Source: an uncultured Planctomycetia bacterium (GTDB taxonomy: Bacteria; Omnitrophota; Gorgyraeia; 2-02-FULL-51-18). Taken from it: DNA of 64,000 nt. The translations under genes and the position numbers were made by a program. Below the pieces are notes generated by a model. It did no database searches. It worked only from the letters and a program-made list of their open reading frames with translations, and was not told where the DNA came from. Of the stretch, positions 1-64,000 are shown in pieces. How positions within the stretch are numbered: position 1 is the stretch's first letter; every line of letters starts with the position of its first letter. The DNA is taken from assembly GCA_964606485.1 (NCBI GenBank), contig CAZSGP010000006.1, positions 62,925-126,924 of the forward strand. Reading direction: 5' to 3'.

Positions 1-945
1 GAGCATTTTTAAATGATGGGATTCAAGAGGCGGTAAAATCGTCTGCTTAGAAACCGTGATAAATTTCTTAAAAACATAAGGCCGCGGCTGTTTGCCGTCG
101 ACGTTCGCAAACTCAAGTTCAAACTCAAATCGGTCGCCAGATCTGCTATCTTTTCCAAGGGATCGGCTCAAATCCGTATAAATGCGTTTGAACCAGGGTC
201 GCATGGCCACGCCGCAGACAAGACTCGTCATCGCGAAAATTCCTAAAGCGAAAGGATTATTATTTTTACTGCCTAAAACCGTGCGTTCAAAATCACCGCC
301 GGCCACTCGACCCACACTGGTGGACACATCATAAATAATGAGCCCTAAAAGCAGTAGCGCTCCAGAAAAAATGAATCCATAATCAAAAAACCGCATGAAA
401 CGGTCGGGAACCAACGCTCGAAATACTTTTTGGCCGTCCAAGGGTCCCAGTGGGAGCATGTTGGCGAGACCAAAAACTAAATTAATGTGCGCCACTGTTT
501 GAAAAATCCAGTAACCGGTGGCTAAGTATAGGCCTGCGAAAACCCCGTAAAGAATTAAATTCATGATAGGCCCGGCCAGCGCGATTTTGGCCAAGGCTAT
601 TTTATTTTCACCGTTTCCGGGATTAAAAAGCTTATTTTGAAAAACTGCAAAAAATAAAGTCGCGGGAACCCCTAAAAGTCCTGTGATGACAAGCGTCAGG
701 GCCGAAGCGCCGCTCATGAAACGCCACGGCTTCCATGAAATCTGACCGGCCATCCATGCAGAAACATCTCCCGCCTTGAGCGCCGCATAAGCGTGAGCCA
801 CTTCGTGCAGTACGATTGATTCTATGACCAGCCAAAACATTAGGACACCTTCAAGAAACCGAAGCGTCTCCACTTCCGCGAGTCGCGCACCGGCCATCGA
901 AAATTTCAGCTTTGATGCGGCGGGTTCGTCCAACATGTAGATCAC
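1..945 (-). other. M50 (site-2 protease)-like polytopic membrane domain at C-terminal end of giant ORF, continuing beyond window
   Basis: HExxH in a hydrophobic helix (IVLHEVAHAYA, 793-825) and NMLPLGPLDGQKVF (436-477) match the M50 HExxH / NxxPxxxLDGG motif pair, with hydrophobic helices around them. Confidence 0.65.
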
Positions 946-3900
946 GCTGTCCATGCGCTGAAGCATCGACACCGGAACGGACTCCGTGACCGGGCCCTGT
1001 AAACCACGAGCCACAATCTCCGCTTTTTTTTCGCCGTTAGCCATGAAAAAAATATTTTTGAACTCTGCGATATCCGCCATACCCATTGTGATCGCACGAG
1101 GCGCTTTGCGGATTTCCGGATAATCTTTTTCATTCGCAGCGATCGTAGACTCATTTAAATCGACGATCTGCATGGACTGGTTAAACCCGGAAAACCGCGG
1201 CGGCTCATTGAAAGCCAAGTGACCGTCGAGACCGACTCCTAAAATTCCAATATCCGCGCCGCCATTGTCCTTTAAATTTTTCATGTAACGCTCCAAGTGG
1301 CCCGGCACATTCCATTGGGAGCCGTCGATATAATGAATATTCGCTTCCGGAATCTTTACTCTCGAAAATAAATGCTTTCTTAAAAATGCTGCGAAGGAAC
1401 TCGGGTGACTGGGTGAAAGGCCCGCGTACTCATCAAGATGATAGGCCTGAACACGCGACCAGTCGATGTCTTGGCTAAATCGAGCCATATAATCCAACAT
1501 TTGTACCATGGTATTTCCGGTGGCAAAAACGATGTTTACACTTTTTCCAGATTTCTGGAGAGATTCGATTTTAGTAATGATCGCAATCGCCGCGGAAGAG
1601 GCAAATTTATGATCTTCCTCAACACGGATTAATTGTTTTGTGCGGCTGAGCGCAAGCTGAGAATCACCCGCTGAATTTTGAATCAAAATCTTTATTCTTT
1701 CCGATAAGTAACGAAGATAGGCGAGAAACTCCTTTTCGTCCGAAGGCTCGGTTATTCCCGCATCCGAATGGATCTCATCGATAAAATTTTTAAGTTCCGG
1801 CTCGGCTCTAAAAAATCGGTCGTACTTTTCTTCTAACGTCTGCTTAAACTCGCGAAAATCTTCTCTCCTATTCGCAAGGTTGGAATGGATAATTGCTAAG
1901 AAGCCTTTTTGATGCTCCTCAAGAATTCTTAGGAACATCGCTTCGGAGTCACGCGAAAAACTACCGGTCACCTTAATTTGAATTTCGTCTCCAAAAGCCC
2001 CATTTCCAGGAACAAGCTGAAAGTCCACACGGTAAAAATGACCGGCCAGCGCCATCGTGCGCGACACACCTGACCGACTCAGGCCTCGTGCCAACGCGTC
2101 AGAAACTTCGCGCAAATGGCCCGCGCCCACCACTTGGTAGGAGTATTCTCTGATTTCCTCTTTACGGGTTTTAGCAAAAAAACGAACGCGGCCGTTTGAC
2201 GGCGTGTCCTGGTAAAACCCGATTGAAAACCAGCGATTCTTCTTCGCGAAGCCTGCTTCAAGACGATCTCGAAACTCGTTTTTTATTCTTAATTCATCTT
2301 CGGCTCTTTGCAGAGGAGACCGAACAGCCGGATGGCCGTCAGGTCCCAAGCCGAATTCCCATTCGGAGATAGGATTACTGATCAGATGAGAGGGTTTTTC
2401 AGTTAACCGCGCTCCATTTGATTTAAATTTTTTCTCCAAATGGATGTAAGCAAAAGTTGCAGCAACACCCGCGGTGATGAGTTGTCCTGCGTACATTGCG
2501 CTGTCAGCAGCACTCAGCACCACGGGATCTCCTAAATGAATCCAGGAGAAGGTTCCCCCATAATTCCACACGTCAACCGCCGCCAATACCGCCGCCCAAA
2601 CGTAGAACCAGATGGCAAGATCAAGCGCGCTTTTAAGTTTTAAATACCCTTTCTCTTCGAGAACTAAACGGAGATAACCTGTCCCAATCGCCCATGCCAT
2701 TAGAAAGGCCGCACCCAGAATCCAGAACGGATCACGCGCGGCGTACACAATAAACGGAGGCGGATTGTGCAGAAGCTCGTGAGGCGTGACAAAAACCAGT
2801 GTTTTTTGATTTTCTTTGGATAAATTTTCATAGTAGGCCAGTCCGCGATCCGAAAAAACCTTTGGCCATATATAAAAAAATGGGGTGCTTGAAAAATAGA
2901 GACGCTCCATATAAGTATTCATCGGTACGCTTACTAAAATTATCAAAATCCGGATCATTTGACCAAGCGTTAGGTCATCCTCCGAAGAACCCGGTCTCAC
3001 CTCGACCTCGGTTTCTTGGGATTTCTGAACAAGCCGCGCGCCACGAGTCTCTCCAAAATCAATGCGCTCCCGCATGCGGTAAATCGTGCGGATAAGCTCA
3101 ATTCCTTGAGGGGAACGAAGTGTGTTCCCGATTCTTCCGTTTTGGCAGAGCTTTTTAATCACATCTTCTTCGTCTTCGTGGTCATTGCCTCTCCATTCTG
3201 CGTTAAGCAATTCCATCTTCGCAAGAATGCCCCTTAATAAACGCAGATCTCTGTGATTATTCTCTTTGGAAGCCAAACGCAGTTCTTCGTTAACGGTTTC
3301 CTCGGCCAGCCTAAAAATAGCCGTCATAGGAATCTTATTCCTGAAGCTTTTTATCTTTGCTTTCAATTTTGCTTTAAAATTGCGTTCGAGCCGGTGAATA
3401 AAAGCCTCTCTGCGGATTTCGGCTTCCTGGCTCTTTTGCCACTTTTTATAAAGAATATTTGCAATGCTTGCGGCAACAGCAAGCACCGCCAGCGTGCCCA
3501 AGGTAATACCTGAAAGCCGCGCGGCGGCAGGCAAAACCTCAAGCGCTTTGTCTTTTCTAAAACAAGCCAGGTACCACTCTGCGTTGTAGTGGCGAACTTC
3601 AGTATATTTTTCACTTGAGAAAAACGAGCGCTCGATTAAAAATTCTTTATCGGGCCTAAGACCCGGCAGCTCTTCGAACATGCCCGTTAAAACAAGGAAG
3701 CAAATTAAAGATCCGTTTTTCATTTGTAATCTTTTTTCTAGAAATTTACTTCTAAAATGAACGGCCTCGTCCCCCTCGGGTTCGGTGTAATAATAAAAAA
3801 CGAGATCCGCATCGCTCCAGGAAATATTAAACGCGTCCGTTTCGGGATAAAACTTAAAGTCGGGCTGTGCAATTTTTTTGGCCCGAGCATTCTCGAGCAG

Positions 3901-6900
3901 AGCTTCCGATTTTTTGGAGAGCATCTTAGAAATTTCAATAGAAGAGACCTTCATTCCAAAAACGTATTCTGCAAATATTCCTACCCGGAGATCTCCGGCG
4001 CCAAAATCAAGCAAGCGTTTATCTTTTAAGCACCCGTACCTCTTTTCAATTGCAAGAAACGACCGGTAAATATGCTCAAAATTTGCCATATCAAATAACG
4101 CCCCGCCCGAACCAAAGGGGCGATACTGATTTTGATATTCCTTATAAAATTTAATGACATCCTGTGCGCGCTTTGCTCGTTCCGTATCCGTATCGCTGAC
4201 ATTTAAAGAAAGCCTCGCCCCACCGGTTTCGGATTGAACTTTTTGAACGTACACGAGAAGCCTGCGGGCAATTCCGCTGGCTTCGGGGAATCCCATACGG
4301 ATAAAATGTTCCAGAAGCTGGATTAAATTATTTTCGGGAGTGCTTTGAGCACCCTTCACCCAAGTTTGAATCGCTATCACGGCTCGCCGAACTATGCCGG
4401 GATCAATCACTTCCTTAGCCAAGGAAACCCATACCTCCTTCACTTGATCGTCAAATAAATTGGGCTTTATAAGCAGTGCTTTTTGAAGTTCAGAGATAGC
4501 AGCGTCTCTTTCAGCGTCCGTTCCGAAAATGGCAGCCCTTAACAAGTTTGAGAAATTTATTTTATGGGCATCGGGCGCAGGCCCTTCCGCTTTAAGATTT
4601 TCAGCTATTTTCCAAATGCGCGCCCGCACAACCGTTTCGACCGGTTCATCAAAAATACGGTCACCCTCAACGCGGACTATTTTTCCTTCTCTGCAAAGTT
4701 TTTGACGGTTTACTTCCATGGCAACATTGAACTGATGCCACATATGGTCCCAAACCGCGCCGGCTTCTACGGAGGGATTCTGCCACCAGCGCTCATTTTC
4801 AGGAGTCTCAATGTTGTCCCACCACCAGGCCAGATCCTTGGCGGACTGCTCTAAACGAGCTTCGATATTTTGGCTAGGCCTGAAAACAGCCACGTCCATG
4901 GGAAGAAGCGATTGGTTCCGGTATTCATCGCGTTTAATTTCATTGTTTGCGACAGCTGCCAACGCAACCAGTTTTTCACCCACTTCAAGATTGACGCCGA
5001 AATGAAGGTTTTCAACTTTAGAAATCCGGTAACCCCCGGCAAAAAAATTGGAGGCGCGCGCCAAGATACGAAGCCCGATCATTTGCCGTGCCCAATTTTC
5101 ATCCATAACGCCGTTGAGTATTTTTTGAGCGTCTAACGACTCTTGACTAAAATTCCATCGCATCCGTTTTGTAATAGGTCCGCGGTCGATCGGTTCCAAA
5201 GCGGACGGCATCTGCCCCATCAAATGGGTGTCGCGCTTAAACAGCGAATCTAAATTCTTCTTTGAGGGCGACTCGTCGAATTTCTCATCCACTCGCGAGG
5301 GTTTCGCCGATAAAATCATTCGTGCGAGTGGCTCTTTCGCGTCGTTGATCAAGTCTATTCGCAAAAAGACGGTTCCGTCGGGCTGGGTTTTAACTAACTT
5401 CGTCCGGATTTTTAACGGCTGCAAATACAAGACCAGTCTGCTTCTATTTCCGTGAGGACGATTGGCTCGGAAATACAAAACTCGATCCGGATTAAAACCC
5501 GTCATCACGCGCTTCGCCTGGTTCACTAGCCGACTTAAGATCAGAAAATCATAAACGCGTTCTCCGGAAAGAAAATACCAGTAATAACCCTCATCAGATA
5601 GCCGTTGCGGCTCGCCTGACAACGAGAATAAATCCAGCATCCATTTCTCAAAACGGATCAGCTGTTCATCTAGCATCACACCACCGGAAAGCCGCGCGCC
5701 CCTCACAAAATCCACCACCACCTGATTCCATTCATCAAGATACTGAGGCAAATGCGAACGCAGCAGCGAGTGCTCCTGGCTTCCTTCGTCAATAATTTCA
5801 AGGGGGGTAGACATTGCCCGTGCATCTTCCCGCAGATTGTGAATGTCCACGAGCCGGTCGTGAGTGCTTGTCACGATGAGTTTTTTTGTGCCGTTTTTTC
5901 GCCGGACCGCGTTTGCCTTTTCGTGCATGTCAGACGGATAAGTCAAAATCGCGTGCAACTCTTCGAGCACATCGCGCGTCGACATGTTTTCGTAGTCCTG
6001 GCTAATCGCGTAGTGCAGCTCTTCCGGCACGCCGAGTTCCTTGAGCATTTTGAAAAAATATTTGCCTTGAGTAAAAGAACCCCAAAAGGGCGCTACAAAG
6101 AACGTCGCTGCAGCCGGCGCGTAAGACGCAAGCTGGGAAAACAGTCCCGAATACCTCTCAAGCGCTTTTTCTCTTAGCGCCACAACAGGCCAGGGTAAAC
6201 GTTCGGACACCGGCCACTTTAAAACAGTTAGCATCGGCTCAAGAATTTTTCGGACAGGCCCAAAATACGCTGACGCAGATTTCAGAAAATCTAAAATATT
6301 CCGGATCGCGTGATCCCTGTGTTTAAACGAAAAGGGATTGGAGCCGATCTCGACGGAAATTTTATCAATGACGTCCTGGTAGATTTCAGGCTGGCTAAAC
6401 AACGTGTCAATCAGCACATTTGCGTCCGAATGCCCCACCAGCACAATTGGCCGGTTGGGGTATTCTTTGGAAACCCATCGAATCGTGTGCGCAACGTTTC
6501 CAACGTAGTAATTCAAAATCTGTTCGGAACCCATTTTGCGAATGGCTAACGGCACGCGTCCCCGGTGGGGGGCCGCCACCGTCCAATCATCGGGAAAATT
6601 GGCTAATTGATTTTCCCAGGTGCCTCTGCCCACAAATCCGTGCACGAGCACGGCAAGTGGTGCTTGATTGGATGGCCCCTGACGTAAATCCACTTTAAAA
6701 CGGGTTTCAATGACTTGTCCCGCATGATCCTGAAACGGCCTTCCGTCCGATCCTGCCAGCGTCCGGGTTAATTCTACCTGCGGCCAGCGAAGTGCTTCTT
6801 TATCGACAAAAAAATCAACACGGGTTGGCTCGGGGTGTTTCCATAAAAGCCGCGCAGGCGCTTGAGTGAGCCAGTACTGCTTACGCTCAGGCTCCGAGCG

Positions 6901-9900
6901 TAAATCTTTGAGCACCCGATAAAGAGGCTTTCGCTTATGCCGGCCCGACATCATCACCATCGCGTGTTTCGAGTCAAAAAAAGCTTCCGGCGTCAGCGAC
7001 ATGAGATTTCCAGTCACCGCATACCCGGGGTCATACCGCTTTTTCAACAGCTCGCTTCCGGGGAAAATCGCGCCCATATTGGCTTGGCTACCGATACCCC
7101 AAATCGTGAGATCAAACCGGTTGCCGTTTTCGGCTAGCACTTCACGGCGTTTTATTTCGTAAGAAGCGACAAGCTCCTTAAATTTTTGAGCGTCCACGTC
7201 CACCCAATTCCCATCGTAAAAGCTAAAAAATTTCGGCTGGTCGATCGCGCGGTCTTTGCCCTTAATGCTTAAAAAATTAAAACAGGACCGGACCATCGCC
7301 TCATTGGCACCCGGCTCATCCGCCCCGGGTCCGCGCTCTTCCCCTAGGAAAAATACGATTCTCTGCATTTCTCCGGGCTTAAATCGAGTGTAGTATTCTT
7401 TTTTGGTGAGGAGCTTGTAAAATTTCACCGGGGTATCGCCTCCGGCAAGCGCTACAAAAAACTTGGCGTCTTTTTTGCTTCTTAGCTTTTGAATGGCAAG
7501 CTCTATAAACCGGTCCGCCGCTTTTTTACTCAATTCCTCATCGTTGAGAGCGGACGTGTCCACCCGGAACCGAGGTGTCGCGGCAATTCCTTCGCGCTGT
7601 CTTAGAAACTGATTAAATTCCTCTTCCCGCAGGGCGCGCGTCCGCGCAGGCGTCCACTCGCCGGCATCAAATCGCTCAAAAATTAAATCCGGACTGGCCT
7701 TCGTTCCGTATTCCACAATGCGGTCAAACTCGCTCCATTGATTTTTTGGGTGCAGGCGTTTTGGGTAGCCAAGCGCAAATCCCACAAACCGCTCGAGCTC
7801 CGCGTCGTCAAAGAAACCGTTTAAGTCCGGCGGATAAACCGGCTCTGCGATCAAACTCCATTTTTCATTTTTAATTTGCTCTTCAAATACTTTGAGCGCT
7901 GTCAAAAATGCCCGCCGGTTATGGGGCGGCGTGGTGACAAGTGAAACGGCCGTGTGATCAAGCTTGTAATCCGATACCGCCTGGGCAATGAGATGACGGC
8001 TCATCTTCAAATTTTCAACCGTGTTGGGCGTTGGCGTGGTGTCGCGGTAAATAACGGGCTTTCCTTGAAATTCGGTGGGCATATTAAAAGTATGCGTCAG
8101 AATAAATTCGATCAACTCCGACTCGGTCGACTGTTCATTTTTTAAGAGCCGCTTAAAAATAACGCGGTCGCGGCTTTTAAAAGAATAGGCATAATTTCTT
8201 AGCATTAAATCTTTCAAGTCCTGTGTCGCCCGGCCAATGCCGCCTGTGATCACTATCGGAATCACGTCCCCCGCTTCGAATCGCTTATTCCACATTTGGG
8301 CGAATGCTTCAAACGCTTTGAGATCTTGGTGTCCGAGCAGCGCGTAAACCGTGGGCTTGCCGCTAAAACCCGCTGTCTGCTCTGTTTTAGACAGTTCGTC
8401 AATTAGCGGCTGGATGGCTCCAATCATCCGGTTCCGGGAATCAGAGAGCACATTGGCCGCGAGGCGCGCGCCGCTTTGAATCGGATTGGGAGAGCCACGA
8501 TTAAACCTTAACTGTTGGAAATGAATATAATCCCGTGTCGTTTCTACATCCTGAGTCTTGAGCAGAACTTTTAATACCCGCGTAAACATTCCATGTCCAT
8601 AAACAAAAACGGTTTTGCCCGGATAGCGCTGGTTTATTTCGTCGATAAATTTCCGCACTCTCACCATAAACTCAGGAAAACTTTCGCCGTTTCGCGGCGC
8701 AATGAGGGCGCTGTTATTTTTATACGCCTGCGCCATTTTTTGCTGTGCGGGATCAAGCTCATCTATTTTTTTGCCGCCCCAGTCGCCGAAATTAATTTCT
8801 TTAGCGCGCATCTCCAATTCCACATCGATCGCCCGCTTCAAGCCGAGGTGATAAAGACGCGGGATTTGAAATGAAGCCGTTTCTCTTGCCCGGAAAAGCG
8901 GGCTCGTCAAAAACACATATCCTTTTCCCGGATCCCCATCACTCAGGAGACGCTGGTATTCTTGCCACAACTCCTGAGCTCCACGCCAGGCCTGGGATTT
9001 ACCTTTGTCGTCTAAACGAGCAAGCGGACCCTCGTTCTGACCCTGGAACACCTCCATAGAATTTCCGTAAGTATTGCCGTGCGGAATCATCACAAGATCA
9101 CATTTCAAAACCGGAGGCTCGTAGCCGGCTTTGTATCGGATATGACCCTCTTGATCAATGACTTCAAAACCAAGATCTGAAAGCATTTTTTTGCCTCTCA
9201 ATCGGCTTCTTAAGTCGTCATAAAATAAATATTTAAAAATTAAATTTGCCCAGGCGGCAAGACGCGCACCTGCTTGTTGGGACAATTTCTCGACATCTTT
9301 TTTTAGTTCCTTAATTTCCCTTTCAAAGTCCAGCATAAGGATGTTAAAAAGATCCAAATTTTTTCGGCTAATCGCCTGAGCGACGTGATTCACTAGCGCT
9401 GCCGACTTGGACTTTAATGTATTGATCAGATCAGCGCGTGTTTTACGATTAAGCGATGGATCTGAGAGTTTAATTCTGGCATGCGTCGCAAAGTCGGTTT
9501 GCGCATCAATTAAGCGATTATAAAGAGGCTGAAAATAAACCTGAGCCTCTATGGTTTCATTGAGTGCTCGCTCGCGGGCCAATTCGAAGAGCATTGGAAT
9601 AACTTTGTCTTTCGAATCAAACTCGCTCCCCTCAATCGTCGACAGGTATTGCTGAAGCTCTCCAGGAACACGCTCAGTCAGAAAGACGTTTCCCTTTATA
9701 TGATCCGCGAAATGAAAAACGCCGGGTTTACCGCGGCGCCCGGCACGCCCTTCGAGATGCAGCGCTGTGAGCAGTGACTTGCTGTAATGGGTGCTCAAAA
9801 CCACTAAGCCCGCAACCGATATTTTTTTCCCGCGGAATTCCGCTTCCACGGGCTTGTAAAGTTTAGGGTCCAATTTAATTTCGGCGCCGCGGCTAGCCAC

Positions 9901-12900
9901 CTGAGCTGTAATCGTGATGCTGAAAGAATCTCCGATTCTATTCCAATTAAGCGCATCGCTCACTTCATCACGTCCATTAATAACCCGAATCGGTTGGAGC
10001 GGCTGCGTGCCGCCCTTCAAAAAGGGTTGCCGCTCATTCTCGGCCTCGAGCGCATCGCGGTACATTTCGGCTTCTTCCGGCGAACGGGTATTGAGCAAAA
10101 TAGGACGACCGGTCTCATAAAACACGCGGATTGCATCCACAAAATGTGCGATCTTTTCTTTTTCGTTTAAAAAATATTCCTCCGGAATGACCGTTCGATT
10201 GTTGGGGTACTTGGGCTTAACTTGCCGAACCGTCGCGCCATAAAGCGCTTCTAAAGCCGCCGCGCGCTTGGAATCTAAAACTCCTATGACTGCGCTGAAC
10301 TCAAGTGTGTTCCTGTAAAAATAATGCGGCGTTAAGAGCTCGCGCGCGACCGCTTCCCCCATAACCTTCTTTCCTTCTTTAATTTCTAAAAAGGGTTGAA
10401 AAAAGCGGATAACACGGTGCTCCTGCCGATCGCCAGTAGATTCGTTTCTGAGCGTAATTTTTTGATCCCATTTACTCGAATGCTTGGCCCGGCTTGTCGA
10501 AAAATATTGTTCACCTTCCTTGTAAAATAATCGCGCTTGTATAGCAATGTCTAAAAGCTCGCGCGGAAACTCGGGGTCTGAATAAAACTTCTGCAAAACG
10601 TCTCTTTTGGACAACTCAGCCAGCTGAGCGCGCCTAGTTTCATCGAGCTCAATGTCAAGTTTTCTCCGAAATTGGCCCTCCTCTTCCACCCAAATGACTT
10701 TTACCTTTCCCTCATCTAAAAGCCGAGTCGCCAATTCATTTACAGCGATATAGATGCCTTTTAAGTCCTCATCCATCTCTTCCGTGGGGTCCGCAAAAAC
10801 GCGAGGCTCATACGCTTCGTCCCAGAGAGGTTCTTCTGCCTCATCTAAAAACACCCACTTTTTTTTGTCAGAACTTTGACTCTTTCCAAAATATTTTAGA
10901 GAGAATCTGTCGATCATATGCCTAAACATAAATTGATCGTAGGTCCCGTGAATAAAATCGGCCTTTCGAGCTAGTTCGGCGCCATTCGTCTCCGTTAAGG
11001 AGGCCGTTTTAAAACCTAGACGATTTAAGATGGCCTCGGCAACCGCTGAATTTCTGGATGCCAGCGGGATATTAAAATCATGTATTTCAACTCGGTAACC
11101 AAAAAGCATTTTTAAATACGCCGCTAGAACCAGCGAAAGTGACTTTCCTTCGGACATTCGCATGGTCACGAGCGCTCGATTCTCTAAGAGAAGTAAAGCC
11201 GCTTCAATTTGTTTCTCGTTAGGAAGACTATTCGGATCGGTGTTTTGATCTCCGATAAACGTCCGTATGGAATCATAATCCAAGCTCTTATCACTCGCCG
11301 TCTTCGCTGCGGCAATTGAAAAAATGGCAATAGCCCAACCTATAAACTCCGGATTTGTTTTTAATGTGGGGTCTGCTTTAAATTTTTCCTGAACCAATGG
11401 ATAAAGTGCTTCGATGGATTCTGGGCCCATATGAGTAAGAGTTTGAATAAATTTTGTTTTATACCTACAAACATCTTCTATGAATTTTTTTTCTTTGCGC
11501 GACCGCAGAGCCGCCTGAGTCTTCCTTAAGAAGCCTTCCGCATCCGATAAGGAATCAATCTCATAAAGCTTTAATTTTTTGTATAAAGTCCTTTGGTCTA
11601 TTCCAAGCCGAATGGCAGCAGCTCCTCTGAAGTCGCCTGTTGAGTATAAAGCCCCGATAATCACCATTTTTTCAAGCTCACGCCACTGCAACACTTCTTG
11701 CTTCGCCATCCACAAATAAGCCGATGAATAATTGACTTCAATTCGCTCACGGGCCGACGCCTGGGAATCCACGCCTTCGACTCGAATCTCGTTGGACACT
11801 CTCTGGGAATCCAACCCCGTACTCAGGGCGGTTCCGCGTATAGATCCGCAATTAGCGTACGCGTTCAAAATAAGCATTTGTTTAACGCGCCTTAAGTTGA
11901 AATCAATATTTTCTGGAAAATTTTCAAGCGGAGCTTCTGGCTTCTCATCAGGAATGATGGACCTTAGATTTTTTAAATCCAGCTTTCCTTTTTCAAAATC
12001 AATTTTATTTTGGAGTGTCTTTAAAAAATCGGAATGCTGTGCGTTCTTCGTTGCCAAAGCTGTCAGGGAATCCATAGTAGGAGCTTGGGCGTCGGTAACC
12101 GCAACTATTTCAATCGTTCCCATTTTTTCTTCAGCTGCGGCAAGTCGCGCGCCGTCAGATCTTATAATCGCAATATTGTGCAAAATTTCCCGAGCGCGTT
12201 TTCTAATTTTTTGAGTATAAATCGTGTCATCTGTTAACCCGCTGATGTCTTGACGAACGGCTTCGGTCAGCTCGTCCATCTGATCTTTTGAAAACAACAA
12301 AGGGTTTGTTAAAAGCATCTGATAGGCCGCTTCCGTCAAATTCCACCGACGGCTCGTATCTCCCATGCTCATCCCTTCGGCCAGATAACGCGATGCCAAG
12401 ACCGCATTGAATATTGAAGTTAATTCTTTTTCCGCCCACTTTTTTTGTGACAAGGGAATAATAATATCGTTGATAAATTTATCCATTTGAAATCCGGATT
12501 GGGATAAATCCCCTTCAGCGTAAGAGCGCTGAATGTTTCTCTTCGTTTTAATATGCCCAAAAGCCACAAAGAGTTTCCCCACTAGATAAAAATTAGTCGG
12601 ATCCGAAAAATCGGTTTCTTTGATGAGAAGTGACGCCACATTCAGCATGGCATACGATGCGCTGAGTGCCAGCGACTCTCTTTTCAGAGGTTCCTCATGA
12701 AGACCCGACCAGTGAATAAAAAACTGATTCCAAATCTCCCTCTTCTGGCTTGTGCTGGCATTTTCCAGCAAGTCATGAAGCGCATCAAAAAAATCAATTC
12801 GAACCTTCTGAATATCGCTGTCGGAGTTATCGTATTTTTTTAAATAGTCGTTCAAAATAATATCGATTTTGGTCGACGCATCGGTTTTCAATCCAACGGT

Positions 12901-14892
12901 TTTTTTATATTTTTCAAACGGGGACTCTCCGAAGCCCCAAGACTTCTTAAGCATTCTTGCCGCATCCTGGGGAGCGACGCCCCCGCAAGCGGCTAACAAC
13001 AGGGATAGTGCTAAAGCGGAGACACGGTTTATATAGACAGGGAGTCGCGCGCCTTCGCTCGGCGACCGGCTCCGGTCCTTGCGCTTCATATGCTCGATAT
13101 CCTTGAGAATGTTTTGAATCGTGGTTTTTACCGGTGAAGCGTAAAGGCCAAAAAACACCACCATCCCCAGAAGCTGACAAAGAGATTGCTCGGCGCGCTC
13201 CAAAACTTTCTCATCCGCCGCCAGTCCGAGTTTCGAGTTTTCACAGACTTTCACGATATCGGGATCAGACTGTACGATCTTGAGAATATATTCGGTCCGC
13301 TCTTTTTGAATAGCTCTCCATTCCTCTCTGTAGGCTCTCATTTTGCTTCGAACCCAATCCATCCAACCGAGCCTCGCGCCGCGCGACGCCTTCGTATTGT
13401 CGGTAACGACAGAGAAGATAACTTTCAACTCACTTTCCAAAGATTCTTTAACACTCAACCGGCCGCCCTGCGCCGGATACAACACCAAATTTGCTGCCGG
13501 CTGCACATTCCACAAAGCGCTCGGCGCCTGGATTTTTAAAGCATCGAAACGGGCAATGATTGGAGCAGCATTTTTAGGCGGAAGTTGAGATAGGAGTAAA
13601 TTTTCATACTTACGGACATTGGTTTCCGCAAGCACGCGCGGTTGGATAATCTCGCAATCGACCTCTTTGTCCGCAAAAAGCCGTTTCAAATGCTCCGAGT
13701 GAAAACCACCGGCGACGAGAATCGCTTTCGTTTCATTTTCAGATTTCATTTTTGAAAGCGTATTTTTTACAAACACGTGGTCGCGTTTTAAGGTGAGCGC
13801 ATAAAATGTTTTGGCCTTTTTAACGAATTTTTCGTAGCGAGGCTCAAGGTACACAGCGTTCTCAAAACCCTTGTGAAGACCAGAAATCATGCCGTTCAAA
13901 TCGCCGGATATTTTTTTCATCGAAAATTGCTTGGGGTTTTCTCGGATAGCCTTATAGTCGCCTGGCTCTAAATTGAGACGGGTTAGTTTTTGGAGTGTGT
14001 GGAGAGTTTCTCCGATCTCAGACAACCGTCTTTCGTCTGACGTCTGGACAATATTTTCAAAAATCCGATCTTCAAGCAGTGATTTTTCGCGAAGCAGCTC
14101 ATCCAAATCGAGTTTCCGCACGCGTTTAAGGTAATTTTTAGACGCCGTATTATTTTTCTTTAAAACTTTTTCAAGATGCGTCAGCCTGGAAAGCACTTGG
14201 ATTTGTGACAAATCTCCAAATGAAATACCTAGAGACTTCGCCTCCCGAACAAGATACGAAAAATAGTCAGCTGAAAGCATTTGTCCGGAATCAAATTGCG
14301 TTTTATTCGTATCGAATCGAAGCAGTCTTTCATTAAAAATCTTGGCCTTAAGGAAGCTGGCCGTTCGCTCCACCCGCTCTAGATACGCTTCGACGAAATC
14401 GCGCTCTAGTTTTAAATCACGATAAAGTCCGAGCCCTTCGAAATAAAGCGCTTTATCCTCCACTCCCCAAAGCTTGAAAGGCTTGTCCGAAATAAGGTCC
14501 AAGTAGTCCGGCCCTTGAATGGTCCCTTTCTGTAAAAAACTGTCCGCAATCTGCTTCGCTTTTCGACGATCGCCGATCGCTTTTGGTCTCAGATAAGACA
14601 GTGAGTCATCACCGGTTCCCGCTTCTAAAAATACAATCTTAATTTTTTCTTGAGTGATAAGCTCATCAATGGTTTTGGCGATATTTTTCTGCGCGGAAAG
14701 ATTCAAGTGCGCGTCTTGAATGATGTAGATTTTTTTAGTGAAGGGTTGCTTCGCTTGGTGAAAAAAAGAAAGCGGCTCACTACCGGCGGCAAATGCAAGA
14801 TCTTGCGCCAAAAAAGAAATAACGAGTGCAAATGATAGGCACTTTAAAAAGCTTGGGGTTCTGCTTTTTAAAAGATTAAATTTATAAAACAA
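1..14892 (-). CDS. Giant multidomain protein, at least 4,960 aa, 3' end beyond window start. Probable TTG start near 14892 followed by a signal peptide (FYKFNLLKSRTPSFLKCLSFALVISFLAQDLAFA). Domain modules are listed as separate features.
   Basis: Reverse-strand frame (codon first bases at coordinates divisible by 3) is open from the stop at 14947-14949 down to coordinate 1. This was checked codon by codon at 1-960, 5690-5710, 9250-9285, 9710-9755, 13030-13060 and 14830-14950. The ORF track shows only short antisense ORFs in this 14.9 kb, consistent with one ORF lacking an in-window stop. Multiple specific family motifs are present in frame. Confidence 0.8.
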   Translation of the reverse strand, partial: MFYKFNLLKSRTPSFLKCLSFALVISFLAQDLAFAAGSEPLSFFHQAKQPFTKKIYIIQDAHLNLSAQKNIAKTIDELITQEKIKIVFLEAGTGDDSLSYLRPKAIGDRRKAKQIADSFLQKGTIQGPDYLDLISDKPFKLWGVEDKALYFEGLGLYRDLKLERDFVEAYLERVERTASFLKAKIFNERLLRFDTNKTQFDSGQMLSADYFSYLVREAKSLGISFGDLSQIQVLSRLTHLEKVLKKNNTASKNYLKRVRKLDLDELLREKSLLEDRIFENIVQTSDERRLSEIGETLHTLQKLTRLNLEPGDYKAIRENPKQFSMKKISGDLNGMISGLHKGFENAVYLEPRYEKFVKKAKTFYALTLKRDHVFVKNTLSKMKSENETKAILVAGGFHSEHLKRLFADKEVDCEIIQPRVLAETNVRKYENLLLSQLPPKNAAPIIARFDALKIQAPSALWNVQPAANLVLYPAQGGRLSVKESLESELKVIFSVVTDNTKASRGARLGWMDWVRSKMRAYREEWRAIQKERTEYILKIVQSDPDIVKVCENSKLGLAADEKVLERAEQSLCQLLGMVVFFGLYASPVKTTIQNILKDIEHMKRKDRSRSPSEGARLPVYINRVSALALSLLLAACGGVAPQDAARMLKKSWGFGESPFEKYKKTVGLKTDASTKIDIILNDYLKKYDNSDSDIQKVRIDFFDALHDLLENASTSQKREIWNQFFIHWSGLHEEPLKRESLALSASYAMLNVASLLIKETDFSDPTNFYLVGKLFVAFGHIKTKRNIQRSYAEGDLSQSGFQMDKFINDIIIPLSQKKWAEKELTSIFNAVLASRYLAEGMSMGDTSRRWNLTEAAYQMLLTNPLLFSKDQMDELTEAVRQDISGLTDDTIYTQKIRKRAREILHNIAIIRSDGARLAAAEEKMGTIEIVAVTDAQAPTMDSLTALATKNAQHSDFLKTLQNKIDFEKGKLDLKNLRSIIPDEKPEAPLENFPENIDFNLRRVKQMLILNAYANCGSIRGTALSTGLDSQRVSNEIRVEGVDSQASARERIEVNYSSAYLWMAKQEVLQWRELEKMVIIGALYSTGDFRGAAAIRLGIDQRTLYKKLKLYEIDSLSDAEGFLRKTQAALRSRKEKKFIEDVCRYKTKFIQTLTHMGPESIEALYPLVQEKFKADPTLKTNPEFIGWAIAIFSIAAAKTASDKSLDYDSIRTFIGDQNTDPNSLPNEKQIEAALLLLENRALVTMRMSEGKSLSLVLAAYLKMLFGYRVEIHDFNIPLASRNSAVAEAILNRLGFKTASLTETNGAELARKADFIHGTYDQFMFRHMIDRFSLKYFGKSQSSDKKKWVFLDEAEEPLWDEAYEPRVFADPTEEMDEDLKGIYIAVNELATRLLDEGKVKVIWVEEEGQFRRKLDIELDETRRAQLAELSKRDVLQKFYSDPEFPRELLDIAIQARLFYKEGEQYFSTSRAKHSSKWDQKITLRNESTGDRQEHRVIRFFQPFLEIKEGKKVMGEAVARELLTPHYFYRNTLEFSAVIGVLDSKRAAALEALYGATVRQVKPKYPNNRTVIPEEYFLNEKEKIAHFVDAIRVFYETGRPILLNTRSPEEAEMYRDALEAENERQPFLKGGTQPLQPIRVINGRDEVSDALNWNRIGDSFSITITAQVASRGAEIKLDPKLYKPVEAEFRGKKISVAGLVVLSTHYSKSLLTALHLEGRAGRRGKPGVFHFADHIKGNVFLTERVPGELQQYLSTIEGSEFDSKDKVIPMLFELARERALNETIEAQVYFQPLYNRLIDAQTDFATHARIKLSDPSLNRKTRADLINTLKSKSAALVNHVAQAISRKNLDLFNILMLDFEREIKELKKDVEKLSQQAGARLAAWANLIFKYLFYDDLRSRLRGKKMLSDLGFEVIDQEGHIRYKAGYEPPVLKCDLVMIPHGNTYGNSMEVFQGQNEGPLARLDDKGKSQAWRGAQELWQEYQRLLSDGDPGKGYVFLTSPLFRARETASFQIPRLYHLGLKRAIDVELEMRAKEINFGDWGGKKIDELDPAQQKMAQAYKNNSALIAPRNGESFPEFMVRVRKFIDEINQRYPGKTVFVYGHGMFTRVLKVLLKTQDVETTRDYIHFQQLRFNRGSPNPIQSGARLAANVLSDSRNRMIGAIQPLIDELSKTEQTAGFSGKPTVYALLGHQDLKAFEAFAQMWNKRFEAGDVIPIVITGGIGRATQDLKDLMLRNYAYSFKSRDRVIFKRLLKNEQSTESELIEFILTHTFNMPTEFQGKPVIYRDTTPTPNTVENLKMSRHLIAQAVSDYKLDHTAVSLVTTPPHNRRAFLTALKVFEEQIKNEKWSLIAEPVYPPDLNGFFDDAELERFVGFALGYPKRLHPKNQWSEFDRIVEYGTKASPDLIFERFDAGEWTPARTRALREEEFNQFLRQREGIAATPRFRVDTSALNDEELSKKAADRFIELAIQKLRSKKDAKFFVALAGGDTPVKFYKLLTKKEYYTRFKPGEMQRIVFFLGEERGPGADEPGANEAMVRSCFNFLSIKGKDRAIDQPKFFSFYDGNWVDVDAQKFKELVASYEIKRREVLAENGNRFDLTIWGIGSQANMGAIFPGSELLKKRYDPGYAVTGNLMSLTPEAFFDSKHAMVMMSGRHKRKPLYRVLKDLRSEPERKQYWLTQAPARLLWKHPEPTRVDFFVDKEALRWPQVELTRTLAGSDGRPFQDHAGQVIETRFKVDLRQGPSNQAPLAVLVHGFVGRGTWENQLANFPDDWTVAAPHRGRVPLAIRKMGSEQILNYYVGNVAHTIRWVSKEYPNRPIVLVGHSDANVLIDTLFSQPEIYQDVIDKISVEIGSNPFSFKHRDHAIRNILDFLKSASAYFGPVRKILEPMLTVLKWPVSERLPWPVVALREKALERYSGLFSQLASYAPAAATFFVAPFWGSFTQGKYFFKMLKELGVPEELHYAISQDYENMSTRDVLEELHAILTYPSDMHEKANAVRRKNGTKKLIVTSTHDRLVDIHNLREDARAMSTPLEIIDEGSQEHSLLRSHLPQYLDEWNQVVVDFVRGARLSGGVMLDEQLIRFEKWMLDLFSLSGEPQRLSDEGYYWYFLSGERVYDFLILSRLVNQAKRVMTGFNPDRVLYFRANRPHGNRSRLVLYLQPLKIRTKLVKTQPDGTVFLRIDLINDAKEPLARMILSAKPSRVDEKFDESPSKKNLDSLFKRDTHLMGQMPSALEPIDRGPITKRMRWNFSQESLDAQKILNGVMDENWARQMIGLRILARASNFFAGGYRISKVENLHFGVNLEVGEKLVALAAVANNEIKRDEYRNQSLLPMDVAVFRPSQNIEARLEQSAKDLAWWWDNIETPENERWWQNPSVEAGAVWDHMWHQFNVAMEVNRQKLCREGKIVRVEGDRIFDEPVETVVRARIWKIAENLKAEGPAPDAHKINFSNLLRAAIFGTDAERDAAISELQKALLIKPNLFDDQVKEVWVSLAKEVIDPGIVRRAVIAIQTWVKGAQSTPENNLIQLLEHFIRMGFPEASGIARRLLVYVQKVQSETGGARLSLNVSDTDTERAKRAQDVIKFYKEYQNQYRPFGSGGALFDMANFEHIYRSFLAIEKRYGCLKDKRLLDFGAGDLRVGIFAEYVFGMKVSSIEISKMLSKKSEALLENARAKKIAQPDFKFYPETDAFNISWSDADLVFYYYTEPEGDEAVHFRSKFLEKRLQMKNGSLICFLVLTGMFEELPGLRPDKEFLIERSFFSSEKYTEVRHYNAEWYLACFRKDKALEVLPAAARLSGITLGTLAVLAVAASIANILYKKWQKSQEAEIRREAFIHRLERNFKAKLKAKIKSFRNKIPMTAIFRLAEETVNEELRLASKENNHRDLRLLRGILAKMELLNAEWRGNDHEDEEDVIKKLCQNGRIGNTLRSPQGIELIRTIYRMRERIDFGETRGARLVQKSQETEVEVRPGSSEDDLTLGQMIRILIILVSVPMNTYMERLYFSSTPFFYIWPKVFSDRGLAYYENLSKENQKTLVFVTPHELLHNPPPFIVYAARDPFWILGAAFLMAWAIGTGYLRLVLEEKGYLKLKSALDLAIWFYVWAAVLAAVDVWNYGGTFSWIHLGDPVVLSAADSAMYAGQLITAGVAATFAYIHLEKKFKSNGARLTEKPSHLISNPISEWEFGLGPDGHPAVRSPLQRAEDELRIKNEFRDRLEAGFAKKNRWFSIGFYQDTPSNGRVRFFAKTRKEEIREYSYQVVGAGHLREVSDALARGLSRSGVSRTMALAGHFYRVDFQLVPGNGAFGDEIQIKVTGSFSRDSEAMFLRILEEHQKGFLAIIHSNLANRREDFREFKQTLEEKYDRFFRAEPELKNFIDEIHSDAGITEPSDEKEFLAYLRYLSERIKILIQNSAGDSQLALSRTKQLIRVEEDHKFASSAAIAIITKIESLQKSGKSVNIVFATGNTMVQMLDYMARFSQDIDWSRVQAYHLDEYAGLSPSHPSSFAAFLRKHLFSRVKIPEANIHYIDGSQWNVPGHLERYMKNLKDNGGADIGILGVGLDGHLAFNEPPRFSGFNQSMQIVDLNESTIAANEKDYPEIRKAPRAITMGMADIAEFKNIFFMANGEKKAEIVARGLQGPVTESVPVSMLQRMDSVIYMLDEPAASKLKFSMAGARLAEVETLRFLEGVLMFWLVIESIVLHEVAHAYAALKAGDVSAWMAGQISWKPWRFMSGASALTLVITGLLGVPATLFFAVFQNKLFNPGNGENKIALAKIALAGPIMNLILYGVFAGLYLATGYWIFQTVAHINLVFGLANMLPLGPLDGQKVFRALVPDRFMRFFDYGFIFSGALLLLGLIIYDVSTSVGRVAGGDFERTVLGSKNNNPFALGIFAMTSLVCGVAMRPWFKRIYTDLSRSLGKDSRSGDRFEFELEFANVDGKQPRPYVFKKFITVSKQTILPPLESHHLKML
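950..1720 (-). other. Glucosamine-6-phosphate deaminase/isomerase (NagB)-like domain
   Basis: IVFATGNTMVQML ... HLDEYAGL ... GADIGILGVGLDGHLAFNEPP (verified at 1201-1260) ... APRAITMGM ... DEPAASKL. This is a close match to NagB family motifs (GsTp, DEY, GiGenGHiaFNEP, AiTmG, D.aAa.L). Confidence 0.7.
1750..2350 (-). other. Second TraB/GumN-type GxxH region (YQVVGAGHLREVSDALARGL)
   Basis: VVGAGHL matches the TraB/GumN C-terminal signature. Confidence 0.35.
3700..4100 (-). other. Class I SAM-dependent methyltransferase-like domain
   Basis: Motif I KRLLDFGAGDLRVGIFAEY, followed by acidic and hydrophobic motifs typical of the Rossmann MTase fold. Confidence 0.4.
6150..6660 (-). other. alpha/beta-hydrolase-like domain
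   Basis: VLVHGFVGRGTWENQ (HG oxyanion motif) and IVLVGHSDANV (nucleophile-elbow-like GHSxA) within about 80 residues. Confidence 0.4.
6950..7500 (-). other. 6-phosphogluconolactonase/NagB-fold domain (first copy)
   Basis: FFVALAGGDTPVKFYKLL and FFLGEERGPGADEPGANEAMVR resemble Pgl/DevB motifs (alSGGsTP ... gDER..p.d..SN). Confidence 0.5.
8570..9100 (-). other. Histidine-phosphatase (phosphoglycerate-mutase) fold-like domain with variant first motif (IPHGNTYGN instead of RHG)
   Basis: LVMIPHGNTYGNS ... GESFPEFMVRV ... TVFVYGHGMFTRVL pattern matches the RHGx..N / GES / HGG layout of the family, but the catalytic Arg position is Pro. Confidence 0.35.
9650..11250 (-). other. SecA-like DEAD-box motor domain embedded in giant ORF
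   Basis: In-frame motifs: VTMRMSEGKSLSLVLAAYLKMLFGYRVEIHDFNIPLASRNSA (compare SecA [37 protein letters not shown]); KADFIHGTYDQFMFRHMIDRF (SecA DITYGTNNEFGFDYLRDNM); ASRGAEIKL (SecA AGRGTDIxL); LHLEGRAGRRGKPGVFHF (SecA motif VI LRGRSGRQGDPGSSRFY), verified at 9711-9753. Confidence 0.6.
13500..14800 (-). other. TraB/GumN/TIKI-like N-terminal domain shared with the two other giant ORFs (motifs IYIIQDAH and ILVAGGFHSEHLKRLF)
   Basis: Alignable by eye with the N-termini of the 44746..50247 ORF (VWLIEDIH; VLVVGGFHTAGLVNDL) and the 58437..64000 ORF (FIVGGYHAPSLQKLF). The [IV]VG[GA]xH..L pattern resembles the C-terminal GxxH motif of the TraB/GumN family. Confidence 0.45.
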
Positions 14893-15073
14893 AATAAATT
14901 TCACCCAATATTTTAAATTAATCTGAACATAAAATTTAACAACGGGTTAAAGTAAAAAGTGCTCGGAAAAGTATGCCTAATCTGCTCAGTAAAATCAAAT
15001 TCGGTTAAAAAAAATTTTTAATCAGAAGTAAGTGAATTTAAGCACAAGTGACTCATTCAAAAAAAATATTGGC

Positions 15074-16015
15074 TTAAATCGATAAAAGCTTGTTTTGAAT
15101 GGCTTTTGTGAGAGCTTCGTTCGCGGGCACCGGAACTCCGAATGCTTGGCCATAAGCACAAATCGCGCCGTTAAGCGAGTTGATTTCCGTTTTCCGGCGC
15201 TGGGTGAGATCTCTTAGCATGGATGGAAAATGCTTGGCCGTCGGCGGAATTAATTTTTCGGTGAGAAGTTTAAAATATTCTTGAGGAGACTCCGGTGACA
15301 GCGAGATGCTCTTTCGCTTAGCCACGTCATAGCACTCTTCCACAATTTTTCGCATCTGGTTGAGCCTCTCGGGACTTTCAAGCATCGCGCCGTAAGGCTT
15401 TTCCAAAAGTGTGCACGGCGCGTTTAGCGCGCAGTTGTAAATGGCCTTTGCCCAGATGACTTCCATTATTTTTTGTGTAGGCACGCAGGGAATCTTCGCC
15501 TGCGATAAAAGATGCGCCACCTCCACTGCCGCACGGGAAGTCTGCGCGGCGTGAGGCGCTCCAATCTCGATTGGCGCCGCTGTTCCGGTAATTTCAACGT
15601 CCCCCGGTTTTAGCTCTATCCCCGTAATAATTCTTCCAGCCAGAAACTGCTCGGGTCGAATGCTTTTTAAAATGGTCTCGATGTTGCCAAGCCCATTCTG
15701 CAGGGAAATCAACACGGTCTTCTCGTTCATGAATGGCTTTAATTCTAAAACGGCGCGCTCGGTGTCGTAGGATTTAACAGTAAGAAAAATATAATCGAAC
15801 TCGGGATTTAATTTTTGAAGTTCGCTGGCAGAAACATAAGTTTCGAGAGCCTTGATGCGGTACTCGCCCCAAATCCCCCGGATGACGAGGCCGTTTTTTT
15901 GAATGGCGTTCATGTGGTCCGGGCGACCCACTAAGGAAACGTCATGACCGAGACGTGTGAGAAATCCGCCGATTACACTTCCGACGGCGCCCGCGCCAAA
16001 GATCAGGACTTTCAT
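15074..16015 (-). CDS. panE: 2-dehydropantoate 2-reductase (ketopantoate reductase, PanE/ApbA family)
   Basis: N-terminal MKVLIFGAGAVGSVIGG Rossmann motif, LQNGLGN motif, length 313 aa typical of family. Confidence 0.75.
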   Translation of the reverse strand: MKVLIFGAGAVGSVIGGFLTRLGHDVSLVGRPDHMNAIQKNGLVIRGIWGEYRIKALETYVSASELQKLNPEFDYIFLTVKSYDTERAVLELKPFMNEKTVLISLQNGLGNIETILKSIRPEQFLAGRIITGIELKPGDVEITGTAAPIEIGAPHAAQTSRAAVEVAHLLSQAKIPCVPTQKIMEVIWAKAIYNCALNAPCTLLEKPYGAMLESPERLNQMRKIVEECYDVAKRKSISLSPESPQEYFKLLTEKLIPPTAKHFPSMLRDLTQRRKTEINSLNGAICAYGQAFGVPVPANEALTKAIQNKLLSI

Positions 16016-16026
16016 AAAATGCTATC

Positions 16027-16107
16027 GTCATCCTGAGCGCAGCGAAGGATCTTGTCTAAGTGAGTCGCGCAGAAAAGATCCTTCGGCGAAGAACGCCTCA
16101 GGATGAC
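16027..16107. repeat. Long imperfect inverted repeat (arms GTCATCCTGAG..GAAGGATCTT and AAGATCCTT..CTCAGGATGAC) forming an extended hairpin between queC-like and panE-like genes
   Basis: Arms 16027-16053 and 16075-16107 are reverse complements over 11+9 bp with a mismatched internal bubble and a 21-nt terminal loop. Confidence 0.6.
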
Positions 16108-16111
16108 CGAG

Positions 16112-16786
16112 TTATATTCCACTCTTCTTGTATTTGGTCTTATCAAACACGCCGGCGGCAAAGAACGCTTTTTTGCGCTCAATGCACTTATTGCACTCGC
16201 CGCAGTGTTCGTAGCCTTTAGGATTCATGCAGGAAAACGTCGTTTCAAGTGCCAATTTTTTTCCCAAAATAATGACACTTTCTTTTTTGAGAGTTTGAAA
16301 AGGGGCCTTCACCACAATGTCCTTTTTGAGGCCAAGCGAAAGCAGTTCAGACATTTTTTTAAAGAAGGCTTTGCTAGAGTCAGAGAAGGGATTGCCTTTC
16401 AACACGCCGATTTCAATCACTGAAATATCATGCAGTGCGCAATAGACCCCGGCCTTAGACAGTAAAACGATGTTTCGTCCCGGCAAGTACACCGCTTCAT
16501 CGCGAGTCGTAGCCCCCGGAACCTTGATCCCGGTGATGCTCCAGTGATTTTCGTACATATCTTTCATGGTGAGGTCCAAAACTTTAAGCGGCTTCAAATG
16601 AGGCGAACGCAAATGCCGCACGAAATTTTTTAAATGAAAAATTTCGACCGCTTCCCAGCGCAGATGATTTTGCACATAAATCGGCGTGACACTTTCGTAG
16701 CGGCTAAGCGCTTCGTTTAAGAGAACGGAGCTTTCGACTCCGCCGCTAACCAGCACGCATGCGTGTAATTTCTTTTCGTCGCTCAT
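16112..16786 (-). CDS. queC: 7-cyano-7-deazaguanine synthase (QueC family, PP-loop ATPase)
   Basis: CVLVSGGVES PP-loop variant, C-terminal zinc motif CMNPKGYEHCGECNKCIERK. Confidence 0.7.
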   Translation of the reverse strand: MSDEKKLHACVLVSGGVESSVLLNEALSRYESVTPIYVQNHLRWEAVEIFHLKNFVRHLRSPHLKPLKVLDLTMKDMYENHWSITGIKVPGATTRDEAVYLPGRNIVLLSKAGVYCALHDISVIEIGVLKGNPFSDSSKAFFKKMSELLSLGLKKDIVVKAPFQTLKKESVIILGKKLALETTFSCMNPKGYEHCGECNKCIERKKAFFAAGVFDKTKYKKSGI

Positions 16787-17445
16787 GGCTCCTGGAGATG
16801 GTGCTTAATGTTTTTACCTTCTTCAATGAAAATGACGTCTTCGCCGATATTCGTCGCGTGATCCGCAATGCGCTCGATGTTGCGGCTGACTAAAATGAGA
16901 TCCACGGCGCGCGTAATGCTTTTTGGGTCTTCCATCATATACGTCAAAAGCTCACGGAACACCTGATCGTTCAAGCGATCCACCTCGTCGTCGTCTTCAC
17001 AGACGTGTTTAGCGAGTGCCGGATCATGCTGAACAAACGCTTCGATGCTCCCCTTAATCATCCGCTGAGCGAGCATCGCCATTTTGGGAATATCAATCAA
17101 GGGCTTAAGCGGCGGATATTTCAAAAGATCTAGCGCGCGCTCAGCGATATTCACCGACTGGTCAGCCACACGCTCAAGATCGTTGTTAATTTTTAAAATA
17201 GCAGTAAGAAGCCTTAAATCTCTCGCGGCCGGCTGACGAAGCGCCAAAAGCCGCAGGACTTCTTCTTCGATTTCAATTTCCATGTGGTTCACAGAGTCTT
17301 CGAGCTTAAACACTTCCTGCGCGAGCGACTCTTTGCGCTCGACCAGGGATTGCACGCAAATTCCGATCATGCTCTGAGCGGTGTCCGCCATCTGCAGAAG
17401 CTTCTGCTTGAGTAGTCTTAACTCTTCATCAAAATGCCGTTCCAT
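16783..17445 (-). CDS. phoU: Phosphate transport system regulator PhoU
   Basis: 220 aa, two PhoU repeats (..AQEVF..DSVNH.., ..ERIADHATNIGEDV..), position downstream of pstB. Confidence 0.85.
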   Translation of the reverse strand: MERHFDEELRLLKQKLLQMADTAQSMIGICVQSLVERKESLAQEVFKLEDSVNHMEIEIEEEVLRLLALRQPAARDLRLLTAILKINNDLERVADQSVNIAERALDLLKYPPLKPLIDIPKMAMLAQRMIKGSIEAFVQHDPALAKHVCEDDDEVDRLNDQVFRELLTYMMEDPKSITRAVDLILVSRNIERIADHATNIGEDVIFIEEGKNIKHHLQEP

Positions 17446-17475
17446 TGAACCTTCCTTTGTACAAGTTTGGTTATT

Positions 17476-18243
17476 TTACCCCATTCGACCCGTAATGTAA
17501 TCTTCCGTTCTTCTGTCCTTGGGAGCCGTAAAAATGGTTTGAGTCGGACCAAATTCCACTAGCTCTCCTAAAAGCATGTAACCGGTTTCGTCTGAAACCC
17601 GTGCGGCTTGCTGCATATTGTGTGTGACGATGACGATCGTGTAATTTTTTTTGAGTTCCTGCATCAATTCTTCAATGCGAGCCGTCGCCATGGGGTCGAG
17701 TGCGGAACAAGGTTCATCCATCAGCAAAACTTCCGGCTTCACCATCAGTACGCGCGCAATACAAAGCCGTTGCTGCTGCTCCAAAGAAAGGCCGGTCGCC
17801 ATCACATCGAGACGATCTTTTAAATCGTCCCACAAAAGCACCGAGCGCAGGCTCTGCTCCACCACTTGTTCGAGCCACTGCTTGTCTCTTTTATACAAAT
17901 GCTGAATCTTTAACCCAAACACCACGTTTTCAAATACCGACAGCGGAAATGGATTGGGCCGCTGAAACACCATCCCAACTCTCTTTCTAAGGTCCAAGAG
18001 ATCGGTTTGCGCCGCCAGAATATCTTGCCCCTGCAATAAAACACTTCCGTTCGTTCGAACGCCGTCCACCAAATCATTCATGCGGTTAAACACGCGCAGC
18101 AGCGTCGACTTCCCGCAACCCGACGGACCTATGATAGACGTGATCTTATTTTTAGAAATAGCGGAACTAACGTCCTTTAGAGCGTGAAAATTTCCGTAAT
18201 AAAGATTCAGTTTTTTTGTTTCAAGAATTACATTTTCATTCAT
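17476..18243 (-). CDS. pstB: Phosphate ABC transporter ATP-binding protein PstB (copy 1)
   Basis: Walker [13 protein letters not shown] signature [15 protein letters not shown], Walker [12 protein letters not shown], typical PstB N-terminus [15 protein letters not shown]. Confidence 0.9.
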
Positions 18244-18245
18244 CT

Positions 18246-19001
18246 TTAACCGAACCTTCCGGAAATATAATCTTCCGTGCGTTTGTCGGAGGGTGCGGTG
18301 AACATTTTATTGGTCACGTCCATTTCGACGAGTTGCCCCATTAGAAAAAAAGCAGTTTTGTCGCTCACGCGCGCAGCCTGCTTCGTGTTGTTGGTGACGA
18401 GCACGATGGTGTAGCGTTTTTTAAGCTTTCCCATCGCTTCTTCAATTTTCGCGGTGGAAATCGGGTCAAGCGCCGAGCAGGGCTCATCGAACAAAATCAC
18501 GTCCGGCTCTAGCGCCAAAGTGCGTGCAATGCAAAGGCGCTGCTGTTGACCGCCGGAAAGTTTGGTGGCGAGTTCCCCCATGCGGTCTTTGACCTCATCC
18601 CACAGATAAGCGTCTTTTAAGGATTGTTCGGCAATTTCCATTAGCTTCTTTTTGTCATTCATCCCCTGGCGCCGCGGTCCGTACGCCACATTTTCAAATA
18701 CCGTCATGGGAAGCGGCATGGGTAGCGCAAAAATAATTCCCACTTTTCTTCTAAGCAGCACCGCGTCAAGATCCTTATAAATATTTTTCCCATCAAGCAA
18801 CACCTCTCCTTTCATGTGAAAGGTGGAGGTGTTTTCATTCATGCGGTTGAGTGATCGTAAAAAAGTGGTTTTGCCGGAGTTGGCGGGCCCAATCACGCCC
18901 AAAATCTCGTTGGACGGAATGGAAAGCGAAACTCCTCTCAGAGACTGAACCGATCCGAAGCCGACTTCTAAATTACGAACTTCCATTTTGGCCGTTACCA
19001 T
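18246..19001 (-). CDS. pstB: Phosphate ABC transporter ATP-binding protein PstB (copy 2, tandem paralog)
   Basis: GPANSGKTT Walker [16 protein letters not shown] signature, [11 protein letters not shown]. Confidence 0.85.
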
Positions 19002-19849
19002 TTTTTCTTGCTCCTAAAATACGAGCGGATGGTGATGGCAATTAAATTTAAAAATAAAACAATCGATAATAAAACAAGGGCGGTTCCGTAGCGGATTTTT
19101 GGTTCCACATTCGGCACCTGTGTCGACAAAACGTATAAGTGATACGGCAGAGCCATCACCTGATCGAACACGCTGTGCGGCAAACGCGGCAAATAAAATG
19201 CGGCGACGGTAAAAAGAATGGGCGCTGTTTCTCCTGCCGCGCGGCCGATCCCCAAAATCGTTCCGGTGAGAATTCCTGGCAAGGCGTGTGGCAACACCGC
19301 ATAGCGAATAGTTTGGAGCTTGGTGGCCCCCAGTGACTGACTCACCTCCCGAAACGTGCGCGGCACCGAGTCAAGCGCCTCGCGAGACGACGTAATGATC
19401 ACCGGTAAAATCATGACACCCAATGTCAGTGAGCCCGCTAAAATTGACGAACCAAATTTAAAAAAACCAACAAAAAGTGCAAGCCCGAATAATCCATACA
19501 CCACCGACGGCACACCGGCGAGATTGATAATGGCAAGACGAATCACACGGTTTAAAAAATTTTCTTTGGCGTATTCGCTTAGGTAAATTGCCGCGAGGAG
19601 TCCTAGCGGCAACCCCACGCAAAGCGCACCGGTCACAAGACAAAATGTTCCAACAATGGCGGGTAAAATCCCGCCCGCTTTCATGCCGGACTTCGGCATC
19701 TGCGTTAAAAATTCAAGATTAATCGCCGGAAGCCCGTTTTTTAAAATCACAAACAAAACCACGAGCACCGGCAAAATCACCATCACCGAGCAAATCAGTA
19801 AAATCGAGAACGCGATTTTTTGGCTGAGTTTAGGTGAGAGAACTAACAT
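18995..19849 (-). CDS. pstA: Phosphate ABC transporter permease PstA
   Basis: Polytopic permease with EAA-like loop (GATKLQTIRYAVLP) and PstA-type C-terminal block; operon position. Confidence 0.85.
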   Translation of the reverse strand: MLVLSPKLSQKIAFSILLICSVMVILPVLVVLFVILKNGLPAINLEFLTQMPKSGMKAGGILPAIVGTFCLVTGALCVGLPLGLLAAIYLSEYAKENFLNRVIRLAIINLAGVPSVVYGLFGLALFVGFFKFGSSILAGSLTLGVMILPVIITSSREALDSVPRTFREVSQSLGATKLQTIRYAVLPHALPGILTGTILGIGRAAGETAPILFTVAAFYLPRLPHSVFDQVMALPYHLYVLSTQVPNVEPKIRYGTALVLLSIVLFLNLIAITIRSYFRSKKKW

Positions 19850-20716
19850 TTAAATTTTTTTCCGGTGTAGAAAAATGTCTGCGGTGATGTTCACGGCAAA
19901 CGTCATTAAGAATAAAACGATTCCGATCGAAAAAAGTGCGAAGTAGTGATCGCTTCCCTGCACGGTCTCACCCATTTCCGCGGCAATCGTCGCGGTCAGT
20001 GTGCGGACTGGAAACAAAAACCCACGCGGCATCGACGGCGAGTTTCCGGTAATCATCATCACCGCCATGGTTTCTCCGACCACACGGCCGATCCCGAGCA
20101 TCACCGCCGCTACAATTCCGGACGACGCCGCCGGCAAAATAACACGGCAAATGGTTTGCCACTGCGTAGCACCTAGTGCGTAAGCGCCTTCTTTGTAGGA
20201 CTTCGGTACCGAGTGAAGCGCATCTTCCGCAATCGACACAATGGTCGGCATGGCCATGAACGCTAAAATGATGGAGCCTGAAAGCGCCGTAAGCCCCGTC
20301 GGGGTTTTAAAAATAAGTCTCACCCACGGCACAATTGTCACCATGCCGATAAATCCGAGCACCACGCTCGGAATAGCCGCTAAAAGCTCCACGCCTGATT
20401 TTAAAATTTCTTTTAGGTTTTTAGGAGCGACTTCCGAGATGTACACCGCACAGGCAATTCCGAGAGGAATCGCGATGATCGACGCGCCAAGGGTCACAAG
20501 GAGCGATCCTAAAATTAGAGGAAGAATTCCAAATTCGGCGGGCTCTGAAATGGGGTACCAGCTTTTTCCGCCTAGAAAATGACCCAAGCTTTCGGTTTTG
20601 AAAAGCTGGATTCCTTCTTTTAAAAGAAAAAGAAAGATCAGCGTCACAAAGAGAATGGACGCGAAGCCGCTGGCCTTGATTAGAGATTCAAAAAAGAATT
20701 CTTTAAAACGCTTCAC
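19850..20716 (-). CDS. pstC: Phosphate ABC transporter permease PstC
   Basis: Polytopic permease, YALGATQWQTICRVILP EAA loop, adjacent to pstS/pstA. Confidence 0.85.
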   Translation of the reverse strand: MKRFKEFFFESLIKASGFASILFVTLIFLFLLKEGIQLFKTESLGHFLGGKSWYPISEPAEFGILPLILGSLLVTLGASIIAIPLGIACAVYISEVAPKNLKEILKSGVELLAAIPSVVLGFIGMVTIVPWVRLIFKTPTGLTALSGSIILAFMAMPTIVSIAEDALHSVPKSYKEGAYALGATQWQTICRVILPAASSGIVAAVMLGIGRVVGETMAVMMITGNSPSMPRGFLFPVRTLTATIAAEMGETVQGSDHYFALFSIGIVLFLMTFAVNITADIFLHRKKI

Positions 20717-21580
20717 TTATTTTTTAACGGGAACAAAATCCGTTTTTTCGACAATCACTTGGCCTTCAGGAGACAACGCAAAATCCAAAAACTTTTGAAC
20801 CTCAACCTTCGGCTCGCCATTGGTGTAAAAATAAAGCGGCCGCGAGATCGGATATTTCCCGCTGATCACGTCAGCAATCGAGGGCGATACAAATTCAGAA
20901 CTGGCATCCTTAGCAACTGCAATCGCTTTATGGTCTTTTCCAATGTAGCCCATGCCGTAATAACCAATCGCATCGGCGTTTTGCAAAATTTCATCGGCGA
21001 TCGCTTGGCTGGAGGGCAAAAGCAAGGCTTCGGGTGAAAATTCTTCCTTAGAAGAAGCGTCGTTCTTTCTCAAAACATGCTCTTTGAAATAAACATGTGT
21101 TCCAGAGTTGACTTCGCGGGAAAGGAGCACGATTTTAGCGTCGTTTCCCCCGACCTCTTTCCAATTTTTAATCTTCCCCGTAAAAATTCCAGCCAACTCT
21201 TCCATCGTTAACTTTGAAATAGGGTTTTTTGGACTCACCACCACCGCTAGGCCGTCGAGCGCAACTTTGTATTCTTTGGGAGAAACTTTTTTTTGATTGG
21301 CCAGATCAATCTCTTTCGGCTTCATTTCACGGGAGCTAGCCGCAATATCGCAACTGGAGCCAATCAGCGCCGCAATTCCGGTTCCAGAACCACCACCAGT
21401 GACGGCAATAAAAATTTCAGGCTGTTTTTCCATGAACACTTCCGACCAGGCCTGAACCAAATTGACCATGGTGTCCGAACCTTTAATTTGAATAGAATTG
21501 GGTTTGGCCGCAAAAGCGCCTGGGGTATTTAAAACGAGTGTAGCGAAACCTAGAACTAAACCAGCGATCAATTTCTTCAT
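20717..21580 (-). CDS. pstS: Phosphate-binding periplasmic protein PstS
   Basis: Signal peptide, IKGSDTM ... AVTGGGSGTG motif of PstS/PBP superfamily. Confidence 0.85.
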   Translation of the reverse strand: MKKLIAGLVLGFATLVLNTPGAFAAKPNSIQIKGSDTMVNLVQAWSEVFMEKQPEIFIAVTGGGSGTGIAALIGSSCDIAASSREMKPKEIDLANQKKVSPKEYKVALDGLAVVVSPKNPISKLTMEELAGIFTGKIKNWKEVGGNDAKIVLLSREVNSGTHVYFKEHVLRKNDASSKEEFSPEALLLPSSQAIADEILQNADAIGYYGMGYIGKDHKAIAVAKDASSEFVSPSIADVISGKYPISRPLYFYTNGEPKVEVQKFLDFALSPEGQVIVEKTDFVPVKK

Positions 21581-21611
21581 GGATTCCTCCTCTATGCGAA
21601 GACTCTATTCT

Positions 21612-21640
21612 ATGAAGAAATTATGAAGATTTGATGAAGA
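21612..21640 (-). promoter_or_regulatory. Pho box: three direct TCTTCAT repeats (gene strand) at exact 11-bp periodicity, 32-60 bp upstream of pstS start
   Basis: Forward-strand ATGAAGA at 21612, 21623 and 21634 (7-bp repeat + 4-bp spacer), the PhoB-type direct-repeat architecture; phoB and phoR are encoded just upstream. Confidence 0.7.
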
Positions 21641-21642
21641 CG

Positions 21643-22761
21643 CTACCGGAGAGGGAGTTCAATTTTAAACGTCGATCCTTGGCCCTCTTGGCTTTCGACG
21701 CTCAAGCGGCCGCCCTGCTTTTCAACCATGTGCTTGGCAATGGAAAGACCAAGCCCCGTGCCACCGGTCTCACGTGAGCGGCTCTTGTCGGCACGGTAAA
21801 AACGCTCAAAAATGTGGGGCAGATCCGCGCTCGAAATACCGATACCCGTATCTTTCACGAGAATTTGGAAAACATCCGTCTTTGCGTTTAGCTCGATCGC
21901 AATAGACCCGCCCTCTTTGTTATAGTTCACCGCATTCGCAAGAATGTTGGTCAATACTTGCTCAAGCAGCGTTCTGTCAGTGTTCACCCAGAAAGGGTGG
22001 TTATCCGTTCGGATATGAAATCGAATTTTTCTGATCTTCATTTGTGGTGCGAGGCTTTCCGAAAGATTATGAACCAGTGCTTCGAGATCTATTTTTTCCA
22101 GTCGAACGGGAATTTCGGCAGACTCAAGTTTCGAAAGCAAGAGCAAATCTTCAATGAGACGATGGAGTTTGTGCGAATGTTCTTCAATCACGTTTAAAAA
22201 TTTCATCCGGTTTTCGACGTCATCGACTGCACCTTCTTTAAGCGTCTCGACAAATCCCAGAATGGACGTGAGCGGGGTTTTGAGTTCGTGTGAAACGTTC
22301 GCTACAAATTCCGAACGCATTCGCTCTAAATTTTTAAGGCGTGTCACATCATGAAAAACAGCGATCGCCCCCAGAAATTCGCTGTCACTGGCCACCGGCG
22401 ACAGGTGTACCTGAAAAACCAGATCGGAAAGTTGAATTTTATGCTCTTTTTCAAAATGTACTTTTTCTTCAAGCACGCGGCGGATCATGGCATTGAGCTC
22501 CGAGTCACGAAACACTTCCCAGTAATCGCGGCCAATCACATTTTCCTTCTTAAATTCGAGTGACTCACATAAAACGGAGTTGATAAGAAGAATTTTTTGG
22601 TTCGCGTCGATGACCACGACGCCCTCGGCCATGCTCTCCAAAATAGCTAAAAGCCGCTCGTTCTCCCGGGATGTTTTTTGAAAAAGATCGCGTAGATCAG
22701 TGAGCTCTTGAGGCAACGAACTCTTTGAATGAGAAGAAAGTGGATTTTTTTTAAACCACAT
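21643..22761 (-). CDS. phoR: PhoR-like sensor histidine kinase (PAS + HisKA + HATPase); no N-terminal transmembrane segments apparent
   Basis: H-box SHELKTPLTSILGF, N/G1/G2 boxes (NAVNYN, VKDTGIGI, GGTGLGLSI), adjacent to phoB. Confidence 0.8.
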   Translation of the reverse strand: MWFKKNPLSSHSKSSLPQELTDLRDLFQKTSRENERLLAILESMAEGVVVIDANQKILLINSVLCESLEFKKENVIGRDYWEVFRDSELNAMIRRVLEEKVHFEKEHKIQLSDLVFQVHLSPVASDSEFLGAIAVFHDVTRLKNLERMRSEFVANVSHELKTPLTSILGFVETLKEGAVDDVENRMKFLNVIEEHSHKLHRLIEDLLLLSKLESAEIPVRLEKIDLEALVHNLSESLAPQMKIRKIRFHIRTDNHPFWVNTDRTLLEQVLTNILANAVNYNKEGGSIAIELNAKTDVFQILVKDTGIGISSADLPHIFERFYRADKSRSRETGGTGLGLSIAKHMVEKQGGRLSVESQEGQGSTFKIELPLR

Positions 22762-23449
22762 TGGCTTCAGAAAACCGGTAACCGGTGCCGCGCACGGTTT
22801 CGATCAAATCACGGTATTTGCCGAGTTTTTTTCGTAAGCTTTTGATGTGCACGTCTACCGTGCGGTCCACCACAAATGCCTCACCCTGCCAGGCGCCACT
22901 CAAGAGTTGGTCACGCGAAAATGCCTTACCGCGATTTTCCATAAGATACGCTGCAATATTAAACTCCAACTTTGTGAGGGGAACGGGTTTTCCCTTAATC
23001 GAAAAAATCATTTTTTCGCGATCAACTTCAAGCGGTCCTGCCGAAATAATTTTTTTAGGTTCTCCTGATGGAGCGCTTTGATTTCGAAAGATATTTTTTA
23101 TACGCGCCAAGAGAACTTTTACACTAAATGGCTTCGAAACATAGTCCGTCGCACCAATTTCAAGACCGACCACCTGGTCAATCTCACTCCCCTTGGCGGT
23201 AAGCATTACGACCGGGATACGCTTAGTCGCCGATTGCGCCCGCAAAAGCCTGCACACTTCAAGGCCGTCCATTTTGGGGAGCATAAGATCCAAAATAATG
23301 AGATCGGGTTTCTTGGCTTGAGCAATCTCCAGGCCGGCTTCTCCGGTTTCAGCGGTGAAAACGCTGTAGCCTTCTTTTTCGAGATTGTACTGCAGGAGTT
23401 TTAGAATATCCTTTTCGTCATCAATGACTAAAAGGTTTTTTTTAGCCAT
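22751..23449 (-). CDS. phoB: OmpR-family response regulator, PhoB-like
   Basis: Receiver domain (LLVIDDEKD, DLIILDLMLP, K in LTAKG) plus winged-helix C-terminal DNA-binding domain (RTVDVHIKSLRKKL). Confidence 0.85.
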   Translation of the reverse strand: MAKKNLLVIDDEKDILKLLQYNLEKEGYSVFTAETGEAGLEIAQAKKPDLIILDLMLPKMDGLEVCRLLRAQSATKRIPVVMLTAKGSEIDQVVGLEIGATDYVSKPFSVKVLLARIKNIFRNQSAPSGEPKKIISAGPLEVDREKMIFSIKGKPVPLTKLEFNIAAYLMENRGKAFSRDQLLSGAWQGEAFVVDRTVDVHIKSLRKKLGKYRDLIETVRGTGYRFSEANVV

Positions 23450-23451
23450 GG

Positions 23452-24150
23452 TTATTTCTTGGGCTTGTCGAGAATGTCTTTGACCTTCTGGCGGATATTT
23501 TCATGAATCACGTCTACCGTTTGGCGCGCATCCACTACTTCAAATCCAAATTCCTTGGCGAGTTTGTCGTAATGCGTGATCAGCGTCGATTGGTAATTCA
23601 CAAAACTGTCGAAAAGATCCTGGCCCATGTGAAGATCCATGCCGGCTTCCCAGTAATTCATGCCACCGGACTCAATCACGCGTGGAATCAGCGCTTCGAT
23701 ATCAAGCTTAAGATAAACCGTGAGATCCGGAACAAGGCCAAATCCAAAAAGATTCCGCACCCACTGTTGGTTCGGGTCCCGCACAGCGTCGCGCACGATA
23801 GCCGTATAAATGTAGCGGTCCGCCAAAACAATGTGGCCCGATTTAAGAGCTGGGATAATCTGATTTTCCAATCGATCCGCAAAATCCGTGGCATACAGTA
23901 ACGTAAACGTCATGCGGTCCATCATGTTGCCGGCTTTGGCCATTTCGATGGATTTGCTCATCAAATTTGAGCGCGTCCAGCCGGTTTCTGCGACAGCATA
24001 CCCTTGGACCTCAAGCCATGATTTTAAAAGATCCACCTGAGTCGAGCGGCCCGATCCATCGGTGCCTTCGATGCAGATGAGCTTTCCTTTTAACTTGTAC
24101 GGCTTAAGATACGGTAAACCTTCGCCAAAATACTTTGGGTCGTTTGGCAT
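23452..24150 (-). CDS. Thymidylate kinase family protein (Tmk-like, first of tandem pair; P-loop GTDGSGRST)
   Basis: IEGTDGSGRSTQ P-loop, DRY-type motif LADRYIYT, LID region; the 47-nt overlap with the upstream paralog suggests the true start is downstream of the track start. Confidence 0.65.
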   Translation of the reverse strand: MPNDPKYFGEGLPYLKPYKLKGKLICIEGTDGSGRSTQVDLLKSWLEVQGYAVAETGWTRSNLMSKSIEMAKAGNMMDRMTFTLLYATDFADRLENQIIPALKSGHIVLADRYIYTAIVRDAVRDPNQQWVRNLFGFGLVPDLTVYLKLDIEALIPRVIESGGMNYWEAGMDLHMGQDLFDSFVNYQSTLITHYDKLAKEFGFEVVDARQTVDVIHENIRQKVKDILDKPKK

Positions 24151-24832
24151 AAATCGTCCTTTTCTTCGAGTAACCTTTGAGAATGTCTTTGACGTATCCG
24201 CGCATCAGGTCCTGTTGTTCATGAATTTCCTGAGTGGCGTCCATCGAGGTCAAATCAAACTCCCCCACCATCTTGGAATATTCGTCGAGAATCTTGGATT
24301 GGAAAATTTTGAAGCTCTCGCGGATATCGGTGTGAAGATTCAAGTCCATTCCCGCTTCGTAAAATTTAATTTGAGCGCGATTCGTCAAGATCCGCTCGCA
24401 AGCAACTTGAATCGGCACGTTGAAATAAAAACTGATGTCCGGCTTTACTGCAAAATTGTATAAATTCCGTACCCAGCGAGCGTCTACTCCGCGGACCACG
24501 TCGCGCGCAAACGCGGTGTAAGCATAGCGATCGGCAAGCACTATCATGCCGGCTTTGAGCGGCGGGATAATTTGATAATTTAAACGGTCTGCAAAATCAG
24601 CGGCGTGCAAAAGAGAAAAGGTGCTAGGGGTAAGAATATTTTTCTTTTTTCCCTCACGGGTCGTTTCCTTCACAAGTTCCGAACTATTCCACTCGGTGAA
24701 GAAAACCGAAAAACCCTGGGATTCGAGCCATTTCTTGAGAAGCCCGACCTGCGTGCTCTTTCCTGAACCGTCGATCCCCTCGACGATAATCAACTTTCCT
24801 GGAAATTCGTGTTTTTTATCAAAGACGCCCAT
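24104..24832 (-). CDS. Thymidylate kinase family protein (Tmk-like, second of tandem pair)
   Basis: VEGIDGSGKSTQ P-loop, LADRYAYT, same fold as neighbour. Confidence 0.7.
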   Translation of the reverse strand: MGVFDKKHEFPGKLIIVEGIDGSGKSTQVGLLKKWLESQGFSVFFTEWNSSELVKETTREGKKKNILTPSTFSLLHAADFADRLNYQIIPPLKAGMIVLADRYAYTAFARDVVRGVDARWVRNLYNFAVKPDISFYFNVPIQVACERILTNRAQIKFYEAGMDLNLHTDIRESFKIFQSKILDEYSKMVGEFDLTSMDATQEIHEQQDLMRGYVKDILKGYSKKRTIYAKRPKVFWRRFTVS

Positions 24833-24841
24833 GGCCGAATT

Positions 24842-25810
24842 TTACCACACTTTCTGATGAGTCTTAATTTTGTGAATAAAGTCTAAAATCATGCCTTCCC
24901 GAATGCCTTGGGTCGACACTGTGAGCGAACGAATTTTAAGCGCCTTCATCAACGTCTTCACCATCACGCATCCGGCAATCATGATATCGGCGCGTTTTTT
25001 GTCAAGCTCCGGAAATTGAAGACGTTTCTTTAAGCTTAAAACTGAAATTTTCTTGTAAACACTTTCAACATCCTCTAAATACATTTCGTAATGATTAGCG
25101 CAGTCGAGCGGGCGCTTTTCGGAGTCGAAATAAACCGCGTAAGCCAGGTTCACCATCGTCCCGGCAGTCCCAATCACTCTTAAAAATCCGTGCTTACGGA
25201 TTTTCCGGATGGCCGGTTTAATTTCTTCCAGAATATGCCGCTCCAAGCGGCGGATCTCGCCGGGCGTCGGCGGATCTTTCTTAAAATAAAGATCAGTTAA
25301 GCGCGCAACTCCAAGCGGAAAGCAGTTGTTGACGAGAATTTGTTTTTTATTCCCGAGCACGAGTTCCATGCTCCCGCCGCCGATGTCGATGGTGAGCACA
25401 TTTCCCTTTTGAATATCGCGCCGCGAGTGGGACGCCAAAAAAACAAGCCGGCCCTCTTCTTCGCCTGAAATAATCCGGACCTTCACCTTCGTTTTCTTAA
25501 AAATATCAAAAATGAACTCCGGGCCGTTCTGCGCTTCACGGACAGCGCTCGTCGCCACGCCAATCATTTGAACCGCCTGATATTTCTTGGCAATCTTATG
25601 AAATTTTTTAATTGCCTTAAACGCGCGCGCTTTACGCGCTTTGTCCAAAAAATGGTCTTTAAAGCTTCCGTCGCCTAATCGCGTCGTGTCTTTTTCGTGA
25701 TCGATGATCAAGTGTGAACCATCCACATGAATTTCAGCAATCAGCATGTGAATGGTGTTGGTGCCAATGTCAAAAACAGCAATTCTCATGTTTTTAAGTG
25801 TATCGGACAT
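24842..25810 (-). CDS. ppx: Exopolyphosphatase / guanosine pentaphosphate phosphohydrolase (Ppx/GppA family)
   Basis: RIAVFDIGTNTIHMLIAE ... VIGTAGTM actin-like ATPase-fold motifs of Ppx/GppA; the true start is probably the internal Met (MRIAVFD) because the track start abuts the Pho box. Confidence 0.75.
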   Translation of the reverse strand: MSDTLKNMRIAVFDIGTNTIHMLIAEIHVDGSHLIIDHEKDTTRLGDGSFKDHFLDKARKARAFKAIKKFHKIAKKYQAVQMIGVATSAVREAQNGPEFIFDIFKKTKVKVRIISGEEEGRLVFLASHSRRDIQKGNVLTIDIGGGSMELVLGNKKQILVNNCFPLGVARLTDLYFKKDPPTPGEIRRLERHILEEIKPAIRKIRKHGFLRVIGTAGTMVNLAYAVYFDSEKRPLDCANHYEMYLEDVESVYKKISVLSLKKRLQFPELDKKRADIMIAGCVMVKTLMKALKIRSLTVSTQGIREGMILDFIHKIKTHQKVW

Positions 25811-25813
25811 CTA

Positions 25814-25831
25814 TGAAGATTTGATAAAGAA
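25814..25831 (-). promoter_or_regulatory. Pho box-like pair of direct repeats (TCTTCAT / TCTTTAT on gene strand, 11-bp spacing) upstream of ppx
   Basis: Forward ATGAAGA at 25814 and ATAAAGA at 25825; the same word as in the pstS Pho box. Confidence 0.5.
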
Positions 25832-25833
25832 GC

Positions 25834-26331
25834 TCACGCCATTTCGCGCAGCTGCGAATTGGTCAAAAGCCATTTGAGCTCGCCGCGAACCCCCGCCTCA
25901 GGGCCGGGCAAGTCCACTCGGCAAAGACCGCCCTTTTTAAAATCAATGGTGAGCGCCGGCTCTCCAAAAACAAAAGCACTCACAAACTCTCCAAGACTTG
26001 GCTGATGCCCAACGATTAAAAGCTTACTTTTGTTTGGAAAATTTTTGAGGAGCTTTAGAAGTTCTTTGGGGCTTCCGCTTGGAACCAAGCAGTCTTCGTA
26101 TTGAATCGGGTGGGTAAAATCTAGGGCGCGAGCGGCAATTTCAGCCGTCTGTGATGCTCGCTTGTAGGGGCTCGAAAGAATCGCTTCTGGGGCAATCTCC
26201 ATTTGCTTCATGCCCTTAGCTGCTTTTTTCATTTTCTCGACACCCTCGTCGGTTAGAGGGCGTTCAGAATCTCTTCCCTCAAACTCGCCATTTTCCTTGG
26301 CAATAGCGTGTCTTAAAAAATAAAGTTCCAT
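25834..26331 (-). CDS. Histidine phosphatase superfamily protein, SixA-like phosphohistidine phosphatase
   Basis: MELYFLRHAIA (RHG-type motif), 165 aa, VGHQPSL second motif. Confidence 0.6.
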   Translation of the reverse strand: MELYFLRHAIAKENGEFEGRDSERPLTDEGVEKMKKAAKGMKQMEIAPEAILSSPYKRASQTAEIAARALDFTHPIQYEDCLVPSGSPKELLKLLKNFPNKSKLLIVGHQPSLGEFVSAFVFGEPALTIDFKKGGLCRVDLPGPEAGVRGELKWLLTNSQLREMA

Positions 26332-26362
26332 ACCTCTCCATAACTTAGGCTAAGATAATAGC

Positions 26363-27094
26363 ATGCAACTTAATGGAAAAACAGCGCTTGTCACGGGTGC
26401 CGCTAAGCGGGTCGGACGCGAAATTGCACTCATTCTCGCCCAAAACGGGGCAAACATTTTGCTGCACTACAACCAGTCCCAATCGGACGCAGAGAAAACC
26501 GCGGCGGAAATCCAATCGCTCGGCGCGCTCTGCAAAATTTATCAAGCCGATTTGGAAGACGTGGGTGCACTTTCAAAAATGATGCTCCTGATCGAAAAAG
26601 AAAATCCGCATGTCGATATTCTGGTCAACAGCGCATCCATCTTTTATAAAACTCCACTCGAACAGGCCTCTGAAACTGATCTCGATACCTTCACCGACAT
26701 TCATCTCAAAGCGCCTTTTCTTTTGTCTAAAAAATTTGGACTTAAAATGATTGAAAATGGCTCAGGAAAAATCATCAACATCGTCGACTGGAGCGCTTAC
26801 CGCCCCTACAAAGATTACGCGCCCTACTGCGCGTCAAAGGGCGCGCTTTTAACGCTAACGAAAGCACTCGCACGCGATTTAGCACCTCAGGTGCTCGTCA
26901 ACGCCGTCGCCCCCGGCCCCGTTCTTTTACCAGAAGATTTCACCGAGGAAGAAAAACAGGTTGTCGTCAAAAAAACACTGCTCGGCCGCGTTGGCTCACC
27001 CGCTGACATTGCAAACGCCGTCCTCTTCTTACTTGAAAATGATTTCATTAACGGAACCGTGCTGACAGTAGACGGTGGGAGATCGATCGTTTAG
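26363..27094 (+). CDS. Short-chain dehydrogenase, pteridine reductase-like (PTR1/FolM family)
   Basis: TALVTGAAKRVGREIAL..LLHY closely resembles the PTR1/FolM TGAAKRLG..HY signature; catalytic YCASKGAL (YxxxK). Confidence 0.65.
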   Translation: MQLNGKTALVTGAAKRVGREIALILAQNGANILLHYNQSQSDAEKTAAEIQSLGALCKIYQADLEDVGALSKMMLLIEKENPHVDILVNSASIFYKTPLEQASETDLDTFTDIHLKAPFLLSKKFGLKMIENGSGKIINIVDWSAYRPYKDYAPYCASKGALLTLTKALARDLAPQVLVNAVAPGPVLLPEDFTEEEKQVVVKKTLLGRVGSPADIANAVLFLLENDFINGTVLTVDGGRSIV

Positions 27095-27127
27095 AATCTA
27101 AACCACCTCCCCGGCACTTCGTGTCCA

Positions 27128-27209
27128 CCCCTCCTTGGTAAGGAGGGGAAAGTAGCGCGGGTTTCCTCCCCTTACCAAGGGGAGGTGTCCCCCACGTTCT
27201 TTGGGGGAC
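27128..27209 (+). promoter_or_regulatory. Three consecutive GC-rich stem-loops in the leader of the queD/PTPS-like gene (possible attenuator/riboswitch-like element or terminator array)
   Basis: Hairpin 1 CCCCTCCTT-GGT-AAGGAGGGG (27128-27148); hairpin 2 CCTCCCCTT-ACC-AAGGGGAGG (27165-27185); hairpin 3 GTCCCCCA-CGTTCTT-TGGGGGAC (27187-27209). Arms of 1 and 2 are near-complementary to each other, allowing alternative pairings; GGAGG tracts are sequestered; there is no U-tract. Confidence 0.55.
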
Positions 27210-27231
27210 GGAGGGGTGAAACGGAGAACCG

Positions 27232-27633
27232 ATGTACACAGTCATTAAAGAAATCCATTTTTGTTACGGCCACCGCCTCATGAATTATGACGGCAAGTGC
27301 GCCCACCCTCACGGCCACAATGGCCGTGTCGATGTCGAACTCACCTCCAACAAGCTAGACAATCGCGGCATGGTCTTTGATTTTGGCGACATGAAAAAAA
27401 TTGTGCAGGCGTGGATCAATGAAAAGCTGGACCATCAGATGATTTTAAAAAAGGGCGACCCGCTTGTGGCGGTGCTCAAAAAAATGAATGAGCCTTATTT
27501 TGAAATGGACGAAAATCCTACCGCGGAAAGCCTGGCGAAACTGATTTTTAAATACGCCAAGTCAAAAAAATTACCTGTCTCGAAAATTACTTTCTGGGAA
27601 ACGCCGAGTTCGTCAGCGAGTTACGCGGAGTAA
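27232..27633 (+). CDS. queD: 6-carboxytetrahydropterin / 6-pyruvoyl-tetrahydropterin synthase family (QueD/PTPS)
   Basis: CxxxHGH motif (CAHPHGHNGRVDV), catalytic Glu/His region, 133 aa. Confidence 0.75.
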   Translation: MYTVIKEIHFCYGHRLMNYDGKCAHPHGHNGRVDVELTSNKLDNRGMVFDFGDMKKIVQAWINEKLDHQMILKKGDPLVAVLKKMNEPYFEMDENPTAESLAKLIFKYAKSKKLPVSKITFWETPSSSASYAE

Positions 27634-28179
27634 AATCCCTGCGGTTTTCTTGAAAGCCGCAAAAATTCCGAAGAACACGGCACTATAGAATAAATCGCCG
27701 GCGAGTGAATTTCTAAAAAACGGCAGAGCCATCACAAAACACTGCACGAGCCCAGCCGCTGTTTTGGGGTACATATTTTGAAAAATAAATACGCCAAGAT
27801 TCGAACCGATAAAAAATAAAACTGACGCGCCGATCGTACCAAAAAAAAGTGTTCCGAGTTTCACTCGGTTTCTGAGAAGAACGCCCAGTAAACTCACAAC
27901 CACAAAAAGTCCCCAGGTCAGCCAATAAAGCTCGTGCGGGCCAATCCAAAGATCGCTTGCGATCATCACAATCAGCGGAACGGTCAAAGAAATAAGCGGG
28001 TTGAGCGTAACCCCGCCAAACAGAGCAATGGCCGTCACGGGCGTAAAATTTGAAGGATGCGGCGCCACTCTTAAGGCAATACCGGCACAAATGAGACAAA
28101 GCGCTAAAAGGGTTTGACGATTATTTTCGGATTGTAAATTCATGGGCTTGATTGTAACAGGCAATTTGAAGTGAATCAA
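27613..28179 (-). CDS. Small polytopic membrane protein, ECF-transporter S-component-like (BioY/QueT-like)
   Basis: About 6 predicted TM helices, NFTPVTAIALFGG resembles the BioY PVPiTlQ motif; family assignment uncertain. Confidence 0.35.
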   Translation of the reverse strand: MIHFKLPVTIKPMNLQSENNRQTLLALCLICAGIALRVAPHPSNFTPVTAIALFGGVTLNPLISLTVPLIVMIASDLWIGPHELYWLTWGLFVVVSLLGVLLRNRVKLGTLFFGTIGASVLFFIGSNLGVFIFQNMYPKTAAGLVQCFVMALPFFRNSLAGDLFYSAVFFGIFAAFKKTAGILLRVTR

Positions 28180-28208
28180 TGGCCGGCCGAGGGGTATAAT
28201 GACACCCC

Positions 28209-28922
28209 ATGGCGGTTTTTATCTTCTTTTTTAGTCACATGTATCTAGCAACATTTTGCCAAAGTTTCTTTTTGCACCGTTACGCGTCCCACCGAATGTA
28301 TGTGTTTCCGATTTTTTGGGAACGTTTTTTTTATCTTCTGACTTATCTATCCATGGGCTTCCTGGACATGAGCCCCAAAGCATACGCGCTAATGCACCGC
28401 ATGCACCATGCGTATGCAGATACCGTCAAAGACCCTCATTCACCGATCATTTATAAAAATCCGTTCCGGTTATTCGGAAATACGGTTAAAGTTTTTTTAT
28501 CCCTCAAAAAATCCGGGTTCGCGGAAAGTCGGTTTTTAGGAGATCTTCCGGAATGGCCGTTTTTTGAACGGTGGTTTGGCAACAGTGTCGCGCGGGTCGT
28601 TTTATGTCTGGGTTATACGCTCTTTTACGTGCGCTTTGCCACAGCGCCCTGGATGTTTGCTCTTTTGCCCATTCATTTTTTGATGGGCCCACTCGGCGGA
28701 ACGATCACCAACTGGGTAACTCACCGCTCGGGCACTGCGGGCAACGTACTAAAAATTGATCTCATAGGCCTTGGGGAATTCATTCACAGCAACCACCATG
28801 CCTTTCCCCGGCGGCCGAATTTTGCCATCAAAAAATCCGAGTGGGATCCCGCTTATTCTGTAAGCGCTCTTTTTTCGTGCTTAAGAATCTTACGTTTCAA
28901 TGACGTCGAGAAAATGCGCTAG
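28209..28922 (+). CDS. Membrane fatty-acid desaturase family protein (acyl-CoA/acyl-lipid delta-9 desaturase-like)
   Basis: Three His boxes HRYASH, HRMHHAY, HSNHHAFP in the spacing characteristic of stearoyl-CoA-type desaturases. Confidence 0.65.
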   Translation: MAVFIFFFSHMYLATFCQSFFLHRYASHRMYVFPIFWERFFYLLTYLSMGFLDMSPKAYALMHRMHHAYADTVKDPHSPIIYKNPFRLFGNTVKVFLSLKKSGFAESRFLGDLPEWPFFERWFGNSVARVVLCLGYTLFYVRFATAPWMFALLPIHFLMGPLGGTITNWVTHRSGTAGNVLKIDLIGLGEFIHSNHHAFPRRPNFAIKKSEWDPAYSVSALFSCLRILRFNDVEKMR

Positions 28923-28924
28923 CC

Positions 28925-29515
28925 GTGAGCGAATTTCTGGGTAGAGTGCTTGGGTTTTTGTACCTAACATTCGCGCGATCCGTGAAAGAGAGAGCGGATG
29001 CACCAAATCTTTGGGATCCGCGTCAGAAAAAGAATTCGGAAAATGCAATTTACGTTTTTTGGCATTCAAAATCTTTCATCCTTCTTCCAGCAGCGCGAAA
29101 ACTCAATATCGGAATTTTGACGCTAGGCGATTGGAAGAATAAAATTTACGACGCGCTTTGCCGCAGTTTTGGCTACCAGACTATGTCAGCTAACGATGCC
29201 CCGACGGCGGCACTTTCTCTTAGAAATCTGCTTGAGAACGGGCATTCGGTTGGAATTGCACTAGACGGCCCGAAAGGCCCAGTGGGAAAAATGAAGCCCG
29301 GGGCTTTAAGCCTTGCAGTTTCAACTGGCCGGCCGCTCATCGCAGTCGATGTTTGCATTGAAAATAGTTTTCGCTTAAGATGGCGCTGGGATCAATTTGA
29401 AGTGCCGCTACCCTTCACAAAAGCCCAGGCTCATTTTAGCCAACCCATTCGAGTTAACGATTCGAATATAAAGGAAGTTGAAAAGATGATTTACCAGCAC
29501 TTAAAGAATATCTAG
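28925..29515 (+). CDS. Putative lysophospholipid-acyltransferase-superfamily protein (DUF374-like)
   Basis: About 196 aa, conserved FWHSKSF / GIALDGPKGP blocks, located in the lipid-synthesis cluster; weak assignment. Confidence 0.3.
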   Translation: MSEFLGRVLGFLYLTFARSVKERADAPNLWDPRQKKNSENAIYVFWHSKSFILLPAARKLNIGILTLGDWKNKIYDALCRSFGYQTMSANDAPTAALSLRNLLENGHSVGIALDGPKGPVGKMKPGALSLAVSTGRPLIAVDVCIENSFRLRWRWDQFEVPLPFTKAQAHFSQPIRVNDSNIKEVEKMIYQHLKNI

Positions 29516-29517
29516 TC

Positions 29518-30654
29518 ATGCACGCTTACGACCTACTCACCGCCGCAGGCCTGATCGCCGGCGCATTTTATCTATGGAATTCTCCTAGCTTGAAAGACGT
29601 GTCCGCTAGTCAGAAGCTGCTCGCCTTTTTTATTGCCTTTTGGGTGCAATCCATCGGTTCCATGATCATTCCGTTTATGTATCACTCACTCTACCTTCAT
29701 GAAGCGCTTTGGGTGGACATCTGGAAAAGATCGCCGGGCCGGTATTTCCACAGCGCGGCCCTTGCGAGCATTGCGTTTTGGGTCATCTGGTCAGCCGCCA
29801 AAAAACGCCCCTCTCGTCCTATTTTGGATGACCTTGCCATCACTATTTTGATTGTCAGTTCCATCGCCCGCATTGGCTGTTTTCTTCAAGGCTGTTGCGG
29901 CGGGAAAGCTGGCGCGTTTCCACCTCAAATCTACATGTTTGCAATGGAAACGGCTCTTTGGGTCGCTCTACTCATTTTTGACCGCAAGAAAAAACAGTAC
30001 GACAGCCAAGTTTTCTGGCTTGGCGTGTTTGGGTATTCGATTTATCGGTTTGGAATTGAGTTTGTCCGCACAAACCCAATTTTTTGGAACGGCCTCACCC
30101 ACGCGCAAGTGTTTTCAATTTTCACACTGGGTTTAAGCGGATTTTTTATTTATTTTCACCGCAACCCCGCGCGGAAAATTACCATCAATCCCAATCACAT
30201 TCTCTCGCCGGCAGACGGAACCATCATTGGCGTGGGCCAAGAAATTCCGGATCCCTTCGACAACCGCGCATGGCCCTGCGTTTCAATCTTTTTATCCATT
30301 TGGGATGTGCACATCAACCGCTCGCCGCTGGAAGCGACGGTCGAAGCGGTGAGCTATAAGCCGGGAGATTTTAAACTCGCTACCGATTTAAAAAATTTCG
30401 CACGCAATGAAAGCAACTGGCTTCTTCTGTCGGCGCAAGGCAAAAAATTCGTGGTCCGCCAAATTGCGGGACTTTTAGGCCGGAAAATTGTGTGCTCAAG
30501 TGAAAAAGGCGACGCGCTTAAACAGGGTGACGTGTTCGGGAGAATCCTTCTCGGCTCTGGCACTCAAGTTTATTTGCCGCAAGGGTATAAAATTTGCGTT
30601 AAAATGGGTGACAAAGTTAAAGCCGGAATAACCGTGATGGCTACTAAGGAATAA
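29518..30654 (+). CDS. Fusion protein: N-terminal Lgt-like (prolipoprotein diacylglyceryl transferase family) membrane domain + C-terminal phosphatidylserine decarboxylase (PSD) domain
   Basis: N-domain blocks FHSAALASIAFWVIWSAAKKRPSRP..DDLAITIL..ARIGCFLQGCCGG..YRFGIEFVR parallel E. coli Lgt FHGGLIGV..ARRTKRSF..DFIAPLIP..GRLGNFINGELWG..FRIIVEFFR. C-domain has PSD motifs ILSPADGTIIG and LGSGTQVYLP. Confidence 0.55.
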   Translation: MHAYDLLTAAGLIAGAFYLWNSPSLKDVSASQKLLAFFIAFWVQSIGSMIIPFMYHSLYLHEALWVDIWKRSPGRYFHSAALASIAFWVIWSAAKKRPSRPILDDLAITILIVSSIARIGCFLQGCCGGKAGAFPPQIYMFAMETALWVALLIFDRKKKQYDSQVFWLGVFGYSIYRFGIEFVRTNPIFWNGLTHAQVFSIFTLGLSGFFIYFHRNPARKITINPNHILSPADGTIIGVGQEIPDPFDNRAWPCVSIFLSIWDVHINRSPLEATVEAVSYKPGDFKLATDLKNFARNESNWLLLSAQGKKFVVRQIAGLLGRKIVCSSEKGDALKQGDVFGRILLGSGTQVYLPQGYKICVKMGDKVKAGITVMATKE

Positions 30655-30656
30655 GC

Positions 30657-31190
30657 ATGTTTCTTCTGCCTTCTTTTTTAACGTTTCTTAATTTATCAGC
30701 GGGAATTGTCTCGATTCTCTTTAGTATGAACGGGCAAATCCACCAGGCCTGTCTGTTCGTATTTTGGGGAGTGCTTTTAGACTCTCTGGACGGATGGAGC
30801 GCAAGATTACTCGACTGTGAGACAGATTTTGGAAAAACGTTTGATAGCATTTCCGATTTCGTATCGTTTGGACTCGCCCCGGCGTTTATTGCGCTCAATG
30901 TTCCAGGCGTGGGAACAAACCCTATTCTGCTTATTTGTGCTGCGCTTTACATTGCTTGCTCCGCGTTTCGGTTATTGCGCTTTCACCAAAATGGAATGAT
31001 TCAGAGCGAATCCGGTGCCCAACATTTTGAGGGCGTTCCCATCACGTTCAGCGGCGGATTTTTAAGTCTGCAAGTTCTTCTATTGCCCTATCACATTTAC
31101 CAGTGGGCTATTCTTTCGGGCTCCATGCTCACCTTGGCGCTCCTTATGGCAAGCCGCATTCCGATCCGCAAACCATCCCTTAAGCGGTGA
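30657..31190 (+). CDS. pssA: CDP-alcohol phosphatidyltransferase, probable phosphatidylserine synthase
   Basis: DSLDGWSARLLDCETDFGKTFDSISDFVSFG fits D-x2-DG-x2-AR...G-x3-D-x3-D; 177 aa; adjacent to PSD. Confidence 0.7.
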   Translation: MFLLPSFLTFLNLSAGIVSILFSMNGQIHQACLFVFWGVLLDSLDGWSARLLDCETDFGKTFDSISDFVSFGLAPAFIALNVPGVGTNPILLICAALYIACSAFRLLRFHQNGMIQSESGAQHFEGVPITFSGGFLSLQVLLLPYHIYQWAILSGSMLTLALLMASRIPIRKPSLKR

Positions 31191-32221
31191 GCTTTCAGGA
31201 AAAATTATTAAACTGGTTTCAAAAAAACCAGCGACCTCTCCCCTGGCGCAAAACCTACGAGCCCTACCAAGTTTGGGTGTCTGAAATCATGCTTCAACAA
31301 ACTCAAGTGGCGACTGCTCTTCCCTATTTTGAACGTTGGGTCAAAACATTTCCGACTCTTCGGAGCCTCGCCGAGAGTGACGAAAAAAAAGTTTTAAAGC
31401 ATTGGGAGGGGCTAGGCTACTATTCCCGCGCGAGAAATATCCATGAAACGTCGAAGCAAATCGTTAAAGATCACGGCGGAAAATTTCCAGAGGATTTCGA
31501 ATCGATTCTCAAATTAAAGGGCGTGGGGCGCTACACGGCCGGCGCCATTGCGAGCATTGCCTTTAATCAAGATAAGCCGATCGTGGATGGAAATGTTTTA
31601 AGAGTACTCGCGCGCCTATTTGCGATTTCAAAACCAATTGATGATTTAAAGTATCGCGAAGAATTTTGGGCACTTCAAGAATCACTGATTCCAAAAGGCA
31701 AAGCCCGCTTCTTTAATCAAGCTTTGATGGAACTCGGGGCACTTATTTGCACACCTAAAAATCCATCCTGTTTGATCTGCCCTCTGCAAAGTAAGTGCAA
31801 AGCCTTCAAGCAAAAATCTCAAGAGTCTTACCCGGTCAAATCAAAAAAGAAAATCATCGTAAAAGTTGAGGCTTGCGCCGCCATTCTTGAAAAGGACGGA
31901 AAATATTTTATCCATAGGCGACCGGTCGGAAAAATTATGGGCGGCTTATGGGAATTTCCAGAGTGGAAAATTTCAAAAGAAGAGCTATCGAGCTGTCTCA
32001 AAAACGACTTTGGGATTGAACCAAAGAAAATAGATTCTCTCGGAAAGATTAAACGCAATTACACTCACCATAATGAAACGTTAAACGTTTTTCGGATAAC
32101 TGTTTCGAAAAATCAAAAACTCTCACTCAAAAATAACTGGGAATCTGTTTGGATTTCAAAAGAGGACTTTAAAAAATACCCTTTTTCAGCGGCACATGCG
32201 AAGATTTCAAGATTAATCTAG
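31187..32221 (+). CDS. mutY: A/G-specific adenine DNA glycosylase MutY
   Basis: HhH-GPD motif LKGVGRYTAGAIASIAF, 4Fe-4S cluster CTPKNPSCLICPLQSKC, C-terminal NUDIX-like domain. Confidence 0.85.
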   Translation: MSFQEKLLNWFQKNQRPLPWRKTYEPYQVWVSEIMLQQTQVATALPYFERWVKTFPTLRSLAESDEKKVLKHWEGLGYYSRARNIHETSKQIVKDHGGKFPEDFESILKLKGVGRYTAGAIASIAFNQDKPIVDGNVLRVLARLFAISKPIDDLKYREEFWALQESLIPKGKARFFNQALMELGALICTPKNPSCLICPLQSKCKAFKQKSQESYPVKSKKKIIVKVEACAAILEKDGKYFIHRRPVGKIMGGLWEFPEWKISKEELSSCLKNDFGIEPKKIDSLGKIKRNYTHHNETLNVFRITVSKNQKLSLKNNWESVWISKEDFKKYPFSAAHAKISRLI

Positions 32222-33150
32222 TTAAGACCTAAGTTCCCCGCTCTTATGCCCACTGATCAAGACATCGCTCGGAGCGGTTCCGGTGGGAATGGTTTGAAGC
32301 ACGCTGTCCTTGTTTAAATCAATCAGGCTGACATTGGATGACAGTTGATTCGTCACATAAGCCTTGTTTCCTTCGGGAGTGATGGTGATTCCCATGGGCC
32401 GGGTCCCCACCTGAATGCGGGCTCTCTCCTCAAAATTTTTAAGATTGATCACGGAGATGGTGTTGTCGTTGCGGTTTGAGACAAGCAGAGTTGATTCCTT
32501 AGGATCAATTTCAATGGCATAGGGGCCATCTCCTACTTTGATTTCTTTTAGGAGATCTCCAGATTGGGTGTCGAGCGCTTTGAGAACTCCTTTGGAATAA
32601 TCGGTGACGTAAAGTGTTTTTTCATCTCTTGAAAGGTGAAGCCCCAAAGGTTGGTCGCCCGCTTTGAAGGTATTCATAATATTCCCAGATTTGGTGTCCA
32701 TTTTTGAAACCGTACCATCTAGCGTATTGGAAATAAAAAGCGTGTCTCCAGATTGAGTCATGGCCGCTTTCAAGGGCATTGAGCCATGTGTTGGAAAATT
32801 TTGGGTTTTTGAGGTCGCAAGATCCAGCACTTCAACGCTGTCGGTGAGTGAATTCGTCACATAAGCTTTCTGTTCGTCAGGGCTCAAAACCGCGTTGGAA
32901 GAACCTTCTGAAAATACGGTCTTTGATTTGGTATTAAAAGTATTGGTGTCAATTGAAGAAACTTTTCCATTTTGAGAGAAGAGATACACTTTATCGCTTT
33001 TTTTTGCGGCAACCAGATCCGCAGGAGCTTCTTTTATTGAAATATCTTGAATAGAGTCATTCACCTTTGCGCGCTTCACGTTCAGTCCGTCTTTAGTCAG
33101 GACGTAGACACCTCTCATATTGAGAGAAGTCTGAGAGGATAAAGGTTTCT
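32222..33150 (-). other. YVTN-family beta-propeller at C-terminus of the TpsA-like exoprotein
   Basis: Four or more YVTN-type repeats. Confidence 0.55.
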
Positions 33151-36100
33151 TATTCTCATCCAGCAACGCTCGGCTTTGAGCTTTTTCTCCGTCATAGACC
33201 ATACGACCATTAAAGTCGACGGCGCCTTCTTCAACTTCGAGCGTGCTTTTAGCGACGATGGGCGCGGTATTGTTAAGAGCGCCATTTGGCGAGACTGATT
33301 CCTGTAAATTTGGCAAAGATAAGTTTACTGTCGCTACAGAGCCCTGCACAGAACCTTCGGCTGCTTTTTCTGTGGAGCTCTCTTCGGATGTCTTTGACTC
33401 CGGATTTAAATCTTTCTTCTCTTCATCTTTCTTCTTATCTTCCGAAGAATCGATGAGGGATTCATTTTCTGAAAGTTCAGTCGATTGAATAGAGCTTGTT
33501 TGAGCGGGCTCGGAATTTGTCGAAAGCACCGGACTTGTGGAAAGAGAGCTTTCAATCGATCGCTGAGCCGGCTGTGGTTCAACTAAAGCGGGTTGATTCT
33601 GGCTATCTTGAATCCCCAAGTCTAGCGATGGGCCGGTGGGCGCCGCTGATGGAGCGGTGAGTTTTGTGTAGGAAGTGAAGGTGTACAGCGCTCCGTTAGC
33701 ATCTAGGGTATCGTCTATCCCCACCACAAGATTGTCAAACGGCACTGCCGCCTGATCCGTTGAGAGCTGAACCGTTTTGGAATCTCCATCAATGGTGACG
33801 TCTCCAAACGTCGCAAAATCGGCAGTGTTGTATGTGAGAGTCGAGGTTCCTGTTCCGTCCATAGTCCAGGAACCCGAGCCGCGAGTCAGCGAACCGCTAT
33901 TTCCGAAAGTCACGTTCCCAGCAGTCGTCATATTGGGATTATTCGTTGTTAAAACGAGAACCGCGTTGGTCACTGAGAGATCGCCGTTTACATCCAAATC
34001 TCCAAAACTTCCATCTACGACAAAATTACTAGCACCAAATGCCGCGGCAAGAGAAAGATTATTAAAAGCTTGGCTATTGGTTTTCATCTCTCGGTCCGCA
34101 AAGGAGTTTCCACCCCCTAATTGCACTGTGCCTTGTCTGGCTAAAAAGGTGTCTGACACAAACCAGCTGTTACCAATCACGAGTGAATTATTTTCAGCGG
34201 CATTTACATCCAAAATACCGGACGTTAGCGTCATGTCATAGCTTGTCGTTAAAGTGTCTTCCAAAAGAAAAGTAGTTTTTCCACCGGTCGCGCCATTAGT
34301 GTCATTAAAAACCACATTTCTAAAAGTTGCGCCACCCGAGGTGATGGTCTGTGTGCCGGAAGTTTTGTTGAAAGTAAACGTGCCGCCGCCATTATAAGTA
34401 CCACCCGTTTTGGTGAAGTCGCCGGTCAAGCTAATGTCATGAGAACCATCACTAAACGTTCCGTCCGTTTGCACATAATCATGGGTAATGCTAAAGTCAT
34501 TATAGGTTTCGGTTTGGCCCCCGCTCCCGCTAACGGTGAAGTTGTAAAAACTATTTCCCGTGCCACGGATTTCACTCACGCCGGTCCCATTAAAATTAAC
34601 AGTGCTAGTACCCGCGTTAAAAGTTCCTTGGTTGGTAAAATTTCCAGAGACGTTTATGGTGTTCGACCCTGCATTCGCCGTAGCACCGGATTGAATGCCG
34701 AGCATCCGAGTGGTGACGTTGCCGCCCGGCGTAAAGGTATTTCCGGTCCACACAATCAAATCGTATCCTGCGGTGAGTGTCAAATCTGACCCTGAGACCG
34801 AATAAAGAATGTCCGCATCATTCGCGGAACCCTTAGCGGCACTCAAGGTGGCATTTGTAATCACGCTTCCTGTTTCTGAGCGAACGATGACACTATTTTG
34901 ATACATGTCGAGACCAGTCACCGAGGACCCTGCTGCCACCGCAACAGTACTTCCTTCAAAACTCATCATGTCGCTGTTCATAAAAACCAGAACCTTGTCG
35001 CCACTTTGCAAGAATTTATTTAAACGGAAAAAATAAGCGCTGTTCGCGTCAGTGGTTACATCCGAGGCTGCCGACGCACCATTCACAAGCACCGACACGC
35101 TCACTCCCGCCCCTAAACCAAAAATTCCAAAACCCAAATCCGTATTAGCGTGCCCATAGACCACCGACTGCCAATCTAGATAAGGTCCAGCGATGTCTTC
35201 AGCCATAGTCCAGGTGCCCGAAAAATTGAACCCCGTGAAATTTGCCGCCTGTTTCATTTGAGCGGAGGTTAAGCTTGTAATATTCGCAATGTCTCCGTCA
35301 TCATCGGTATCGGTGTGCCCTGGGTTTACATCGGAGTCCCAGTAATTATTGGAGTAGGACCCGGCGTTATTCGTACCGACTAAGCCTCCTGACCCATTCG
35401 ACACGACGCTGGTTGTAAATGAAGTGTTGATCGTTCCGCTATTAATTCCGACCAGGCCGCCTGCGCCCCCAAGATTCGTCACGTTTCCGGTTGAGTAGGA
35501 ATTTGTAATGGTTCCTGAATTATTGCCCACCAATCCTCCGCCACCGCCGTTAAAACCACCGCCCACGCTGGCCGTCGAATAAGAATTTTGAATGGTTCCG
35601 ACGTTGTTGCCGACTAGCCCACCCTGTGCTCCCGTAACTCCGCCGGTTCCGCTAAAAATTCCAGTCGTAAAAGTATTTGAAATCGTAAAACCTTGGTTGT
35701 CACCGACAAGTATTGCGGAGTTACTCTGCGCTGAGACGTTGGCATTGACAAGCCCCACATTAGAAATTGTTTGGGAACTAGCTCCGGATGCATAACCAAT
35801 CAAGCCAACATAGTTTGTGAATGGTCGGTTAATATACAGATCAGAAATGACGTGATTACTCCCGTTGAAAGTCCCGGTAAACGGCGTGGTGTTGTCTCCA
35901 ACCGGTAGAAAGCCCGCCGTAAATCCGCTTCCCCACAAGGAGGTGCCCGCAGCATTGATATCATTGGCCAGCGCATAAGACGCAGATAAATTTCGGCTCA
36001 TCGCTTGCAAGCCGTACACATCGTAAATCGTGTAGGGATTACCACTCGTTCCAGCACCCGTAAAGCGGTTAAACGTTCCGCTGGAAACCGAAAAACTCCC

Positions 36101-44745: not shown

Positions 44746-46800
44746 TCAAGCGCTAGCCGCTAACTGCTGATAAGCAAGAATGGACTGCCAGTACCCAAAA
44801 GCGCTCCTCAGATATTTTTTTAGATCATAATATCCATTCAACATTTCTTTCGGAGGGTTGCTTCCAAATACAAGCTTCAACACTTCCAGGCGATCCTCGG
44901 GCGTGCGAACTTGGCTCATCCAAAACTGAAAACCAGCCTCAAGACGCAGGGCTACTTTTTCTGCAGGCAGTGTTTTCACGCGGCTGTCCATCCCGGCGGC
45001 AATACAAAATGTGTTGTCGCCGAGTTTCTCAAGAATATCTATCGTGTCCCGATAGGGGCTCGCGGACTCGATGAGCTGGCCTTGAAACTTTGGCAGGGCC
45101 TCCAGAGAACTCTTGAGCGCTTCTTTTTGGGAATTCGGTCCCGGATCCAATAAAATAAGCCAATAAGCGCTTGGCATCCCAGAAACAAGCCGGGTAAGTT
45201 CGCGCGTTTCAAGAAGAGAGGCGTCTACGATGTTGACGCGACGCTGACCCGCTGCTTCAATCGGCAGCGGCACAAAAACCGGCCAATTGGAGAGGTTTTT
45301 CTCCAAATCCAAAATTTTCAACAATCTTGTGAGCCGCGCGCCCTTACTATCTTTATCGGTTTTCATTGCCCCGCGCGGTTTTGTTTCCCACGGGTAAGGA
45401 TTGGCGCCGAGTCGGTTTAACGTTTGTGCGGTCTTAAAAATTTTAAGTTTGGCATCTTCAATCCGCATCAATAATTCGCCGATTTTTTGCTCATTTTCCA
45501 TCTGTGATTCTAAGCTTTCATTGGGACTGCGCCAAACTCCCCCTGGAAATATCTTTTGAAATTGCTCCAAGCTCTGATCCAGACGCTCCAACTCCTTTAC
45601 CAAAAGATGCATCGATATAAAAGCTTGGTTGTAAGCCGCGGCAAACTCACTGCGCGCTATTTGAACGCGAAGCTCGGCCTCCTTGACATTGGCTTGGGCC
45701 AAAGCCAAATCCGCCTCAAGTGGCGCGCCAAACGGAACCTTCAGCTGAAACGTTTGTTCACGACTCACAGCGCCATAAGATTCGAGCGGCCGGCCGGCGA
45801 GCTCGTGAAAAAATGGCCCCGGCATGTCACTGGGTCTAGGATTGGTTCCCCAAAAAGCGCCTATATTGAGAGACGCTCTTTGAGTGCGCTCGGCAAACGA
45901 GTAAGCGTGTTGCGCGGCCTCATAATCCCTTTCGGCTGCTAAGATCGCGGGGTTTGCCGCGGCGGCTTCTTGAAACGCAATATTACCGCGCCTCAAGATC
46001 GCCACCGCATTGTTAAAGCTGGTTTCAAAATCCAAAGAAACACTTATCTCCTTTCCTTGATCCAGCGGTGAACCGGAAAGCAGCATGAGTATTTTAGACT
46101 CTAGTTCATTGGCTTCTATATGAAGTTGTAAGATGTCGGCCTGCAACGCGGGGATTTCTCTTTGCGCTTTTTGCCTCGCTTTCTGGTTTGCCGGAACAGC
46201 AAGTTGAGTCAGCCGTTTTAAGGAAACCTGCCGCCCTTCCAAAATCTTTATTTTTTGACGTGTCAAATTAAGTTCAATCAAAAGATCGGCCGCTTGGTTT
46301 TTTTGAGCTAAAACGGTTTCCTGTAAACGGTGAAAACTCGCCAAAACCAATTGGCTCTGAATAAGGCGCGCTTCTTCGTCGGCACCCAGCAGTTTTCGTA
46401 AAAGCGCTCCCGCAAAATCGGCAGCTAAGGACAAACCGTTACTCCCGTAGATCGCCGACAAATTAATAGCCCCACTTGGGGTCATATAGGATACCGCCGA
46501 ACTAACAACCGGTTTATTGCCCTCGAACCCCCCGGTTATTTCGATAGCCCATCCGGGCTCCAGTCTTCCCTGCGCGGCTTCCTGTCGCCAAACATCAAGT
46601 CCCGAAAGTTTGACGTTTAAATTTTTTTCAATGAACGGCCAAAGATCATCGACACTCAAAAGAATCTTTCCGGGTTTGAACTGCTCTGGTATTTGCCGCG
46701 CTGGCTTAGGCGAAATAGGCTCCCAAGGCGCGCTTGCGCAGGACGGAATTATTACAACCGTGGCAAGACTCAGCAGCGACGCCAGTGCAAATGGTTTGCG
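44746..46800 (-). other. NodT/TolC-like outer membrane factor module preceded by its own lipoprotein-type signal peptide (AHRKPFALASLLSLATVVIIPSC) inside the 1,833-aa ORF
   Basis: The positively charged n-region + hydrophobic core + Cys follow immediately after GDGARL (verified DNA at 46795-46830). Downstream coiled-coil repeats (LAQKNQAADLLIELNLTRQKI..., EAELRVQIARSEFAAAYNQAF...) are typical of OMF proteins, and NodT-family OMFs are N-terminally lipidated. Confidence 0.5.
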
Positions 46801-49800
46801 ATGAGCGAGTCTTGCGCCATCACCTTGAACCAGTCTTAGCAGTTCCGACGCTAGTTTCTTTTCTTCATCACTCCAATTTAGCGAAACAAGTGTTGCGTTT
46901 GGTAAAAAATTAACATAATTGGAAGAAAGTGTCATTTTTCCGTCTAGCCCAAGAGTTAAAAACTGCGTAAGATTTCCTGCAAATTCACCGTCTAACGCAG
47001 CAAAACCTGATTGCATTTCCCACTTCCAAATCCTCCTTAAATTTTTAAGTGCCGCTACCCGAATCGCTTTATTCGGGTCTTTTGCGGCAGCGATGAGGTA
47101 GTCCGAAGCGGAAATGACTTTTTTGCGACCAATAAAATTTATGGCTAACACACGGTAATTGGTTTCAATGCCCGAACTGAGGGCAAGCTCTCCTGCATAA
47201 GCAATATCCAGATACCATTTTTGCAATCTCGCATTCTTTCCTTTAGTGGCTTCATCCAATCGGAAGATATTCTGAATCACCCTCTCAAATTGTTTCGCGT
47301 CGCTCGCTTTGAGCGCTAAGGACGCCCGATCATCTTCTTTATCCCAATCTGAGATCACCGAAAGCGCGGGATCTTCTGGGTTAAATTTTTTTATCGGGAG
47401 ATTCCGTCCTTCTTCGATCCAGCTCCGCAAATTTATGGCAGTTTTTTCGGGACCGTCAGACTCGATCAAAACCATCGCGTATTGATGAAGAGCTCCTTTC
47501 ATGCCAACCGTAACGGTATACATGTCGTTCTGGGCGATCTTTCTTAAAATGGCGTTATTGACGCCGTCATGAAATTCCTTAGTCGAAAGTAATTGGATTA
47601 GGACTTGGCGGGCTTGCTGTTTCTGCTCTTCATAAGAACGGACAAGCGCCGGTGTTTTTTCGGGAGGTTGCCGTTTGAGAAGTTCGAGCAAGCCTTCCGT
47701 GTAACTTTCTGTGGGATTCGCTAAAGCCGACTGCAATACCGCCTTAAGGACGTAGTAATCTTTTTCATTTTCCAAGCCGTAACGAACAAATGATGTTGCG
47801 CGGTCAGCGCCGGCAATTTTTGGCAAAGCGAGATAAGCGGCGTATCGCGCAAAAAGACTCGGATCTTCCTGAGTCATTTGAGCAATTCGTATGGCGGCAT
47901 CCTTTCGAAGCGCTTCTGAAAAAATATTTGCTTGGTCCGCTAAAGCTGCCTTTCTTAAAGCTTCCGCGCTCATAAAGCGAACCAGATCATCCGGGTCGCT
48001 CAACCCGTATTGAATCAAAATCTGGATGTCAGCCTGGTTTGGTCCGATCATCACGAGCCACTGCGCAGCCAGGGCCCGCAAAATCCTCACGCCTTCCCTA
48101 TTCCAAAAACCATACGGGTCATTTCCGGAGTCAGGCCTCAGCATTTCATGCGCCGTAAGAATCCCTTCAGCTTTCCGGTTAAAAATAAGGTGCATCATTG
48201 CAACATAACGCTCCGCCCAAGGCCTTGATCTGTCTTTCAAGACCGCAAGCGCTGAGGGTTTAAAATCAGTGTCCTCGTAGGCCTCAATCTTACCGATAGC
48301 GCCAGAATTTTGGAGCTTCTCAAGTTCTTTGTAAGTCATTTCGTTGCATAGCGGACAAGAATCCATTTTGGATACGGGGCTCATGATTTGGATACGCGGA
48401 AGCTTTCCATAATCCTCGACCGGAATAATGTCCGCTGTTCTTGAAACGGCGGATCTGCCGTTTATGATGGATATCTCAGAGGTCATTCTTCTAGCAACCT
48501 GATACAAATCGTCTTCGGTCGGAACAGCAGAATCAAAATTTTTGGAAAGACTCGGCAGGCTAAGCTCGGATTTGGGAGGCGTTTGAGTTTCTTTTGCGCT
48601 TTGAATCGAACACGCGGGCAATGCCAAAATCAAGGCGCCGGCTGCCGCCATCAAGATACCGCCATCTGGCTGCCGCGTGACAAGTCTTGCGCCCAGAGGT
48701 GTATCCAATCGAACCCCATCGGGACTCATTGATACGAGCTGAATAGAAGAAACGGCTTCGGCGCCAGGAAGAAAACGACGCGTCAGCACTGTCGGCGCGC
48801 TGACAGTCGATGGGCCATGATTTTGAGAATAAATTTTTGAATTTCCGATAGGATTTATCTCAATAATTTTTTTTGAACTTTCATTTTGATCCAACAAACC
48901 CAAATACTGCTTCTTTAGCAGGTTTAAATCGTAACCGTTGAACACCGCGGCGCCAAACATCGCATAAAGCATTTCGGTCATACGGGCCTGAATCGCGCGG
49001 CGGCTCTGACTGTTGAGAGCCCGGAATTCATAGAGACGCTTGGAATCGAGTTTCTCAAGCTTTGGCCTTAAAACCGTGACATTCAATCCGCGAAGCCTCA
49101 AATCGTTCACAAGGCCCGCCGTATGAAACCCACCCACCACTAAAACGGCTTCCGGAGATTTGCGGCGGCGCATTTGGGCCAAAAGATTTTCCGCCATCGG
49201 CTTTTCTCGCGCCACAACACCTTCATAGAAACACAAACAGGCTTTGAGACGAGCTTGAAGCGACTTAAATTCGCTTTCCGAAAGAAAATGGTTTGGATTT
49301 TCAAGACTTGCTATTCTAAAAACATCTTCACGAGACGCTTCTAGCGCCATAACTCTTTCAATACGTCTAAGCCTGCGCACTGACTCGAGCGCACGAAGCT
49401 CATCTGTGGACGACGCTTCTAAAAGAAGCATCCGCTCCGACAGCCTTTGAATTTCATCGGCAACATCTTCCGCTAATACGCCCTCAGGGAGAATATTTTT
49501 TTCAAATAGAACACTAAACCTCGGCGCGCTAAAACCGGTTCCCTCAAGCTTATGCAGAGCTTGCTTCAAATCCTCAAAAAATTCTTTGCCGGTCGTTGTC
49601 TCAGGCCGGTCTAGGGCATTCATCCAGCGGATCACTCCCGAGGATAGCGTTTCATTTTCCATCGCACTAACCATTTTTGAGAATTTTTGAATTTGCGGGT
49701 TGAGCTGGACACCTTCTCGTTTTAAGCGCGCGTAGACTTTCCAGTTATGGCTATAAAGTCTAGGGTCTTCGACGCCCCGGATTTCAACTTCAGCCTCAGT

Positions 49801-50247
49801 CGTAATCGCCGCATATTCTGCGGCCGAAATTTTAGATTCGCGCAGCAGTTCAAAGGCCGCATTTTTTCGGATTTCCGTATCCGGAAATGATTTGAGAAAT
49901 GAAATTTCAGGTTCACCCGAAGCGCCTTCGATGCCAATCAGGCTTTTAGGTTCATTTTCAAGAATGGTTTGAACAATTTGAGCAATCTGAATCTGCCCCC
50001 CAAGGCTTGAATGGATATCTTCAATTAACCATACGCTCGGCTGATTCGGAGATTGGCTCGATAGATTCTTGCCGCCTACTTCCAATGAATATGCAAAATT
50101 TTCAATACAAAACACCGCTACTATAAGACTCGTAATAAATTTAAAATAAAATGGCTTACTAAACATAAATATCTCCAAAAAATAGCAGTATCCCTCGCTA
50201 ATGCGGGGATTAAAATGAACGGATTCCCGCGGTGGCGGGAATGACAA
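44746..50247 (-). CDS. Giant multidomain protein (1,833 aa by track; likely true ATG start about 50166, MFSKPFYFKF...). Domain order: signal peptide, TraB/GumN-like N-domain, internal lipoprotein-type signal peptide, HEAT-like repeats, second internal lipobox signal peptide, C-terminal NodT/TolC-like outer-membrane-factor module
   Basis: Shares N-terminal domain with the 1..14892 ORF (VWLIEDIH, VLVVGGFHTAGL). Contains G-A-R-L three times. The first 27 track codons (TTG start) read through GC-rich hairpins, an unlikely coding region. Confidence 0.8.
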   Translation of the reverse strand: MSFPPPRESVHFNPRISEGYCYFLEIFMFSKPFYFKFITSLIVAVFCIENFAYSLEVGGKNLSSQSPNQPSVWLIEDIHSSLGGQIQIAQIVQTILENEPKSLIGIEGASGEPEISFLKSFPDTEIRKNAAFELLRESKISAAEYAAITTEAEVEIRGVEDPRLYSHNWKVYARLKREGVQLNPQIQKFSKMVSAMENETLSSGVIRWMNALDRPETTTGKEFFEDLKQALHKLEGTGFSAPRFSVLFEKNILPEGVLAEDVADEIQRLSERMLLLEASSTDELRALESVRRLRRIERVMALEASREDVFRIASLENPNHFLSESEFKSLQARLKACLCFYEGVVAREKPMAENLLAQMRRRKSPEAVLVVGGFHTAGLVNDLRLRGLNVTVLRPKLEKLDSKRLYEFRALNSQSRRAIQARMTEMLYAMFGAAVFNGYDLNLLKKQYLGLLDQNESSKKIIEINPIGNSKIYSQNHGPSTVSAPTVLTRRFLPGAEAVSSIQLVSMSPDGVRLDTPLGARLVTRQPDGGILMAAAGALILALPACSIQSAKETQTPPKSELSLPSLSKNFDSAVPTEDDLYQVARRMTSEISIINGRSAVSRTADIIPVEDYGKLPRIQIMSPVSKMDSCPLCNEMTYKELEKLQNSGAIGKIEAYEDTDFKPSALAVLKDRSRPWAERYVAMMHLIFNRKAEGILTAHEMLRPDSGNDPYGFWNREGVRILRALAAQWLVMIGPNQADIQILIQYGLSDPDDLVRFMSAEALRKAALADQANIFSEALRKDAAIRIAQMTQEDPSLFARYAAYLALPKIAGADRATSFVRYGLENEKDYYVLKAVLQSALANPTESYTEGLLELLKRQPPEKTPALVRSYEEQKQQARQVLIQLLSTKEFHDGVNNAILRKIAQNDMYTVTVGMKGALHQYAMVLIESDGPEKTAINLRSWIEEGRNLPIKKFNPEDPALSVISDWDKEDDRASLALKASDAKQFERVIQNIFRLDEATKGKNARLQKWYLDIAYAGELALSSGIETNYRVLAINFIGRKKVISASDYLIAAAKDPNKAIRVAALKNLRRIWKWEMQSGFAALDGEFAGNLTQFLTLGLDGKMTLSSNYVNFLPNATLVSLNWSDEEKKLASELLRLVQGDGARLAHRKPFALASLLSLATVVIIPSCASAPWEPISPKPARQIPEQFKPGKILLSVDDLWPFIEKNLNVKLSGLDVWRQEAAQGRLEPGWAIEITGGFEGNKPVVSSAVSYMTPSGAINLSAIYGSNGLSLAADFAGALLRKLLGADEEARLIQSQLVLASFHRLQETVLAQKNQAADLLIELNLTRQKIKILEGRQVSLKRLTQLAVPANQKARQKAQREIPALQADILQLHIEANELESKILMLLSGSPLDQGKEISVSLDFETSFNNAVAILRRGNIAFQEAAAANPAILAAERDYEAAQHAYSFAERTQRASLNIGAFWGTNPRPSDMPGPFFHELAGRPLESYGAVSREQTFQLKVPFGAPLEADLALAQANVKEAELRVQIARSEFAAAYNQAFISMHLLVKELERLDQSLEQFQKIFPGGVWRSPNESLESQMENEQKIGELLMRIEDAKLKIFKTAQTLNRLGANPYPWETKPRGAMKTDKDSKGARLTRLLKILDLEKNLSNWPVFVPLPIEAAGQRRVNIVDASLLETRELTRLVSGMPSAYWLILLDPGPNSQKEALKSSLEALPKFQGQLIESASPYRDTIDILEKLGDNTFCIAAGMDSRVKTLPAEKVALRLEAGFQFWMSQVRTPEDRLEVLKLVFGSNPPKEMLNGYYDLKKYLRSAFGYWQSILAYQQLAASA
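50190..50242. repeat. Two adjacent GC-rich palindromic hairpins (ATCCCTCGC-TAAT-GCGGGGAT and ATTCCCGC-GGTG-GCGGGAAT) in the leader of giant ORF 2
   Basis: Perfect 8-bp stem at 50223-50242; imperfect 8/9-bp stem at 50190-50210; located between the stop of the small upstream ORF (50252) and the likely ATG of the giant ORF (about 50166). Confidence 0.55.
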
Positions 50248-50251
50248 TTTG

Positions 50252-50635
50252 TTATGAGTGGAGAATTATTTCAGGGGGGCGAAAAGTAGAGCGGGCTAAG
50301 TAAAAGGTATTACTCAGCGCATTGCTTTCCAGCAATTGCGTTTCCAAACTAGCTAAATTCTGAGGGGTGGCACGTAGCGTCCAATCACTTCCCCCGCCCG
50401 CAGAAGACTTGGTTTGACGTTCGGCTGCAGAAGCGTTATCCATGGAAACTTTTCCGGAATTTTCTTTCGAGACCTTCGTCTCGGGCGGGGCGTCCGGACT
50501 CATCATCGAGCACATGTGAAACGCGCGGTTTCCGTTACAAGCGGATTTTTCCTGCGAGGGCTTGATAAACGACCCTAGCGGTAAAACCCACAGAAGTACA
50601 GAGACCGCGCTAAAAAATCCAACAAATCGTTTCAC
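50252..50635 (-). CDS. Small secreted protein of unknown function (signal peptide, Ser/Ala-rich)
   Basis: 127-aa ORF with typical signal peptide MKRFVGFFSAVSVLLWVLPLGSF, co-directional and immediately upstream of giant ORF 2; no recognisable family. Confidence 0.4.
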   Translation of the reverse strand: MKRFVGFFSAVSVLLWVLPLGSFIKPSQEKSACNGNRAFHMCSMMSPDAPPETKVSKENSGKVSMDNASAAERQTKSSAGGGSDWTLRATPQNLASLETQLLESNALSNTFYLARSTFRPPEIILHS

Positions 50636-50644
50636 TAAAAATCC

Positions 50645-51118
50645 TTATTCTAAATACGCTCTCAGCATCCAGGCCATTTTTTCATGCTGTTCCATGATGC
50701 CGGTCAAAAAATCGCTGGTTCCCACATCTTCATGGGATTCAGCGCAGGCGACGAGATCTTTTCTTAAATTTTGCACAATCGCCTCGTGATCCGCTAAAAG
50801 CGCGCCGATCATTTTATTGGCCGCGGAGTAAGTTCCCGGAGTTTCCTTGAGCGTCGCGTGTTTTAAAAATTCTACCAGAGTCCCCAGCGATTTTTCACCA
50901 AGCGAGCGAACGCGCTCAGCGACTTCGTCAATAATTCCATCCAGCTCTTCGTACTGGGCTTCAAAAAATTTGTGGAGCTCAGAAAAATCCGTTCCCGTCA
51001 CATTCCAGTGAAAATTACGCGTTTTCGTGTACAGCACGTATTCGTCGGACAATGTGCGGTTTAAAATGGCGGCAACGGCCTTGCGGTCTTTGTCGGCTAT
51101 TCCAATGTTGGTTTTCAT
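50645..51118 (-). CDS. dps: Dps (DNA-binding ferritin-like protein)
   Basis: 157 aa; ferroxidase-site residues in YTKTRNFHWNV ... FFEAQYEELDGIIDEVAERV ... ESHED pattern typical of Dps. Confidence 0.8.
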   Translation of the reverse strand: MKTNIGIADKDRKAVAAILNRTLSDEYVLYTKTRNFHWNVTGTDFSELHKFFEAQYEELDGIIDEVAERVRSLGEKSLGTLVEFLKHATLKETPGTYSAANKMIGALLADHEAIVQNLRKDLVACAESHEDVGTSDFLTGIMEQHEKMAWMLRAYLE

Positions 51119-51180
51119 CTAATGCCCCTCCAGATATCTTCAGATACTATTGTATGCCCCCGAGCGTCTCGCTTCAAGCG

Positions 51181-52686
51181 TTAGAACCTTTGCTCCCACT
51201 CTAAAATCCACTTGAGCTGGCCATCCGGCGCATCATCACTCACGCCAAAAAGGTAACCTAAATTGTATTTTAAACTCTGAAATACTTTTCCGCTAATCAC
51301 GGGTCCGATAAAATCCTTACCCTTCTCGTCAAACTCTAGAAACACCTCGACTCCGGGCTCCAGGTATTCTTTCCACCGATAGCGAGAAGCCCACGAAAGC
51401 CCCGGCACCACTTCATCTTCGTCGCCAAACTCTGCTTCTAGATTCAAGTTAGCGGTATGGACAAAATTATCGATTTGTTTTTCGAGCAGAATCTTCATCT
51501 CAATCTCATCATTGGCTTCATCTTCTGCCGCAAATTCGTATTCCGCATATAAACCAGTATCCAGAGCCCATGCGCCGGGCTCCGAAAGTTGAAACCGGTT
51601 CTCCCATTTGACGTGCTCAAATTCGGTGTCTCCTTGAGGAACCTTCTCCAATTCACCGTAAATTTCAGAAAACCACCAATCGGTGAATCCGTAACCGATG
51701 CCAAAATTATGTTTTTGTTTGTCGTCTTTTTTAGAATTGTTATCAAAATCAACGCTAGCTTTATATTCCAGTTCCAGCTCCCCTTTTTCGACCAGTGGAG
51801 AATAAACTTGAGAAAATGACCATGCATTTGTTGAGCCGCTGATCAAACTCAGTGAAATTAAAGCAGTAGCTAGAACTTTCTTGCTCGAAACAGATTTTCC
51901 TAAATTTAAAAACAACATCATTCCTCCTATCGTTAATCCGTAAAATAAAACCTGCACCCCCATTGGTCGTTCCGTGTAGCCTAAAAGCGAATGAAGCACC
52001 TGGCCAAGCCATCCATTTTCAGCGACCAGTTTCGAGCTGTCCCACAAAGGCTCGCTCCAAAAGGAAACAAGACCGGCTGCGTTTAAAAAACCGATCGCCT
52101 GCGAAATCATTCCGGCCGCTAGAAAACTTAAAAGAATGCTCGTCGATGAAAAAATATGTTTGGGAGAAATTTTAATGAGCCCATAATAAATCAACACCCC
52201 TACAAGCGCACCCGCCCCAAAACCAATAGCTCCCCCAAGCAATAGCTCGGCCGCCTGGCCTCCGGAGGCGATCACGCCGTATGTAAAAAGAACGATTTCA
52301 GAGCCTTCTCTTAGGACTGCGAGTGCCACCACCACAGCGAGTGCCGACAATGTCTTCTCACCGGACTGAACGGCGAGGCCGACTGATTTAAAACGTTCGG
52401 TCATCTGACGGCCATGATGCTTCATCCAAATGACGGTCCAAATAATCAAAAGGGCCGCTAAAATGAGAATGCCTGCATTAAAAATTTCTTGTCCCATGCC
52501 CTCGGCGCATTCGGATATTTTTTGCGCGAACAGCGCAACTAAGCCTGAGAGTGCTGCTCCCGCCGCCAATCCTCCAAGCGCCCAGCGCTTCCGGCCTGAG
52601 ATTCCGCGGGTTGTCGCAAGCACCACGCCGACAATGAGTGCAATTTCCAACACTTCTCGAAAAAGGATAATCGCTATCTGAATCAC
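51181..52686 (-). CDS. FTR1/EfeU-family high-affinity iron permease fused to an about 220-aa C-terminal acidic, beta-rich domain of unknown family
   Basis: Two REGxE motifs (REVLEIALIVG, REGSEIVLF) in a 7-TM N-terminal half; C-terminal half (ELELEYKASVDFDNN ... KYNLGYLFGVSDDAPDGQLKWILEWEQRF) has alternating aromatic/polar beta-strand-like pattern. Confidence 0.65.
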   Translation of the reverse strand: MIQIAIILFREVLEIALIVGVVLATTRGISGRKRWALGGLAAGAALSGLVALFAQKISECAEGMGQEIFNAGILILAALLIIWTVIWMKHHGRQMTERFKSVGLAVQSGEKTLSALAVVVALAVLREGSEIVLFTYGVIASGGQAAELLLGGAIGFGAGALVGVLIYYGLIKISPKHIFSSTSILLSFLAAGMISQAIGFLNAAGLVSFWSEPLWDSSKLVAENGWLGQVLHSLLGYTERPMGVQVLFYGLTIGGMMLFLNLGKSVSSKKVLATALISLSLISGSTNAWSFSQVYSPLVEKGELELEYKASVDFDNNSKKDDKQKHNFGIGYGFTDWWFSEIYGELEKVPQGDTEFEHVKWENRFQLSEPGAWALDTGLYAEYEFAAEDEANDEIEMKILLEKQIDNFVHTANLNLEAEFGDEDEVVPGLSWASRYRWKEYLEPGVEVFLEFDEKGKDFIGPVISGKVFQSLKYNLGYLFGVSDDAPDGQLKWILEWEQRF

Positions 52687-53048
52687 GCGGCGCTCTCCTT
52701 AGCCACAATGGTGCCTACAGCTGTATCTTTGTGAAACTCCCCAAAATAAGTGTACCGGCCCGGTTGCAGTGGCCCCAAAAAAAGCGTTATCTTTGAATGC
52801 CCTGAAACCACCTTCTCGCGCCGCAGTTCGTAACTTTCGAACTCTTCGGGCGTGGCGTCCTGGTTATCAACCGTCAATTTAATTTTTTGATGAGCGGGCA
52901 CAGTGATCTCGGCGGGAGAAAACTGATGGTCCTTAATCGTGAGTGTATAGACCTCCTCCGCTTGAGCCAAACTAGAAAAACAAGTCATGAAAACCACGGC
53001 GTAAAATAACGCCGCTTCTTTTTTAGGGGTTACGTTTTGAACAATCAT
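52683..53048 (-). CDS. Periplasmic cupredoxin-like protein (FtrB/EfeO-N-like) partnered with FTR1 permease
   Basis: Signal peptide, about 95-aa beta-sandwich-like sequence with His in HQF...HQK and GEFH; overlaps the FTR1 start by 4 nt. Confidence 0.45.
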   Translation of the reverse strand: MIVQNVTPKKEAALFYAVVFMTCFSSLAQAEEVYTLTIKDHQFSPAEITVPAHQKIKLTVDNQDATPEEFESYELRREKVVSGHSKITLFLGPLQPGRYTYFGEFHKDTAVGTIVAKESAA

Positions 53049-53064
53049 TTCAGCTCCTTATTAA

Positions 53065-53114
53065 TGAGACTAATTCTCAATTGAGATCCTATCTTATTGA
53101 GACTTAGTCTCAAT
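53065..53114. promoter_or_regulatory. Array of related palindromes (TGAGACTAATTCTCA, TCTCAATTGAGA, ATTGAGAC-TTA-GTCTCAAT) upstream of the cupredoxin-FTR1 operon; candidate operator
   Basis: Perfect 8-bp-arm palindrome at 53096-53114 and two overlapping TGAGA/TCTCA palindromes at 53065-53086, 17-66 bp upstream of the start at 53048. Confidence 0.5.
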
Positions 53115-53130
53115 GTCAAATCAAATTTTT

Positions 53131-53721
53131 TTAGCGGTTCACCAACGTCCCGATCACTTCCTGGAGTCCCCGCCGAATCAGCATCACGCCGATAGTCGCT
53201 AAAAGAAGATTGGAAATTTTGGAAAGCGTTTGCGAGCCTGTGTCCCCTAAAAGTTTAGAGATCTCACCTGAAAAACTGATGATCACGCCGCAGAGAAGAA
53301 TATTCGAAACAATCGAAAAAACCGTCGGGTAAACTCCGAAAGAATTTAAAAGAACGAGAGAGGAGGTTAAAACCGCGGGGCCCACGATGAGGGGCACTGC
53401 AATGGGGATCACGCCAACCGTCTCCGGCGCTGTTTTGAGTGTTTTGGCAGACACCAGCAAATCGCGGATCGACACAATAAATAAGATAGCGCCGCCGGCA
53501 ATTAAAAAATCGCTAATGGTAATCCCGAGCCACTGCATCACAAACTTTCCAACCCATATAAATGAAAGGGAAACAATGAGTGCTGTCATCACCGAATGCC
53601 GAACCAGTGTTTGGCGCTGAGTCTTCCCCATTTTGCTCGTAAGCCCAATGAAAACCGGAAGCATGCCAAGCGCATCGACTGCGACGAAAATAGGAACAAA
53701 GGCGAGAAAAAAATCATTCAT
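53131..53721 (-). CDS. MarC-family integral membrane protein (UPF0056)
   Basis: 196 aa, 6 TM, conserved MarC N-terminal block FLAFVPIFVAVDALGMLPVFIGLT. Confidence 0.65.
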   Translation of the reverse strand: MNDFFLAFVPIFVAVDALGMLPVFIGLTSKMGKTQRQTLVRHSVMTALIVSLSFIWVGKFVMQWLGITISDFLIAGGAILFIVSIRDLLVSAKTLKTAPETVGVIPIAVPLIVGPAVLTSSLVLLNSFGVYPTVFSIVSNILLCGVIISFSGEISKLLGDTGSQTLSKISNLLLATIGVMLIRRGLQEVIGTLVNR

Positions 53722-54967
53722 AGACGGGTCGAATCTCCTGAACGCGTGGAGCCAAAAACAACATCACCGAAATCCTGCAAACACAGGATAACAAAAAGAG
53801 CGTTAAGAAGGAATAGCTGAATGCCGCCGGCAGGCGGTGAAACAACAAGCCTCCCAGTGCCGCTCCGCCTAAAACCGCGACACTGTTGACCACGTTGAAA
53901 TACGAAAAACAGCGAATGCGCTTTTCCGGACTCACCGCTTCCATGATGAAATTAGCCGTCAGCAAATTAAACCCACCCCAAAAGCCTCCCGCCACAATTT
54001 GTACAAAAAATAAATAGGCAATATGATGGGAAAATATCCATAGAAATGGGATGAGCGCAATCCCCCACCCCACGACTTTAAACGTCGTGATGTTTCCCCG
54101 CCGGTCTGCCATACGCCCCCAGAAACCCTGCGCCGCAAATCCAGACAAGGCCGCCGTCGAAACAACAATCATGTAATAGGCGTAGCTAAAGCCCAGGTCT
54201 TTGAGTAAGAAAACTGCGAGGAGCGGCCCTGAAATATTCACCGCAAAACTCATCATGGAGACCATGATGACGAACTTTGCAAAATTGCTCGTGCGAAATT
54301 GTTTGATAAACGCCCAAAAACTAAAATAGACGTCGTGCGAACTTTTCCGAAACGGCTCTTTCATTTTTAAGAGACAGGCCCATGCCGCGAAACGGCAAAC
54401 CATGGCGAATAAAAAGATCCAGGCGAAACCTTTGAGACTCAATTTTCCGTAGTGATTGAGCAGAAGACCGGCAATCACCGAAACCGTCACTGTGAAAAAT
54501 CCCTGAAGCCTGTTTCGGAACCCAAAATACCGCCCTCTTTTTTTAACGGGGATGTAGTCGGACATCAAGCTTTGCCAGGCCGGCACCGAAAAAGCACCAA
54601 TCGTAGTAAAAATCGTAGCCGCTGCAAGAAGCGCCCAAGGAGCCCAAGAAGAAAATCGAGTCTTTAAGACGAGTAAGGGTGCGGCCAAAATTAAAAGCCA
54701 GGAAGCCGCATGAAAGAAAACAGAAATATTAATGAGTTTTGTCCGATGCCCCATGACTTGGGTAACGCGAGCCGATTGGGTTTGGATAATCGTGGCCACG
54801 AGCATGGGAATGGCCGCTAAAAAAGCAACTTGAGAGGGTGAGGCGCCGAGCGCAATGCCGTAAGGGATGAGATATGACTCACTCACCCCCACCATCATGG
54901 CGGTGAAAAGCCCGTCCGCTAAAGAATAGCGAAGACTGCGGCGAATAGATCCCTTTTCAAACTTCAT
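53714..54967 (-). CDS. MFS transporter
   Basis: 417 aa, 12 predicted TM helices, MFS motif-A-like GRMADRRG loop. Confidence 0.65.
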   Translation of the reverse strand: MKFEKGSIRRSLRYSLADGLFTAMMVGVSESYLIPYGIALGASPSQVAFLAAIPMLVATIIQTQSARVTQVMGHRTKLINISVFFHAASWLLILAAPLLVLKTRFSSWAPWALLAAATIFTTIGAFSVPAWQSLMSDYIPVKKRGRYFGFRNRLQGFFTVTVSVIAGLLLNHYGKLSLKGFAWIFLFAMVCRFAAWACLLKMKEPFRKSSHDVYFSFWAFIKQFRTSNFAKFVIMVSMMSFAVNISGPLLAVFLLKDLGFSYAYYMIVVSTAALSGFAAQGFWGRMADRRGNITTFKVVGWGIALIPFLWIFSHHIAYLFFVQIVAGGFWGGFNLLTANFIMEAVSPEKRIRCFSYFNVVNSVAVLGGAALGGLLFHRLPAAFSYSFLTLFLLSCVCRISVMLFLAPRVQEIRPVYE

Positions 54968-54982
54968 AAACAGAGCAAGAAC

Positions 54983-55501
54983 CTAGGACGCGAGAATTTT
55001 AGCGACGTCGTCCTGCATTTTCTTCGACACGGAGTGATATTCTCCGACAATCGTGCCATCAGACTTCACAAGCAAACTCGTGGGAATACCAACGATTCCG
55101 TAGGCAGAAGCTGCAGATTCATCGCTGTCCAAAAGCACTGGGTACGTCATATTCATTTTCTTCGCAAAATTGGAAACTTTTTTATGGGATTCCCCGATAT
55201 CAACGCCGAGAATCGTAAAACCGTTGGCGCCATATTGTTCTTGAAGCTTGATCAGATCGGGAATTTCTTCGCGGCAAGGCGGGCACCACGTGGCCCAAAA
55301 GTTCACCACCACAGCTTTATGCTTGGCGAGCTCCGCCTTCAGGTTAACTTCATTCCCGTTTAAATCCCTAAGACTGAAATATTTATCTTCCGTGAGCTTA
55401 TTGCCGGCTGTTTCGGTGTAAGTGGCATTGGCTCCCCCACAACCAAAACTGCAAATCATGAGCGAAAATAAAAATAAACCCGTCAAAATTCGGTGTCTCA
55501 T
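54983..55501 (-). CDS. Thiol:disulfide oxidoreductase lipoprotein, TlpA/ResA-like thioredoxin fold
   Basis: Lipobox MICSFGC, WATWCPPCREE active site. Confidence 0.8.
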   Translation of the reverse strand: MRHRILTGLFLFSLMICSFGCGGANATYTETAGNKLTEDKYFSLRDLNGNEVNLKAELAKHKAVVVNFWATWCPPCREEIPDLIKLQEQYGANGFTILGVDIGESHKKVSNFAKKMNMTYPVLLDSDESAASAYGIVGIPTSLLVKSDGTIVGEYHSVSKKMQDDVAKILAS

Positions 55502-56202
55502 ACCAACAATCCCCCCATCTTGATCAAGAAATATTCAGCTGCAAAAATTAAAATCCATCCAAAAAATTTTTTTATGCGTTCAAGCCAAAGACCTGACTTC
55601 GGCATTGATGCCAAAAGCCCGGTGAACGTGCCAAGAACGAGCATCAAAAATCCGACGCCATATCCAAACACAAATAAAAGTGAAAAGCCGTACAACAAAT
55701 TTTGCTTCGTTCCGACGTAGACGAGAATCGACGCAAGCACGGGCGCCGTGCAAGGACCGACGATGAGGCCTGACACCGCTCCCACTAAAAAAACACTCAA
55801 ATAACCCTTGCCGCGACCCGGAGCGCTGTTGCCCACGAGTGAAATTTGAGGCAAATTAAAAACACCAAGCATCGAAAGACCTAAAAGAAGACAAATATTC
55901 GCGACAAATAAATACGACCAGGGGCTCGAACCCACTTGTCCAAAAAATTTTCCCGTTAGTGAGGCGACTGCTCCCAGAACGGCGTAGGTAATGGCCATGC
56001 CAAGCACATAGACTAAAGAGAGCGTGAAACCTTTCCAGCGTGACCCTGCACTGCGAGCGCCGATGAATCCAAGTGTGAGCGGAATCACCGGATACACACA
56101 GGGCGTAAAACTCACCAAGATCCCTGCTAAAAATACCGCCGGGAACGCGAGTACTGGGTTACTCGCGATGATGTGTTCAATGTTTGAGAAAAGAGTTTCC
56201 AT
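55498..56202 (-). CDS. ccdA: Cytochrome c biogenesis protein CcdA (DsbD transmembrane-domain family)
   Basis: FTPCVYPVIPL and second TM Cys (VGPCTAPV) motifs, 234 aa; overlaps tlpA-like start. Confidence 0.8.
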   Translation of the reverse strand: METLFSNIEHIIASNPVLAFPAVFLAGILVSFTPCVYPVIPLTLGFIGARSAGSRWKGFTLSLVYVLGMAITYAVLGAVASLTGKFFGQVGSSPWSYLFVANICLLLGLSMLGVFNLPQISLVGNSAPGRGKGYLSVFLVGAVSGLIVGPCTAPVLASILVYVGTKQNLLYGFSLLFVFGYGVGFLMLVLGTFTGLLASMPKSGLWLERIKKFFGWILIFAAEYFLIKMGGLLV

Positions 56203-57251
56203 TATTTTTTAAGCTTCACCGATCTTAGTTGTCCGCACGCCGCCTGAATGTCCTGCCCCTTTGAAAAGCGCACCGTCGTTTTAATTCCAGAGTCTTGCAA
56301 AATTTGCTGAAACTGCACCACATCCGGGTAGGACGGTGCCACGTGCGAAAATTCTGGGATGGGGTTATAAGGAATCAAATTCACCTTGCACAACATCCCC
56401 TTCAGAAGCTTGCACAAATCCCGCGCTTCTTTAGGGCCGGCGTTGATTCCTTTGATTAAAATGTACTCAAATGTGATGGCGCGCTTCGTTTTTTTAGCGT
56501 AGCGACGGCAGACATCCATCAGATCCTCAACCGGATAAGCAGCGTTCACCGGCATCACCGCATCGCGTACACTGTTCGTGGCCCCATGAAGTGACACCGA
56601 AAGCTCGACTTGAAGCTCTTCCTTCATTAGCGCTTCAATCTTTGGAACCACTCCGCAAGTCGAAATCGTAATTTTCCGCGCGCCAAAATTAAGCCCGCTT
56701 TTGGAATTTAAAATCCGGATCGTCTTTAAAACCTCGACGTAATTATCGAACGGCTCACCAATTCCCATAAACACGATGTTGTTGATTTTTTTAGAGGGCG
56801 ATGCGTCGCGCGCGAGTAGCACCTGCGCCAAAATTTCACCTGATTTTAAATTGCGGAAAAATCCGTCCTGGCCGCTCGCGCAAAATGCGCAGTGAAACTT
56901 GCAACCTACTTGGGAGGATATGCACGCGGTTGTGCGCCATGCCGTCGTGTACCGGTCTTTGTTGACCATGCAAACAGTTTCCACGTAATCCTTGTCATTT
57001 AATTTTAAAAGTAGTTTTTGGCTTTTGTCCTCTGCTGATTTTTGCCGCTCAACCACTTCCGGAAAGGCAATTGTAAAATTTTCCTTAAGTTTACTGCGCA
57101 ATTCCACCGAAAGATTCGTCATTTTATCAAAATCATAAACGCCTTTTTCGAACACCCAGTTTAAGATCTGATCGGCGCGGTAGCCTTCAATGCCCGCTTC
57201 GGTGAATTTTTTCTTGAGTTCAGTGGGAACAAAATTAAGAATCGAGATCAT
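56202..57251 (-). CDS. rlmN: Radical SAM 23S rRNA/tRNA adenine C2-methyltransferase RlmN
   Basis: CISSQVGCKFHCAFCASG radical-SAM cluster motif, GIGEPFDNY, C-terminal conserved Cys (AACGQL). Confidence 0.8.
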   Translation of the reverse strand: MISILNFVPTELKKKFTEAGIEGYRADQILNWVFEKGVYDFDKMTNLSVELRSKLKENFTIAFPEVVERQKSAEDKSQKLLLKLNDKDYVETVCMVNKDRYTTAWRTTACISSQVGCKFHCAFCASGQDGFFRNLKSGEILAQVLLARDASPSKKINNIVFMGIGEPFDNYVEVLKTIRILNSKSGLNFGARKITISTCGVVPKIEALMKEELQVELSVSLHGATNSVRDAVMPVNAAYPVEDLMDVCRRYAKKTKRAITFEYILIKGINAGPKEARDLCKLLKGMLCKVNLIPYNPIPEFSHVAPSYPDVVQFQQILQDSGIKTTVRFSKGQDIQAACGQLRSVKLKK

Positions 57252-57254
57252 TTT

Positions 57255-57881
57255 TTAAGCCGCTGGACAGCGGTCCGCCAAGTGAGACGCATCGTTTATA
57301 AACACAAGTCGAGTGCGTTTGTCTTTTTCTTCAATCATCGTGAGACTCGTGTTATCAATCTGTAAATTTAAAAGCAAATTATCAAAATCGGCCTTCAGCC
57401 AATTGGACAAGAGCGCCGTAATCACGCCGCCGTGCGTCACAATCAAAACATTTTTTCCGTGGTTTGATTTTAAAATCTGATTCACGCGCTTTGTCACACG
57501 GTTTCTAAAATTTTTTAAGAGCTCGCCCTTCGGAATTTTAATCGAAGAGGGTTTTTTGAGCCATTTCTGATACCCCAGGTCATACAACCGGTCGACTTCC
57601 TCGGGGGTTTTGCCTTCCCAAATACCCAAATGAATTTCCCGGATCAGCGGGTCTTTGATCACCGGAATTTTTTTGTGGTGACTAATCGCAAGTGTCGTGG
57701 AGTACGCGCGGCCAAGATCGCTCGAATAAATTTTATCGATTTTAATTTTTTTAAGACGTAAGCCTAACTGCTTCGCTTGAAACTCGCCCTTTTTCGTCAA
57801 ATGCGAATCATGATGCCCTTGAATGCGCCCGAGATCGTTGTAGGCGGATTCAGCGTGGCGAACAATTATTAAACGTGTCAT
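57255..57881 (-). CDS. Histidine phosphatase family protein (phosphoglycerate mutase-like)
   Basis: LIIVRHAESAYN and LIVTHGGVI motifs. Confidence 0.7.
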   Translation of the reverse strand: MTRLIIVRHAESAYNDLGRIQGHHDSHLTKKGEFQAKQLGLRLKKIKIDKIYSSDLGRAYSTTLAISHHKKIPVIKDPLIREIHLGIWEGKTPEEVDRLYDLGYQKWLKKPSSIKIPKGELLKNFRNRVTKRVNQILKSNHGKNVLIVTHGGVITALLSNWLKADFDNLLLNLQIDNTSLTMIEEKDKRTRLVFINDASHLADRCPAA

Positions 57882-57883
57882 AT

Positions 57884-58396
57884 TTATCCTAAAAACTCTT
57901 TATATTCTTTTGCCAATGCCGAATAGCGCTTTGCCCAAGGTTTATGGCCGGCCACGTCTTTTGGAGACAACGTGCGCACCACTTTTCCGGGAACTCCGAG
58001 CACTAATGAATAGGGCGGGATCTTGGCGTTTTCGAGCACCACTGCCCCCGCGCCTATCAAACTAAATTTTCCGATCACGGCACCACTTAAAATCCGCGCG
58101 CCAATCCCGATCAGCACTCCATCCCCCACTGTGCAAGCGTGAACCGTGGCTTGATGCCCGCAAATAATTCCTTTTCCGAGAGCGCAGGGCTTGTCGGTGT
58201 CGACATGAACGACAGCGTTGTCCTGGATATTCGTGCCCTCGCCCACGCTGATTTTGTTAATGTCTCCGCGAAGCACCGCGCCAAACCAGACACTCACGTC
58301 TTTGGCGAGTGTTACATTGCCAACGACGTGCGCCCCCGGCGCTACAAAAACAGATGGATGAATTTTTGGGCTTTTGCCCTTAAAAGGAAAAATCAT
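57884..58396 (-). CDS. Gamma-carbonic-anhydrase-like / hexapeptide-repeat (LbH) protein
   Basis: 170 aa with left-handed beta-helix hexapeptide repeats and His ligands typical of the CaiE/PaaY/gamma-CA family. Confidence 0.75.
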   Translation of the reverse strand: MIFPFKGKSPKIHPSVFVAPGAHVVGNVTLAKDVSVWFGAVLRGDINKISVGEGTNIQDNAVVHVDTDKPCALGKGIICGHQATVHACTVGDGVLIGIGARILSGAVIGKFSLIGAGAVVLENAKIPPYSLVLGVPGKVVRTLSPKDVAGHKPWAKRYSALAKEYKEFLG

Positions 58397-58436
58397 AAGA
58401 CGACATTATACCACCCTAAACTAAGGTATTGTCGGA

Positions 58437-61400
58437 TTAGGCGGAGGCGAGCACGTGGCGCTCGGCAAGCCGCGCAGCCGAAACGGCTTCGTCGACGCTC
58501 ACCTTAAAGGCTGCCTTGAGAACGATGGTTTCTATCTGTGAGAGTTCCAGACCTGCCTTAACGGCGATCCTATAAAGAAATTGATTATCAATAAACGTAT
58601 TCGCGCTAATAACTTTCCACGCACTAATCGTCGAGTCACTAATACGACCTTCTGAATTATGCACCGCAATGGCCAACTGATCCAAAGAGTAGTAAGCAAA
58701 TACCTGCCCTTCCGAAAGCTTCTCAACTGGCAGGTACAAAACCTTTGAATTTGGATCAGGGTGAGTTATTTTTTGAAAATTATTTGTAAAACAAATCTGG
58801 TCTTCGAAGGCTTTGTCGCCCGGGTTTAAAATTTCACCCACCGCTTTCTTGAAAATTGGGATCTTATCCCCTCGGACACCAAAGCTTTCGGCATCCTCTA
58901 GCATTTTGTTTTTGTATGTTGCCAAATAAGCGTAGGCCCTAGCCCTAAGAACTTCATCGGACGAATTCAATACCGCATTTAAAGGAAGTTTGGGGGAGCT
59001 GAGTTTAATCCGAAGCAAGGCCAGTGCTCTTAATTCAAGATTCGTTTCCAAAGTTCGATCATTGTCCGCTCTTAGCGCATCCAAATCAAAACCGATGGTT
59101 AATGGTTTTGTAAGTGTCTCAGGAACTCTTTGTCCCAACGCATTTGACACTGCATTTTCCATAGTTTGCAGAGCAAAATCCGCCTGACGCGCGGACAAAA
59201 CCACGAGTGAGCTAGGTCGTTTCTTTGCCGGATCTGCAAGTTCAATGGGCAAAGCTTTAGGATCGCTTTGAATGCGGATTTGAATCTGATTTCCCTTTTC
59301 TTCAAAAACCACAACAGATGTTTTTTCTTTTAAGGTGACCGCAACGGCTTTACCAGCCACCAAATCTCCAAAATGCTCAAATACCCGCTGACTAAAACCG
59401 GACACGAGTTCTGGATAAGCCAATTCCGCCGCCAACTTATTGACGTACCGCTGAAGATCGCCCGGGCTAAAAGGCTTTGCTAGCGCTACTGTGTTAATGC
59501 CAAGAGCTGATTTAAATTCAGGGTTGCTTGTATCCCCTGAAATAAAAATAACAGGTACTCGCGAAGAAGTTTGAATGCCCATCGCCCCTTGGCGCAAAAC
59601 ACCGATGACGTCCAAACCCATGTAAATCTTACCTTCGATTTTTTTAGAATCCCTCGTATTGTTATCGGTAATTATTAGATCGAATGGCTCTGAATTTTTA
59701 AGGGCCTCTAGCGCTTCGGATGAATGTGCAACCTCTACGATATCGCCATCTTTCACGCCCATTCTCACAAGAGTCATCCTCATAATCCTTCGAAGAGGCT
59801 CTTCATCATCAACAATTAGCACTTTTTTAAACGTAACAGCAGGTTTTGGCGCGCTTTCTATCGGCCGCTCAACAGAGGGCATTGCCGGCACCACCGGCGA
59901 AAATGGATTGCTCGAATTTTTTCTTTCAAGATTTCTAAGCGCCGAGGAAGCCTTGATAGCCGAGCTCACAATCGCTTGATAAGATTGTTGGCTCAGAACC
60001 TCAGCGGGCATCATTGAATACTCAAGAAAACCGAATCCCGTTAGGGCACTCGCCAGAAGGGCTAATTGAATCTCGGCGTCTCGAACACCGGAAAGCTTCT
60101 GTATTAATTGTTCATTCTGCACGAGAGCACGTCTGTACAAAAGAAGCAGCGGCCCTACAACATCTCTTTGATTTTCATAGGTCTCGCCCATCTCAAGTTT
60201 CCCAGAGAGAATGCTCATTTCTCCGATAATTTCACTTAACTGTGCCAGTGGATTGTCAAAATCAAGCACCAAAAACTTTCTTCCTTCCGCTTCACCAAAC
60301 GGATAATCAATACCAGAATTCAAATAAAACGTTAGGCTGTGAGAAATGGATTGAATGGCGCTAAACTCCCTAAGGAGAAGTTCCCGGTCATCAGCACTAA
60401 GAGGTTTCTCCGCAATCAAGGCGAGACAATTCATCGCTTTATTGGGAAGCTCGTATTTTCCAGATCCCCCCCTATTCCTTCTCAAAGTTTCGACAATCAC
60501 TCTTTCGCTCAGATTGACTTGAAGATCCGCCTCCCTTCCAATGTTTTTATGTATAAGATTCGATAACTCTCCCAGCTGGAACTGAGCCTCCTCCATTACT
60601 GAATCATAATTTCCTCCGCGATTTTGAGCAAAAGCAAGAATGTGAATGGGTGTGTCCAATTGGGAGACGATATGACTGAGCCTCTCCGAGAACTCTTTCA
60701 AAAACACCGATTTTCTAGCCTCCTCATGACTAAAACCCTCAGGCTTCTTGAACGAATAAGTCGTTTCCGAAAGCCGCGCGGCGGATTGAATGGACTGAAT
60801 TTTTTTTCGATTCGTTTCCTGGTACTGCCTCCAAATAAACCCGGCAAGCCTGTTTATTTTTGGATCAATTTCTTGTGCCGATATAAAAGTTTGTGGAACA
60901 GTTTTTTGGGGAGCATTCATGGCTGTCAAAATTAATGCGATGAGCGTTTGAGTGTCTAAGTCTTTAATGTCTTCGTAGCGCCGGTATGTCCAATCGATCC
61001 GGCTTATTTGATTGTCAAAATATAGAACAAAAGGAACACTCAGGCTCTCCATTTGGCTAACCCACATATCAGTGGCCTTCGAATCTGTTTGGCTTGAGTT
61101 TATGTTGCCGATGATTTTTTCATGAAGCCGTTTCATTTGACCATAGATATCAATATCGGTTTTTTCAAGAACCCTTAAAAAGTCAGCTGGGTTTTCATTC
61201 ATATCGGCCGACAGAATCGCAATCATAGCCCGCTTGACGCGGAGGTTAAACTGAGTTTTCAGAGCTCGTTCATCAGTAAGCGGTTTTGAAATCTCAGAAA
61301 GCCGCGCGGCGCTTACCACTTTTGACTCTGCAAGAATTCCCATCTCCACTAAGAGCTTGGGATTGCTCTCTTCTCCGACTCCTCTGGAATAGCGCTGTAC

Positions 61401-64000: not shown

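Follow-up and report, generated by a model that had tools for sequence, protein, structure and literature searches.

Results

A giant gene with a signal peptide and a TIKI-like N-terminal domain

The stretch of DNA analysed here (the window; 64,000 nucleotides) opens with a minus-strand frame that is free of stops across 1..14946, as an earlier sequence-only reading had noted when it described the first ~14.9 kb as a single reverse-strand ORF without an in-window stop. A gene call on the Logan contig places the start codon, a GTG, at 14904 and gives a full length of 5,725 aa. The stop-free frame called as a gene in the window (1..14904, minus strand) holds aa 1-4968, and extending the ORF past coordinate 1, a check proposed at the time, completed the gene with the C-terminal 757 aa that fall outside the window; the full protein sequence agrees exactly with the window translation. 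The same sequence came out of an independent assembly, and a near-identical one out of a second sample. The adjoining genes are normal, with ordinary stops, in a housekeeping chromosomal setting, and tRNA and Rfam scans of the 64-kb window returned no matches. The giant ORF is a real gene of 5,725 codons, and it joins ~15 unrelated proteins in one chain: an N-terminal domain (the N-domain) and ~14 cargo proteins.

The chain begins with a Sec-type signal peptide (aa ~1-40; 14785..14904, minus strand) that has a K/R-rich n-region, a hydrophobic core of ~12 aa and the c-region QDLAFA/A; 64 family members have a leader of the same plan, Q[DE]x[SA][FWY]A/[NA]P. The N-domain core follows (aa 55-445; 13570..14742, minus strand), an alpha/beta fold with a parallel beta-sheet core that places it in the TIKI/TraB/EreA/ChaN superfamily, interrupted by a helical insert of ~240 aa. 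Its candidate catalytic residues are D64 (14713..14715), H66 (14707..14709), E94 (14623..14625) and H402 (13699..13701), all on the minus strand. In the form D64-x-H66, E94 and GGFH402 they are invariant and sit at the C-terminal ends of parallel beta-strands in the predicted structure; E149 is also invariant. The spacing of 28 between H and E equals that of H3902/E3930 in RRSP; the first acid, however, is Asp, not Glu, and the residues are a tentative counterpart of the 2His/2Glu (GxxH ... E ... GxxH) catalytic set. The N-domain has no Pfam match at E<=1, no NCBIfam match at E<=0.01 and no match to a curated sequence family such as Pfam TraB. The TraB/GumN-like domain proposed from the sequence thus holds at the level of fold, as TIKI/TraB-like, and not as a profile match. 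In a domain scan of 23 relatives the N-domain was the only domain common to the polyproteins.

Modules of the giant ORF

All features in this section lie on the minus strand. The first copy of a short motif (site 1, GARL/G, aa 509-512; 13369..13380) falls in a predicted disordered tail behind the N-domain, with pLDDT below 50; in AF2 models this site was not docked into the N-domain and the tail stayed disordered. Module 1 (aa 513-621, 109 aa; 13042..13368) has one hydrophobic helix and no family match, and ends in site 2 (GARL/P, 13042..13053). Directly after that motif, module 2 (aa 622-921; 12142..13041) begins with a 20-aa lipoprotein-type signal peptide (PVYINRVSALALSLLLAA-C), and it ends in site 3 (GARL/A, 12142..12153).

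Module 3 (aa 922-1882; 9259..12141) combines, by Pfam, a Fis-type HTH (11566..11682) with a divergent SecA-like ATPase and ends in site 4 (GARL/A, 9259..9270). Both nucleotide-binding domains of the ATPase, SecA_DEAD (10333..11226) and P-loop_SecA (9841..10188), score above the Pfam cut-offs, and the Walker A/B sequences are present (SEGKS and LDEAEE). The C-terminal scaffold/wing of SecA is absent, and the NCBIfam SecA model matches over ~88-567 of its 814 positions with 104 bits (~100), where the cut-off is 814 bits; the module resembles SecA without being a SecA proper. Module 4 (aa 1883-2148; 8461..9258), closed by site 5 (GARL/A, 8461..8472), is a histidine phosphatase (His_Phos_1, 8524..9093, 6.9e-23). 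Module 5 (aa 2149-3072; 5689..8460) holds a weak DUF218/YdcF-like match, a 6-phosphogluconolactonase-like domain (6892..7542) and a weak alpha/beta hydrolase. No motif lies between these three domains, so not every domain boundary is a site; the segment ends in site 6 (GARL/S, 5689..5700).

Module 6 (aa 3073-3565, 493 aa; 4210..5688; site 7, GARL/S, 4210..4221) has no family match in Pfam or NCBIfam. Module 7 (aa 3566-3797; 3514..4209) is weakly class-I methyltransferase-like (DREV, E=0.04; LLDFGAGD) and ends in the single AARL copy of this part (site 8, AARL/S, 3514..3525). Module 8 (aa 3798-3958; 3031..3513) opens directly after the motif with a TM anchor, continues as a charged helical region and ends in site 9 (GARL/V, 3031..3042), whereupon module 9 (aa 3959-4167; 2404..3030) supplies 3-4 TM helices and an HELLH at aa 4042, with no Pfam match, up to site 10 (GARL/T, 2404..2415).

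A 257-aa N-terminal part without assignment and a NagB-like domain (955..1611) make up module 10 (aa 4168-4675; 880..2403; site 11, GARL/A, 880..891). The latter matches Pfam at 2e-27 and NCBIfam nagB at 4e-47. The nagB match takes in positions 3-249 of the 259 in the model, stops at residue 501 of the module's 508 and scores 160.7 bits against an equivalog cut-off of 236.9; the domain is best described, at superfamily level, as a putative NagB-like glucosamine-6-phosphate deaminase domain. Module 11 (aa 4676-5174; 1..879, cut by the window edge) is an M50/site-2-protease-like membrane metalloprotease with HEVAH at 793..807 and the Asp of LDG at 436..438. The HExxH, in a TM helix, and the NxxPxxPLDG are both invariant when the module is aligned to stand-alone M50 proteins. 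Scanned alone, the module reaches 33.3 bits against a Pfam gathering threshold of 27.2; within the whole protein it reaches 26.4 bits. Most of the domains named in the sequence-only reading were thus recovered by profile searches, namely the SecA-like ATPase, histidine phosphatase, 6PGL-like, NagB-like and M50 domains, whereas its alpha/beta hydrolase and class-I methyltransferase-like domains gave weak matches only.

A peptide motif at the module junctions

The modules are separated by a conserved and extremely enriched peptide motif, [G/A]-A-R-[L/M] followed by a small residue (A/S/T/G/V), with 11 copies in the window part and 15 in the full protein. The window frame contains 10 copies of GARL for an expectation of 0.18, and none of 2,000 shuffles gave more than 3. 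Across 152 family representatives GAR[LM][ASTGV] is found at 594 sites where 8.2 would be expected, and no 5-mer in that set is more frequent than GARLA; at 126/126 sites in 19 proteins the residue after the motif is small. The motif codons vary synonymously, with all synonymous codons occurring and unrelated flanks, so selection acts on the peptide; the same synonymous variety and unrelated flanks rule out a DNA-level repeat or recombination site. In other loci the motif showed no more than a modest codon preference.

Real-frame copies in the window are confined to three ORFs with an N-domain. Over the window and 40 loci the motif reaches 1.26 per 1,000 aa in N-domain ORFs versus 0.16 in other frames, and the N-domain heads every complete motif-rich ORF. 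Within the giant ORF the motif stands at every module junction, and no Pfam or NCBIfam domain spans a site: the NagB-like domain stops ~7 aa before one, stand-alone M50 homologues (207-243 aa) begin at the GARL position, and BLAST alignments between cargo segments often begin or stop at motif positions. At 8/126 sites, versus 2.1%, a lipoprotein or Sec signal peptide of ordinary size (20-30 aa) starts 1-6 residues after the motif, a threefold enrichment (p=0.005). An Lgt gene lies at 29518..30654.

Paralogues and the wider family

Two further minus-strand ORFs of the window have the same design. Polyprotein C (1,833 aa; 44746..50247) opens with a signal peptide and the N-domain, carries GARL at 48682..48693, 46807..46818 and 45331..45342, and ends in LAASA before its stop. 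Its HEAT-repeat and OEP/TolC-like modules each start with a lipoprotein-type signal right after the motif; the OEP-like module has no PDB or database homologue by sequence. Polyprotein D (>1,853 aa; 58437..63998), whose N-domain runs off the right window end, closes with AARLAERHVLASA and a stop. It has GARL sites at 63666..63677, 63564..63575 and 62373..62384 and AARL sites at 61299..61310, 60771..60782 and 58467..58478, all on the minus strand, and its cargo includes HTH_3 and Response_reg domains.

The gene is no one-off but belongs to a very large Omnitrophota family, and giant multi-enzyme ORFs with SecA-like domains have already been published for this phylum. The N-domain family comprises 9,229 cluster representatives at 50% identity, apparently Omnitrophota: nearly all relatives are on contigs of Omnitrophota MAGs, some of which are loosely labelled as Planctomycetia, and the apbA/pho neighbourhood is syntenic with Omnitrophota MAGs. 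No relatives were found in IMG/VR viral contigs, and on this result and the chromosomal context a viral origin was rejected. Among the best 150 family members the longest has 7,011 aa. The cargo of relatives is non-homologous, even where the locus is syntenic, and most of it looks cytoplasmic in kind, including isocitrate lyase (5e-108), malate synthase, hexokinase, PEPCK, FBPase, adenylate kinase and CsrA, enzymes and regulators that are normally separate cytoplasmic proteins, some of them oligomeric. SecA_DEAD was found in 1/13 relatives scanned and, at E<=1e-5, in none of 10 more. The SecA-like and M50 domains, on which the sequence-only reading had focused, are accordingly two of many interchangeable cargo modules and not the core of a machine.

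In one distant clade the same N-domain is paired with a conserved C-terminal domain, and motif and variable cargo are both missing; 15/118 long family members likewise have no motif site at all, so N-domain and motif are not strictly coupled. The family also has a conserved 28-aa C-terminal element, which in 31/92 proteins contains a final copy of the motif, 5-12 aa before the C-terminus.

Discussion

The reading that we favour, with a probability of roughly 0.6, is that this is a chromosomal polyprotein gene of the Omnitrophota, encoding a secreted TIKI-family N-domain and ~14 cargo proteins that are cut apart at the junction motif, with the N-domain as the best candidate protease. One message would then give rise to the secreted N-domain together with enzymes, DNA-binding and ATPase modules, a lipoprotein and membrane proteins. 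The chain would be cut at [G/A]-A-R-[L/M]-(A/S/T/G/V), most likely after Leu/Met, in which case each product would start with a small, stabilising residue. Since signal peptides follow motif sites, cutting would be expected on the cytoplasmic side, probably during or soon after translation; the released enzymes would remain in the cytoplasm, and pieces exposing an N-terminal signal peptide or lipobox would pass to Sec and lipoprotein (Lgt) export. We infer the cleavage of the motif, the scissile position, the compartment and the enzyme from sequence. A strict four-residue core with an always-small following residue, in a disordered and otherwise unconserved context, is the typical signature of a protease site. 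The sequence-only reading held that a single topology could not accommodate these modules and that the chain must either be processed or be a very unusual machine, and the junction motif, the signal peptides behind it and the starting point of the M50 homologues favour processing.

The identity of the protease is the less secure part of this scheme. The N-domain, with its invariant D-x-H / E / GGxH set, may be the best candidate because it is the only part common to all family members, although an uncertain one. No protease domain was common to the cargo of 23 relatives, and no dedicated protease gene lies beside the polyproteins in the window or is conserved among the flanking ORFs of 40 loci. 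Given its conserved Sec-type signal peptide, however, the N-domain should end outside the cytoplasm, and its export conflicts with cytoplasmic cutting if it is the protease. Tat export of a folded N-domain was considered because it would resolve this conflict, and was rejected: the leaders are of Sec type, with an RRxFL-like motif in only 3/64.

A variant of the favoured explanation moves the cutting to a separate trans-acting cytoplasmic protease and regards the N-domain as an ancestral secreted first gene, with cargo inserted between its body and a conserved C-terminal tail. The signal peptide of the N-domain, the distant clade that has both ends without motif or variable cargo, and the position of the last motif near the 28-aa C-terminal element all fit such a history; the failure to find a candidate protease near the loci or in the cargo, and the restriction of the motif to ORFs headed by the N-domain, make it somewhat unlikely. 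Less likely still is a single uncleaved, membrane-anchored giant in which GARLA, instead of being cut, would be a conserved linker or would serve, for example, to dock a chaperone or scaffold or to pause translation. In published analyses the Omnitrophota giants are taken to be membrane-anchored polypeptides with a signal peptide and TM helices, both of which this protein has, cleavage here is itself conjectural, and module 5 carries several enzymes within one segment. However, no TM helix separates the lipoprotein-type module 2 from the ATP-dependent HTH/SecA-like module 3, an arrangement that one continuous topology cannot accommodate; signal peptides behind the motif are placed as at free N-termini; CsrA and oligomeric enzymes of central metabolism would function poorly as beads on a chain of 4-7k aa; and the strict motif in its disordered context resembles a protease site more than a linker.

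It is improbable that the protein is an exported MARTX-like effector polyprotein, cut outside the cell or in a prey or host by an extracytoplasmic TIKI-like domain so that its enzymes and regulators reprogramme the host. No secretion-system or pore-forming repeats were found, the cargo targets the producer's own envelope (lipoproteins, the TolC-like OEP module, M50), ATP- or NAD-dependent housekeeping-type enzymes predominate, and Sec passage of 5,700 residues of foldable enzymes is implausible. As for an artefact, be it faulty assembly or a series of pseudogenes that sequencing error has stripped of their stops, nothing but the unusual length of the ORF speaks for it and its probability is negligible. 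It is already refuted by the assembly, family, motif and neighbourhood results, in that the same sequence was assembled independently and recurs near-identically in a second sample, thousands of homologues share the architecture, the catalytic motifs of the M50, NagB-like and SecA-like modules are intact, and the neighbouring genes have ordinary stops.

Returning to the polyprotein reading, a bolder and tentative extension, which we consider possible though doubtful, is that Omnitrophota routinely express genes in this way: from each of thousands of chromosomal genes, an operon's worth of unrelated proteins (metabolic enzymes, regulators such as CsrA, lipoproteins and membrane proteases) would be made as one chain, and a new TIKI-family endopeptidase, itself the first module, would cleave the chain at [GA]AR[LM]/[AS], with cargo swapped rapidly at fixed loci. 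The giant-gene literature leaves one question, whether the giant ORFs of Omnitrophota act whole or are cut, and the junction motif makes the answer testable. It predicts exact neo-N- and C-termini and permits in-silico splitting of the chain for structure and topology prediction, and the N-domain is nominated as protease with named residues. If the motif is a protease site, it would give the first concrete cut points for Omnitrophota 'giant genes'. Confirmation would reveal a widespread bacterial polyprotein system (>9,000 cluster representatives), a cellular counterpart of viral polyprotein processing, as well as a site-specific protease with a recognition sequence that might serve in fuse-and-cleave expression. 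If uncleaved, the motif would still be an unexplained, strongly selected signature that any model must address.

Comparison with known systems

Members of the TIKI/TraB-PrgY/EreA/ChaN/RRSP superfamily include esterases and haem binders besides proteases. Tiki cleaves Wnt3a at a Leu-Ala bond, a parallel that we do not use as evidence. The superfamily also contains endopeptidases that are site-specific and have a 2His/2Glu site, RRSP being an example (PMC6254334). The N-domain differs from the superfamily in its first acidic residue, Asp rather than Glu, in its ~240-aa helical insert and in matching no Pfam or NCBIfam profile, and its role as a protease is putative.

Viral polyproteins of the picorna-, poty- and flavivirus type resemble the giant ORF in joining many unrelated mature proteins through a short conserved site with a small prime-side residue. 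They carry their protease in the chain, and flaviviruses combine internal signal sequences with cytosolic cuts. The giant ORF, by contrast, is cellular, its cargo is metabolic rather than replicative, and its candidate protease is of a different superfamily. The MARTX CPD cuts after Leu and before a small residue, which would parallel GARL/A. MARTX toxins, too, have modular, swappable cargo between conserved ends, with inter-module cuts by an in-chain protease (PMC6315884). Unlike theirs, the cargo of the giant ORF resembles the cell's own enzymes and envelope proteins, and processing would probably take place in the producer; Pfam searches of the giant ORF and its two paralogues detected neither RTX repeats nor a C80 cysteine protease domain nor a T1SS context. 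What the two systems have in common is confined to the working principle.

A further comparison is with the published Omnitrophota giant multi-enzyme genes (West-Roberts et al., 2023, bioRxiv 10.1101/2023.11.21.568195) and their 'multi-enzyme metabolic' class (bioRxiv 10.64898/2026.06.07.730766). These come from the same apparent phylum, string together unrelated enzymes, methyltransferases, response regulators and TM helices, and have a divergent SecA_DEAD without scaffold/wing and commonly an N-terminal signal peptide. The giant ORF likewise has such a SecA_DEAD domain and TM helices, and it is probably Omnitrophota-encoded, judging from the MAGs of its relatives and synteny. At 5,725 aa it is shorter than the published giants, of at least 10,000 aa (2026) or at least 30,000 aa (2023). 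Post-translational cleavage has been suspected for these, with C39 or S8 peptidase domains proposed and the cut points stated as unknown (bioRxiv 10.1101/2023.11.21.568195; 10.64898/2026.06.07.730766), and the 2026 catalogue reads them as single membrane-anchored chains (bioRxiv 10.64898/2026.06.07.730766). Compared with the giants as described there, the giant ORF stands out by its TIKI-like head and its defined junction motif; neither it nor 23 relatives gave a C39 or S8 match. The 2023 and 2026 preprints mention neither TIKI, TraB, linkers nor the motif, searches for GARL or GARLA with polyprotein returned nothing relevant (the matches were surnames), and both motif and N-domain were absent from the literature that could be searched. 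Giant multi-enzyme ORFs of Omnitrophota were thus known before; within the searchable literature, the junction motif and the N-domain that heads these chains are new.

Results

The giant ORF is a genuine gene in an ordinary chromosomal setting

The sequence-only reading had described the first ~14.9 kb of the window as a single reverse-strand ORF, and this proved correct. One minus-strand frame is stop-free across positions 1..14946 (4,982 codons), and the ORF track is blank there because the frame runs past the window edge. Extension beyond coordinate 1 gave a complete protein of 5,725 residues, with only 757 lying outside the window. An independent Logan assembly was 100% identical over 10,982 bp, and its gene call was a single gene from a GTG at 14904 with a product of 5,725 residues. 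A contig from a second sample was 99.2% identical overall, the first 576 nt of the giant ORF being identical, and the complete protein recovered by profile search (P0029) matched the window translation at residues 2–4968. The giant ORF (14904..1, minus strand) is a genuine gene; at ~5.7k residues it falls outside the class of giants exceeding 30,000 residues.

Its neighbourhood is that of an ordinary bacterial chromosome with genes of normal size, among them pstSCAB-phoU, phoBR, tmk, ppx, queC, fur, znuA, MTHFR, ferritin, dsbD and rlmN; tRNA and Rfam scans of the window returned no matches. Two thymidylate-kinase paralogues are adjacent and overlap slightly (23452..24150 and 24104..24832, minus strand), and ORFs of 421 and 127 residues (39929..41194 and 50252..50635, minus strand), ordinary in size, lack a Pfam match. 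An apbA/panE-like gene (15074..16015, minus strand) lies directly upstream of the giant ORF. The same arrangement, near phoU/pst/phoBR/ppx/tmk, recurs in at least 7–8 other Omnitrophota genomes (for example, with the apbA/panE-like gene at 1190..2194 of locus L001), where the cargo modules are non-homologous between genomes, which points to fast cargo turnover.

Domain content

Most of the domains named from sequence were recovered by the profile scan. Clear Pfam support was obtained for SecA_DEAD, P-loop_SecA, His_Phos_1, a Fis-type HTH and two Glucosamine_iso domains, one 6PGL-like and the other NagB-like. The M50 module exceeded the Pfam cut-off when scanned alone and has intact HExxH and NxxPxxPLDG motifs, while matches to the alpha/beta hydrolase and methyltransferase were weak. 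The proposed SecA-like motor matched only the motor part of SecA and fell far under the equivalog cut-offs, so this ATPase module is SecA-like and not SecA. The TraB/GumN-like N-terminal domain, here called the head domain, was found to have a TIKI-superfamily fold, and the signal peptide preceding it is conserved in the family and Sec-type rather than Tat-like. Stand-alone His_Phos_1 genes also occur at 25834..26331 and 57255..57881. The multi-TM module 9 (2404..3030, minus strand), which has no family match, contains HELLH at residues 4042–4046; this HExxH-type sequence could mark a second membrane metalloprotease or be due to chance (~0.16 expected per protein).

A short peptide motif separates the modules

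The in-window frame contains GARL ten times and AARL once. GARL, with 0.18 copies expected and a maximum of 3 in 2,000 shuffles, is its sole strongly enriched 4-mer, and the full-length protein has 15 sites conforming to [G/A]-A-R-[L/M] followed by a small residue. All of them separate recognisable modules, none is spanned by a Pfam or NCBIfam domain of the giant ORF, and the flanks are polar and mutually unrelated. The motif codons vary synonymously (GGC/GGT/GGG/GGA; CGA/CGC/CGG/CGT/AGG/AGA; CTC/CTT/TTA), which places selection on the peptide and not the DNA. A codon preference, GGC-GCG-CGG-TTG, was seen at loci from other genomes (L001, L004, L008, L010, L011, L012, L014, L016, L021 and L023), where CGG encodes 39/82 of the motif arginines against a background of 0.20 and all synonymous codons still occur; shared descent of sites and an mRNA-level effect are both possibilities. 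The window's own ORFs have no such bias.

Several sites coincide with what would be protein ends. Stand-alone M50 proteases of 207–243 residues align with module 11, their N-termini coinciding with the GARL position, and the NagB domain stops ~7 residues upstream of a site. Module 2 has a lipoprotein-type signal directly after the motif (positive stretch, hydrophobic core, lipobox Cys at residues 20–24), as do both large cargo modules of the paralogous ORF C right behind GARL. These signals are of normal length, and other family members have Sec-type signal peptides or signal anchors at the same position; overall, signal-type sequences are 3-fold enriched directly after the motif (8/126 versus 2.1%, p=0.005). 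The window encodes Lgt, the prolipoprotein diacylglyceryl transferase (29518..30654, plus strand), fused in one gene to phosphatidylserine decarboxylase. The conflict of topology raised by the sequence-only reading is real: a lipoprotein-type module is followed by an ATPase/HTH module with no TM helix between them, an order that a continuous chain cannot satisfy.

The motif belongs to a large family with a common head domain

Two paralogues in the window share the head domain and motif: ORF C (44746..50247, minus strand), with HEAT and OEP/TolC-like modules, and ORF D (58437..63998, minus strand), with XRE-type HTH and response-regulator modules and a head domain extending past the right window end. 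The motif is absent from the other real coding frames of the window. These include a 1,797-residue ORF (32222..37615, minus strand) that starts with a TPS (two-partner secretion) domain, has a beta-propeller at its C-terminus and lacks both motif and head domain, so the polyprotein type is not universal among long ORFs here.

A word-indexed search with the head domain gave just 8 relatives, of which the single one carrying a source name was labelled Omnitrophota; scanning one genome from each species located 40 loci, nearly all on Omnitrophota MAGs; and an exhaustive search by profile extended the family to 9,229 cluster representatives, with E<=1e-30 for 5,590. The longest among the best 150 members has 7,011 residues. 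Some contigs with an Omnitrophota-type gene carry the record label Eisenbacteria, Saccharibacteria or 'uncultured Planctomycetia' (L001/L007, on DATJEK010000131.1, L017 and many CA* contigs), probably because the bins were loosely or wrongly classified. With the window and the 40 loci taken together, motif density in head-domain ORFs is ~8 times that of other frames, and every complete motif-rich ORF begins with the head domain. In the closer clade these ORFs are again multi-site (10, 12, 7, 10 and 9 sites, for example), with [GA]AR[LM] or ARLA as the top enriched 4-mer. In 152 representatives (432,366 residues) GAR[LM] plus a small residue occurs 594 times against 8.2 expected, and GARLA is the commonest 5-mer, above the most conserved head-domain motifs; AARLA, GARMA and AARMA are lineage variants. 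The residue after the motif was small at 126/126 sites in a first set (A 90, S 22, T 5, V 4, G 4, P 1) and at 604/610 in a larger one. Among 118 members of at least 1,500 residues, 75 have at least three sites and 15 lack sites altogether. A distant clade (L025–L040, for example L031 9680..15541) shares this head domain, in proteins of 950–2,450 residues that lack any GARL-type motif. Its conserved regions are an N-part of ~800 residues and a C-terminal domain ending WKxAQDEVLRAL, and the clade may represent the ancestral, cargo-free form.

The tail that contains the first site is predicted to be disordered, the site coming 70–110 residues past the last conserved head-domain motif in 17 of 20 members examined, and spacers of 5–60 residues between adjacent sites are common, as in viral polyproteins. 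The inter-site segments are seldom homologous across the family (11 pairs among 161 segments), and where they are, the alignments often start or stop at the motif. Most of the sequence of 23 relatives has no Pfam match; the recognisable cargo consists mainly of enzymes and regulators that are normally separate cytoplasmic proteins, including isocitrate lyase (5e-108), malate synthase, hexokinase, PEP carboxykinase, fructose-1,6-bisphosphatase, 4-alpha-glucanotransferase and adenylate kinase from central metabolism, DHDPS and PCMT from biosynthesis and repair, and, among regulators, CsrA and response regulators.

The C-terminal ends are also shared. Ala-Ala or Ser-Ala termini are found in 92/118 long members, with a helix-like element of ~28 residues, LPxxxx(h)x(h)xx(h)(h)Q-GAR[LM]A-xKMxxQAA, where (h) is hydrophobic. 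P0029 ends ...ASRLASQMADRAA (residues 5713–5725, beyond coordinate 1), ORF C ends LAASA (terminal stretch at 44749..44790) and ORF D ends AARLAERHVLASA (terminal stretch at 58440..58478). The variable cargo is thus flanked by elements conserved at both termini. Of the 92 members with such ends, 31 keep an intact last site 5–12 residues from the C-terminus; the Ala-Ala terminus is ssrA-like, and a cut at this site would release a tail of 5–12 residues.

Discussion

The sequence-only reading had suggested processing of the giant protein or a very unusual machine. Processing is supported in part, by indirect sequence evidence that is strong, cleavage itself being the inferred part, and we give a probability of about 0.6 to the motif serving as a site of proteolytic processing. 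The chain would be cut at the motif, most plausibly after Leu/Met, since the nearly invariant small residue that follows fits a P1′ preference. In the bacterial N-end rule, the N-terminal residue of a protein is stabilising or destabilising; a cut after Leu/Met would yield stabilising N-termini, whereas one before Leu or Arg would yield destabilising ones.

Which enzyme would cut is a more doubtful matter. The head domain is the best candidate, being the sole universal part of these proteins, with a TIKI fold whose superfamily includes site-specific endopeptidases and invariant D64, H66, E94 and H402 at the C-terminal ends of parallel strands, a set that can be likened, with equal H-to-E spacing, to the 2His/2Glu site of RRSP (PMC6254334). 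Even so, we consider it rather unlikely that this domain is the protease. Signal peptides right after sites suggest that cutting would occur on the cytoplasmic side, ahead of export, but the Sec-type signal peptide of the head should take it out of the cytoplasm. The head domain may be active prior to export, or cutting may take place outside the cytoplasm. Alternatively, the cuts may be the work of a different protease that resides in the cytoplasm, with the head no more than the ancestral first gene. No protease family is common to the cargo of the 23 relatives in Pfam.

Viral polyproteins and MARTX toxins would be the closest analogues in working principle. The giant ORF belongs to neither group: its context is chromosomal, a search of IMG/VR gave no viral relatives, and Pfam detects neither RTX nor C80 domains. 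Earlier work has described giant Omnitrophota ORFs that encode multiple enzymes, divergent SecA_DEAD domains and many TM helices, with cleavage suspected (bioRxiv 10.1101/2023.11.21.568195), and has also defined an architectural class, 'multi-enzyme metabolic', whose topology is SP+TM (bioRxiv 10.64898/2026.06.07.730766). These two preprints propose C39 or S8 peptidases, and state that the cleavage points are unknown; Pfam detects neither domain in the giant ORF or the 23 relatives. The preprints make no mention of TIKI/TraB domains, linkers or the junction motif, and the literature searched contained nothing on GARL/GARLA in such a role. The giant ORF is thus of a known kind, yet under the length thresholds of those studies, and its junction motif makes the question they left open precisely testable.

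Follow-up and report, generated by a model that had tools for sequence, protein, structure and literature searches.

A recurrent GARL motif between the modules of giant Omnitrophota proteins as a candidate polyprotein processing site

Results

Four giant open reading frames, three with a common head domain

The window, the whole stretch of 64,000 nucleotides that was analyzed, contains four giant ORFs on the minus strand (Table 1), one more than the three described in an earlier sequence-only reading of the same DNA. Three of them, named G1, G2, and G3, encode proteins of 1.8 to 5.7 kaa that carry the tetrapeptide GARL and share an N-terminal head domain of ∼450 aa for which no Pfam model exists; giants of the wider family span 1.8 to 8 kaa. 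The fourth, G4, in which neither the head domain nor GARL was found, serves as an internal negative control. The full product of G1 is P0001, a protein of 5,725 aa with 12 GARL, and the part of it encoded inside the window is a predicted polyprotein of at least 12 units, with Pfam domains SecA_DEAD/P-loop_SecA, HTH_8, His_Phos_1, two Glucosamine_iso and Peptidase_M50 and several transmembrane-like segments. G2 probably starts at an ATG near 50169. The portion of G3 that the window covers opens with ∼146 aa matching the C-terminal region of the head domain, and the G3 cargo includes HTH_3 and Response_reg domains.

Table 1. Giant ORFs, head domains and motif sites of the window, with residue numbers of the encoded proteins where available
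Feature	Position	Strand	Description
G1 giant ORF	1..14904	(-)	GTG start at 14904; continues beyond window start
G1 unit 1	13381..14904	(-)	Signal-peptide-like N-terminus and TIKI/EreA-like head domain
G1 GARL site 1	13369..13380	(-)	P0001 aa 509; directly after head domain
G1 GARL site 2	13042..13053	(-)	aa 618; within pLDDT<50 segment of structure model
G1 GARL site 3	12142..12153	(-)	aa 918; start of 961-aa unit with HTH_8 and SecA_DEAD
G1 GARL site 4	9259..9270	(-)	aa 1879; start of 266-aa His_Phos_1 unit
G1 GARL site 5	8461..8472	(-)	aa 2145; end of His_Phos_1 unit
G1 GARL site 6	5689..5700	(-)	aa 3069
G1 GARL site 7	4210..4221	(-)	aa 3562
G1 AARL variant site	3514..3525	(-)	aa 3794; transmembrane-like helix follows
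G1 GARL site 8	3031..3042	(-)	aa 3955
G1 GARL site 9	2404..2415	(-)	aa 4164; start of 508-aa unit ending in NagB-like domain
G1 GARL site 10	880..891	(-)	aa 4672; junction of NagB-like unit and multi-transmembrane M50 unit
G4 giant ORF	32222..37615	(-)	Internal negative control; TPS-domain (two-partner-secretion) exoprotein with beta-propeller
G2 giant ORF	44749..50247	(-)	About 1,800 aa; head domain and 3 cargo units
G2 head domain	49009..50136	(-)	aa 38-413; homologous to G1 head domain, blastp 4e-17
G2 GARL site 1	48682..48693	(-)	aa 519; start of HEAT-repeat unit
G2 GARL site 2	46807..46818	(-)	aa 1144; followed by lipoprotein signal peptide AHRKPFALASLLSLATVVIIPSC
G2 GARL site 3	45331..45342	(-)	aa 1636; start of last unit, 198 aa, ending -ASA
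G3 giant ORF	58440..64000	(-)	Continues beyond window end
G3 GARL site	63666..63677	(-)	Six-frame scan
G3 GARL site	63564..63575	(-)	Six-frame scan
G3 GARL site	62373..62384	(-)	Six-frame scan
G3 AARL variant site	61299..61310	(-)	Codons GCC GCG CGG CTT
G3 AARL variant site	60771..60782	(-)	
G3 AARL pseudo-site	58467..58478	(-)	13 aa before C-terminus, AARLAERHVLASA-COOH; part of clade-conserved tail

GARL is enriched specifically in proteins with the head domain

A six-frame scan of the window placed the GARL sites of the giants in frame on the minus strand. G1 holds 10 of them inside the window, in keeping with the at least nine listed previously (that list lacked the site at 2404, and its other coordinates were right within about 25 nt); the three occurrences described in the 1,833-aa ORF, G2, and the three in the third ORF, G3, together with one GARF, were all recovered. 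AARL variants provide 4 further sites in the window giants. Amino acid composition predicts 0.18, 0.08, and 0.06 occurrences in G1, G2, and G3, about 0.3 together and thus within the chance count of less than one proposed earlier, and GARL is by far the most over-represented 4-mer of these proteins (16 observed against 0.32 expected).

The sequence-only reading held that ordinary genes of the window lack GARL and proposed that its frequency in ordinary proteins be compared with that in the giants. None was found in the 9,987 aa of ordinary window proteins, where 0.3 would be expected, nor in the ordinary genes of L001 (2,253 aa), a locus of the window's own genome, or of L002 (5,592 aa) and L003 (5,977 aa), which come from related genomes; this amounts to no occurrence in about 23,800 aa of ordinary proteins from three genomes. 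An exact-sequence look-up of one ordinary window protein gave no match. In 120 homologues of the giants GARL occurs 432 times against about 25 expected, in an independent set of 119 proteins 181 times against 11, and the pentapeptide GARLA occurs 368 times against 1.8 in one large clade, where 72 of 103 members carry it. Over more than 200 related giants the enrichment amounts to about 20- to 200-fold. The motif is real, and it is enriched specifically in the family of proteins with the head domain.

Sites lie between modules, and modules move as cassettes

The proposal that the sites fall between recognizable domains held throughout, as every Pfam or NCBIfam domain that was checked lies inside a single inter-site unit, often with full profile coverage. 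At the NagB-like/M50 junction, singled out earlier as an exact coincidence, the nagB profile match stops 3 aa short of G1 site 10. PALP at 1592-1925 is contained in a unit at 1555-1933 and Response_reg at 2200-2293 in a unit at 2185-2323, and the units include whole domains or proteins, namely PALP, Response_reg, Aldose_epim, NagB, His_Phos_1, and an OEP lipoprotein precursor. Judged by this content, a single ORF appears to hold several independently functional units, with a conserved short motif at each unit junction. The median unit length is 269 aa, and some 10% of the units between sites fall below 40 aa. Sequence blocks conserved between giants cross a site 32 times, against 95 times expected. 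In an AF2 model, both sites that were modeled fall in or at the edge of segments with pLDDT<50; G1 site 1 forms the end of such a linker.

Export signals follow a number of sites. Tat-like signals, defined as RRxFL plus a hydrophobic region, occur 14 times inside the giants, and in nine cases a site precedes the signal by 30 aa or less, where 0.6 would be expected. In the window, lipobox signal peptides come after three sites: G1 site 2 (PVYINRVSALALSLLLAAC at about 12979-13041), G2 site 1 (VTRQPDGGILMAAAGALILALPAC), and G2 site 2, whose signal precedes a 492-aa unit with an OEP/TolC-like domain. From its sequence, this last unit looks like a complete outer-membrane-factor lipoprotein precursor. 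Under strict criteria, scanning for signal peptides and lipoboxes behind the sites gave almost nothing, and under relaxed ones hydrophobic stretches after sites were enriched only about 2-fold; it was the Tat motifs that stood out clearly. Since Tat and lipoprotein signals need a free N-terminus, their clustering after the motif counts in favor of cleavage. The presence of Tat precursors together with cytoplasm-type enzymes implies that the sites would be cut inside the cytoplasm.

Giants exchange whole units in the manner of cassettes. One such unit, of 768 aa, shows 76% identity between P0013 and P0042, where it occupies different positions, and the homology stops within 3 to 7 aa of the sites on both sides. 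A second exchanged unit, 57% identical, begins exactly at the site in both proteins. The L003 locus is syntenic with G1 and carries unrelated cargo, and part of P0006 is duplicated internally, the site flanks of the two copies being identical. The clade giants close with a conserved tail of ∼100 aa that ends in -[SA]A.

Motif form, lineage variants and codon usage

Alignment of the flanks had been proposed as a way to look for an extended cleavage consensus, and none emerged: information content is limited to G-A-R-L-A, a bare pentapeptide whose fifth position is A in 78% and S in 12% of cases, with a weak preference for A or S immediately before G and for S, P, or T two residues before it, the flanks being otherwise free. 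Within the clade the unit-boundary pentapeptide can be written [A/S]-G-A-R-L-[A/S]. Other clades use other motifs (GARM, AARL, GSRL, GTRL, RSELR, and G[AKS]SLG, including GASLG). A repeated short motif was also sought in the clades ending in 'SL', 'QA', and 'WSV/GMV', and none was detected; the 'SL' clade is large and has the head domain. The motif variant tracks the genome and not the head-domain subclade, and in two pairs of proteins that we infer to come from the same contig both members share a GARM-rich variant. Such lineage-wise change is the behavior expected of a co-evolving protease and its sites.

The sequence-only reading took the differing codons at the sites to mean that GARL is conserved as protein and is not a DNA repeat. 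This is true of the window, where the sites use all six Arg codons, all four Gly codons, and CTC, CTT, TTA, and TTG for Leu, although Ala is GCG or GCA at 16 of 16, a GCR bias that codon-pair context did not explain. The relatives, however, show strong synonymous constraint: they prefer GGC, GCG, CGG, and CTG at the sites (p from about 1e-2 to 5e-15; the Arg codon is CGG at 17 of 18 sites against a background of 12%, p 5e-15), and the 12-mer GGCGCGCGGCTG is nearly invariant, being exact at 14 of 18 sites in L003 and 10 of 20 in L002. Constraint of this kind is not predicted by a purely peptide-level signal.

Four further mechanisms were considered and rejected. Reassignment of the Arg codon, or a stop-like role for it, is incompatible with the occurrence of all six Arg codons, internal initiation at the Leu codon with the occurrence of CTC, CTT, and TTA and the lack of Shine-Dalgarno spacing, 2A-like ribosome skipping with the lack of a conserved upstream peptide, and a self-cleaving fold with the unconstrained flanks.

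The head domain is predicted to adopt a TIKI-type fold

All giants have the head domain in common, and no other part. A profile of it matched 10,422 protein clusters in an exhaustive search of representatives, mostly Candidatus Omnitrophota by the names that the sources give; a word-indexed protein search based on the alignment of the domain yielded no more than 10 fragments from contig ends. A site follows the head domain directly, at aa 440-680, in 66 of 74 clade members. The head domains of G1, G2, and G3 are only 20 to 30% identical, and all three proteins carry GARL.

Structure modeling predicts an α/β fold with a parallel β-sheet core, of the TIKI/erythromycin-esterase/RRSP type, and a helical insert of about 250 aa; the best Foldseek matches are erythromycin esterases, at weak E-values of about 0.02. 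Pfam gave no significant match to the head domain (PF04187, ChaN/Tiki, E 0.14 on G2; DUF5694, E 0.008 on G3), NCBIfam gave none, and a PDB sequence profile search gave only noise. None of the family HMMs TraB_PrgY_gumN, Cofac_haem_bdg, Erythro_esteras, and DUF5694 matches it significantly. The conserved residues in G1 are IQDAH (D64, H66), E94, R374, and GGxH (H402); D64-x-H66, E94, R374, and H402 are invariant in an alignment of 26 sequences and 95 to 100% conserved across 120. The catalytic set of the TIKI superfamily comprises 2His/2Glu and a conserved basic residue, represented in RRSP by E3900-x-H3902, E3930 (H+28), R4001, and H4030 (R+29), while in Bcr135 H85 and E113 are also 28 apart (PMC6254334). 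In the head domain the spacing is 28 from H to E and 28 from R to H, against 28 and 29 in RRSP. Mapped by motif and spacing, not by residue-level superposition, the catalytic residue set appears to be present. The earlier designation of a TraB-like domain can therefore be kept for the predicted superfamily fold and the full catalytic set, and fails at the level of TraB and Pfam sequence profiles, none of which matches significantly. The other protease nominated at that time, M50, is found in G1 alone and is not a general candidate.

The N-terminus of the head domain resembles a Sec signal, with a positive N-region, a hydrophobic core, and a conserved FLxQ[DE]LxFA[AN]P. A Sec-like signal peptide places the head domain, by prediction, outside the cytoplasm, which makes its meeting with cytoplasmic sites uncertain.

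Discussion

The most probable reading, at roughly 65%, is that G1, G2, and G3 are polyproteins with inter-module processing sites and belong to a large uncharacterized family of Omnitrophota. The view of GARL as a candidate polyprotein processing site found support in all computational tests, from which we infer cleavage. Each giant would comprise a signal-like N-terminus, a TIKI-type head of ∼450 aa, variable cargo units, and the conserved tail of ∼100 aa. A sequence-specific endopeptidase would recognize [A/S]-G-A-R-L-[A/S] and cut the chain at or beside the motif, so freeing the head domain and every cargo unit as separate proteins, after which units headed by a Tat, Sec, or lipoprotein signal would be exported independently. 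We favor GARL|A as the bond cut, by analogy with the leucine-specific processing of MARTX toxins; Tiki offers a second analogy of the leucine type. With a cut at GA|RL, the C-terminal ends of the products would resemble the natural -[SA]A C-terminus.

The cutting enzyme may well be the head domain itself, acting in cis or in trans, though we hold this at a little under even odds. A protease encoded elsewhere in the genome is a credible candidate that we would nevertheless not bet on, and in its full form, a trans-acting cytoplasmic protease with the TIKI-like head doing some other, extracytoplasmic job, we consider the proposal unlikely. It would account for the signal-peptide-like N-terminus of the head domain and for the 'SL' clade, which has the head without the motif; that the variant follows the genome instead of the head subclade, and that three heads as divergent as those of the window share GARL, favors one shared trans-acting protease. 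On the other hand, neither the window nor L001 to L003 has a protease gene linked to the giants, the head is the sole universal part that looks enzymatic and has the full catalytic set, and a site stands immediately behind it in most clade members.

Two alternatives dispense with cleavage. The first is a nucleotide-level element, in which the in-frame 12-15-nt sequence, GGCGCGCGGCTGGCG in relatives, serves as a site of microhomology, recombination, or gene conversion where entire modules can be gained, lost, or exchanged with the reading frame kept, and GARLA is merely its translation and need not be cut. The near-invariant 12-mer and the codon preference of the relatives speak for such an element, as do cassette-exchange breakpoints that coincide with sites, complete cargo turnover at the syntenic locus, and the identical site flanks of the P0006 duplication. 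However, window copies of the same peptide share only about half of their bases, all 17 coding-strand copies with up to 2 mismatches in L002 and L003 are in frame and none is out of frame, and the few near-matches elsewhere in these loci fit chance. AARL, GARM, GSRL, RSELR, and GASLG are conservative variants at the peptide level, and a nucleotide element leaves the Tat and lipoprotein signals downstream of the sites unexplained. We judge it improbable as the main explanation; a nucleotide-level role is compatible with processing sites and could be added to them.

The second, for which we see slightly less chance still, is an uncleaved docking or recognition signal at the start of each module, read by a chaperone, a targeting factor, or the head, in giants that stay intact as multi-enzyme, partly membrane-embedded proteins; the internal hydrophobic segments would then be signal-anchor and stop-transfer sequences. 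This agrees with published work in which the giants of Omnitrophota are treated as single proteins, associated with the membrane and rich in transmembrane helices (10.1101/2023.11.21.568195; PMC10066038), and with the transmembrane-like segments of G1. It sits poorly with twin-arginine and lipobox signals, normally in need of a free N-terminus, that cluster just after the motif, with units that correspond in length and domains to complete free-standing proteins, and with the movement of units independently of each other; a 5-residue docking motif lacking structured context would also be unusual. Chance, a compositional artefact, or a repeated structural domain can be dismissed almost entirely, given an enrichment of at least 50-fold in the window that is replicated in two independent protein sets, unconstrained flanks that rule out a repeat domain, and the lack of the motif in ordinary genes.

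Returning to polyproteins with processing sites, we tentatively extend the reading to cargo polyproteins in the thousands, each with a Sec-exported TIKI-type protease head, up to about 25 modules of enzymes and envelope proteins, and a dual-coded junction, in which GARLA is the cleavage site at the peptide level and GGCGCGCGGCTGGCG an in-frame microhomology for module swaps at the DNA level; as a whole this is a speculation that we think somewhat unlikely to hold. Omnitrophota are ultra-small and thought to be predatory or parasitic. The module trains could enter host or prey cells as MARTX toxins do, with Tat, Sec, and lipoprotein signals that use the export machinery of the recipient; alternatively, a cellular organism could here be using polyproteins as a general way to express its genes.

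Giant ORFs are characteristic of Omnitrophota and other host-associated bacteria, and the fate of their products after translation is an acknowledged question. The searched literature offered nothing relevant on GARL with polyproteins, on bacterial polyproteins, or on Omnitrophota fusion proteins (PMC10407285 concerns SpeD fusions only); it treats missing cleavage points in giant proteins as an open problem, and a 2024 survey of huge proteins names unknown protease motifs as an obstacle. The junction motif may mark the points at which these enigmatic bacterial giants are cut, and together with the head domain as protease candidate and a family that exceeds 10,000 clusters it makes the fate of the giants directly testable. 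If the polyprotein reading is true, the large-scale use of polyproteins would be described for the first time in a cellular organism, the TIKI superfamily would gain an activity new to it, and biotechnology would obtain a further pair of specific protease and site.

Comparison with known systems

Archaeovorin-type giants (West-Roberts et al. 2023 preprint) also come from Omnitrophota and likewise show divergent SecA_DEAD modules, transmembrane segments, N-terminal signal peptides, and sparse annotation. Archaeovorins exceed 30,000 aa and combine glycosyltransferase, glycosyl hydrolase, NUDIX, and SecA_DEAD domains with proposed N-terminal proteases of the C39 or S8 type (10.1101/2023.11.21.568195). 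G1 to G3, on the other hand, are 1.8 to 5.7 kaa long, share only SecA_DEAD with them (in G1), and gave no C39 or S8 match. Compared with the TIKI/TraB-PrgY/erythromycin esterase/ChaN/RRSP superfamily, the head domain differs in that its first acidic residue is Asp and not Glu, in its ∼250-aa helical insert, and in being always fused to the front of a giant protein. The TIKI superfamily also includes esterases and non-enzymes.

The gingipain polyproteins of Porphyromonas (RgpA/Kgp) are processed by their own protease at Arg or Lys into catalytic and adhesin parts; unlike the giants, they have few modules, all of one complex, and a cysteine protease, and they do not form a modular system for cargo. 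Viral polyproteins (picornavirus, flavivirus, nidovirus) yield many mature proteins from one ORF through a short conserved motif at each junction and a protease of their own, and the flavivirus polyprotein has internal signal peptides. The giants differ from these in lying on a cellular chromosome with ordinary neighboring genes, in the fold of the candidate protease, and in units that are shuffled between paralogues.

In MARTX toxins a built-in protease frees the modules by cutting inter-module linkers after Leu. RTX/GD-rich repeats and the C80 cysteine protease were not found by Pfam in G1 to G3, P0004, and P0025; the protease candidate of the giants lies at the N-terminus and is TIKI-like, their site consists of a defined pentapeptide and not merely a Leu in a loop, and the cargo consists mostly of metabolic and envelope proteins, some with bacterial export signals of their own. 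MARTX toxins deliver their modules into other cells, which for the giants is conjecture. The likeness lies in the architecture, which is that of MARTX and large clostridial toxins alike, a giant ORF with a variable, cassette-like string of enzymes between conserved N- and C-terminal parts; in module content that differs between close relatives, as in MARTX; and in the TIKI fold of the MARTX effector RRSP, the same as that predicted for the head domain.

GARL in the giant ORFs of the window

GARL occurs in frame 16 times in the three giant ORFs G1 (10 sites), G2 (3 sites) and G3 (3 sites) against ∼0.3 (0.32) expected from composition, which makes it their most over-represented 4-mer, and GARLA was observed 7 times against 0.03 expected. 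Four AARL sites in the giants look like variants of the same motif. The sequence-only reading had put the chance count below 1 and the ordinary genes free of the motif, and both statements hold: no GARL was found in the 37 ordinary ORFs of the window (9,987 aa), which are of housekeeping type and include Pst/PhoU/PhoRB, Tmk, Ppx, Lgt, Psd, MutY, ZnuABC, MTHFR, Dps and RlmN. Its site coordinates were correct to within ∼25 nt, although one G1 site had been overlooked, and its three giants do carry GARL, but the window (GC ∼47%) has a fourth, G4, all four lying on the minus strand. G4 is a Gly-rich TPS-domain exoprotein (two-partner secretion, TpsA-like) with a C-terminal beta-propeller; it lacks the head domain of the other giants, is unrelated to their family, and thus serves as an internal negative control. 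Elsewhere in the window, two adjoining thymidylate-kinase-like genes overlap slightly, an arrangement kept in L003, a locus from a related genome.

Coordinates of features in the window and in two loci from related genomes (L002 and L003)
Feature	Coordinates	Strand	Remark
G1	1-14904	-	continues past window start
G1 site overlooked earlier	2404-2415		GARL
G1 N-terminal segment	14773-14904	-	signal-like
G2	44749-50247	-	giant ORF
G2 unit 3	45343-46818	-	between two GARL sites
G2 C-terminal domain	44749-45080	-	clade-wide tail
G3	58440 to beyond 64000	-	continues past window end
G3 C-terminal domain	58440-58800	-	clade-wide tail
G4	32222-37615	-	giant ORF without GARL
Thymidylate-kinase-like gene pair	23452-24832	-	slight overlap
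Free-standing His_Phos_1 gene	25834-26331	-
Free-standing His_Phos_1 gene	57255-57881	-
G1 locus	1-16015		syntenic with P0006 locus
P0006 locus	L003:8851-32163		syntenic with G1 locus
P0006 gene	L003:10001-26146		18 sites compared
P0004 sites	L002:10001-24916		20 sites compared
Neighbor of P0004	L002:25013-27079		688-aa secreted protein
GGCGCGCGGCTG copy outside giant	L003:32136-32147	-	in LemA gene

A family of giants with a common head domain

The full G1 product is P0001 (5,725 aa, 12 GARL), for which at least 119 homologs of 2.7-8 kaa (P-numbers below) were found; most of those named by their sources are listed as Candidatus Omnitrophota or Omnitrophica. What they have in common is confined to the initial 450-500 residues of P0001, a region that is N-terminal in all. 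The head domain (∼450 aa, TIKI/erythromycin-esterase/RRSP fold) had no match in Pfam, NCBIfam or PDB sequences; an exhaustive profile search placed it in 10,422 clusters at 50% identity (7,238 at E ≤ 1e-30), at about residues 40-530 in the best 150 of the 10,422 matches. G2 carries the same domain (E 4e-17); of the G3 copy, the C-terminal part lies in the window, at its edge. GARL was counted 432 times in 120 homologs (∼25 expected; maximum 22 per protein) and 181 times in a separate, independent set, 119 proteins taken from the profile search (11 expected), while GARLA, pooled over members of the GARL-bearing clade that end in -[SA]A, reached 368 (1.8 expected) and was present in 72 of 103 proteins. 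The pattern is real, exceeds chance and reaches far outside the window.

Alignment of the flanks at 425 sites yielded no consensus beyond G-A-R-L-A (fifth position A 78%, S 12%) and a weak preference at the two preceding residues (A/S one before G, S/P/T two before), all other positions being free; GARLA is a short linear motif and not a repeated domain. Variants differ by lineage (GARM(A), AARL(A), GSRL(A), GTRL, ARMS), and deeper head-domain clades have the junction-like motifs RSELR (16 copies in P0086; also P0058 and P0052) or G-[AKS]-S-L-G (12 copies in P0060; also P0062, P0055 and P0117), each with small residues in front. No repeated motif was detected in one large head-domain clade with 'SL'-type C-termini. 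The GARL clade has a common C-terminal domain of ∼100 aa ending in -[SA]A (last ∼110 aa of P0001-P0064), and 20 of 74 giants have a site-like GARL, GARM or AARL 10-25 aa from the C-terminus (in G3, AARLAERHVLASA); in other head-domain clades the C-termini read -IQA/-YQA, -SL or -EGMV.

Sites delimit exchangeable units

The sites had been described as lying between domains, including a NagB/M50 junction, and this is borne out. No G1 site falls within any Pfam domain: a unit of 266 aa encloses His_Phos_1, the NagB match stops 3 aa before the next site, and the M50 membrane unit begins at a site. Each domain of P0004 and P0025 is likewise confined to one unit, several with near-complete profile coverage (PALP 1592-1925 in 1555-1933; Response_reg 2200-2293 in 2185-2323; also NagB, HAD and Aldose_epim). 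Units have a median length of 269 aa (interquartile range 139-440), and conserved blocks between the cargo regions of different giants cross a site 32 times against 95 expected from random placement. A site directly follows the head domain in 66 of 74 clade members. When the head domain and next unit were modeled with AF2, the first site ends a 60-residue linker with pLDDT<50 and the second lies within another such segment.

P0013 (3809-4576) and P0042 (4801-5567) share a 768-aa unit at 76% identity, and in each protein the homology stops within 3-7 aa of a site at either end. P0013 and P0025 share another unit (57% identity, 731 aa), which in both begins exactly at a site. The G1 locus is syntenic with that of P0006 in another Omnitrophota genome: both have, in order, Ppx, Tmk x2, PhoB/R, PhoU, QueC and ApbA, then the giant, then IlvD, RNase_H_2, M15, Cu-oxidase_4 and LemA, with ApbA upstream of the giant, the Pho/Tmk/Ppx block further up, and IlvD through LemA downstream. 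The two giants are alike only in the head domain, with methyltransferases, AceK and 2-Hacid_dh as cargo in P0006 and SecA_DEAD, His_Phos, NagB and M50 in G1, and the cargo has been replaced completely. P0006 also has an internal duplication, with site pairs (aa 2519/3282 and 2680/3318) sharing identical flanking codons (NLSF-GARL-A and GARL-[VA]-ENQV). Every cargo enzyme scores under its NCBIfam family cut-off and free-standing His_Phos_1 genes exist besides the G1 unit, so cargo copies look like divergent extras rather than housekeeping copies.

Targeting signals follow the sites

Tat and lipoprotein signals function at free N-termini. Lipoprotein-type signal peptides lie directly behind three window sites (LLLAAC in G1; LALPAC and IIPSC in G2), and an Lgt gene is present in the window. 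One of the two in G2 stands at the head of unit 3, which is 492 aa long and has an OEP/TolC-like domain; with its signal peptide, lipobox Cys and OEP domain, this unit resembles a complete outer-membrane-factor lipoprotein precursor. Across the giants, 9 of 14 Tat-like signals (RRxFL and a hydrophobic region) follow a site at a distance of no more than 30 aa, against 0.6 expected since such positions make up only 4.3% of the sequence, examples being GARL-VKGTRREFLKTLAAG and GARL-AENPNRRLFLKNV. These signals are the strongest indirect argument for cleavage.

Codon usage at the sites

The sequence-only reading took differing codons as a sign of conservation at the protein level. Within the window the same peptide is indeed encoded by very different codons, so selection on the peptide is certain, but synonymous positions are not free. 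The Ala codon is GCR (GCG or GCA) at 16/16 window sites, against a GCY share of 44-46% among Ala codons at other places; codon-pair context does not account for this bias. In the relatives they are strongly constrained, to GGC, GCG, CGG, CTG and GCG: P0006 sites have GGC 18/18, GCG 15/18, CGG 17/18 (12% background, p 5e-15) and CTG 15/18, and P0004 sites GGC 18/20 and CGG 15/20. On the coding strand of these two giants, 17/17 copies (≤2 mismatches) are in frame and 0 out of frame, with few near-matches outside the giants at either locus. The additional nucleotide- or codon-level constraint at the sites may come from in-frame microhomology that serves cassette shuffling, from pausing at a rare codon or from RNA pairing through the palindromic GCGCGC. 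One exact GGCGCGCGGCTG copy outside a giant, on the opposite strand, may be due to chance.

A candidate protease and its compartment

The earlier 'TraB-like' label agrees with the fold and active site of the head domain, but not with sequence profiles. Its invariant residues are D64-x-H66 (IQDAH), E94, R374 and H402 (GGxH), compared with E3900-x-H3902, E3930, R4001 and H4030 in the RRSP TIKI set and H85 paired with E113 in Bcr135 (PMC6254334). The spacings are the same (H to E 28, R to H 28 or 29), and the head domain also has a ∼250-aa helical insert. Tiki and RRSP are site-specific endopeptidases, and Tiki cleaves a Leu-Ala bond in Wnt3a. The superfamily also includes esterases and non-enzymes, and the head domain is a candidate protease whose activity is not assured.

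All head domains start Sec-signal-like, with a K/R-rich N-region, a hydrophobic core and a conserved FLxQ[DE]LxFA[AN]P, so the domain would be extracytoplasmic. For a signal peptide this segment is unusually conserved (L[KR]xxSxxLxxxFLxQ[DE]LxFA[AN]P[ED]; P0001-P0045), includes an acidic residue close to where cleavage is predicted, and may have a specific role in targeting or recognition. However, Tat precursors and cytoplasm-type enzymes among the cargo imply a cytoplasmic cut. The cutting enzyme may be a separate cytoplasmic protease; alternatively, export of the entire chain may come first, with MARTX-like processing taking place outside, perhaps inside a host cell. The motif variant tracks the genome and not the head-domain subclade: the three window head domains are 20-30% identical, all with GARL, and a GARM-rich variant is common to P0032/P0049 and to P0027/P0048 (each pair inferred to share a contig, as their longest contigs have the same length). 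A shared, trans-acting protease would be consistent with this pattern. The secreted protein directly downstream of P0004 has a weak Reprolysin_3 (zinc metalloprotease) match; it is the only protease-like neighbor seen beside a giant and has no counterpart in the window.

A probable polyprotein family

The motif is best explained as the inter-module processing site of a very large bacterial polyprotein family headed by a TIKI-fold domain, and we put the probability of cleavage at or near it at roughly 0.65. The processing site first proposed for the window is now backed by family-wide enrichment, inter-domain position, targeting signals behind sites and cassette units. The literature found on polyproteins, GARL and Omnitrophota makes no mention of GARL or polyproteins in this phylum. 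The role of its giant ORFs has been called poorly understood (Seymour et al., PMC10066038), and West-Roberts et al. (10.1101/2023.11.21.568195) ask whether the giant proteins are cleaved, propose C39 or S8 domains, and report that missing cleavage-point information blocked analysis; in a survey of huge proteins from 2024, the obstacle given is that protease motifs are unknown. In layout, the Omnitrophota giants are of the same kind as autoprocessing polyproteins of MARTX-like architecture, but their candidate protease has an unrelated fold and their range of cargo is unprecedented.

Follow-up and report, generated by a model that had tools for sequence, protein, structure and literature searches.

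The window, that is, the whole stretch of 64,000 nucleotides analysed here, carries a giant open reading frame, P0001, and two paralogues of it:

1..14904, minus strand: giant ORF, codons 1-4,968 of P0001 (5,725 aa), in a stop-free frame
44746..50247, minus strand: paralogue 2, 1,833 aa, with the N-terminal domain of the family (A1 profile, E 2e-47), HEAT repeats, an OEP-like region and 3 GARL sites
58437..64000, minus strand: paralogue 3, >1,853 aa, with HTH_3 and receiver domains (Pfam) and 3 GARL plus 3 AARL sites

The single stop-free frame of P0001 spans positions 1-14946 of the minus strand with the called start, a GTG, at 14904, and the C-terminal 742 aa of the protein lie beyond the start of the window. 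The N-terminus of paralogue 3 lies past the window end, and the first 81 aa match positions 410-492 of the A1 profile of the N-terminal domain. The P0001 gene is chromosomal and surrounded by ordinary housekeeping genes. The metagenomic origin of the sequence and the lack of any annotation or name for P0001 in databases would be in keeping with a mis-assembly, or with ordinary genes that only appear fused because of sequencing errors or a genetic code other than the standard one. We consider such an artefact extremely improbable, as the identical 5,725-aa product is present both on a 164-kb NCBI contig and in an independent Logan assembly, none of the three stop codons occurs over 14.9 kb while the neighbouring genes are normal in size and ending, and the layout is common to thousands of relatives. 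The named relatives of P0001 are Omnitrophota, and the neighbouring RlmN is 65-73% identical to Omnitrophota RlmN.

Three enzyme-like domains of P0001 had been picked out in a preliminary description of this DNA:

901..1632, minus strand: NagB-like glucosamine-6-phosphate deaminase domain (Pfam E 1.1e-47; PDB 2ri0 E 6e-32), with LDEY at 1417-1440, DGHLAFNEP in GVGLDGHLAFNEPP at 1198-1239 and AITMGM at 1078-1095
6892..7533, minus strand: 6-phosphogluconolactonase-like domain of the NagB/Pgl fold (PDB 6PGL matches, E 8e-7 to 1e-5), with ALAGGDTP at 7429-7452 and FFLGEERGPGADEPGANE at 7300-7353
8524..9093, minus strand: histidine-phosphatase (branch 1) domain with PHG instead of RHG (Pfam His_Phos_1 E 6.9e-23), with IPHG in IPHGNTYGN at 9061-9087, the Arg of SPLFRA at 8875-8904, the Glu of EINFGDW at 8773-8799 and GHG at 8584-8604

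A string check recovered all five sequence strings quoted there, and the single minus-strand ORF indeed covers all three domains. The proposed fold assignments are borne out by significant Pfam and PDB matches, with Pfam Glucosamine_iso matching two stretches of P0001 (E 1.1e-47). According to the alignment of the catalytic residues, the NagB-like domain keeps the equivalents of D72, D141, H143 and E148, scores 173 bits against TIGR00502 (cut-off 236.9) and would be an active glucosamine-6-phosphate deaminase. In the lactonase-like domain, the GxGxDGH motif aligns to GIGSQAN, within WGIGSQANMGAIFPG at 7057-7101, the catalytic His being replaced by Asn, and the homologue in P0003 has DGR at this motif; the module would thus not be a lactonase. 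This replacement, the recurring GARL motif and the conserved N-terminal domain had been overlooked in the preliminary description. The loss of the catalytic Arg in the phosphatase domain, in contrast, had been read correctly: alignments with the PDB structures of PhoE and PspA confirm the R-to-P change and show that the domain retains the nucleophile His together with the counterparts of PhoE Arg59, Glu83 and His151. Of three relatives, P0050 keeps PHG, L005 has the further degenerated PYG and P0058 keeps RHG. We would read the module as an enzyme that is weakened or respecified, and a repurposed binding module is possible. Folds and most motifs are common to these domains and stand-alone NagB, 6-phosphogluconolactonase and branch-1 histidine phosphatases (PhoE, CobC, PspA), but the copies in P0001 are embedded in a giant ORF and two of them lack the catalytic His and the first Arg, respectively. 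A canonical stand-alone histidine phosphatase (VRHAES) is encoded in the same genome at 57255-57881.

The three domains had been interpreted as one purpose-built multi-domain enzyme for sugar phosphates with the PHG domain as a repurposed binding module. Phosphorylated sugars or acids are indeed substrates of all three folds, and PHG is also found in the distant relative P0050 and is therefore no random lesion. Nevertheless, 2,000-2,600 residues lie between the domains, they fall in different motif-delimited modules with unrelated modules intervening (SecA-like ATPase, methyltransferase-like, transmembrane and M50), and relatives carry them singly and in other company. This independent assortment speaks against the combination as a functional unit, and we regard a purpose-built enzyme as very improbable. 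We are confident, on the other hand, that all three domains are independent cargo modules of one modular, membrane-associated Omnitrophota protein. The other parts recognised in the cargo of P0001 are the following:

12976..13041, minus strand: internal segment resembling a lipoprotein signal, right after site 2 (PVYINRVSALALSLLLAAC, then GG; read from sequence)
11566..11682, minus strand: Fis-type HTH_8 domain (Pfam E 9.6e-7, scanned alone)
9841..11226, minus strand: divergent SecA-like ATPase, SecA_DEAD plus P-loop_SecA (Pfam E 1.4e-14 and 1.1e-9)
7888..8163, minus strand: DUF218-like domain, weak match (Pfam E 4.4e-4, under the gathering score)
5701..6759, minus strand: alpha/beta-hydrolase-like domain with a GHSDA elbow at 6415-6441 (Pfam Abhydrolase_1 E 6.8e-4, under the cut-off)
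337..849, minus strand: membrane metalloprotease module of M50 type, site-2-protease-like (scanned alone, Pfam 31.7 bits, cut-off 27.2), with HEVAH at 793-807, NMLPLGPLDG at 433-462 and transmembrane candidates

The segment at 12976..13041 has a charged start, a hydrophobic core and an LAAC that resembles, and may represent, a lipobox. NCBIfam SecA models score far under their cut-offs on P0001. The DUF218-like stretch has homologues in P0037, P0053 and P0056, the lactonase-like and alpha/beta-hydrolase-like domains form a conserved adjacent pair also present in P0003 and L010, and the M50 module is found in a few family members only.

The part common to all relatives is restricted to an N-terminal membrane anchor and a domain of about 400 aa:

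14794..14850, minus strand: hydrophobic helix at the N-terminus, either a signal anchor or a signal peptide, FLKCLSFALVISFLAQDLA (hydropathy scan; conserved in relatives)
13585..14742, minus strand: family-defining N-terminal domain of TIKI/erythromycin-esterase-like fold, with the key residues D64-A-H66 (14701-14724), E94 (14605-14634), R374-D (13771-13794) and GG-x-H402 (13687-13719)

This domain, carried by about 10,000 50%-identity clusters, is matched by no Pfam or NCBIfam model at threshold, and its D-x-H/E/H set is invariant. It has the fold of the TIKI/TraB/ChaN/erythromycin-esterase superfamily in common, with an acid-x-His after strand 1, a Glu 28 residues on and a Gly-x-x-His after a late strand, but is set apart by a large insertion of helices, about 240 aa long, and by Asp rather than Glu as the first acidic residue. 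The spacing of 28 residues between H66 and E94 is the same as in Bcr135 (H85/E113) and RRSP (H3902/E3930) (PMC6254334). The fold covers both esterases and non-enzymes. The plan of this very large family comprises an N-terminal hydrophobic anchor, a putative hydrolase domain of about 400 aa with an intact D-x-H/E/H set, and a strongly variable, shuffled cargo of metabolic enzymes, SecA-like ATPase, regulators and membrane proteases.

Omnitrophota are already known to encode giant multi-enzyme proteins that combine divergent SecA_DEAD domains with near-unique domain mixes, described under the names 'Archaeovorins' (West-Roberts et al. 2023, bioRxiv 10.1101/2023.11.21.568195) and 'multi-enzyme metabolic clusters' (Nielsen & Lui 2026, bioRxiv 10.64898/2026.06.07.730766). 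The view that P0001 represents no known architecture can thus not be upheld, and its domain combination is one assortment among thousands. P0001 resembles these proteins in phylum, in the many unrelated enzyme domains per ORF, in the transmembrane helices, in the near-unique mix and in a divergent SecA_DEAD without the SecA scaffold and wing, but is, with 5.7 kaa, far shorter than the >30 kaa or ≥10 kaa proteins surveyed in those studies. C39 or S8 peptidases, dockerin and TSP3 repeats were not found in P0001. Both preprints call the N-terminal region unannotated, neither mentions a GARLA-type motif or a TIKI-like N-terminal domain, and according to both preprints and PMC11573180 it is not known where such giants are cleaved. 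In the literature searched, both the N-terminal domain of this fold and the punctuation of cargo by a recurrent pentapeptide appear to be undescribed.

The pentapeptide in question occurs in P0001 at the following sites within the window:

13366..13380, minus strand: site 1, GARLG, aa 509, first after the N-terminal domain
13039..13053, minus strand: site 2, GARLP, aa 618
12139..12153, minus strand: site 3, GARLA, aa 918
9256..9270, minus strand: site 4, GARLA, aa 1879, start of the histidine-phosphatase module
8458..8472, minus strand: site 5, GARLA, aa 2145, end of the histidine-phosphatase module
5686..5700, minus strand: site 6, GARLS, aa 3069
4207..4221, minus strand: site 7, GARLS, aa 3562
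3511..3525, minus strand: site 8, AARLS, aa 3794, transmembrane helix immediately after
3028..3042, minus strand: site 9, GARLV, aa 3955, with a hydrophobic module after it that is probably embedded in the membrane and has one transmembrane candidate (hydropathy scan)
2401..2415, minus strand: site 10, GARLT, aa 4164, start of the module ending in NagB
877..891, minus strand: site 11, GARLA, aa 4672, between the NagB-like alignment, which ends a few residues earlier, and the M50 module, which follows directly

For the motif G-A-R-[L/M]-A, P0001 has 12 GARL and 3 AARL compared to 0.22 expected, and the three family ORFs of the window (8,656 aa) contain 17 such pentamers, whereas the 38 ordinary ORFs (11,747 aa) contain none. 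Among 120 relatives, 55 carry 716 sites with unconserved flanks, and the fifth position, which was not part of the search, is Ala in 73% of them; another 121 family representatives yielded 1.84 sites per 1,000 aa compared to 0.11 expected. The form in the P0001 lineage is [A/S]-G-A-R-[L/M]-[A/S], recurring in short linkers at module borders. The placement of the sites is consistent with this: 35 fall inside conserved cargo alignments, where random placement gives 90 +/- 9, a site is found ≤30 aa from 48% of alignment-block ends (random positions 18%), the five residues on either side are linker-like, and neighbouring sites are separated by a median of 266 aa. The first site follows the GG[FY]H of the N-terminal domain by 80-120 aa in 70 of 116 relatives. 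Some inter-site segments contain two or three domains, and therefore not every domain is separated by sites. About 40% of the more distant relatives of the N-terminal domain lack a recurrent tetrapeptide although their catalytic residues are retained, which weakens a strict link between domain and motif.

The same borders carry other motifs in other proteins. The site after the phosphatase module aligns with RSELR in P0050, NagB modules of other proteins are preceded by GSRLA, AARLA or RSELR, and the lactonase and hydrolase pair of P0003 has a GARLA 29 aa ahead of it and a GARAA 21 aa behind it. Further lineages have GASLG or AGFGA, and the flavour of the motif is uniform among the paralogues of one MAG.

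Between relatives, the cargo has clearly been reshuffled into a mosaic, as would be expected if the motif were a DNA-level junction, a microhomology or recombination site of about 15 nt for cassette shuffling, with the peptide as by-product. Codon use at the sites is also biased, the motif Ala codon being GCR at 21 of 21 window sites and CGG and NTG being over-used in other genomes, and some nucleotide-level effect therefore exists. However, all synonymous codons are represented at each position, with both Arg (AGR, CGN) and both Leu (TTR, CTN) codon families in use, no fixed nucleotide string exists at the sites, amino-acid identity is conserved far better than DNA, and the sites are explicable without any DNA repeat family. 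The motif is thus constrained at the amino-acid level with codon use that is not fully neutral, and we consider a DNA junction improbable.

At the protein level, the reading that we favour, and to which we give an even chance, is that the pentapeptide is the recognition and cleavage site of a dedicated protease and the ORF a polyprotein, whereby cleavage, scissile bond and localisation are inferred from sequence. About a dozen separate products would result from cleavage, and some of them would have a membrane anchor or lipoprotein-type signal of their own at the N-terminus; hydrophobic helices are more frequent than at random downstream of the sites (5.2% compared to 2.3%) but not ahead of them (2.0% compared to 2.6%). 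The restriction of the M50 module to a few members, the non-enzymes within the fold of the N-terminal domain and the inter-site segments with more than one domain count against this reading. The recurrence, linker location and lineage specificity of the motif also fit an uncleaved 'beads on a string' scaffold, an intact membrane-tethered multi-enzyme assembly in which GARLA is a linker element that acts as a hinge, serves docking or assembly, or is recognised as a signal by the SecA-like ATPase or another partner. Published work regards such giants as membrane-anchored multi-domain proteins, and in an AF2 model of one module plus flanks (pLDDT 65) a helix starts at one site, albeit with low confidence; the model is too weak to demonstrate disorder at the sites. 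Yet structural linkers rarely require five fixed residues amid unconserved flanks, they rarely swap wholesale between lineages (RSELR, GASLG, AGFGA) while staying uniform among the paralogues of one genome, and modules opening with their own anchor or lipoprotein-like signal better fit the creation of new N-termini; we therefore see the scaffold as possible but rather doubtful. If the G-A-R-L-A sites are cutting sites, the cutting of giant proteins into pieces becomes testable.

MARTX toxins differ from P0001 in several respects. Neither RTX/glycine-rich repeats nor a C80 cysteine protease domain were detected in P0001 (Pfam), its cargo consists of housekeeping-type enzymes and regulators rather than known toxins, and its conserved part is solely N-terminal. 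Viral polyproteins, such as those of picornaviruses and coronaviruses processed by 3C/3CL, are encoded by a long single ORF with short degenerate border peptides, unconserved flanks and sites that covary with the lineage. P0001 can be likened to them in all four respects, but neither a chymotrypsin-like nor a papain-like protease was detected in it, and its gene is bacterial and sits in a chromosome amid ordinary housekeeping genes.

The three enzyme-like domains lie on the minus strand, where no stop codon occurs from position 14946 down to the start of the window; the plus strand over 950-9100 holds only short ORFs (bacterial code). The ORF starts with GTG at 14904 and codes for a protein of 5,725 aa, P0001, the final 742 residues of which are outside the window. 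The exact product is present both on a 164-kb NCBI contig and in an independent Logan assembly, and these independent assemblies, together with the size of the protein family, exclude an assembly artefact. The stop-free strand and the public product bear out that all three domains belong to a single ORF. RlmN of the same contig shares 65-73% identity with proteins named Candidatus Omnitrophota or Omnitrophica and the named relatives of P0001 agree with it, which, judged by sequence identity, places the origin of the gene in the Omnitrophota.

All peptide strings quoted in the preliminary description were recovered at their positions, and the three domain assignments were backed by significant profile matches. 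Pfam PF01182 (Glucosamine_iso) matched two stretches of P0001 (E 1.1e-47), and the NagB and Pgl models of NCBIfam both matched the protein. The NagB-like domain aligned to NagB structures in the PDB with E values of 6e-32 to 1e-24, and Asp72, Asp141, His143 and Glu148 of the E. coli enzyme correspond to D4491, D4560, H4562 and E4567 of P0001. The residue numbering of the E. coli sequence was consistent in this alignment. The label "near-canonical NagB" is thus justified with regard to the catalytic residues, yet the score of the domain with TIGR00502 (173.1 bits) is below the equivalog cut-off of 236.9 bits. Because of this low score, we regard the domain as divergent and its exact substrate as not assured; plausibly, it is an active, divergent deaminase/isomerase.

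The middle domain, which corresponds to the second PF01182 stretch, matched 6-phosphogluconolactonase chains in the PDB (E 8e-7 to 1.6e-4). Its proposed likeness to this enzyme holds for the fold and for the GG-x-TP and GEER motifs, both of which are retained, but not for the active site: the GxGxDGH motif, GLGSDGH or GMGPDGH in solved enzymes, aligns to GIGSQAN in P0001, such that the catalytic His is replaced by Asn. In P0003, which contains the only clear relative of this domain, the same position is occupied by Arg. To judge by these residues, the domain is unlikely to be a lactonase.

The histidine-phosphatase domain scored 81.8 bits with PF00300 (gathering score 21.7; E 6.9e-23), was assigned to branch 1 and matched PhoE and PspA in the PDB. 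Alignment to the latter two confirmed the reported replacement of RHG by PHG: the nucleophile His is present and the Arg is absent, and the equivalents of PhoE Arg59, Glu83 and His151 are retained as well. Among relatives, the first motif reads PHG in P0050, RHG in P0058 and PYG, with further losses, in the copy of locus L005. When the 266-aa phosphatase module was used as query, a word-indexed homologue search gave no matches and also missed the parent P0001; the distribution of PHG is therefore based on three relatives only, and the negatives of this search for fragments of giant proteins are untrustworthy. Going by the aligned motifs, this subfamily is evidently drifting from canonical chemistry, and the PHG copy may be a weak phosphatase, a respecified phosphatase or a binding module.

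The three domains are 2,000-2,600 residues apart, with unrelated modules between them, and the trio is not a designed three-domain enzyme. Other modules of P0001 are SecA_DEAD/P-loop_SecA, HTH_8, an M50 protease and several transmembrane segments; weaker stretches are DUF218-like, alpha/beta-hydrolase-like and methyltransferase-like. A homologue search with the whole protein yielded 119 relatives of 2.7-7.9 kaa, the named ones mostly from Omnitrophota, each of which has 3-13% of P0001 in common and its own set of Pfam domains, among them enzymes of glycolysis and the pentose-phosphate pathway, methyltransferases, kinases, HEAT and TPR repeats and M48/M50/CPBP proteases. Giant "multi-enzyme" proteins with divergent SecA_DEAD domains, transmembrane helices and mostly unique architectures have been described from Omnitrophota (bioRxiv 10.1101/2023.11.21.568195; bioRxiv 10.64898/2026.06.07.730766). 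P0001 is of this Archaeovorin type in its Omnitrophota origin, its divergent SecA_DEAD, its transmembrane helices and its many unrelated enzyme domains, but with 5,725 aa it is below the size classes of these descriptions (>30,000 aa or at least 10,000 aa); the family members listed range from about 500 to 7,900 aa. RTX-type repeats and the C80 cysteine protease domain, which are features of MARTX toxins, were not found by Pfam in the 4,982 aa and the C-terminal 1,054 aa searched. The architecture, which had been proposed not to be a known one, is therefore of a class already described, and the combination is one draw from a highly combinatorial repertoire. Hence, the initial observation was correct but its significance is a different one, and the odd domain combination should not count as a new multi-domain enzyme.

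Mapping of the relatives onto P0001 left residues ~30-470 as the only region common to all of them. This N-domain is N-terminal, behind a hydrophobic helix, in every relative. When 20 members were aligned, D64, A65, H66, Q72, E94, E273, R374, G399, G400 and H402 proved invariant. Searches of Pfam and NCBIfam gave no match above threshold, with sub-threshold matches to PF04187 ("Tiki superfamily, ChaN") in 6/20 members (best E 0.0025), and a profile search of the PDB by sequence gave no match. Since the sequence alone was insufficient, the domain was identified via a structure model, which shows an alpha/beta TIKI fold and matches the erythromycin-esterase-like structures 2rad and 2qgm, EreC, HopBA1, ChaN, a TraB-family protein and the MARTX effector RRSP; Foldseek concurs (EreC, probability 0.98). 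TIKI family members carry a 2His/2Glu set, with a His-Glu pair 28 residues apart in Bcr135 and RRSP (PMC6254334). The spacing of H66 and E94 in the N-domain is also 28 residues, with an acid-x-His ahead of the pair and a Gly-Gly-x-His after a late strand. At the level of the modelled fold, the N-domain is probably a hydrolase of the TIKI/Ere superfamily with an intact active site.

An HMM search of 1.84 billion representatives with the N-domain returned 10,233 clusters at E<=1e-3, of which 7,122 reached E<=1e-30; among the best 150 matches listed, proteins of about 500 to 7,500 aa, the domain occupies the N-terminus or a position close to it. For the scan of the genome collection, the trimmed alignment A2 worked and alignment A1 was too divergent; a single N-domain used as query against this collection found no relative. 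MAGs often hold several copies, and the window contains three family members: P0001 and two paralogues with the same N-domain, the same GARL/AARL motif and different cargo:

44746-50247, minus strand: ORF of 1,833 aa with HEAT repeats and an outer-membrane-efflux-like region
58437-64000, minus strand: ORF running off the window end, with HTH_3 and a receiver domain

The cargo modules of P0001 are punctuated by the tetrapeptide GARL, of which there are 12 copies plus three of AARL (0.22 expected). The logo of 716 sites in 55 relatives reads [A/S]-G-A-R-[L/M]-A, with no conservation beyond; its fifth position is Ala in 73% of the sites, although the search pattern did not include it. The pentamer is 17-fold above expectation in 121 further family representatives and, in the window, it occurs 17 times in the three family ORFs and not at all in the 38 other ORFs (11,747 aa). 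The sites avoid conserved cargo alignments (35 inside, compared to 90 +/- 9 for random positions), and 48% of the alignment-block ends are within 30 aa of a site, compared to 18% at random. Median spacing between sites is 266 aa; in their flanks (+/-5 residues), Pro, Gly, Ser, Thr, Asn and Gln are over-represented and hydrophobics under-represented. For the phosphatase module together with the sites on either side, AF2 prediction reached a pLDDT of 65, which is insufficient for judging whether the linkers are disordered. The first site follows the GG[FY]H of the N-domain by 80-120 residues in 70/116 proteins and is inside the N-domain in none.

The codons used for the motif in the family ORFs of the window vary (GGC/GGT/GGG/GGA; GCG/GCA; all six Arg codons; five Leu codons), which places the constraint at the peptide level. 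A rival reading takes the motif as a junction of cassettes at the DNA level, which would fit the mosaicism of the cargo and a codon bias that is real: the motif Ala is encoded by GCG or GCA at 21/21 sites in the window (background 55%), and at 133 sites in 20 other genes (loci L002-L040) CGG makes up 49% (background 23%) and 79% have CTG, TTG or ATG at the L/M position. Such a junction is opposed by the lack of a fixed nucleotide string; a local effect at the level of RNA or DNA may underlie the bias.

Other lineages carry substitutes of the motif, namely GSRLA, GTRL, GAR[M/A]A, AARLA, RSELR, G[A/S]SLG and AGFGA, each of which recurs 8-11 times, starting right behind the N-domain. RSELR of P0050 aligns to the GARLA that closes the phosphatase module, and GSRLA, AARLA and RSELR are found upstream of NagB modules in three other proteins. 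The lactonase and hydrolase pair of P0003 is framed by GARLA 29 aa before and GARAA 21 aa after the aligned domains. Paralogues of one MAG have the same motif flavour. About 40% of the more distant N-domain members keep the catalytic residues and show no recurrent tetrapeptide. A large subclade with the signature IHIQDAHCN (P0044, P0055, P0059, P0065, P0079 and others) has the catalytic residues and no recurrent cargo tetrapeptide; either the motif is too degenerate for detection there or these proteins work without it.

Hydrophobic helices are enriched directly after the sites, not before. At 12976-13041 (minus strand), the segment directly behind a GARL site looks like a textbook lipoprotein signal (PVYINRVSALALSLLLAAC ahead of GG, lipobox LLLAAC ahead of GG), and such an internal segment is obviously sensible only if a new N-terminus is made there. 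As a general rule, a lipobox after the sites was discarded, as only three cases were found.

A short motif thus recurs at domain borders, as looked for in a polyprotein. Since it is short, sharply bounded, located in linkers and selected at the peptide level, it has the features that a recognition site for a protease should have, and its uniformity within a genome, its wholesale replacement between lineages and the N-terminal-type signals that follow it point in the same direction. Protease sites co-evolve with their enzyme in this manner, as in viral polyproteins or MARTX toxins. We therefore favour, by analogy, processing of the P0001 ORF into separate products at the motif. An uncleaved scaffold, in which the motif serves as a hinge or docking element, could account for the same motif statistics and agrees with the published view of membrane-anchored giants, but it is a poorer explanation of the wholesale switches between lineages and of the signals at the start of modules.

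Under the favoured processing, the ORF would be cut into about a dozen products, and the three enzyme-like domains would end in three different ones:

aa 1879-2144 of P0001: predicted product with the phosphatase module
aa 2145-3068 of P0001: predicted product with DUF218-like, lactonase-like and hydrolase-like domains
aa 4164-4671 of P0001: predicted product with an unknown domain and the NagB-like domain

The pattern of L, M or F followed by a small residue in several variants hints at cleavage after a hydrophobic residue. With regard to the enzyme, the M50 module or a protease acting in trans may be considered, and the N-domain is a candidate because it is the only family-wide component and its superfamily includes endopeptidases; this assignment is weakened by the esterases in the same superfamily and by the ~40% of distant members without detectable motif, and we consider it unlikely that the TIKI-fold domain is the processing protease. 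Taken as a whole, the proposal that the pentapeptide and its lineage substitutes are the cleavage code of a chromosomal polyprotein system, comprising thousands of Omnitrophota genes with a TIKI-fold N-domain, possibly the protease, and shuffled enzyme, regulator and membrane modules to be released as separate proteins, is a tentative one to which we give somewhat under an even chance.

Several other candidates were rejected. The M50 module occurs in few members only, too few for a general processing protease. Signal peptidase I (AxA) and C39 double-glycine sites were dismissed, as the logo has no upstream hydrophobic pattern and the relatives showed no C39 domain. Internal translation starts behind GAR[L/M] (GGAG-like Shine-Dalgarno plus NTG start) were rejected for this genome only, in which the sites read GGC/GGT GCG CGN CTT/CTC, with no Shine-Dalgarno-like string and mostly non-NTG Leu codons.

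It is a stated open question if giant bacterial proteins function as one molecule each or as several cut products, and their cleavage points and motifs are given as unknown (PMC11573180; Omnitrophota giant-protein preprints); according to the authors of the main survey, their analysis was blocked because no cleavage points were known. Neither the N-domain assignment nor the motif is mentioned in the two Omnitrophota preprints or turned up in full-text literature searches, and both look new, with a prior description possible beyond the literature searched. A sharply defined, statistically overwhelming border motif gives a concrete prediction of neo-terminus positions and of targets for mutation, and provides a simple informatic way to cut giants into units for structure prediction. 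In addition, the N-terminal hydrolase-fold domain defines a very large family outside Pfam, with about 10,000 clusters at 50% identity. If true, processing at the motif would provide the cleavage map that is lacking for giant Omnitrophota proteins and represent a mode of gene-set expression that is not known from bacteria.

The remainder of the window is ordinary bacterial chromosome, with genes for PanE, QueC, a Pst-PhoU-PhoR/B phosphate cluster, Ppx, RlmN, MTHFR, ferritin, zinc transporters, ABC transporters and a Lgt-Psd protein. tRNA and Rfam scans of the window found nothing. Individual loci were as follows:

16783-25810, minus strand: phosphate-regulon block with PhoU, two PstB-like ATPases, PstA/C, PstS, a PAS histidine kinase, an OmpR-type regulator, Ppx/GppA and two adjacent, overlapping thymidylate-kinase-like genes
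25834-26331, minus strand: stand-alone gene of 165 aa with histidine-phosphatase fold, matching only the first half of the profile
29518-30654, plus strand: one ORF for prolipoprotein diacylglyceryl transferase (Lgt) plus phosphatidylserine decarboxylase, an unusual fusion of membrane-lipid enzymes
32222-37615, minus strand: protein of 1,797 aa with an N-terminal two-partner-secretion (TPS) domain and a C-terminal beta-propeller (lactonase/YncE-like), without N-domain or GARL motif and thus a different kind of large protein
39929-41194, minus strand: ORF of 421 aa with no Pfam match
57255-57881, minus strand: stand-alone histidine phosphatase of 208 aa with canonical VRHAES (Pfam E 3.5e-57), adjoining the paralogue at 58437-64000

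Follow-up and report, generated by a model that had tools for sequence, protein, structure and literature searches.

How does a SecA-type ATPase come to be part of a giant protein that is not SecA, and on what does it act? This question is raised by a gene located in a 64,000-nucleotide stretch of DNA (the window). On the minus strand, a frame without stops extends from position 14946 to 1 and exits at the window start. The gene (1..14904, minus strand) has a GTG start at 14904. Within the window lie 4,968 of its 5,725 codons; the C-terminal 757 aa of the protein lie past the window start. The same gene was called on an independent Logan contig, with identical DNA across 10,982 nt. Its product (P0002, locus L031) is a multi-module protein of 5,725 aa, and the SecA-like unit is one module of about 960 aa. 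The secreted-type modules expected from the preliminary description were found in part: a few modules carry export signals or transmembrane (TM) segments, but the majority are cytoplasmic-type enzymes or domains such as a histidine phosphatase, a NagB/6-phosphogluconolactonase (6PGL)-like domain, a methyltransferase and an HTH.

The SecA-like module (9271..12141, minus strand) is bounded by two junctions (see below). It comprises an HTH region, NBD1, a PPXD-like insert, NBD2, a scaffold-like helix and two more helices, and the SecA-specific N-terminal helices are present. All five SecA motif blocks that had been noticed previously were located colinearly in a single frame on the minus strand. 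NBD1 (SecA_DEAD; 10312..11226), supported by Pfam, phmmer and the clade alignment, contains Walker A MRMSEGKSL (11137-11163; SEGKS at 11154-11140), motif Ia (11047-11091; DFNIPLASRNS at 11079-11047), motif Ib (10915-10956; GTYDQFMFRHM at 10947-10915) and Walker B VFLDEAEE (10813-10854). NBD2 (9700..10188, Pfam P-loop_SecA) contains motif V (9871-9909; ASRGAEIKL block at 9897-9871) and motif VI (LEGRAGRRGKPG, 9756-9721).

The profile searches corroborated a SecA-type motor inside a non-SecA giant protein, with a match much too strong for coincidence: Pfam found SecA_DEAD at 58.4 bits (cut-off 24.6) and P-loop_SecA at 44.9 bits (cut-off 27), but no SecA_SW in the motor. In a phmmer search of the PDB, only SecA and SecA2 chains were matched (best E=1.3e-19), with residues 80-596 of E. 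coli SecA aligning colinearly with the motor. This is not the picture of a generic DEAD/DEAH helicase that lacks SecA-specific features. In Foldseek, SecA and SecA2 likewise filled ranks 1-36 (E 3e-27 to 1e-16), while the remaining SF2 helicases came only from E 2e-8 onwards; because the structural model had been made from a SecA alignment, the fold and sequence results do not count as separate lines of evidence. The NCBIfam models scored far below their cut-offs (SecA, 98 versus 814 bits; SecA2 models, 79 bits or fewer versus 725-1,100 bits). With 24-31% identity to SecA and a very long branch, positions 9,271-12,141 of the minus strand encode a SecA-family ATPase that has diverged strongly from the rest. 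No canonical secA was found within the 64-kb window.

The rarity first ascribed to such a motor outside SecA and SecA2 stands numerically, with only nine representatives at E<1e-30 (186-318 bits) among 1.84e9, where any canonical SecA reached at most 104 bits. However, divergent SecA_DEAD and preprotein-binding domains without a scaffold/wing domain have been described as common among the giant proteins of Omnitrophota (West-Roberts et al., bioRxiv 10.1101/2023.11.21.568195), so a SecA-like domain in a giant protein is not novel as such. A cluster of 20 proteins with a PF07517 architecture has also been listed (bioRxiv 10.64898/2026.06.07.730766). Relatives of the motor occur in Omnitrophota genomes; the nearest, including one in Ca. 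Omnitrophus fodinae, which gave the best genome hit, are 32-38% identical, and all the closest are embedded in proteins of 1,800-6,600 aa. Like the giant proteins of the 2023 preprint, P0002 has an NBD1/PPXD-like/NBD2 unit in a multi-thousand-residue, multi-enzyme protein with signal peptide and TM segments; this unit, too, has no scaffold-and-wing domain and branches far from canonical SecA. The proteins studied in the preprint, at >30,000 aa, are far longer than P0002 with its 5,725 aa, which is of neither the Archaeovorin nor the Dockerin type but of the 'multi-enzyme' one. The apparent novelty lies in the surroundings of the motor: a junction motif and a modular host.

The modules are separated by the consensus [GA][ATS]-R-[LM]-[AS]. 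GARL occurs 12 times in the host protein against 0.22 expected (P≈2e-17), and two AARL bring the number of junctions to 14. In P0002, L025 and L026, all junctions fall outside the Pfam domains. Synonymous changes occur at the G, R and L codons, which indicates selection at the protein level. In each of the diverged relatives, the most enriched 4-mer is a variant of the motif (AARL 8x; GTRL 6x; GARL 7x and GARM 4x; GARL 6x and GSRL 5x; GARL 6x), and the motif is kept among relatives that are about 35-50% identical. The position after the 67 pooled [GA][ATS]R[LM] matches, left free in the search pattern, is A in 66% and S in 18%. One branch has A-x-SLG in place of the GARL-type motif.

All junctions are on the minus strand. 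The first GARL (aa 509, 13369..13380) is located directly behind the leader domain, at an equivalent place in every relative. GARL at aa 618 (13042..13053) is immediately followed by a lipoprotein-type signal (PVYINRVSALALSLLLAAC; lipobox 12979-13008). The SecA-like module has GARLA at its N-terminal (aa 918, 12142..12153) and its C-terminal edge (aa 1879, 9259..9270), the latter with AASLGQ at the homologous position in relatives. In both P0002 and the SLG branch, the module ends exactly at a junction. The whole module is alignable in relatives, and a junction-to-junction length of about 960 aa is also found in P0004 (1036->1999) and P0005 (1577->2537). The junction at aa 1879 and GARLA at aa 2145 (8461..8472) enclose a 266-aa module with a His_Phos_1 domain (8521-9093). 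GARLS at aa 3069 (5689..5700) closes a 924-aa module with DUF218-like, Glucosamine_iso and alpha/beta-hydrolase-like domains. Further downstream are GARLS at aa 3562 (4210..4221), AARLS at aa 3794 (3514..3525) with a TM segment directly after it, GARLV at aa 3955 (3031..3042) preceding a multi-TM module, GARLT at aa 4164 (2404..2415) preceding a module that ends in the NagB/6PGL-like domain, and GARLA at aa 4672 (880..891), followed directly by the first TM helix of a Peptidase_M50 module (31.7 bits, cut-off 27.2; HExxH at 790-810, NxxPxxxLDG at 433-462, minus strand). The enriched motif was not found in the more distant SecA-module relatives P0007-P0010, L004, L005 and L015, and in the GARL-type metagenome relatives the first 2,600-3,900 aa contain no SecA-like module. 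Since the two sets separate in this way, the junction system does not need the motor as its partner.

The sole constant partner of the motif is the leader domain. All family members begin with a signal peptide and a hydrolase domain of the TIKI/EreA/RRSP fold with a conserved His/Glu pair. In P0002, the signal-peptide-like segment CLSFALVISFLAQDLAFA/AG (14782..14841, minus strand) has a hydropathy peak behind a Lys/Arg-rich n-region; its h-region and the QDLxxAxP are conserved in relatives, and it would presumably be cleaved by signal peptidase. The leader domain itself (13555..14742, minus strand) has a fold of the TIKI/EreA/ChaN/TraB/RRSP superfamily and is recognised by no Pfam or NCBIfam model. 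Its candidate catalytic residues are D64-x-H66, E94 and H402 (GGFH). It differs from the superfamily in a helical insertion of about 240 residues between the Glu and the second His, and in the first acidic residue, which is Asp or Asn instead of Glu. Two positions before the catalytic His, GARL-type lineages have Asp and the SLG lineage Asn, a switch that weakly co-varies with the Arg of the junction motif.

The reading favoured here, which has about an even chance of being correct, is that of a self-processing polyprotein cut at the junctions to free an accessory SecA-like motor, with the leader as candidate protease. The chain would be cut at GARL-type junctions, probably after Leu, and the conserved leader domain would be the prime candidate for the protease. 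The SecA-like unit would thereby be set free as a stand-alone ATPase of about 108 kDa with an N-terminal Fis-type HTH region. More tentatively, the released motor might act on polypeptides; as a private accessory in the manner of SecA2, it would unfold or export sister modules, several of which have a lipoprotein, Tat or TM signal immediately behind a junction. There is a precedent for cutting: MARTX toxins are cleaved after Leu between effector modules (PMC2780291, PMC2900308). The cut ends in P0002 and its relatives would be functional N-termini, because what comes directly after a junction is a lipobox signal in three cases, a twin-arginine signal in one, and elsewhere a TM anchor or the natural beginning of the M50 peptidase. 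Signals follow 7 of 77 junction sites compared with a background of 3.7% (p=0.02), a modest enrichment.

Compartments speak against the leader as protease. Since a classical Sec signal peptide precedes it, the leader may be periplasmic, whereas the Tat and lipoprotein signals behind the junctions need the cytoplasm, so protease and substrate may be in different compartments. Many members of the TIKI superfamily are esterases or binding proteins and not peptidases. Hence, the junctions might be cut by another protease, either the protein's own M50 peptidase, a host-encoded enzyme or a prey-cell protease after delivery, while the leader would be an esterase or an adhesion/targeting domain. This is the strongest of the alternatives, but still rather doubtful: the M50 module, which shares the chain, is absent from relatives that have the motif, and it is the leader that accompanies the motif constantly and co-varies weakly with its Arg. 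According to the 2023 preprint, processing might be done by C39 or S8 peptidases, at sites that it gives as unknown (bioRxiv 10.1101/2023.11.21.568195). P0002 has neither C39 nor S8; instead, it has the TIKI-fold leader and an explicit recurrent junction motif.

It is unlikely that the chain stays intact and the SecA-like domain helps in cis to thread its own chain, or TM and extracytoplasmic segments, through SecYEG, with the junctions as linkers or docking motifs. An export-assisting role of the SecA domain was proposed in the preprint (bioRxiv 10.1101/2023.11.21.568195), and the preliminary description, with its self-contained export or remodelling function, had voiced the same idea. It would agree with a signal peptide at the N-terminus and several TM segments in one chain with the motor and with the conserved ATPase residues. 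However, the internal lipobox and twin-arginine signals would be unusable in an uncut chain, and by our reasoning the predicted topology would leave the ATPase on the wrong side of the membrane. Moreover, a linker needs neither an invariant Arg nor a five-residue consensus across such diverged relatives. The SecY-engaging parts are not detectable either. The C-terminal region (9271..9612, minus strand) is helical in an AF2 prediction of low confidence, and hhalign pairs its first long helix with the scaffold helix of SecA (probability 88%, E 3e-6, 98 columns only). The last ≈80 aa match neither wing domain nor two-helix finger, and no C-terminal tail was recognisable in the motor.

Less probable still is an SF2 ATPase that was turned to nucleic acids, for instance as a remodeller or regulator dependent on DNA or RNA, guided by the HTH and unrelated to protein transport. 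Upstream of the motor, the module contains a Fis-type HTH_8 domain (11566..11682, minus strand; 26.9 bits, cut-off 22), which points to nucleic acids rather than protein export; its region is kept in P0003, P0005 and P0006, and there is a second, weak HTH in the module. The SecA core is also the DEAD-helicase core, and the SecY-engaging parts are lost. On the other hand, the motor matches only SecA and SecA2, with helicases about 10 orders of magnitude worse, and helicase motif III (TGT) is lost. In addition, an insert of about 150 aa (10345..10794, minus strand), a candidate PPXD, sits where SecA has its preprotein cross-linking domain (PPXD), colinear with E. coli SecA and the clade. Insert and stem are kept across the clade, the stem motif FLEIKEGKK being the counterpart of GLHQAIEAKEG; Pfam SecA_PP_bind does not detect the insert, whose pLDDT is low (AF2), and this, like the loss of motif III and the atypical Walker A (SEGKS), weighs against the favoured reading. 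That the motor is a catalytically dead relic in a fast-evolving giant protein is improbable: its long branch, the atypical Walker A (MSEGKS), DEAE in place of DEVD and the loss of motif III would fit, but nine clade members with only about 30% identity to one another have all kept Lys in Walker A, Glu in Walker B, the Arg of motif V and the two Arg of motif VI. This indicates purifying selection on the ATP site, and the Arg of motifs V and VI are invariant in canonical SecA as well.

With canonical SecA and SecA2, the motor shares a colinear series made up of NBD1, the insert where PPXD would be, NBD2 and a first scaffold helix, along with the Lys of Walker A, the Glu of Walker B and the motif V/VI arginines. 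Unlike them, it has no wing, two-helix finger or C-terminal Zn/SecB-binding tail, lacks motif III, carries an N-terminal HTH extension and is embedded in a larger ORF. The host, for its part, resembles the MARTX toxins as a modular protein of >5,000 aa with unrelated enzymatic cargo domains. MARTX proteins likewise have short sites at which the chain is cleaved between Leu and a small residue (PMC2780291, PMC2900308), whereas cutting is presumed in P0002. Furthermore, the MARTX effector RRSP shares the TIKI fold with the leader. Neither RTX repeats nor an InsP6-activated cysteine protease domain was detected in the host by Pfam search. In contrast to MARTX, the conserved domain is N-terminal and TIKI-like, and among the cargo are a SecA-like motor and modules that bear bacterial export signals.

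The window encodes two paralogues, both on the minus strand. The first (1,833 aa, 44746..50247) has the same leader domain, HEAT repeats and an OEP/TolC-like domain; two of its three GARL junctions have a lipoprotein-type signal right behind them. The second (at least 1,853 aa, 58440..63998) exits at the window end and begins within the leader domain. It contains HTH_3 and Response_reg domains as well as three GARL and three AARL.

The open frame that holds the motor extends from position 14,946 of the window down past position 1 on the minus strand. This gene was also recovered from an independent Logan contig that is identical to the window over 10,982 nt; it is called there with a GTG start at 14,904 and a product of 5,725 aa. 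Therefore, the window covers the first 4,968 residues of this giant protein. All five SecA motif blocks listed in the preliminary description are present in the region 9,650-11,250, in order, in one frame and on the minus strand. Among the Pfam profiles, SecA_DEAD for the DEAD-like NBD1 (58 bits, cut-off 24.6) and P-loop_SecA for NBD2 (IRA2; 45 bits, cut-off 27) exceed their cut-offs, whereas SecA_SW, which comprises the helical scaffold, the helical wing domain and the IRA1 two-helix finger, was not detected in the unit. In a phmmer search against all PDB sequences, SecA and SecA2 alone were matched (best E 1.3e-19), and E. coli SecA residues 80-596 proved colinear with the module. An AF2 model of the segment (pLDDT 64) is led in fold comparison by 36 SecA/SecA2 structures at E 3e-27 to 1e-16, with the first other helicase at 2e-8; since it was built on a shallow SecA alignment, it is not independent of the sequence evidence. 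Pfam, phmmer and fold agree, and a generic DEAD/DEAH helicase devoid of SecA features was not found. The best NCBIfam SecA model reaches 98 bits versus an equivalog cut-off of 814, and the SecA2 models reach 66-79 bits versus 725-1,100. Judged from its sequence, the protein contains a SecA-family motor, yet one that is neither SecA nor SecA2.

In exhaustive HMMER searching, nine proteins among 1.84 billion representatives reached E<1e-30, one of them the giant itself. The eight others are 1,795-6,608 aa long, 32-38% identical over the module and score 186-318 bits; canonical SecAs rank below them with at most 104 bits. By these bit scores, the giant-protein group appears to be separate from canonical SecA. 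Word-index homology searches returned canonical SecAs alone and missed every giant relative, so that exhaustive HMMER was required. When GTDB species representatives were scanned, a set that does not include the genome of the window, the nearest loci belonged to Ca. Omnitrophus fodinae, with 35% identity and an open frame of 5,329 aa or more, to Omnitrophota MAGs and to a single 'Elusimicrobia' MAG. The motor had been regarded as rare outside SecA and SecA2. In numbers this stands, with nine proteins among 1.84 billion, but its kind has already been described for giant Omnitrophota proteins. Most of these contain divergent SecA DEAD and preprotein-binding domains, which are devoid of a scaffold/wing domain, form their own long-branched clade and coexist with a normal secA (West-Roberts et al., 2023, bioRxiv 10.1101/2023.11.21.568195). 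The same authors proposed that these domains aid the export of the giant and asked if the giants act as one chain or are cut, at a time when information on cleavage points was absent. The protein studied here resembles them in that a SecA_DEAD-type domain without SecA_SW resides in an ORF of 5,725 aa that also encodes a signal peptide and TM segments. A PF07517 architecture cluster of 20 proteins has been listed (bioRxiv 10.64898/2026.06.07.730766), and in a 2026 genome survey, internal signal-peptide calls were suppressed as artefacts. This means, giant proteins with a SecA-like domain are a known kind in Omnitrophota and ordinary for these organisms.

The giant is subdivided by a short junction motif. 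GARL occurs 12 times in 5,725 aa (0.22 expected, Poisson P~2e-17), and two AARL copies bring the number of sites to 14. Eleven GARL/AARL sites lie in the part of the giant covered by the window (1-14904, minus strand), at 13369-13380, 13042-13053, 12142-12153, 9259-9270, 8461-8472, 5689-5700, 4210-4221, 3514-3525, 3031-3042, 2404-2415 and 880-891. All junctions of the giant are interdomain, and none falls within a domain defined by Pfam or structure. The SecA-like unit is delimited by the junctions at aa 918 and 1879, which yields a 961-aa module that includes a Fis-type HTH_8. The Gly, Arg and Leu codons of GARL vary synonymously; therefore, selection acts on the peptide. This variation, together with GTRL, GSRL and AARL in relatives, rules out that GARL is a DNA repeat or a recombination or restriction site. 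An alternative genetic code or a fused-operon artefact is ruled out by the lack of in-frame stops in 5,725 codons and by the same ORF in an independent assembly. Two further GARL-bearing ORFs in the window, at 44,746-50,247 and from 58,440 to beyond 63,998, begin with the same N-terminal leader domain as the giant, so that the window holds three paralogues. The first (44746-50247, minus strand) combines leader, GARL/AARL junctions, HEAT and an OEP/TolC-like domain, the second (58440-63998, minus strand) leader, junctions, HTH_3 and a response-regulator receiver. Because the latter ORF runs off the window end, GTG 63821, the start assigned by the ORF tool, is not its true start. The junction Ala codon is GCG at 11 of 11 sites of the giant (880-13380) versus 40% GCG across the gene, and GCA at four of nine sites in the two other paralogues. 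A codon-pair effect with the CGN that follows could explain the GCG preference.

In the SecA-module relatives P0003-P0010, GARL was not found. The O. fodinae branch (P0003-P0005 and locus L003) has a recurrent A-x-SLG in its place: A.SLG occurs seven times in P0004 (0.2 expected) and SLGQ six times in P0005 (0.13 expected). The SecA module of this branch ends exactly at the motif (..AQAASLGQ; ..SQQAGARLA in the giant) and measures ~960 aa from junction to junction as in the giant. In addition, six long ORFs beginning with the leader domain were obtained from a metagenome scan. The top-enriched 4-mer in each leader-domain ORF is a junction variant: AARL (8x), GTRL (6x), GARL (6x), GARL with GARM (7x and 4x) or GARL with GSRL (6x and 5x). 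The SLG motif and the GARL/AARL/GTRL/GSRL variants overturn the absence of GARL from P0003-P0010 as evidence against a conserved motif. Among 67 pooled [GA][ATS]R[LM] matches, collected with the following residue left free in the search pattern, Ala accounts for 66% and Ser for 18% of this position; conservation does not extend to the flanks. The first junction always follows directly after the leader domain in relatives, and in two of the metagenome loci (L025 and L026) Pfam domains again lie between junctions. The five-residue motif is present 6-14 times per protein and kept in diverged relatives. Hence, as in polyproteins, a short consensus conserved at the protein level recurs at module boundaries. 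The 4-mers ALFG (L014) and SGQI (L015) are also enriched, and both were rejected as internal domain duplications.

Distant SecA-module relatives have no enriched junction motif. The SecA-like module is absent from the first 2,600-3,900 residues of the GARL-type relatives and from a complete 2,631-aa leader-domain ORF on metagenome contig L030 (9749-17641). The motor is a frequent, not an obligatory module, and motor and motif are loosely coupled. The same contig carries two leader-domain ORFs in tandem, at 9749-17641 and 18663-21317. A close relative, P0164, called as a 701-aa leader-domain protein (ENA contigs of ERZ1426824 / ERZ1426835), displays AGARLAA after the domain, and its ORF overlaps the next one (at least 3,116 aa) by ~29 nt. 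Here a giant gene could have been split by a frameshift, which would be either programmed or due to an assembly error.

When the junction-bounded segments of the giant were compared with its relatives, two were found to be common, one being the SecA-like module and the other the ~450 residues at the start of the protein; all other modules differ. These ~450 residues, the leader domain, are located at the N-terminus in nearly all relatives. Searches with the leader domain returned hypothetical proteins without Pfam domains. Its alpha/beta architecture with a parallel beta-sheet core corresponds to the TIKI fold, and its named kin comprise EreA-like 2rad and 2qgm, ChaN, the erythromycin esterase EreC, a TraB-family protein, HopBA1 and RRSP, a MARTX endopeptidase. 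Active members of this superfamily have a 2His/2Glu site, in which a His-Glu pair is spaced by 28 residues, H85/E113 in Bcr135 and H3902/E3930 in RRSP (PMC6254334). The same spacing separates H66 (QDAH) and E94 (FLEAG) of the leader, whose candidate catalytic set is D64-x-H66, E94 and GGFH402. All 22 family members inspected retain His, Glu and GG[FY]H, whereas the first acidic residue, Glu in the superfamily, is replaced by Asp, Asn or Thr. Together, these residues make up an intact catalytic constellation in a TIKI-fold leader. The leader is preceded by a classical signal peptide with a basic n-region and an h-region of 11-13 residues, then QDLxxAxP. Two residues before the conserved His, Asp (QDAH) is present in lineages with Arg junctions and Asn (QNAH) in the A-x-SLG branch, as seen when the QDAH region (14701-14724, minus strand) was compared with P0003-P0006. 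This switch is a weak hint at protease-substrate co-variation with the motif Arg, or plain phylogeny.

Immediately downstream of seven of 77 junctions lies a signal-like hydrophobic segment (p=0.02 against a background of 3.7%). The giant itself has a lipobox directly after a junction (GARL then PVYINRVSALALSLLLAAC; 12979-13053, minus strand), and two more follow junctions at aa ~525 and ~1150 of the 1,833-aa paralogue (ORF 44746-50247); the three read LAAC, LPAC and IPSC. In L026, the twin-arginine signal NRRQLL directly succeeds a junction at aa 2022 (GSRL then SALNRRQLLAGSGAAAVLAAF). The rest of the seven are two TM anchors and the natural N-terminus of a Peptidase_M50 module, its TM1 with HExxH. 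The lipoboxes and the twin-arginine signal are situated in the middle of their ORFs. Lipoprotein and Tat signals function at the N-terminus only, and their positions fit cutting at the junction. The window also contains an Lgt-domain gene, which shows that this organism makes lipoproteins. A precedent is provided by MARTX toxins, multi-effector proteins of >5,000 aa in which cleavage between modules occurs after Leu and is performed by a protease domain (PMC2780291, PMC2900308). In the family of the giant, the junction Leu followed by Ala/Ser resembles this cut. Neither RTX/glycine-rich repeats nor the InsP6-activated cysteine protease domain have a Pfam or NCBIfam match anywhere in the 5,725 aa; therefore, MARTX toxins offer an analogy and not a membership, and the resemblance would be functional only.

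Taking motif and export signals together, we consider it somewhat probable that the giant chain is cut at its junctions. The leader domain, the constant partner of the motif, would be the candidate protease, a role that we regard as doubtful. The leader is probably exported, whereas the signal-bearing junctions must be exposed in a cytoplasm, which speaks against the cleavage model, as do the distant SecA-module relatives without an enriched motif and the loose coupling of motor and motif. Cutting by a protease other than the leader would keep the junctions as cleavage sites; the M50 module is unlikely to be such a family-wide protease, since relatives do not share it. Alternatively, the chain might stay intact, its export being helped in cis by the embedded SecA-like domain. 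This reading agrees with the role proposed for such domains in 2023 and with the signal peptide and TM segments in the same chain; lipoboxes and a twin-arginine signal in mid-ORF fit cutting better.

The SecA-like unit was aligned with its eight closest relatives and canonical SecAs, and SecA-specific N-terminal helices were found. Walker A is MRMSEGKS in the giant, M[RL]PSEGKT in the clade and MxTGEGKT in canonical SecAs; motifs Ia and Ib are present in the SecA order I, Ia, Ib, II, and Walker B is LDEAE (clade VEEGD, canonical DEVD/DEAD). At the PPXD position, an insert of ~150 aa has a conserved stem (FLEIKEG, canonical GLHQAIEAKEG), no Pfam SecA_PP_bind match even at E<=10 and an AF2 pLDDT <50. 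Motif III (TGT) is lost in the unit of the giant; motif V is SRGAEI (canonical GRGTDI) and motif VI GRAGRRGKPG (canonical GRSGRQGDPG). Downstream of NBD2, profile-profile comparison with hhalign aligned only ~98 columns, reaching from motif VI up to and including the first scaffold helix, and the last ~80 aa before the junction gave no hhalign match to the wing domain or the two-helix finger. The SecA core is separated from its N-terminal junction (aa 918) by ~200 residues with the Fis-type HTH_8 and a second weak HTH, and this HTH-bearing region (11566-12141, minus strand) is conserved in several relatives.

It is possible, and proposed here tentatively, that polypeptides are the substrate of the ~108-kDa motor once it is released, and that it serves the signal-bearing sister modules as their own SecA2-like unfoldase or exporter. 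The rival that the module is a nucleic-acid ATPase draws on HTH_8, which suggests nucleic acids as partners and, together with the uncertain PPXD-like insert, counts against a polypeptide motor; the restriction of PDB sequence matches to SecA and SecA2 and the conserved stem of the insert speak against this rival. That the domain is a dead relic might be concluded from the lost motif III, but the Lys of SEGKS, the Glu of DEAE and three motif V/VI arginines are invariant within the clade at ~30% identity, which argues for a working ATP site. The unit is a SecA-family ATPase module with a truncated C-domain and a conserved ATP site.

In the model that we propose, the very long genes of this lineage would encode true bacterial polyproteins, each comparable to an operon condensed into a single ORF. 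The N-terminal TIKI-fold protease, led by a signal peptide, would cut after the Leu of [GA][ATS]R[LM][AS]; one branch would have changed to A-x-SLG, together with a corresponding replacement of Asp by Asn beside the catalytic His. A dozen separate proteins would result, namely metabolic enzymes, regulators, lipoproteins, a Tat substrate, membrane proteases and the SecA-like ATPase. The freed ATPase might unfold or export its signal-bearing siblings, possibly after delivery into prey, in the manner of MARTX effectors. As a whole, from cutting by the leader to export of the siblings and a possible action in prey, this chain of events is rather unlikely to hold in every step. In the literature searched, nothing relevant on GARL and no paper joining Omnitrophota with polyproteins was found; nor were reports found of the junction motif, the TIKI-fold leader, the post-junction export signals or a SecA-like unit delimited by junctions. 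The motif supplies predicted cleavage sites for giant proteins and suggests a candidate protease, and the junction context makes directly testable whether and where they are cut. If confirmed, this would be a viral-style polyprotein strategy in cellular organisms, the SecA-like unit would be recast as a released accessory motor and not an embedded domain, and giant proteins could be divided on rational grounds for structure prediction.

Several other genes in the window deserve mention. A 1,797-aa ORF at 32222-37615 (minus strand) combines a TPS (two-partner secretion) domain in its N-terminal part with a beta-propeller in its C-terminal part; it contains neither leader domain nor GARL, and among the neighbouring ORFs scanned, no TpsB-type partner was found. 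At 29518-30654 (plus strand), LGT (prolipoprotein diacylglyceryl transferase) and phosphatidylserine decarboxylase domains are fused, which is unusual. Two adjacent, slightly overlapping ORFs at 23452-24150 and 24104-24832 (both minus strand) match thymidylate kinase. Stand-alone histidine-phosphatase genes are located at 25834-26331 and 57255-57881, and the same family constitutes one module of the giant.
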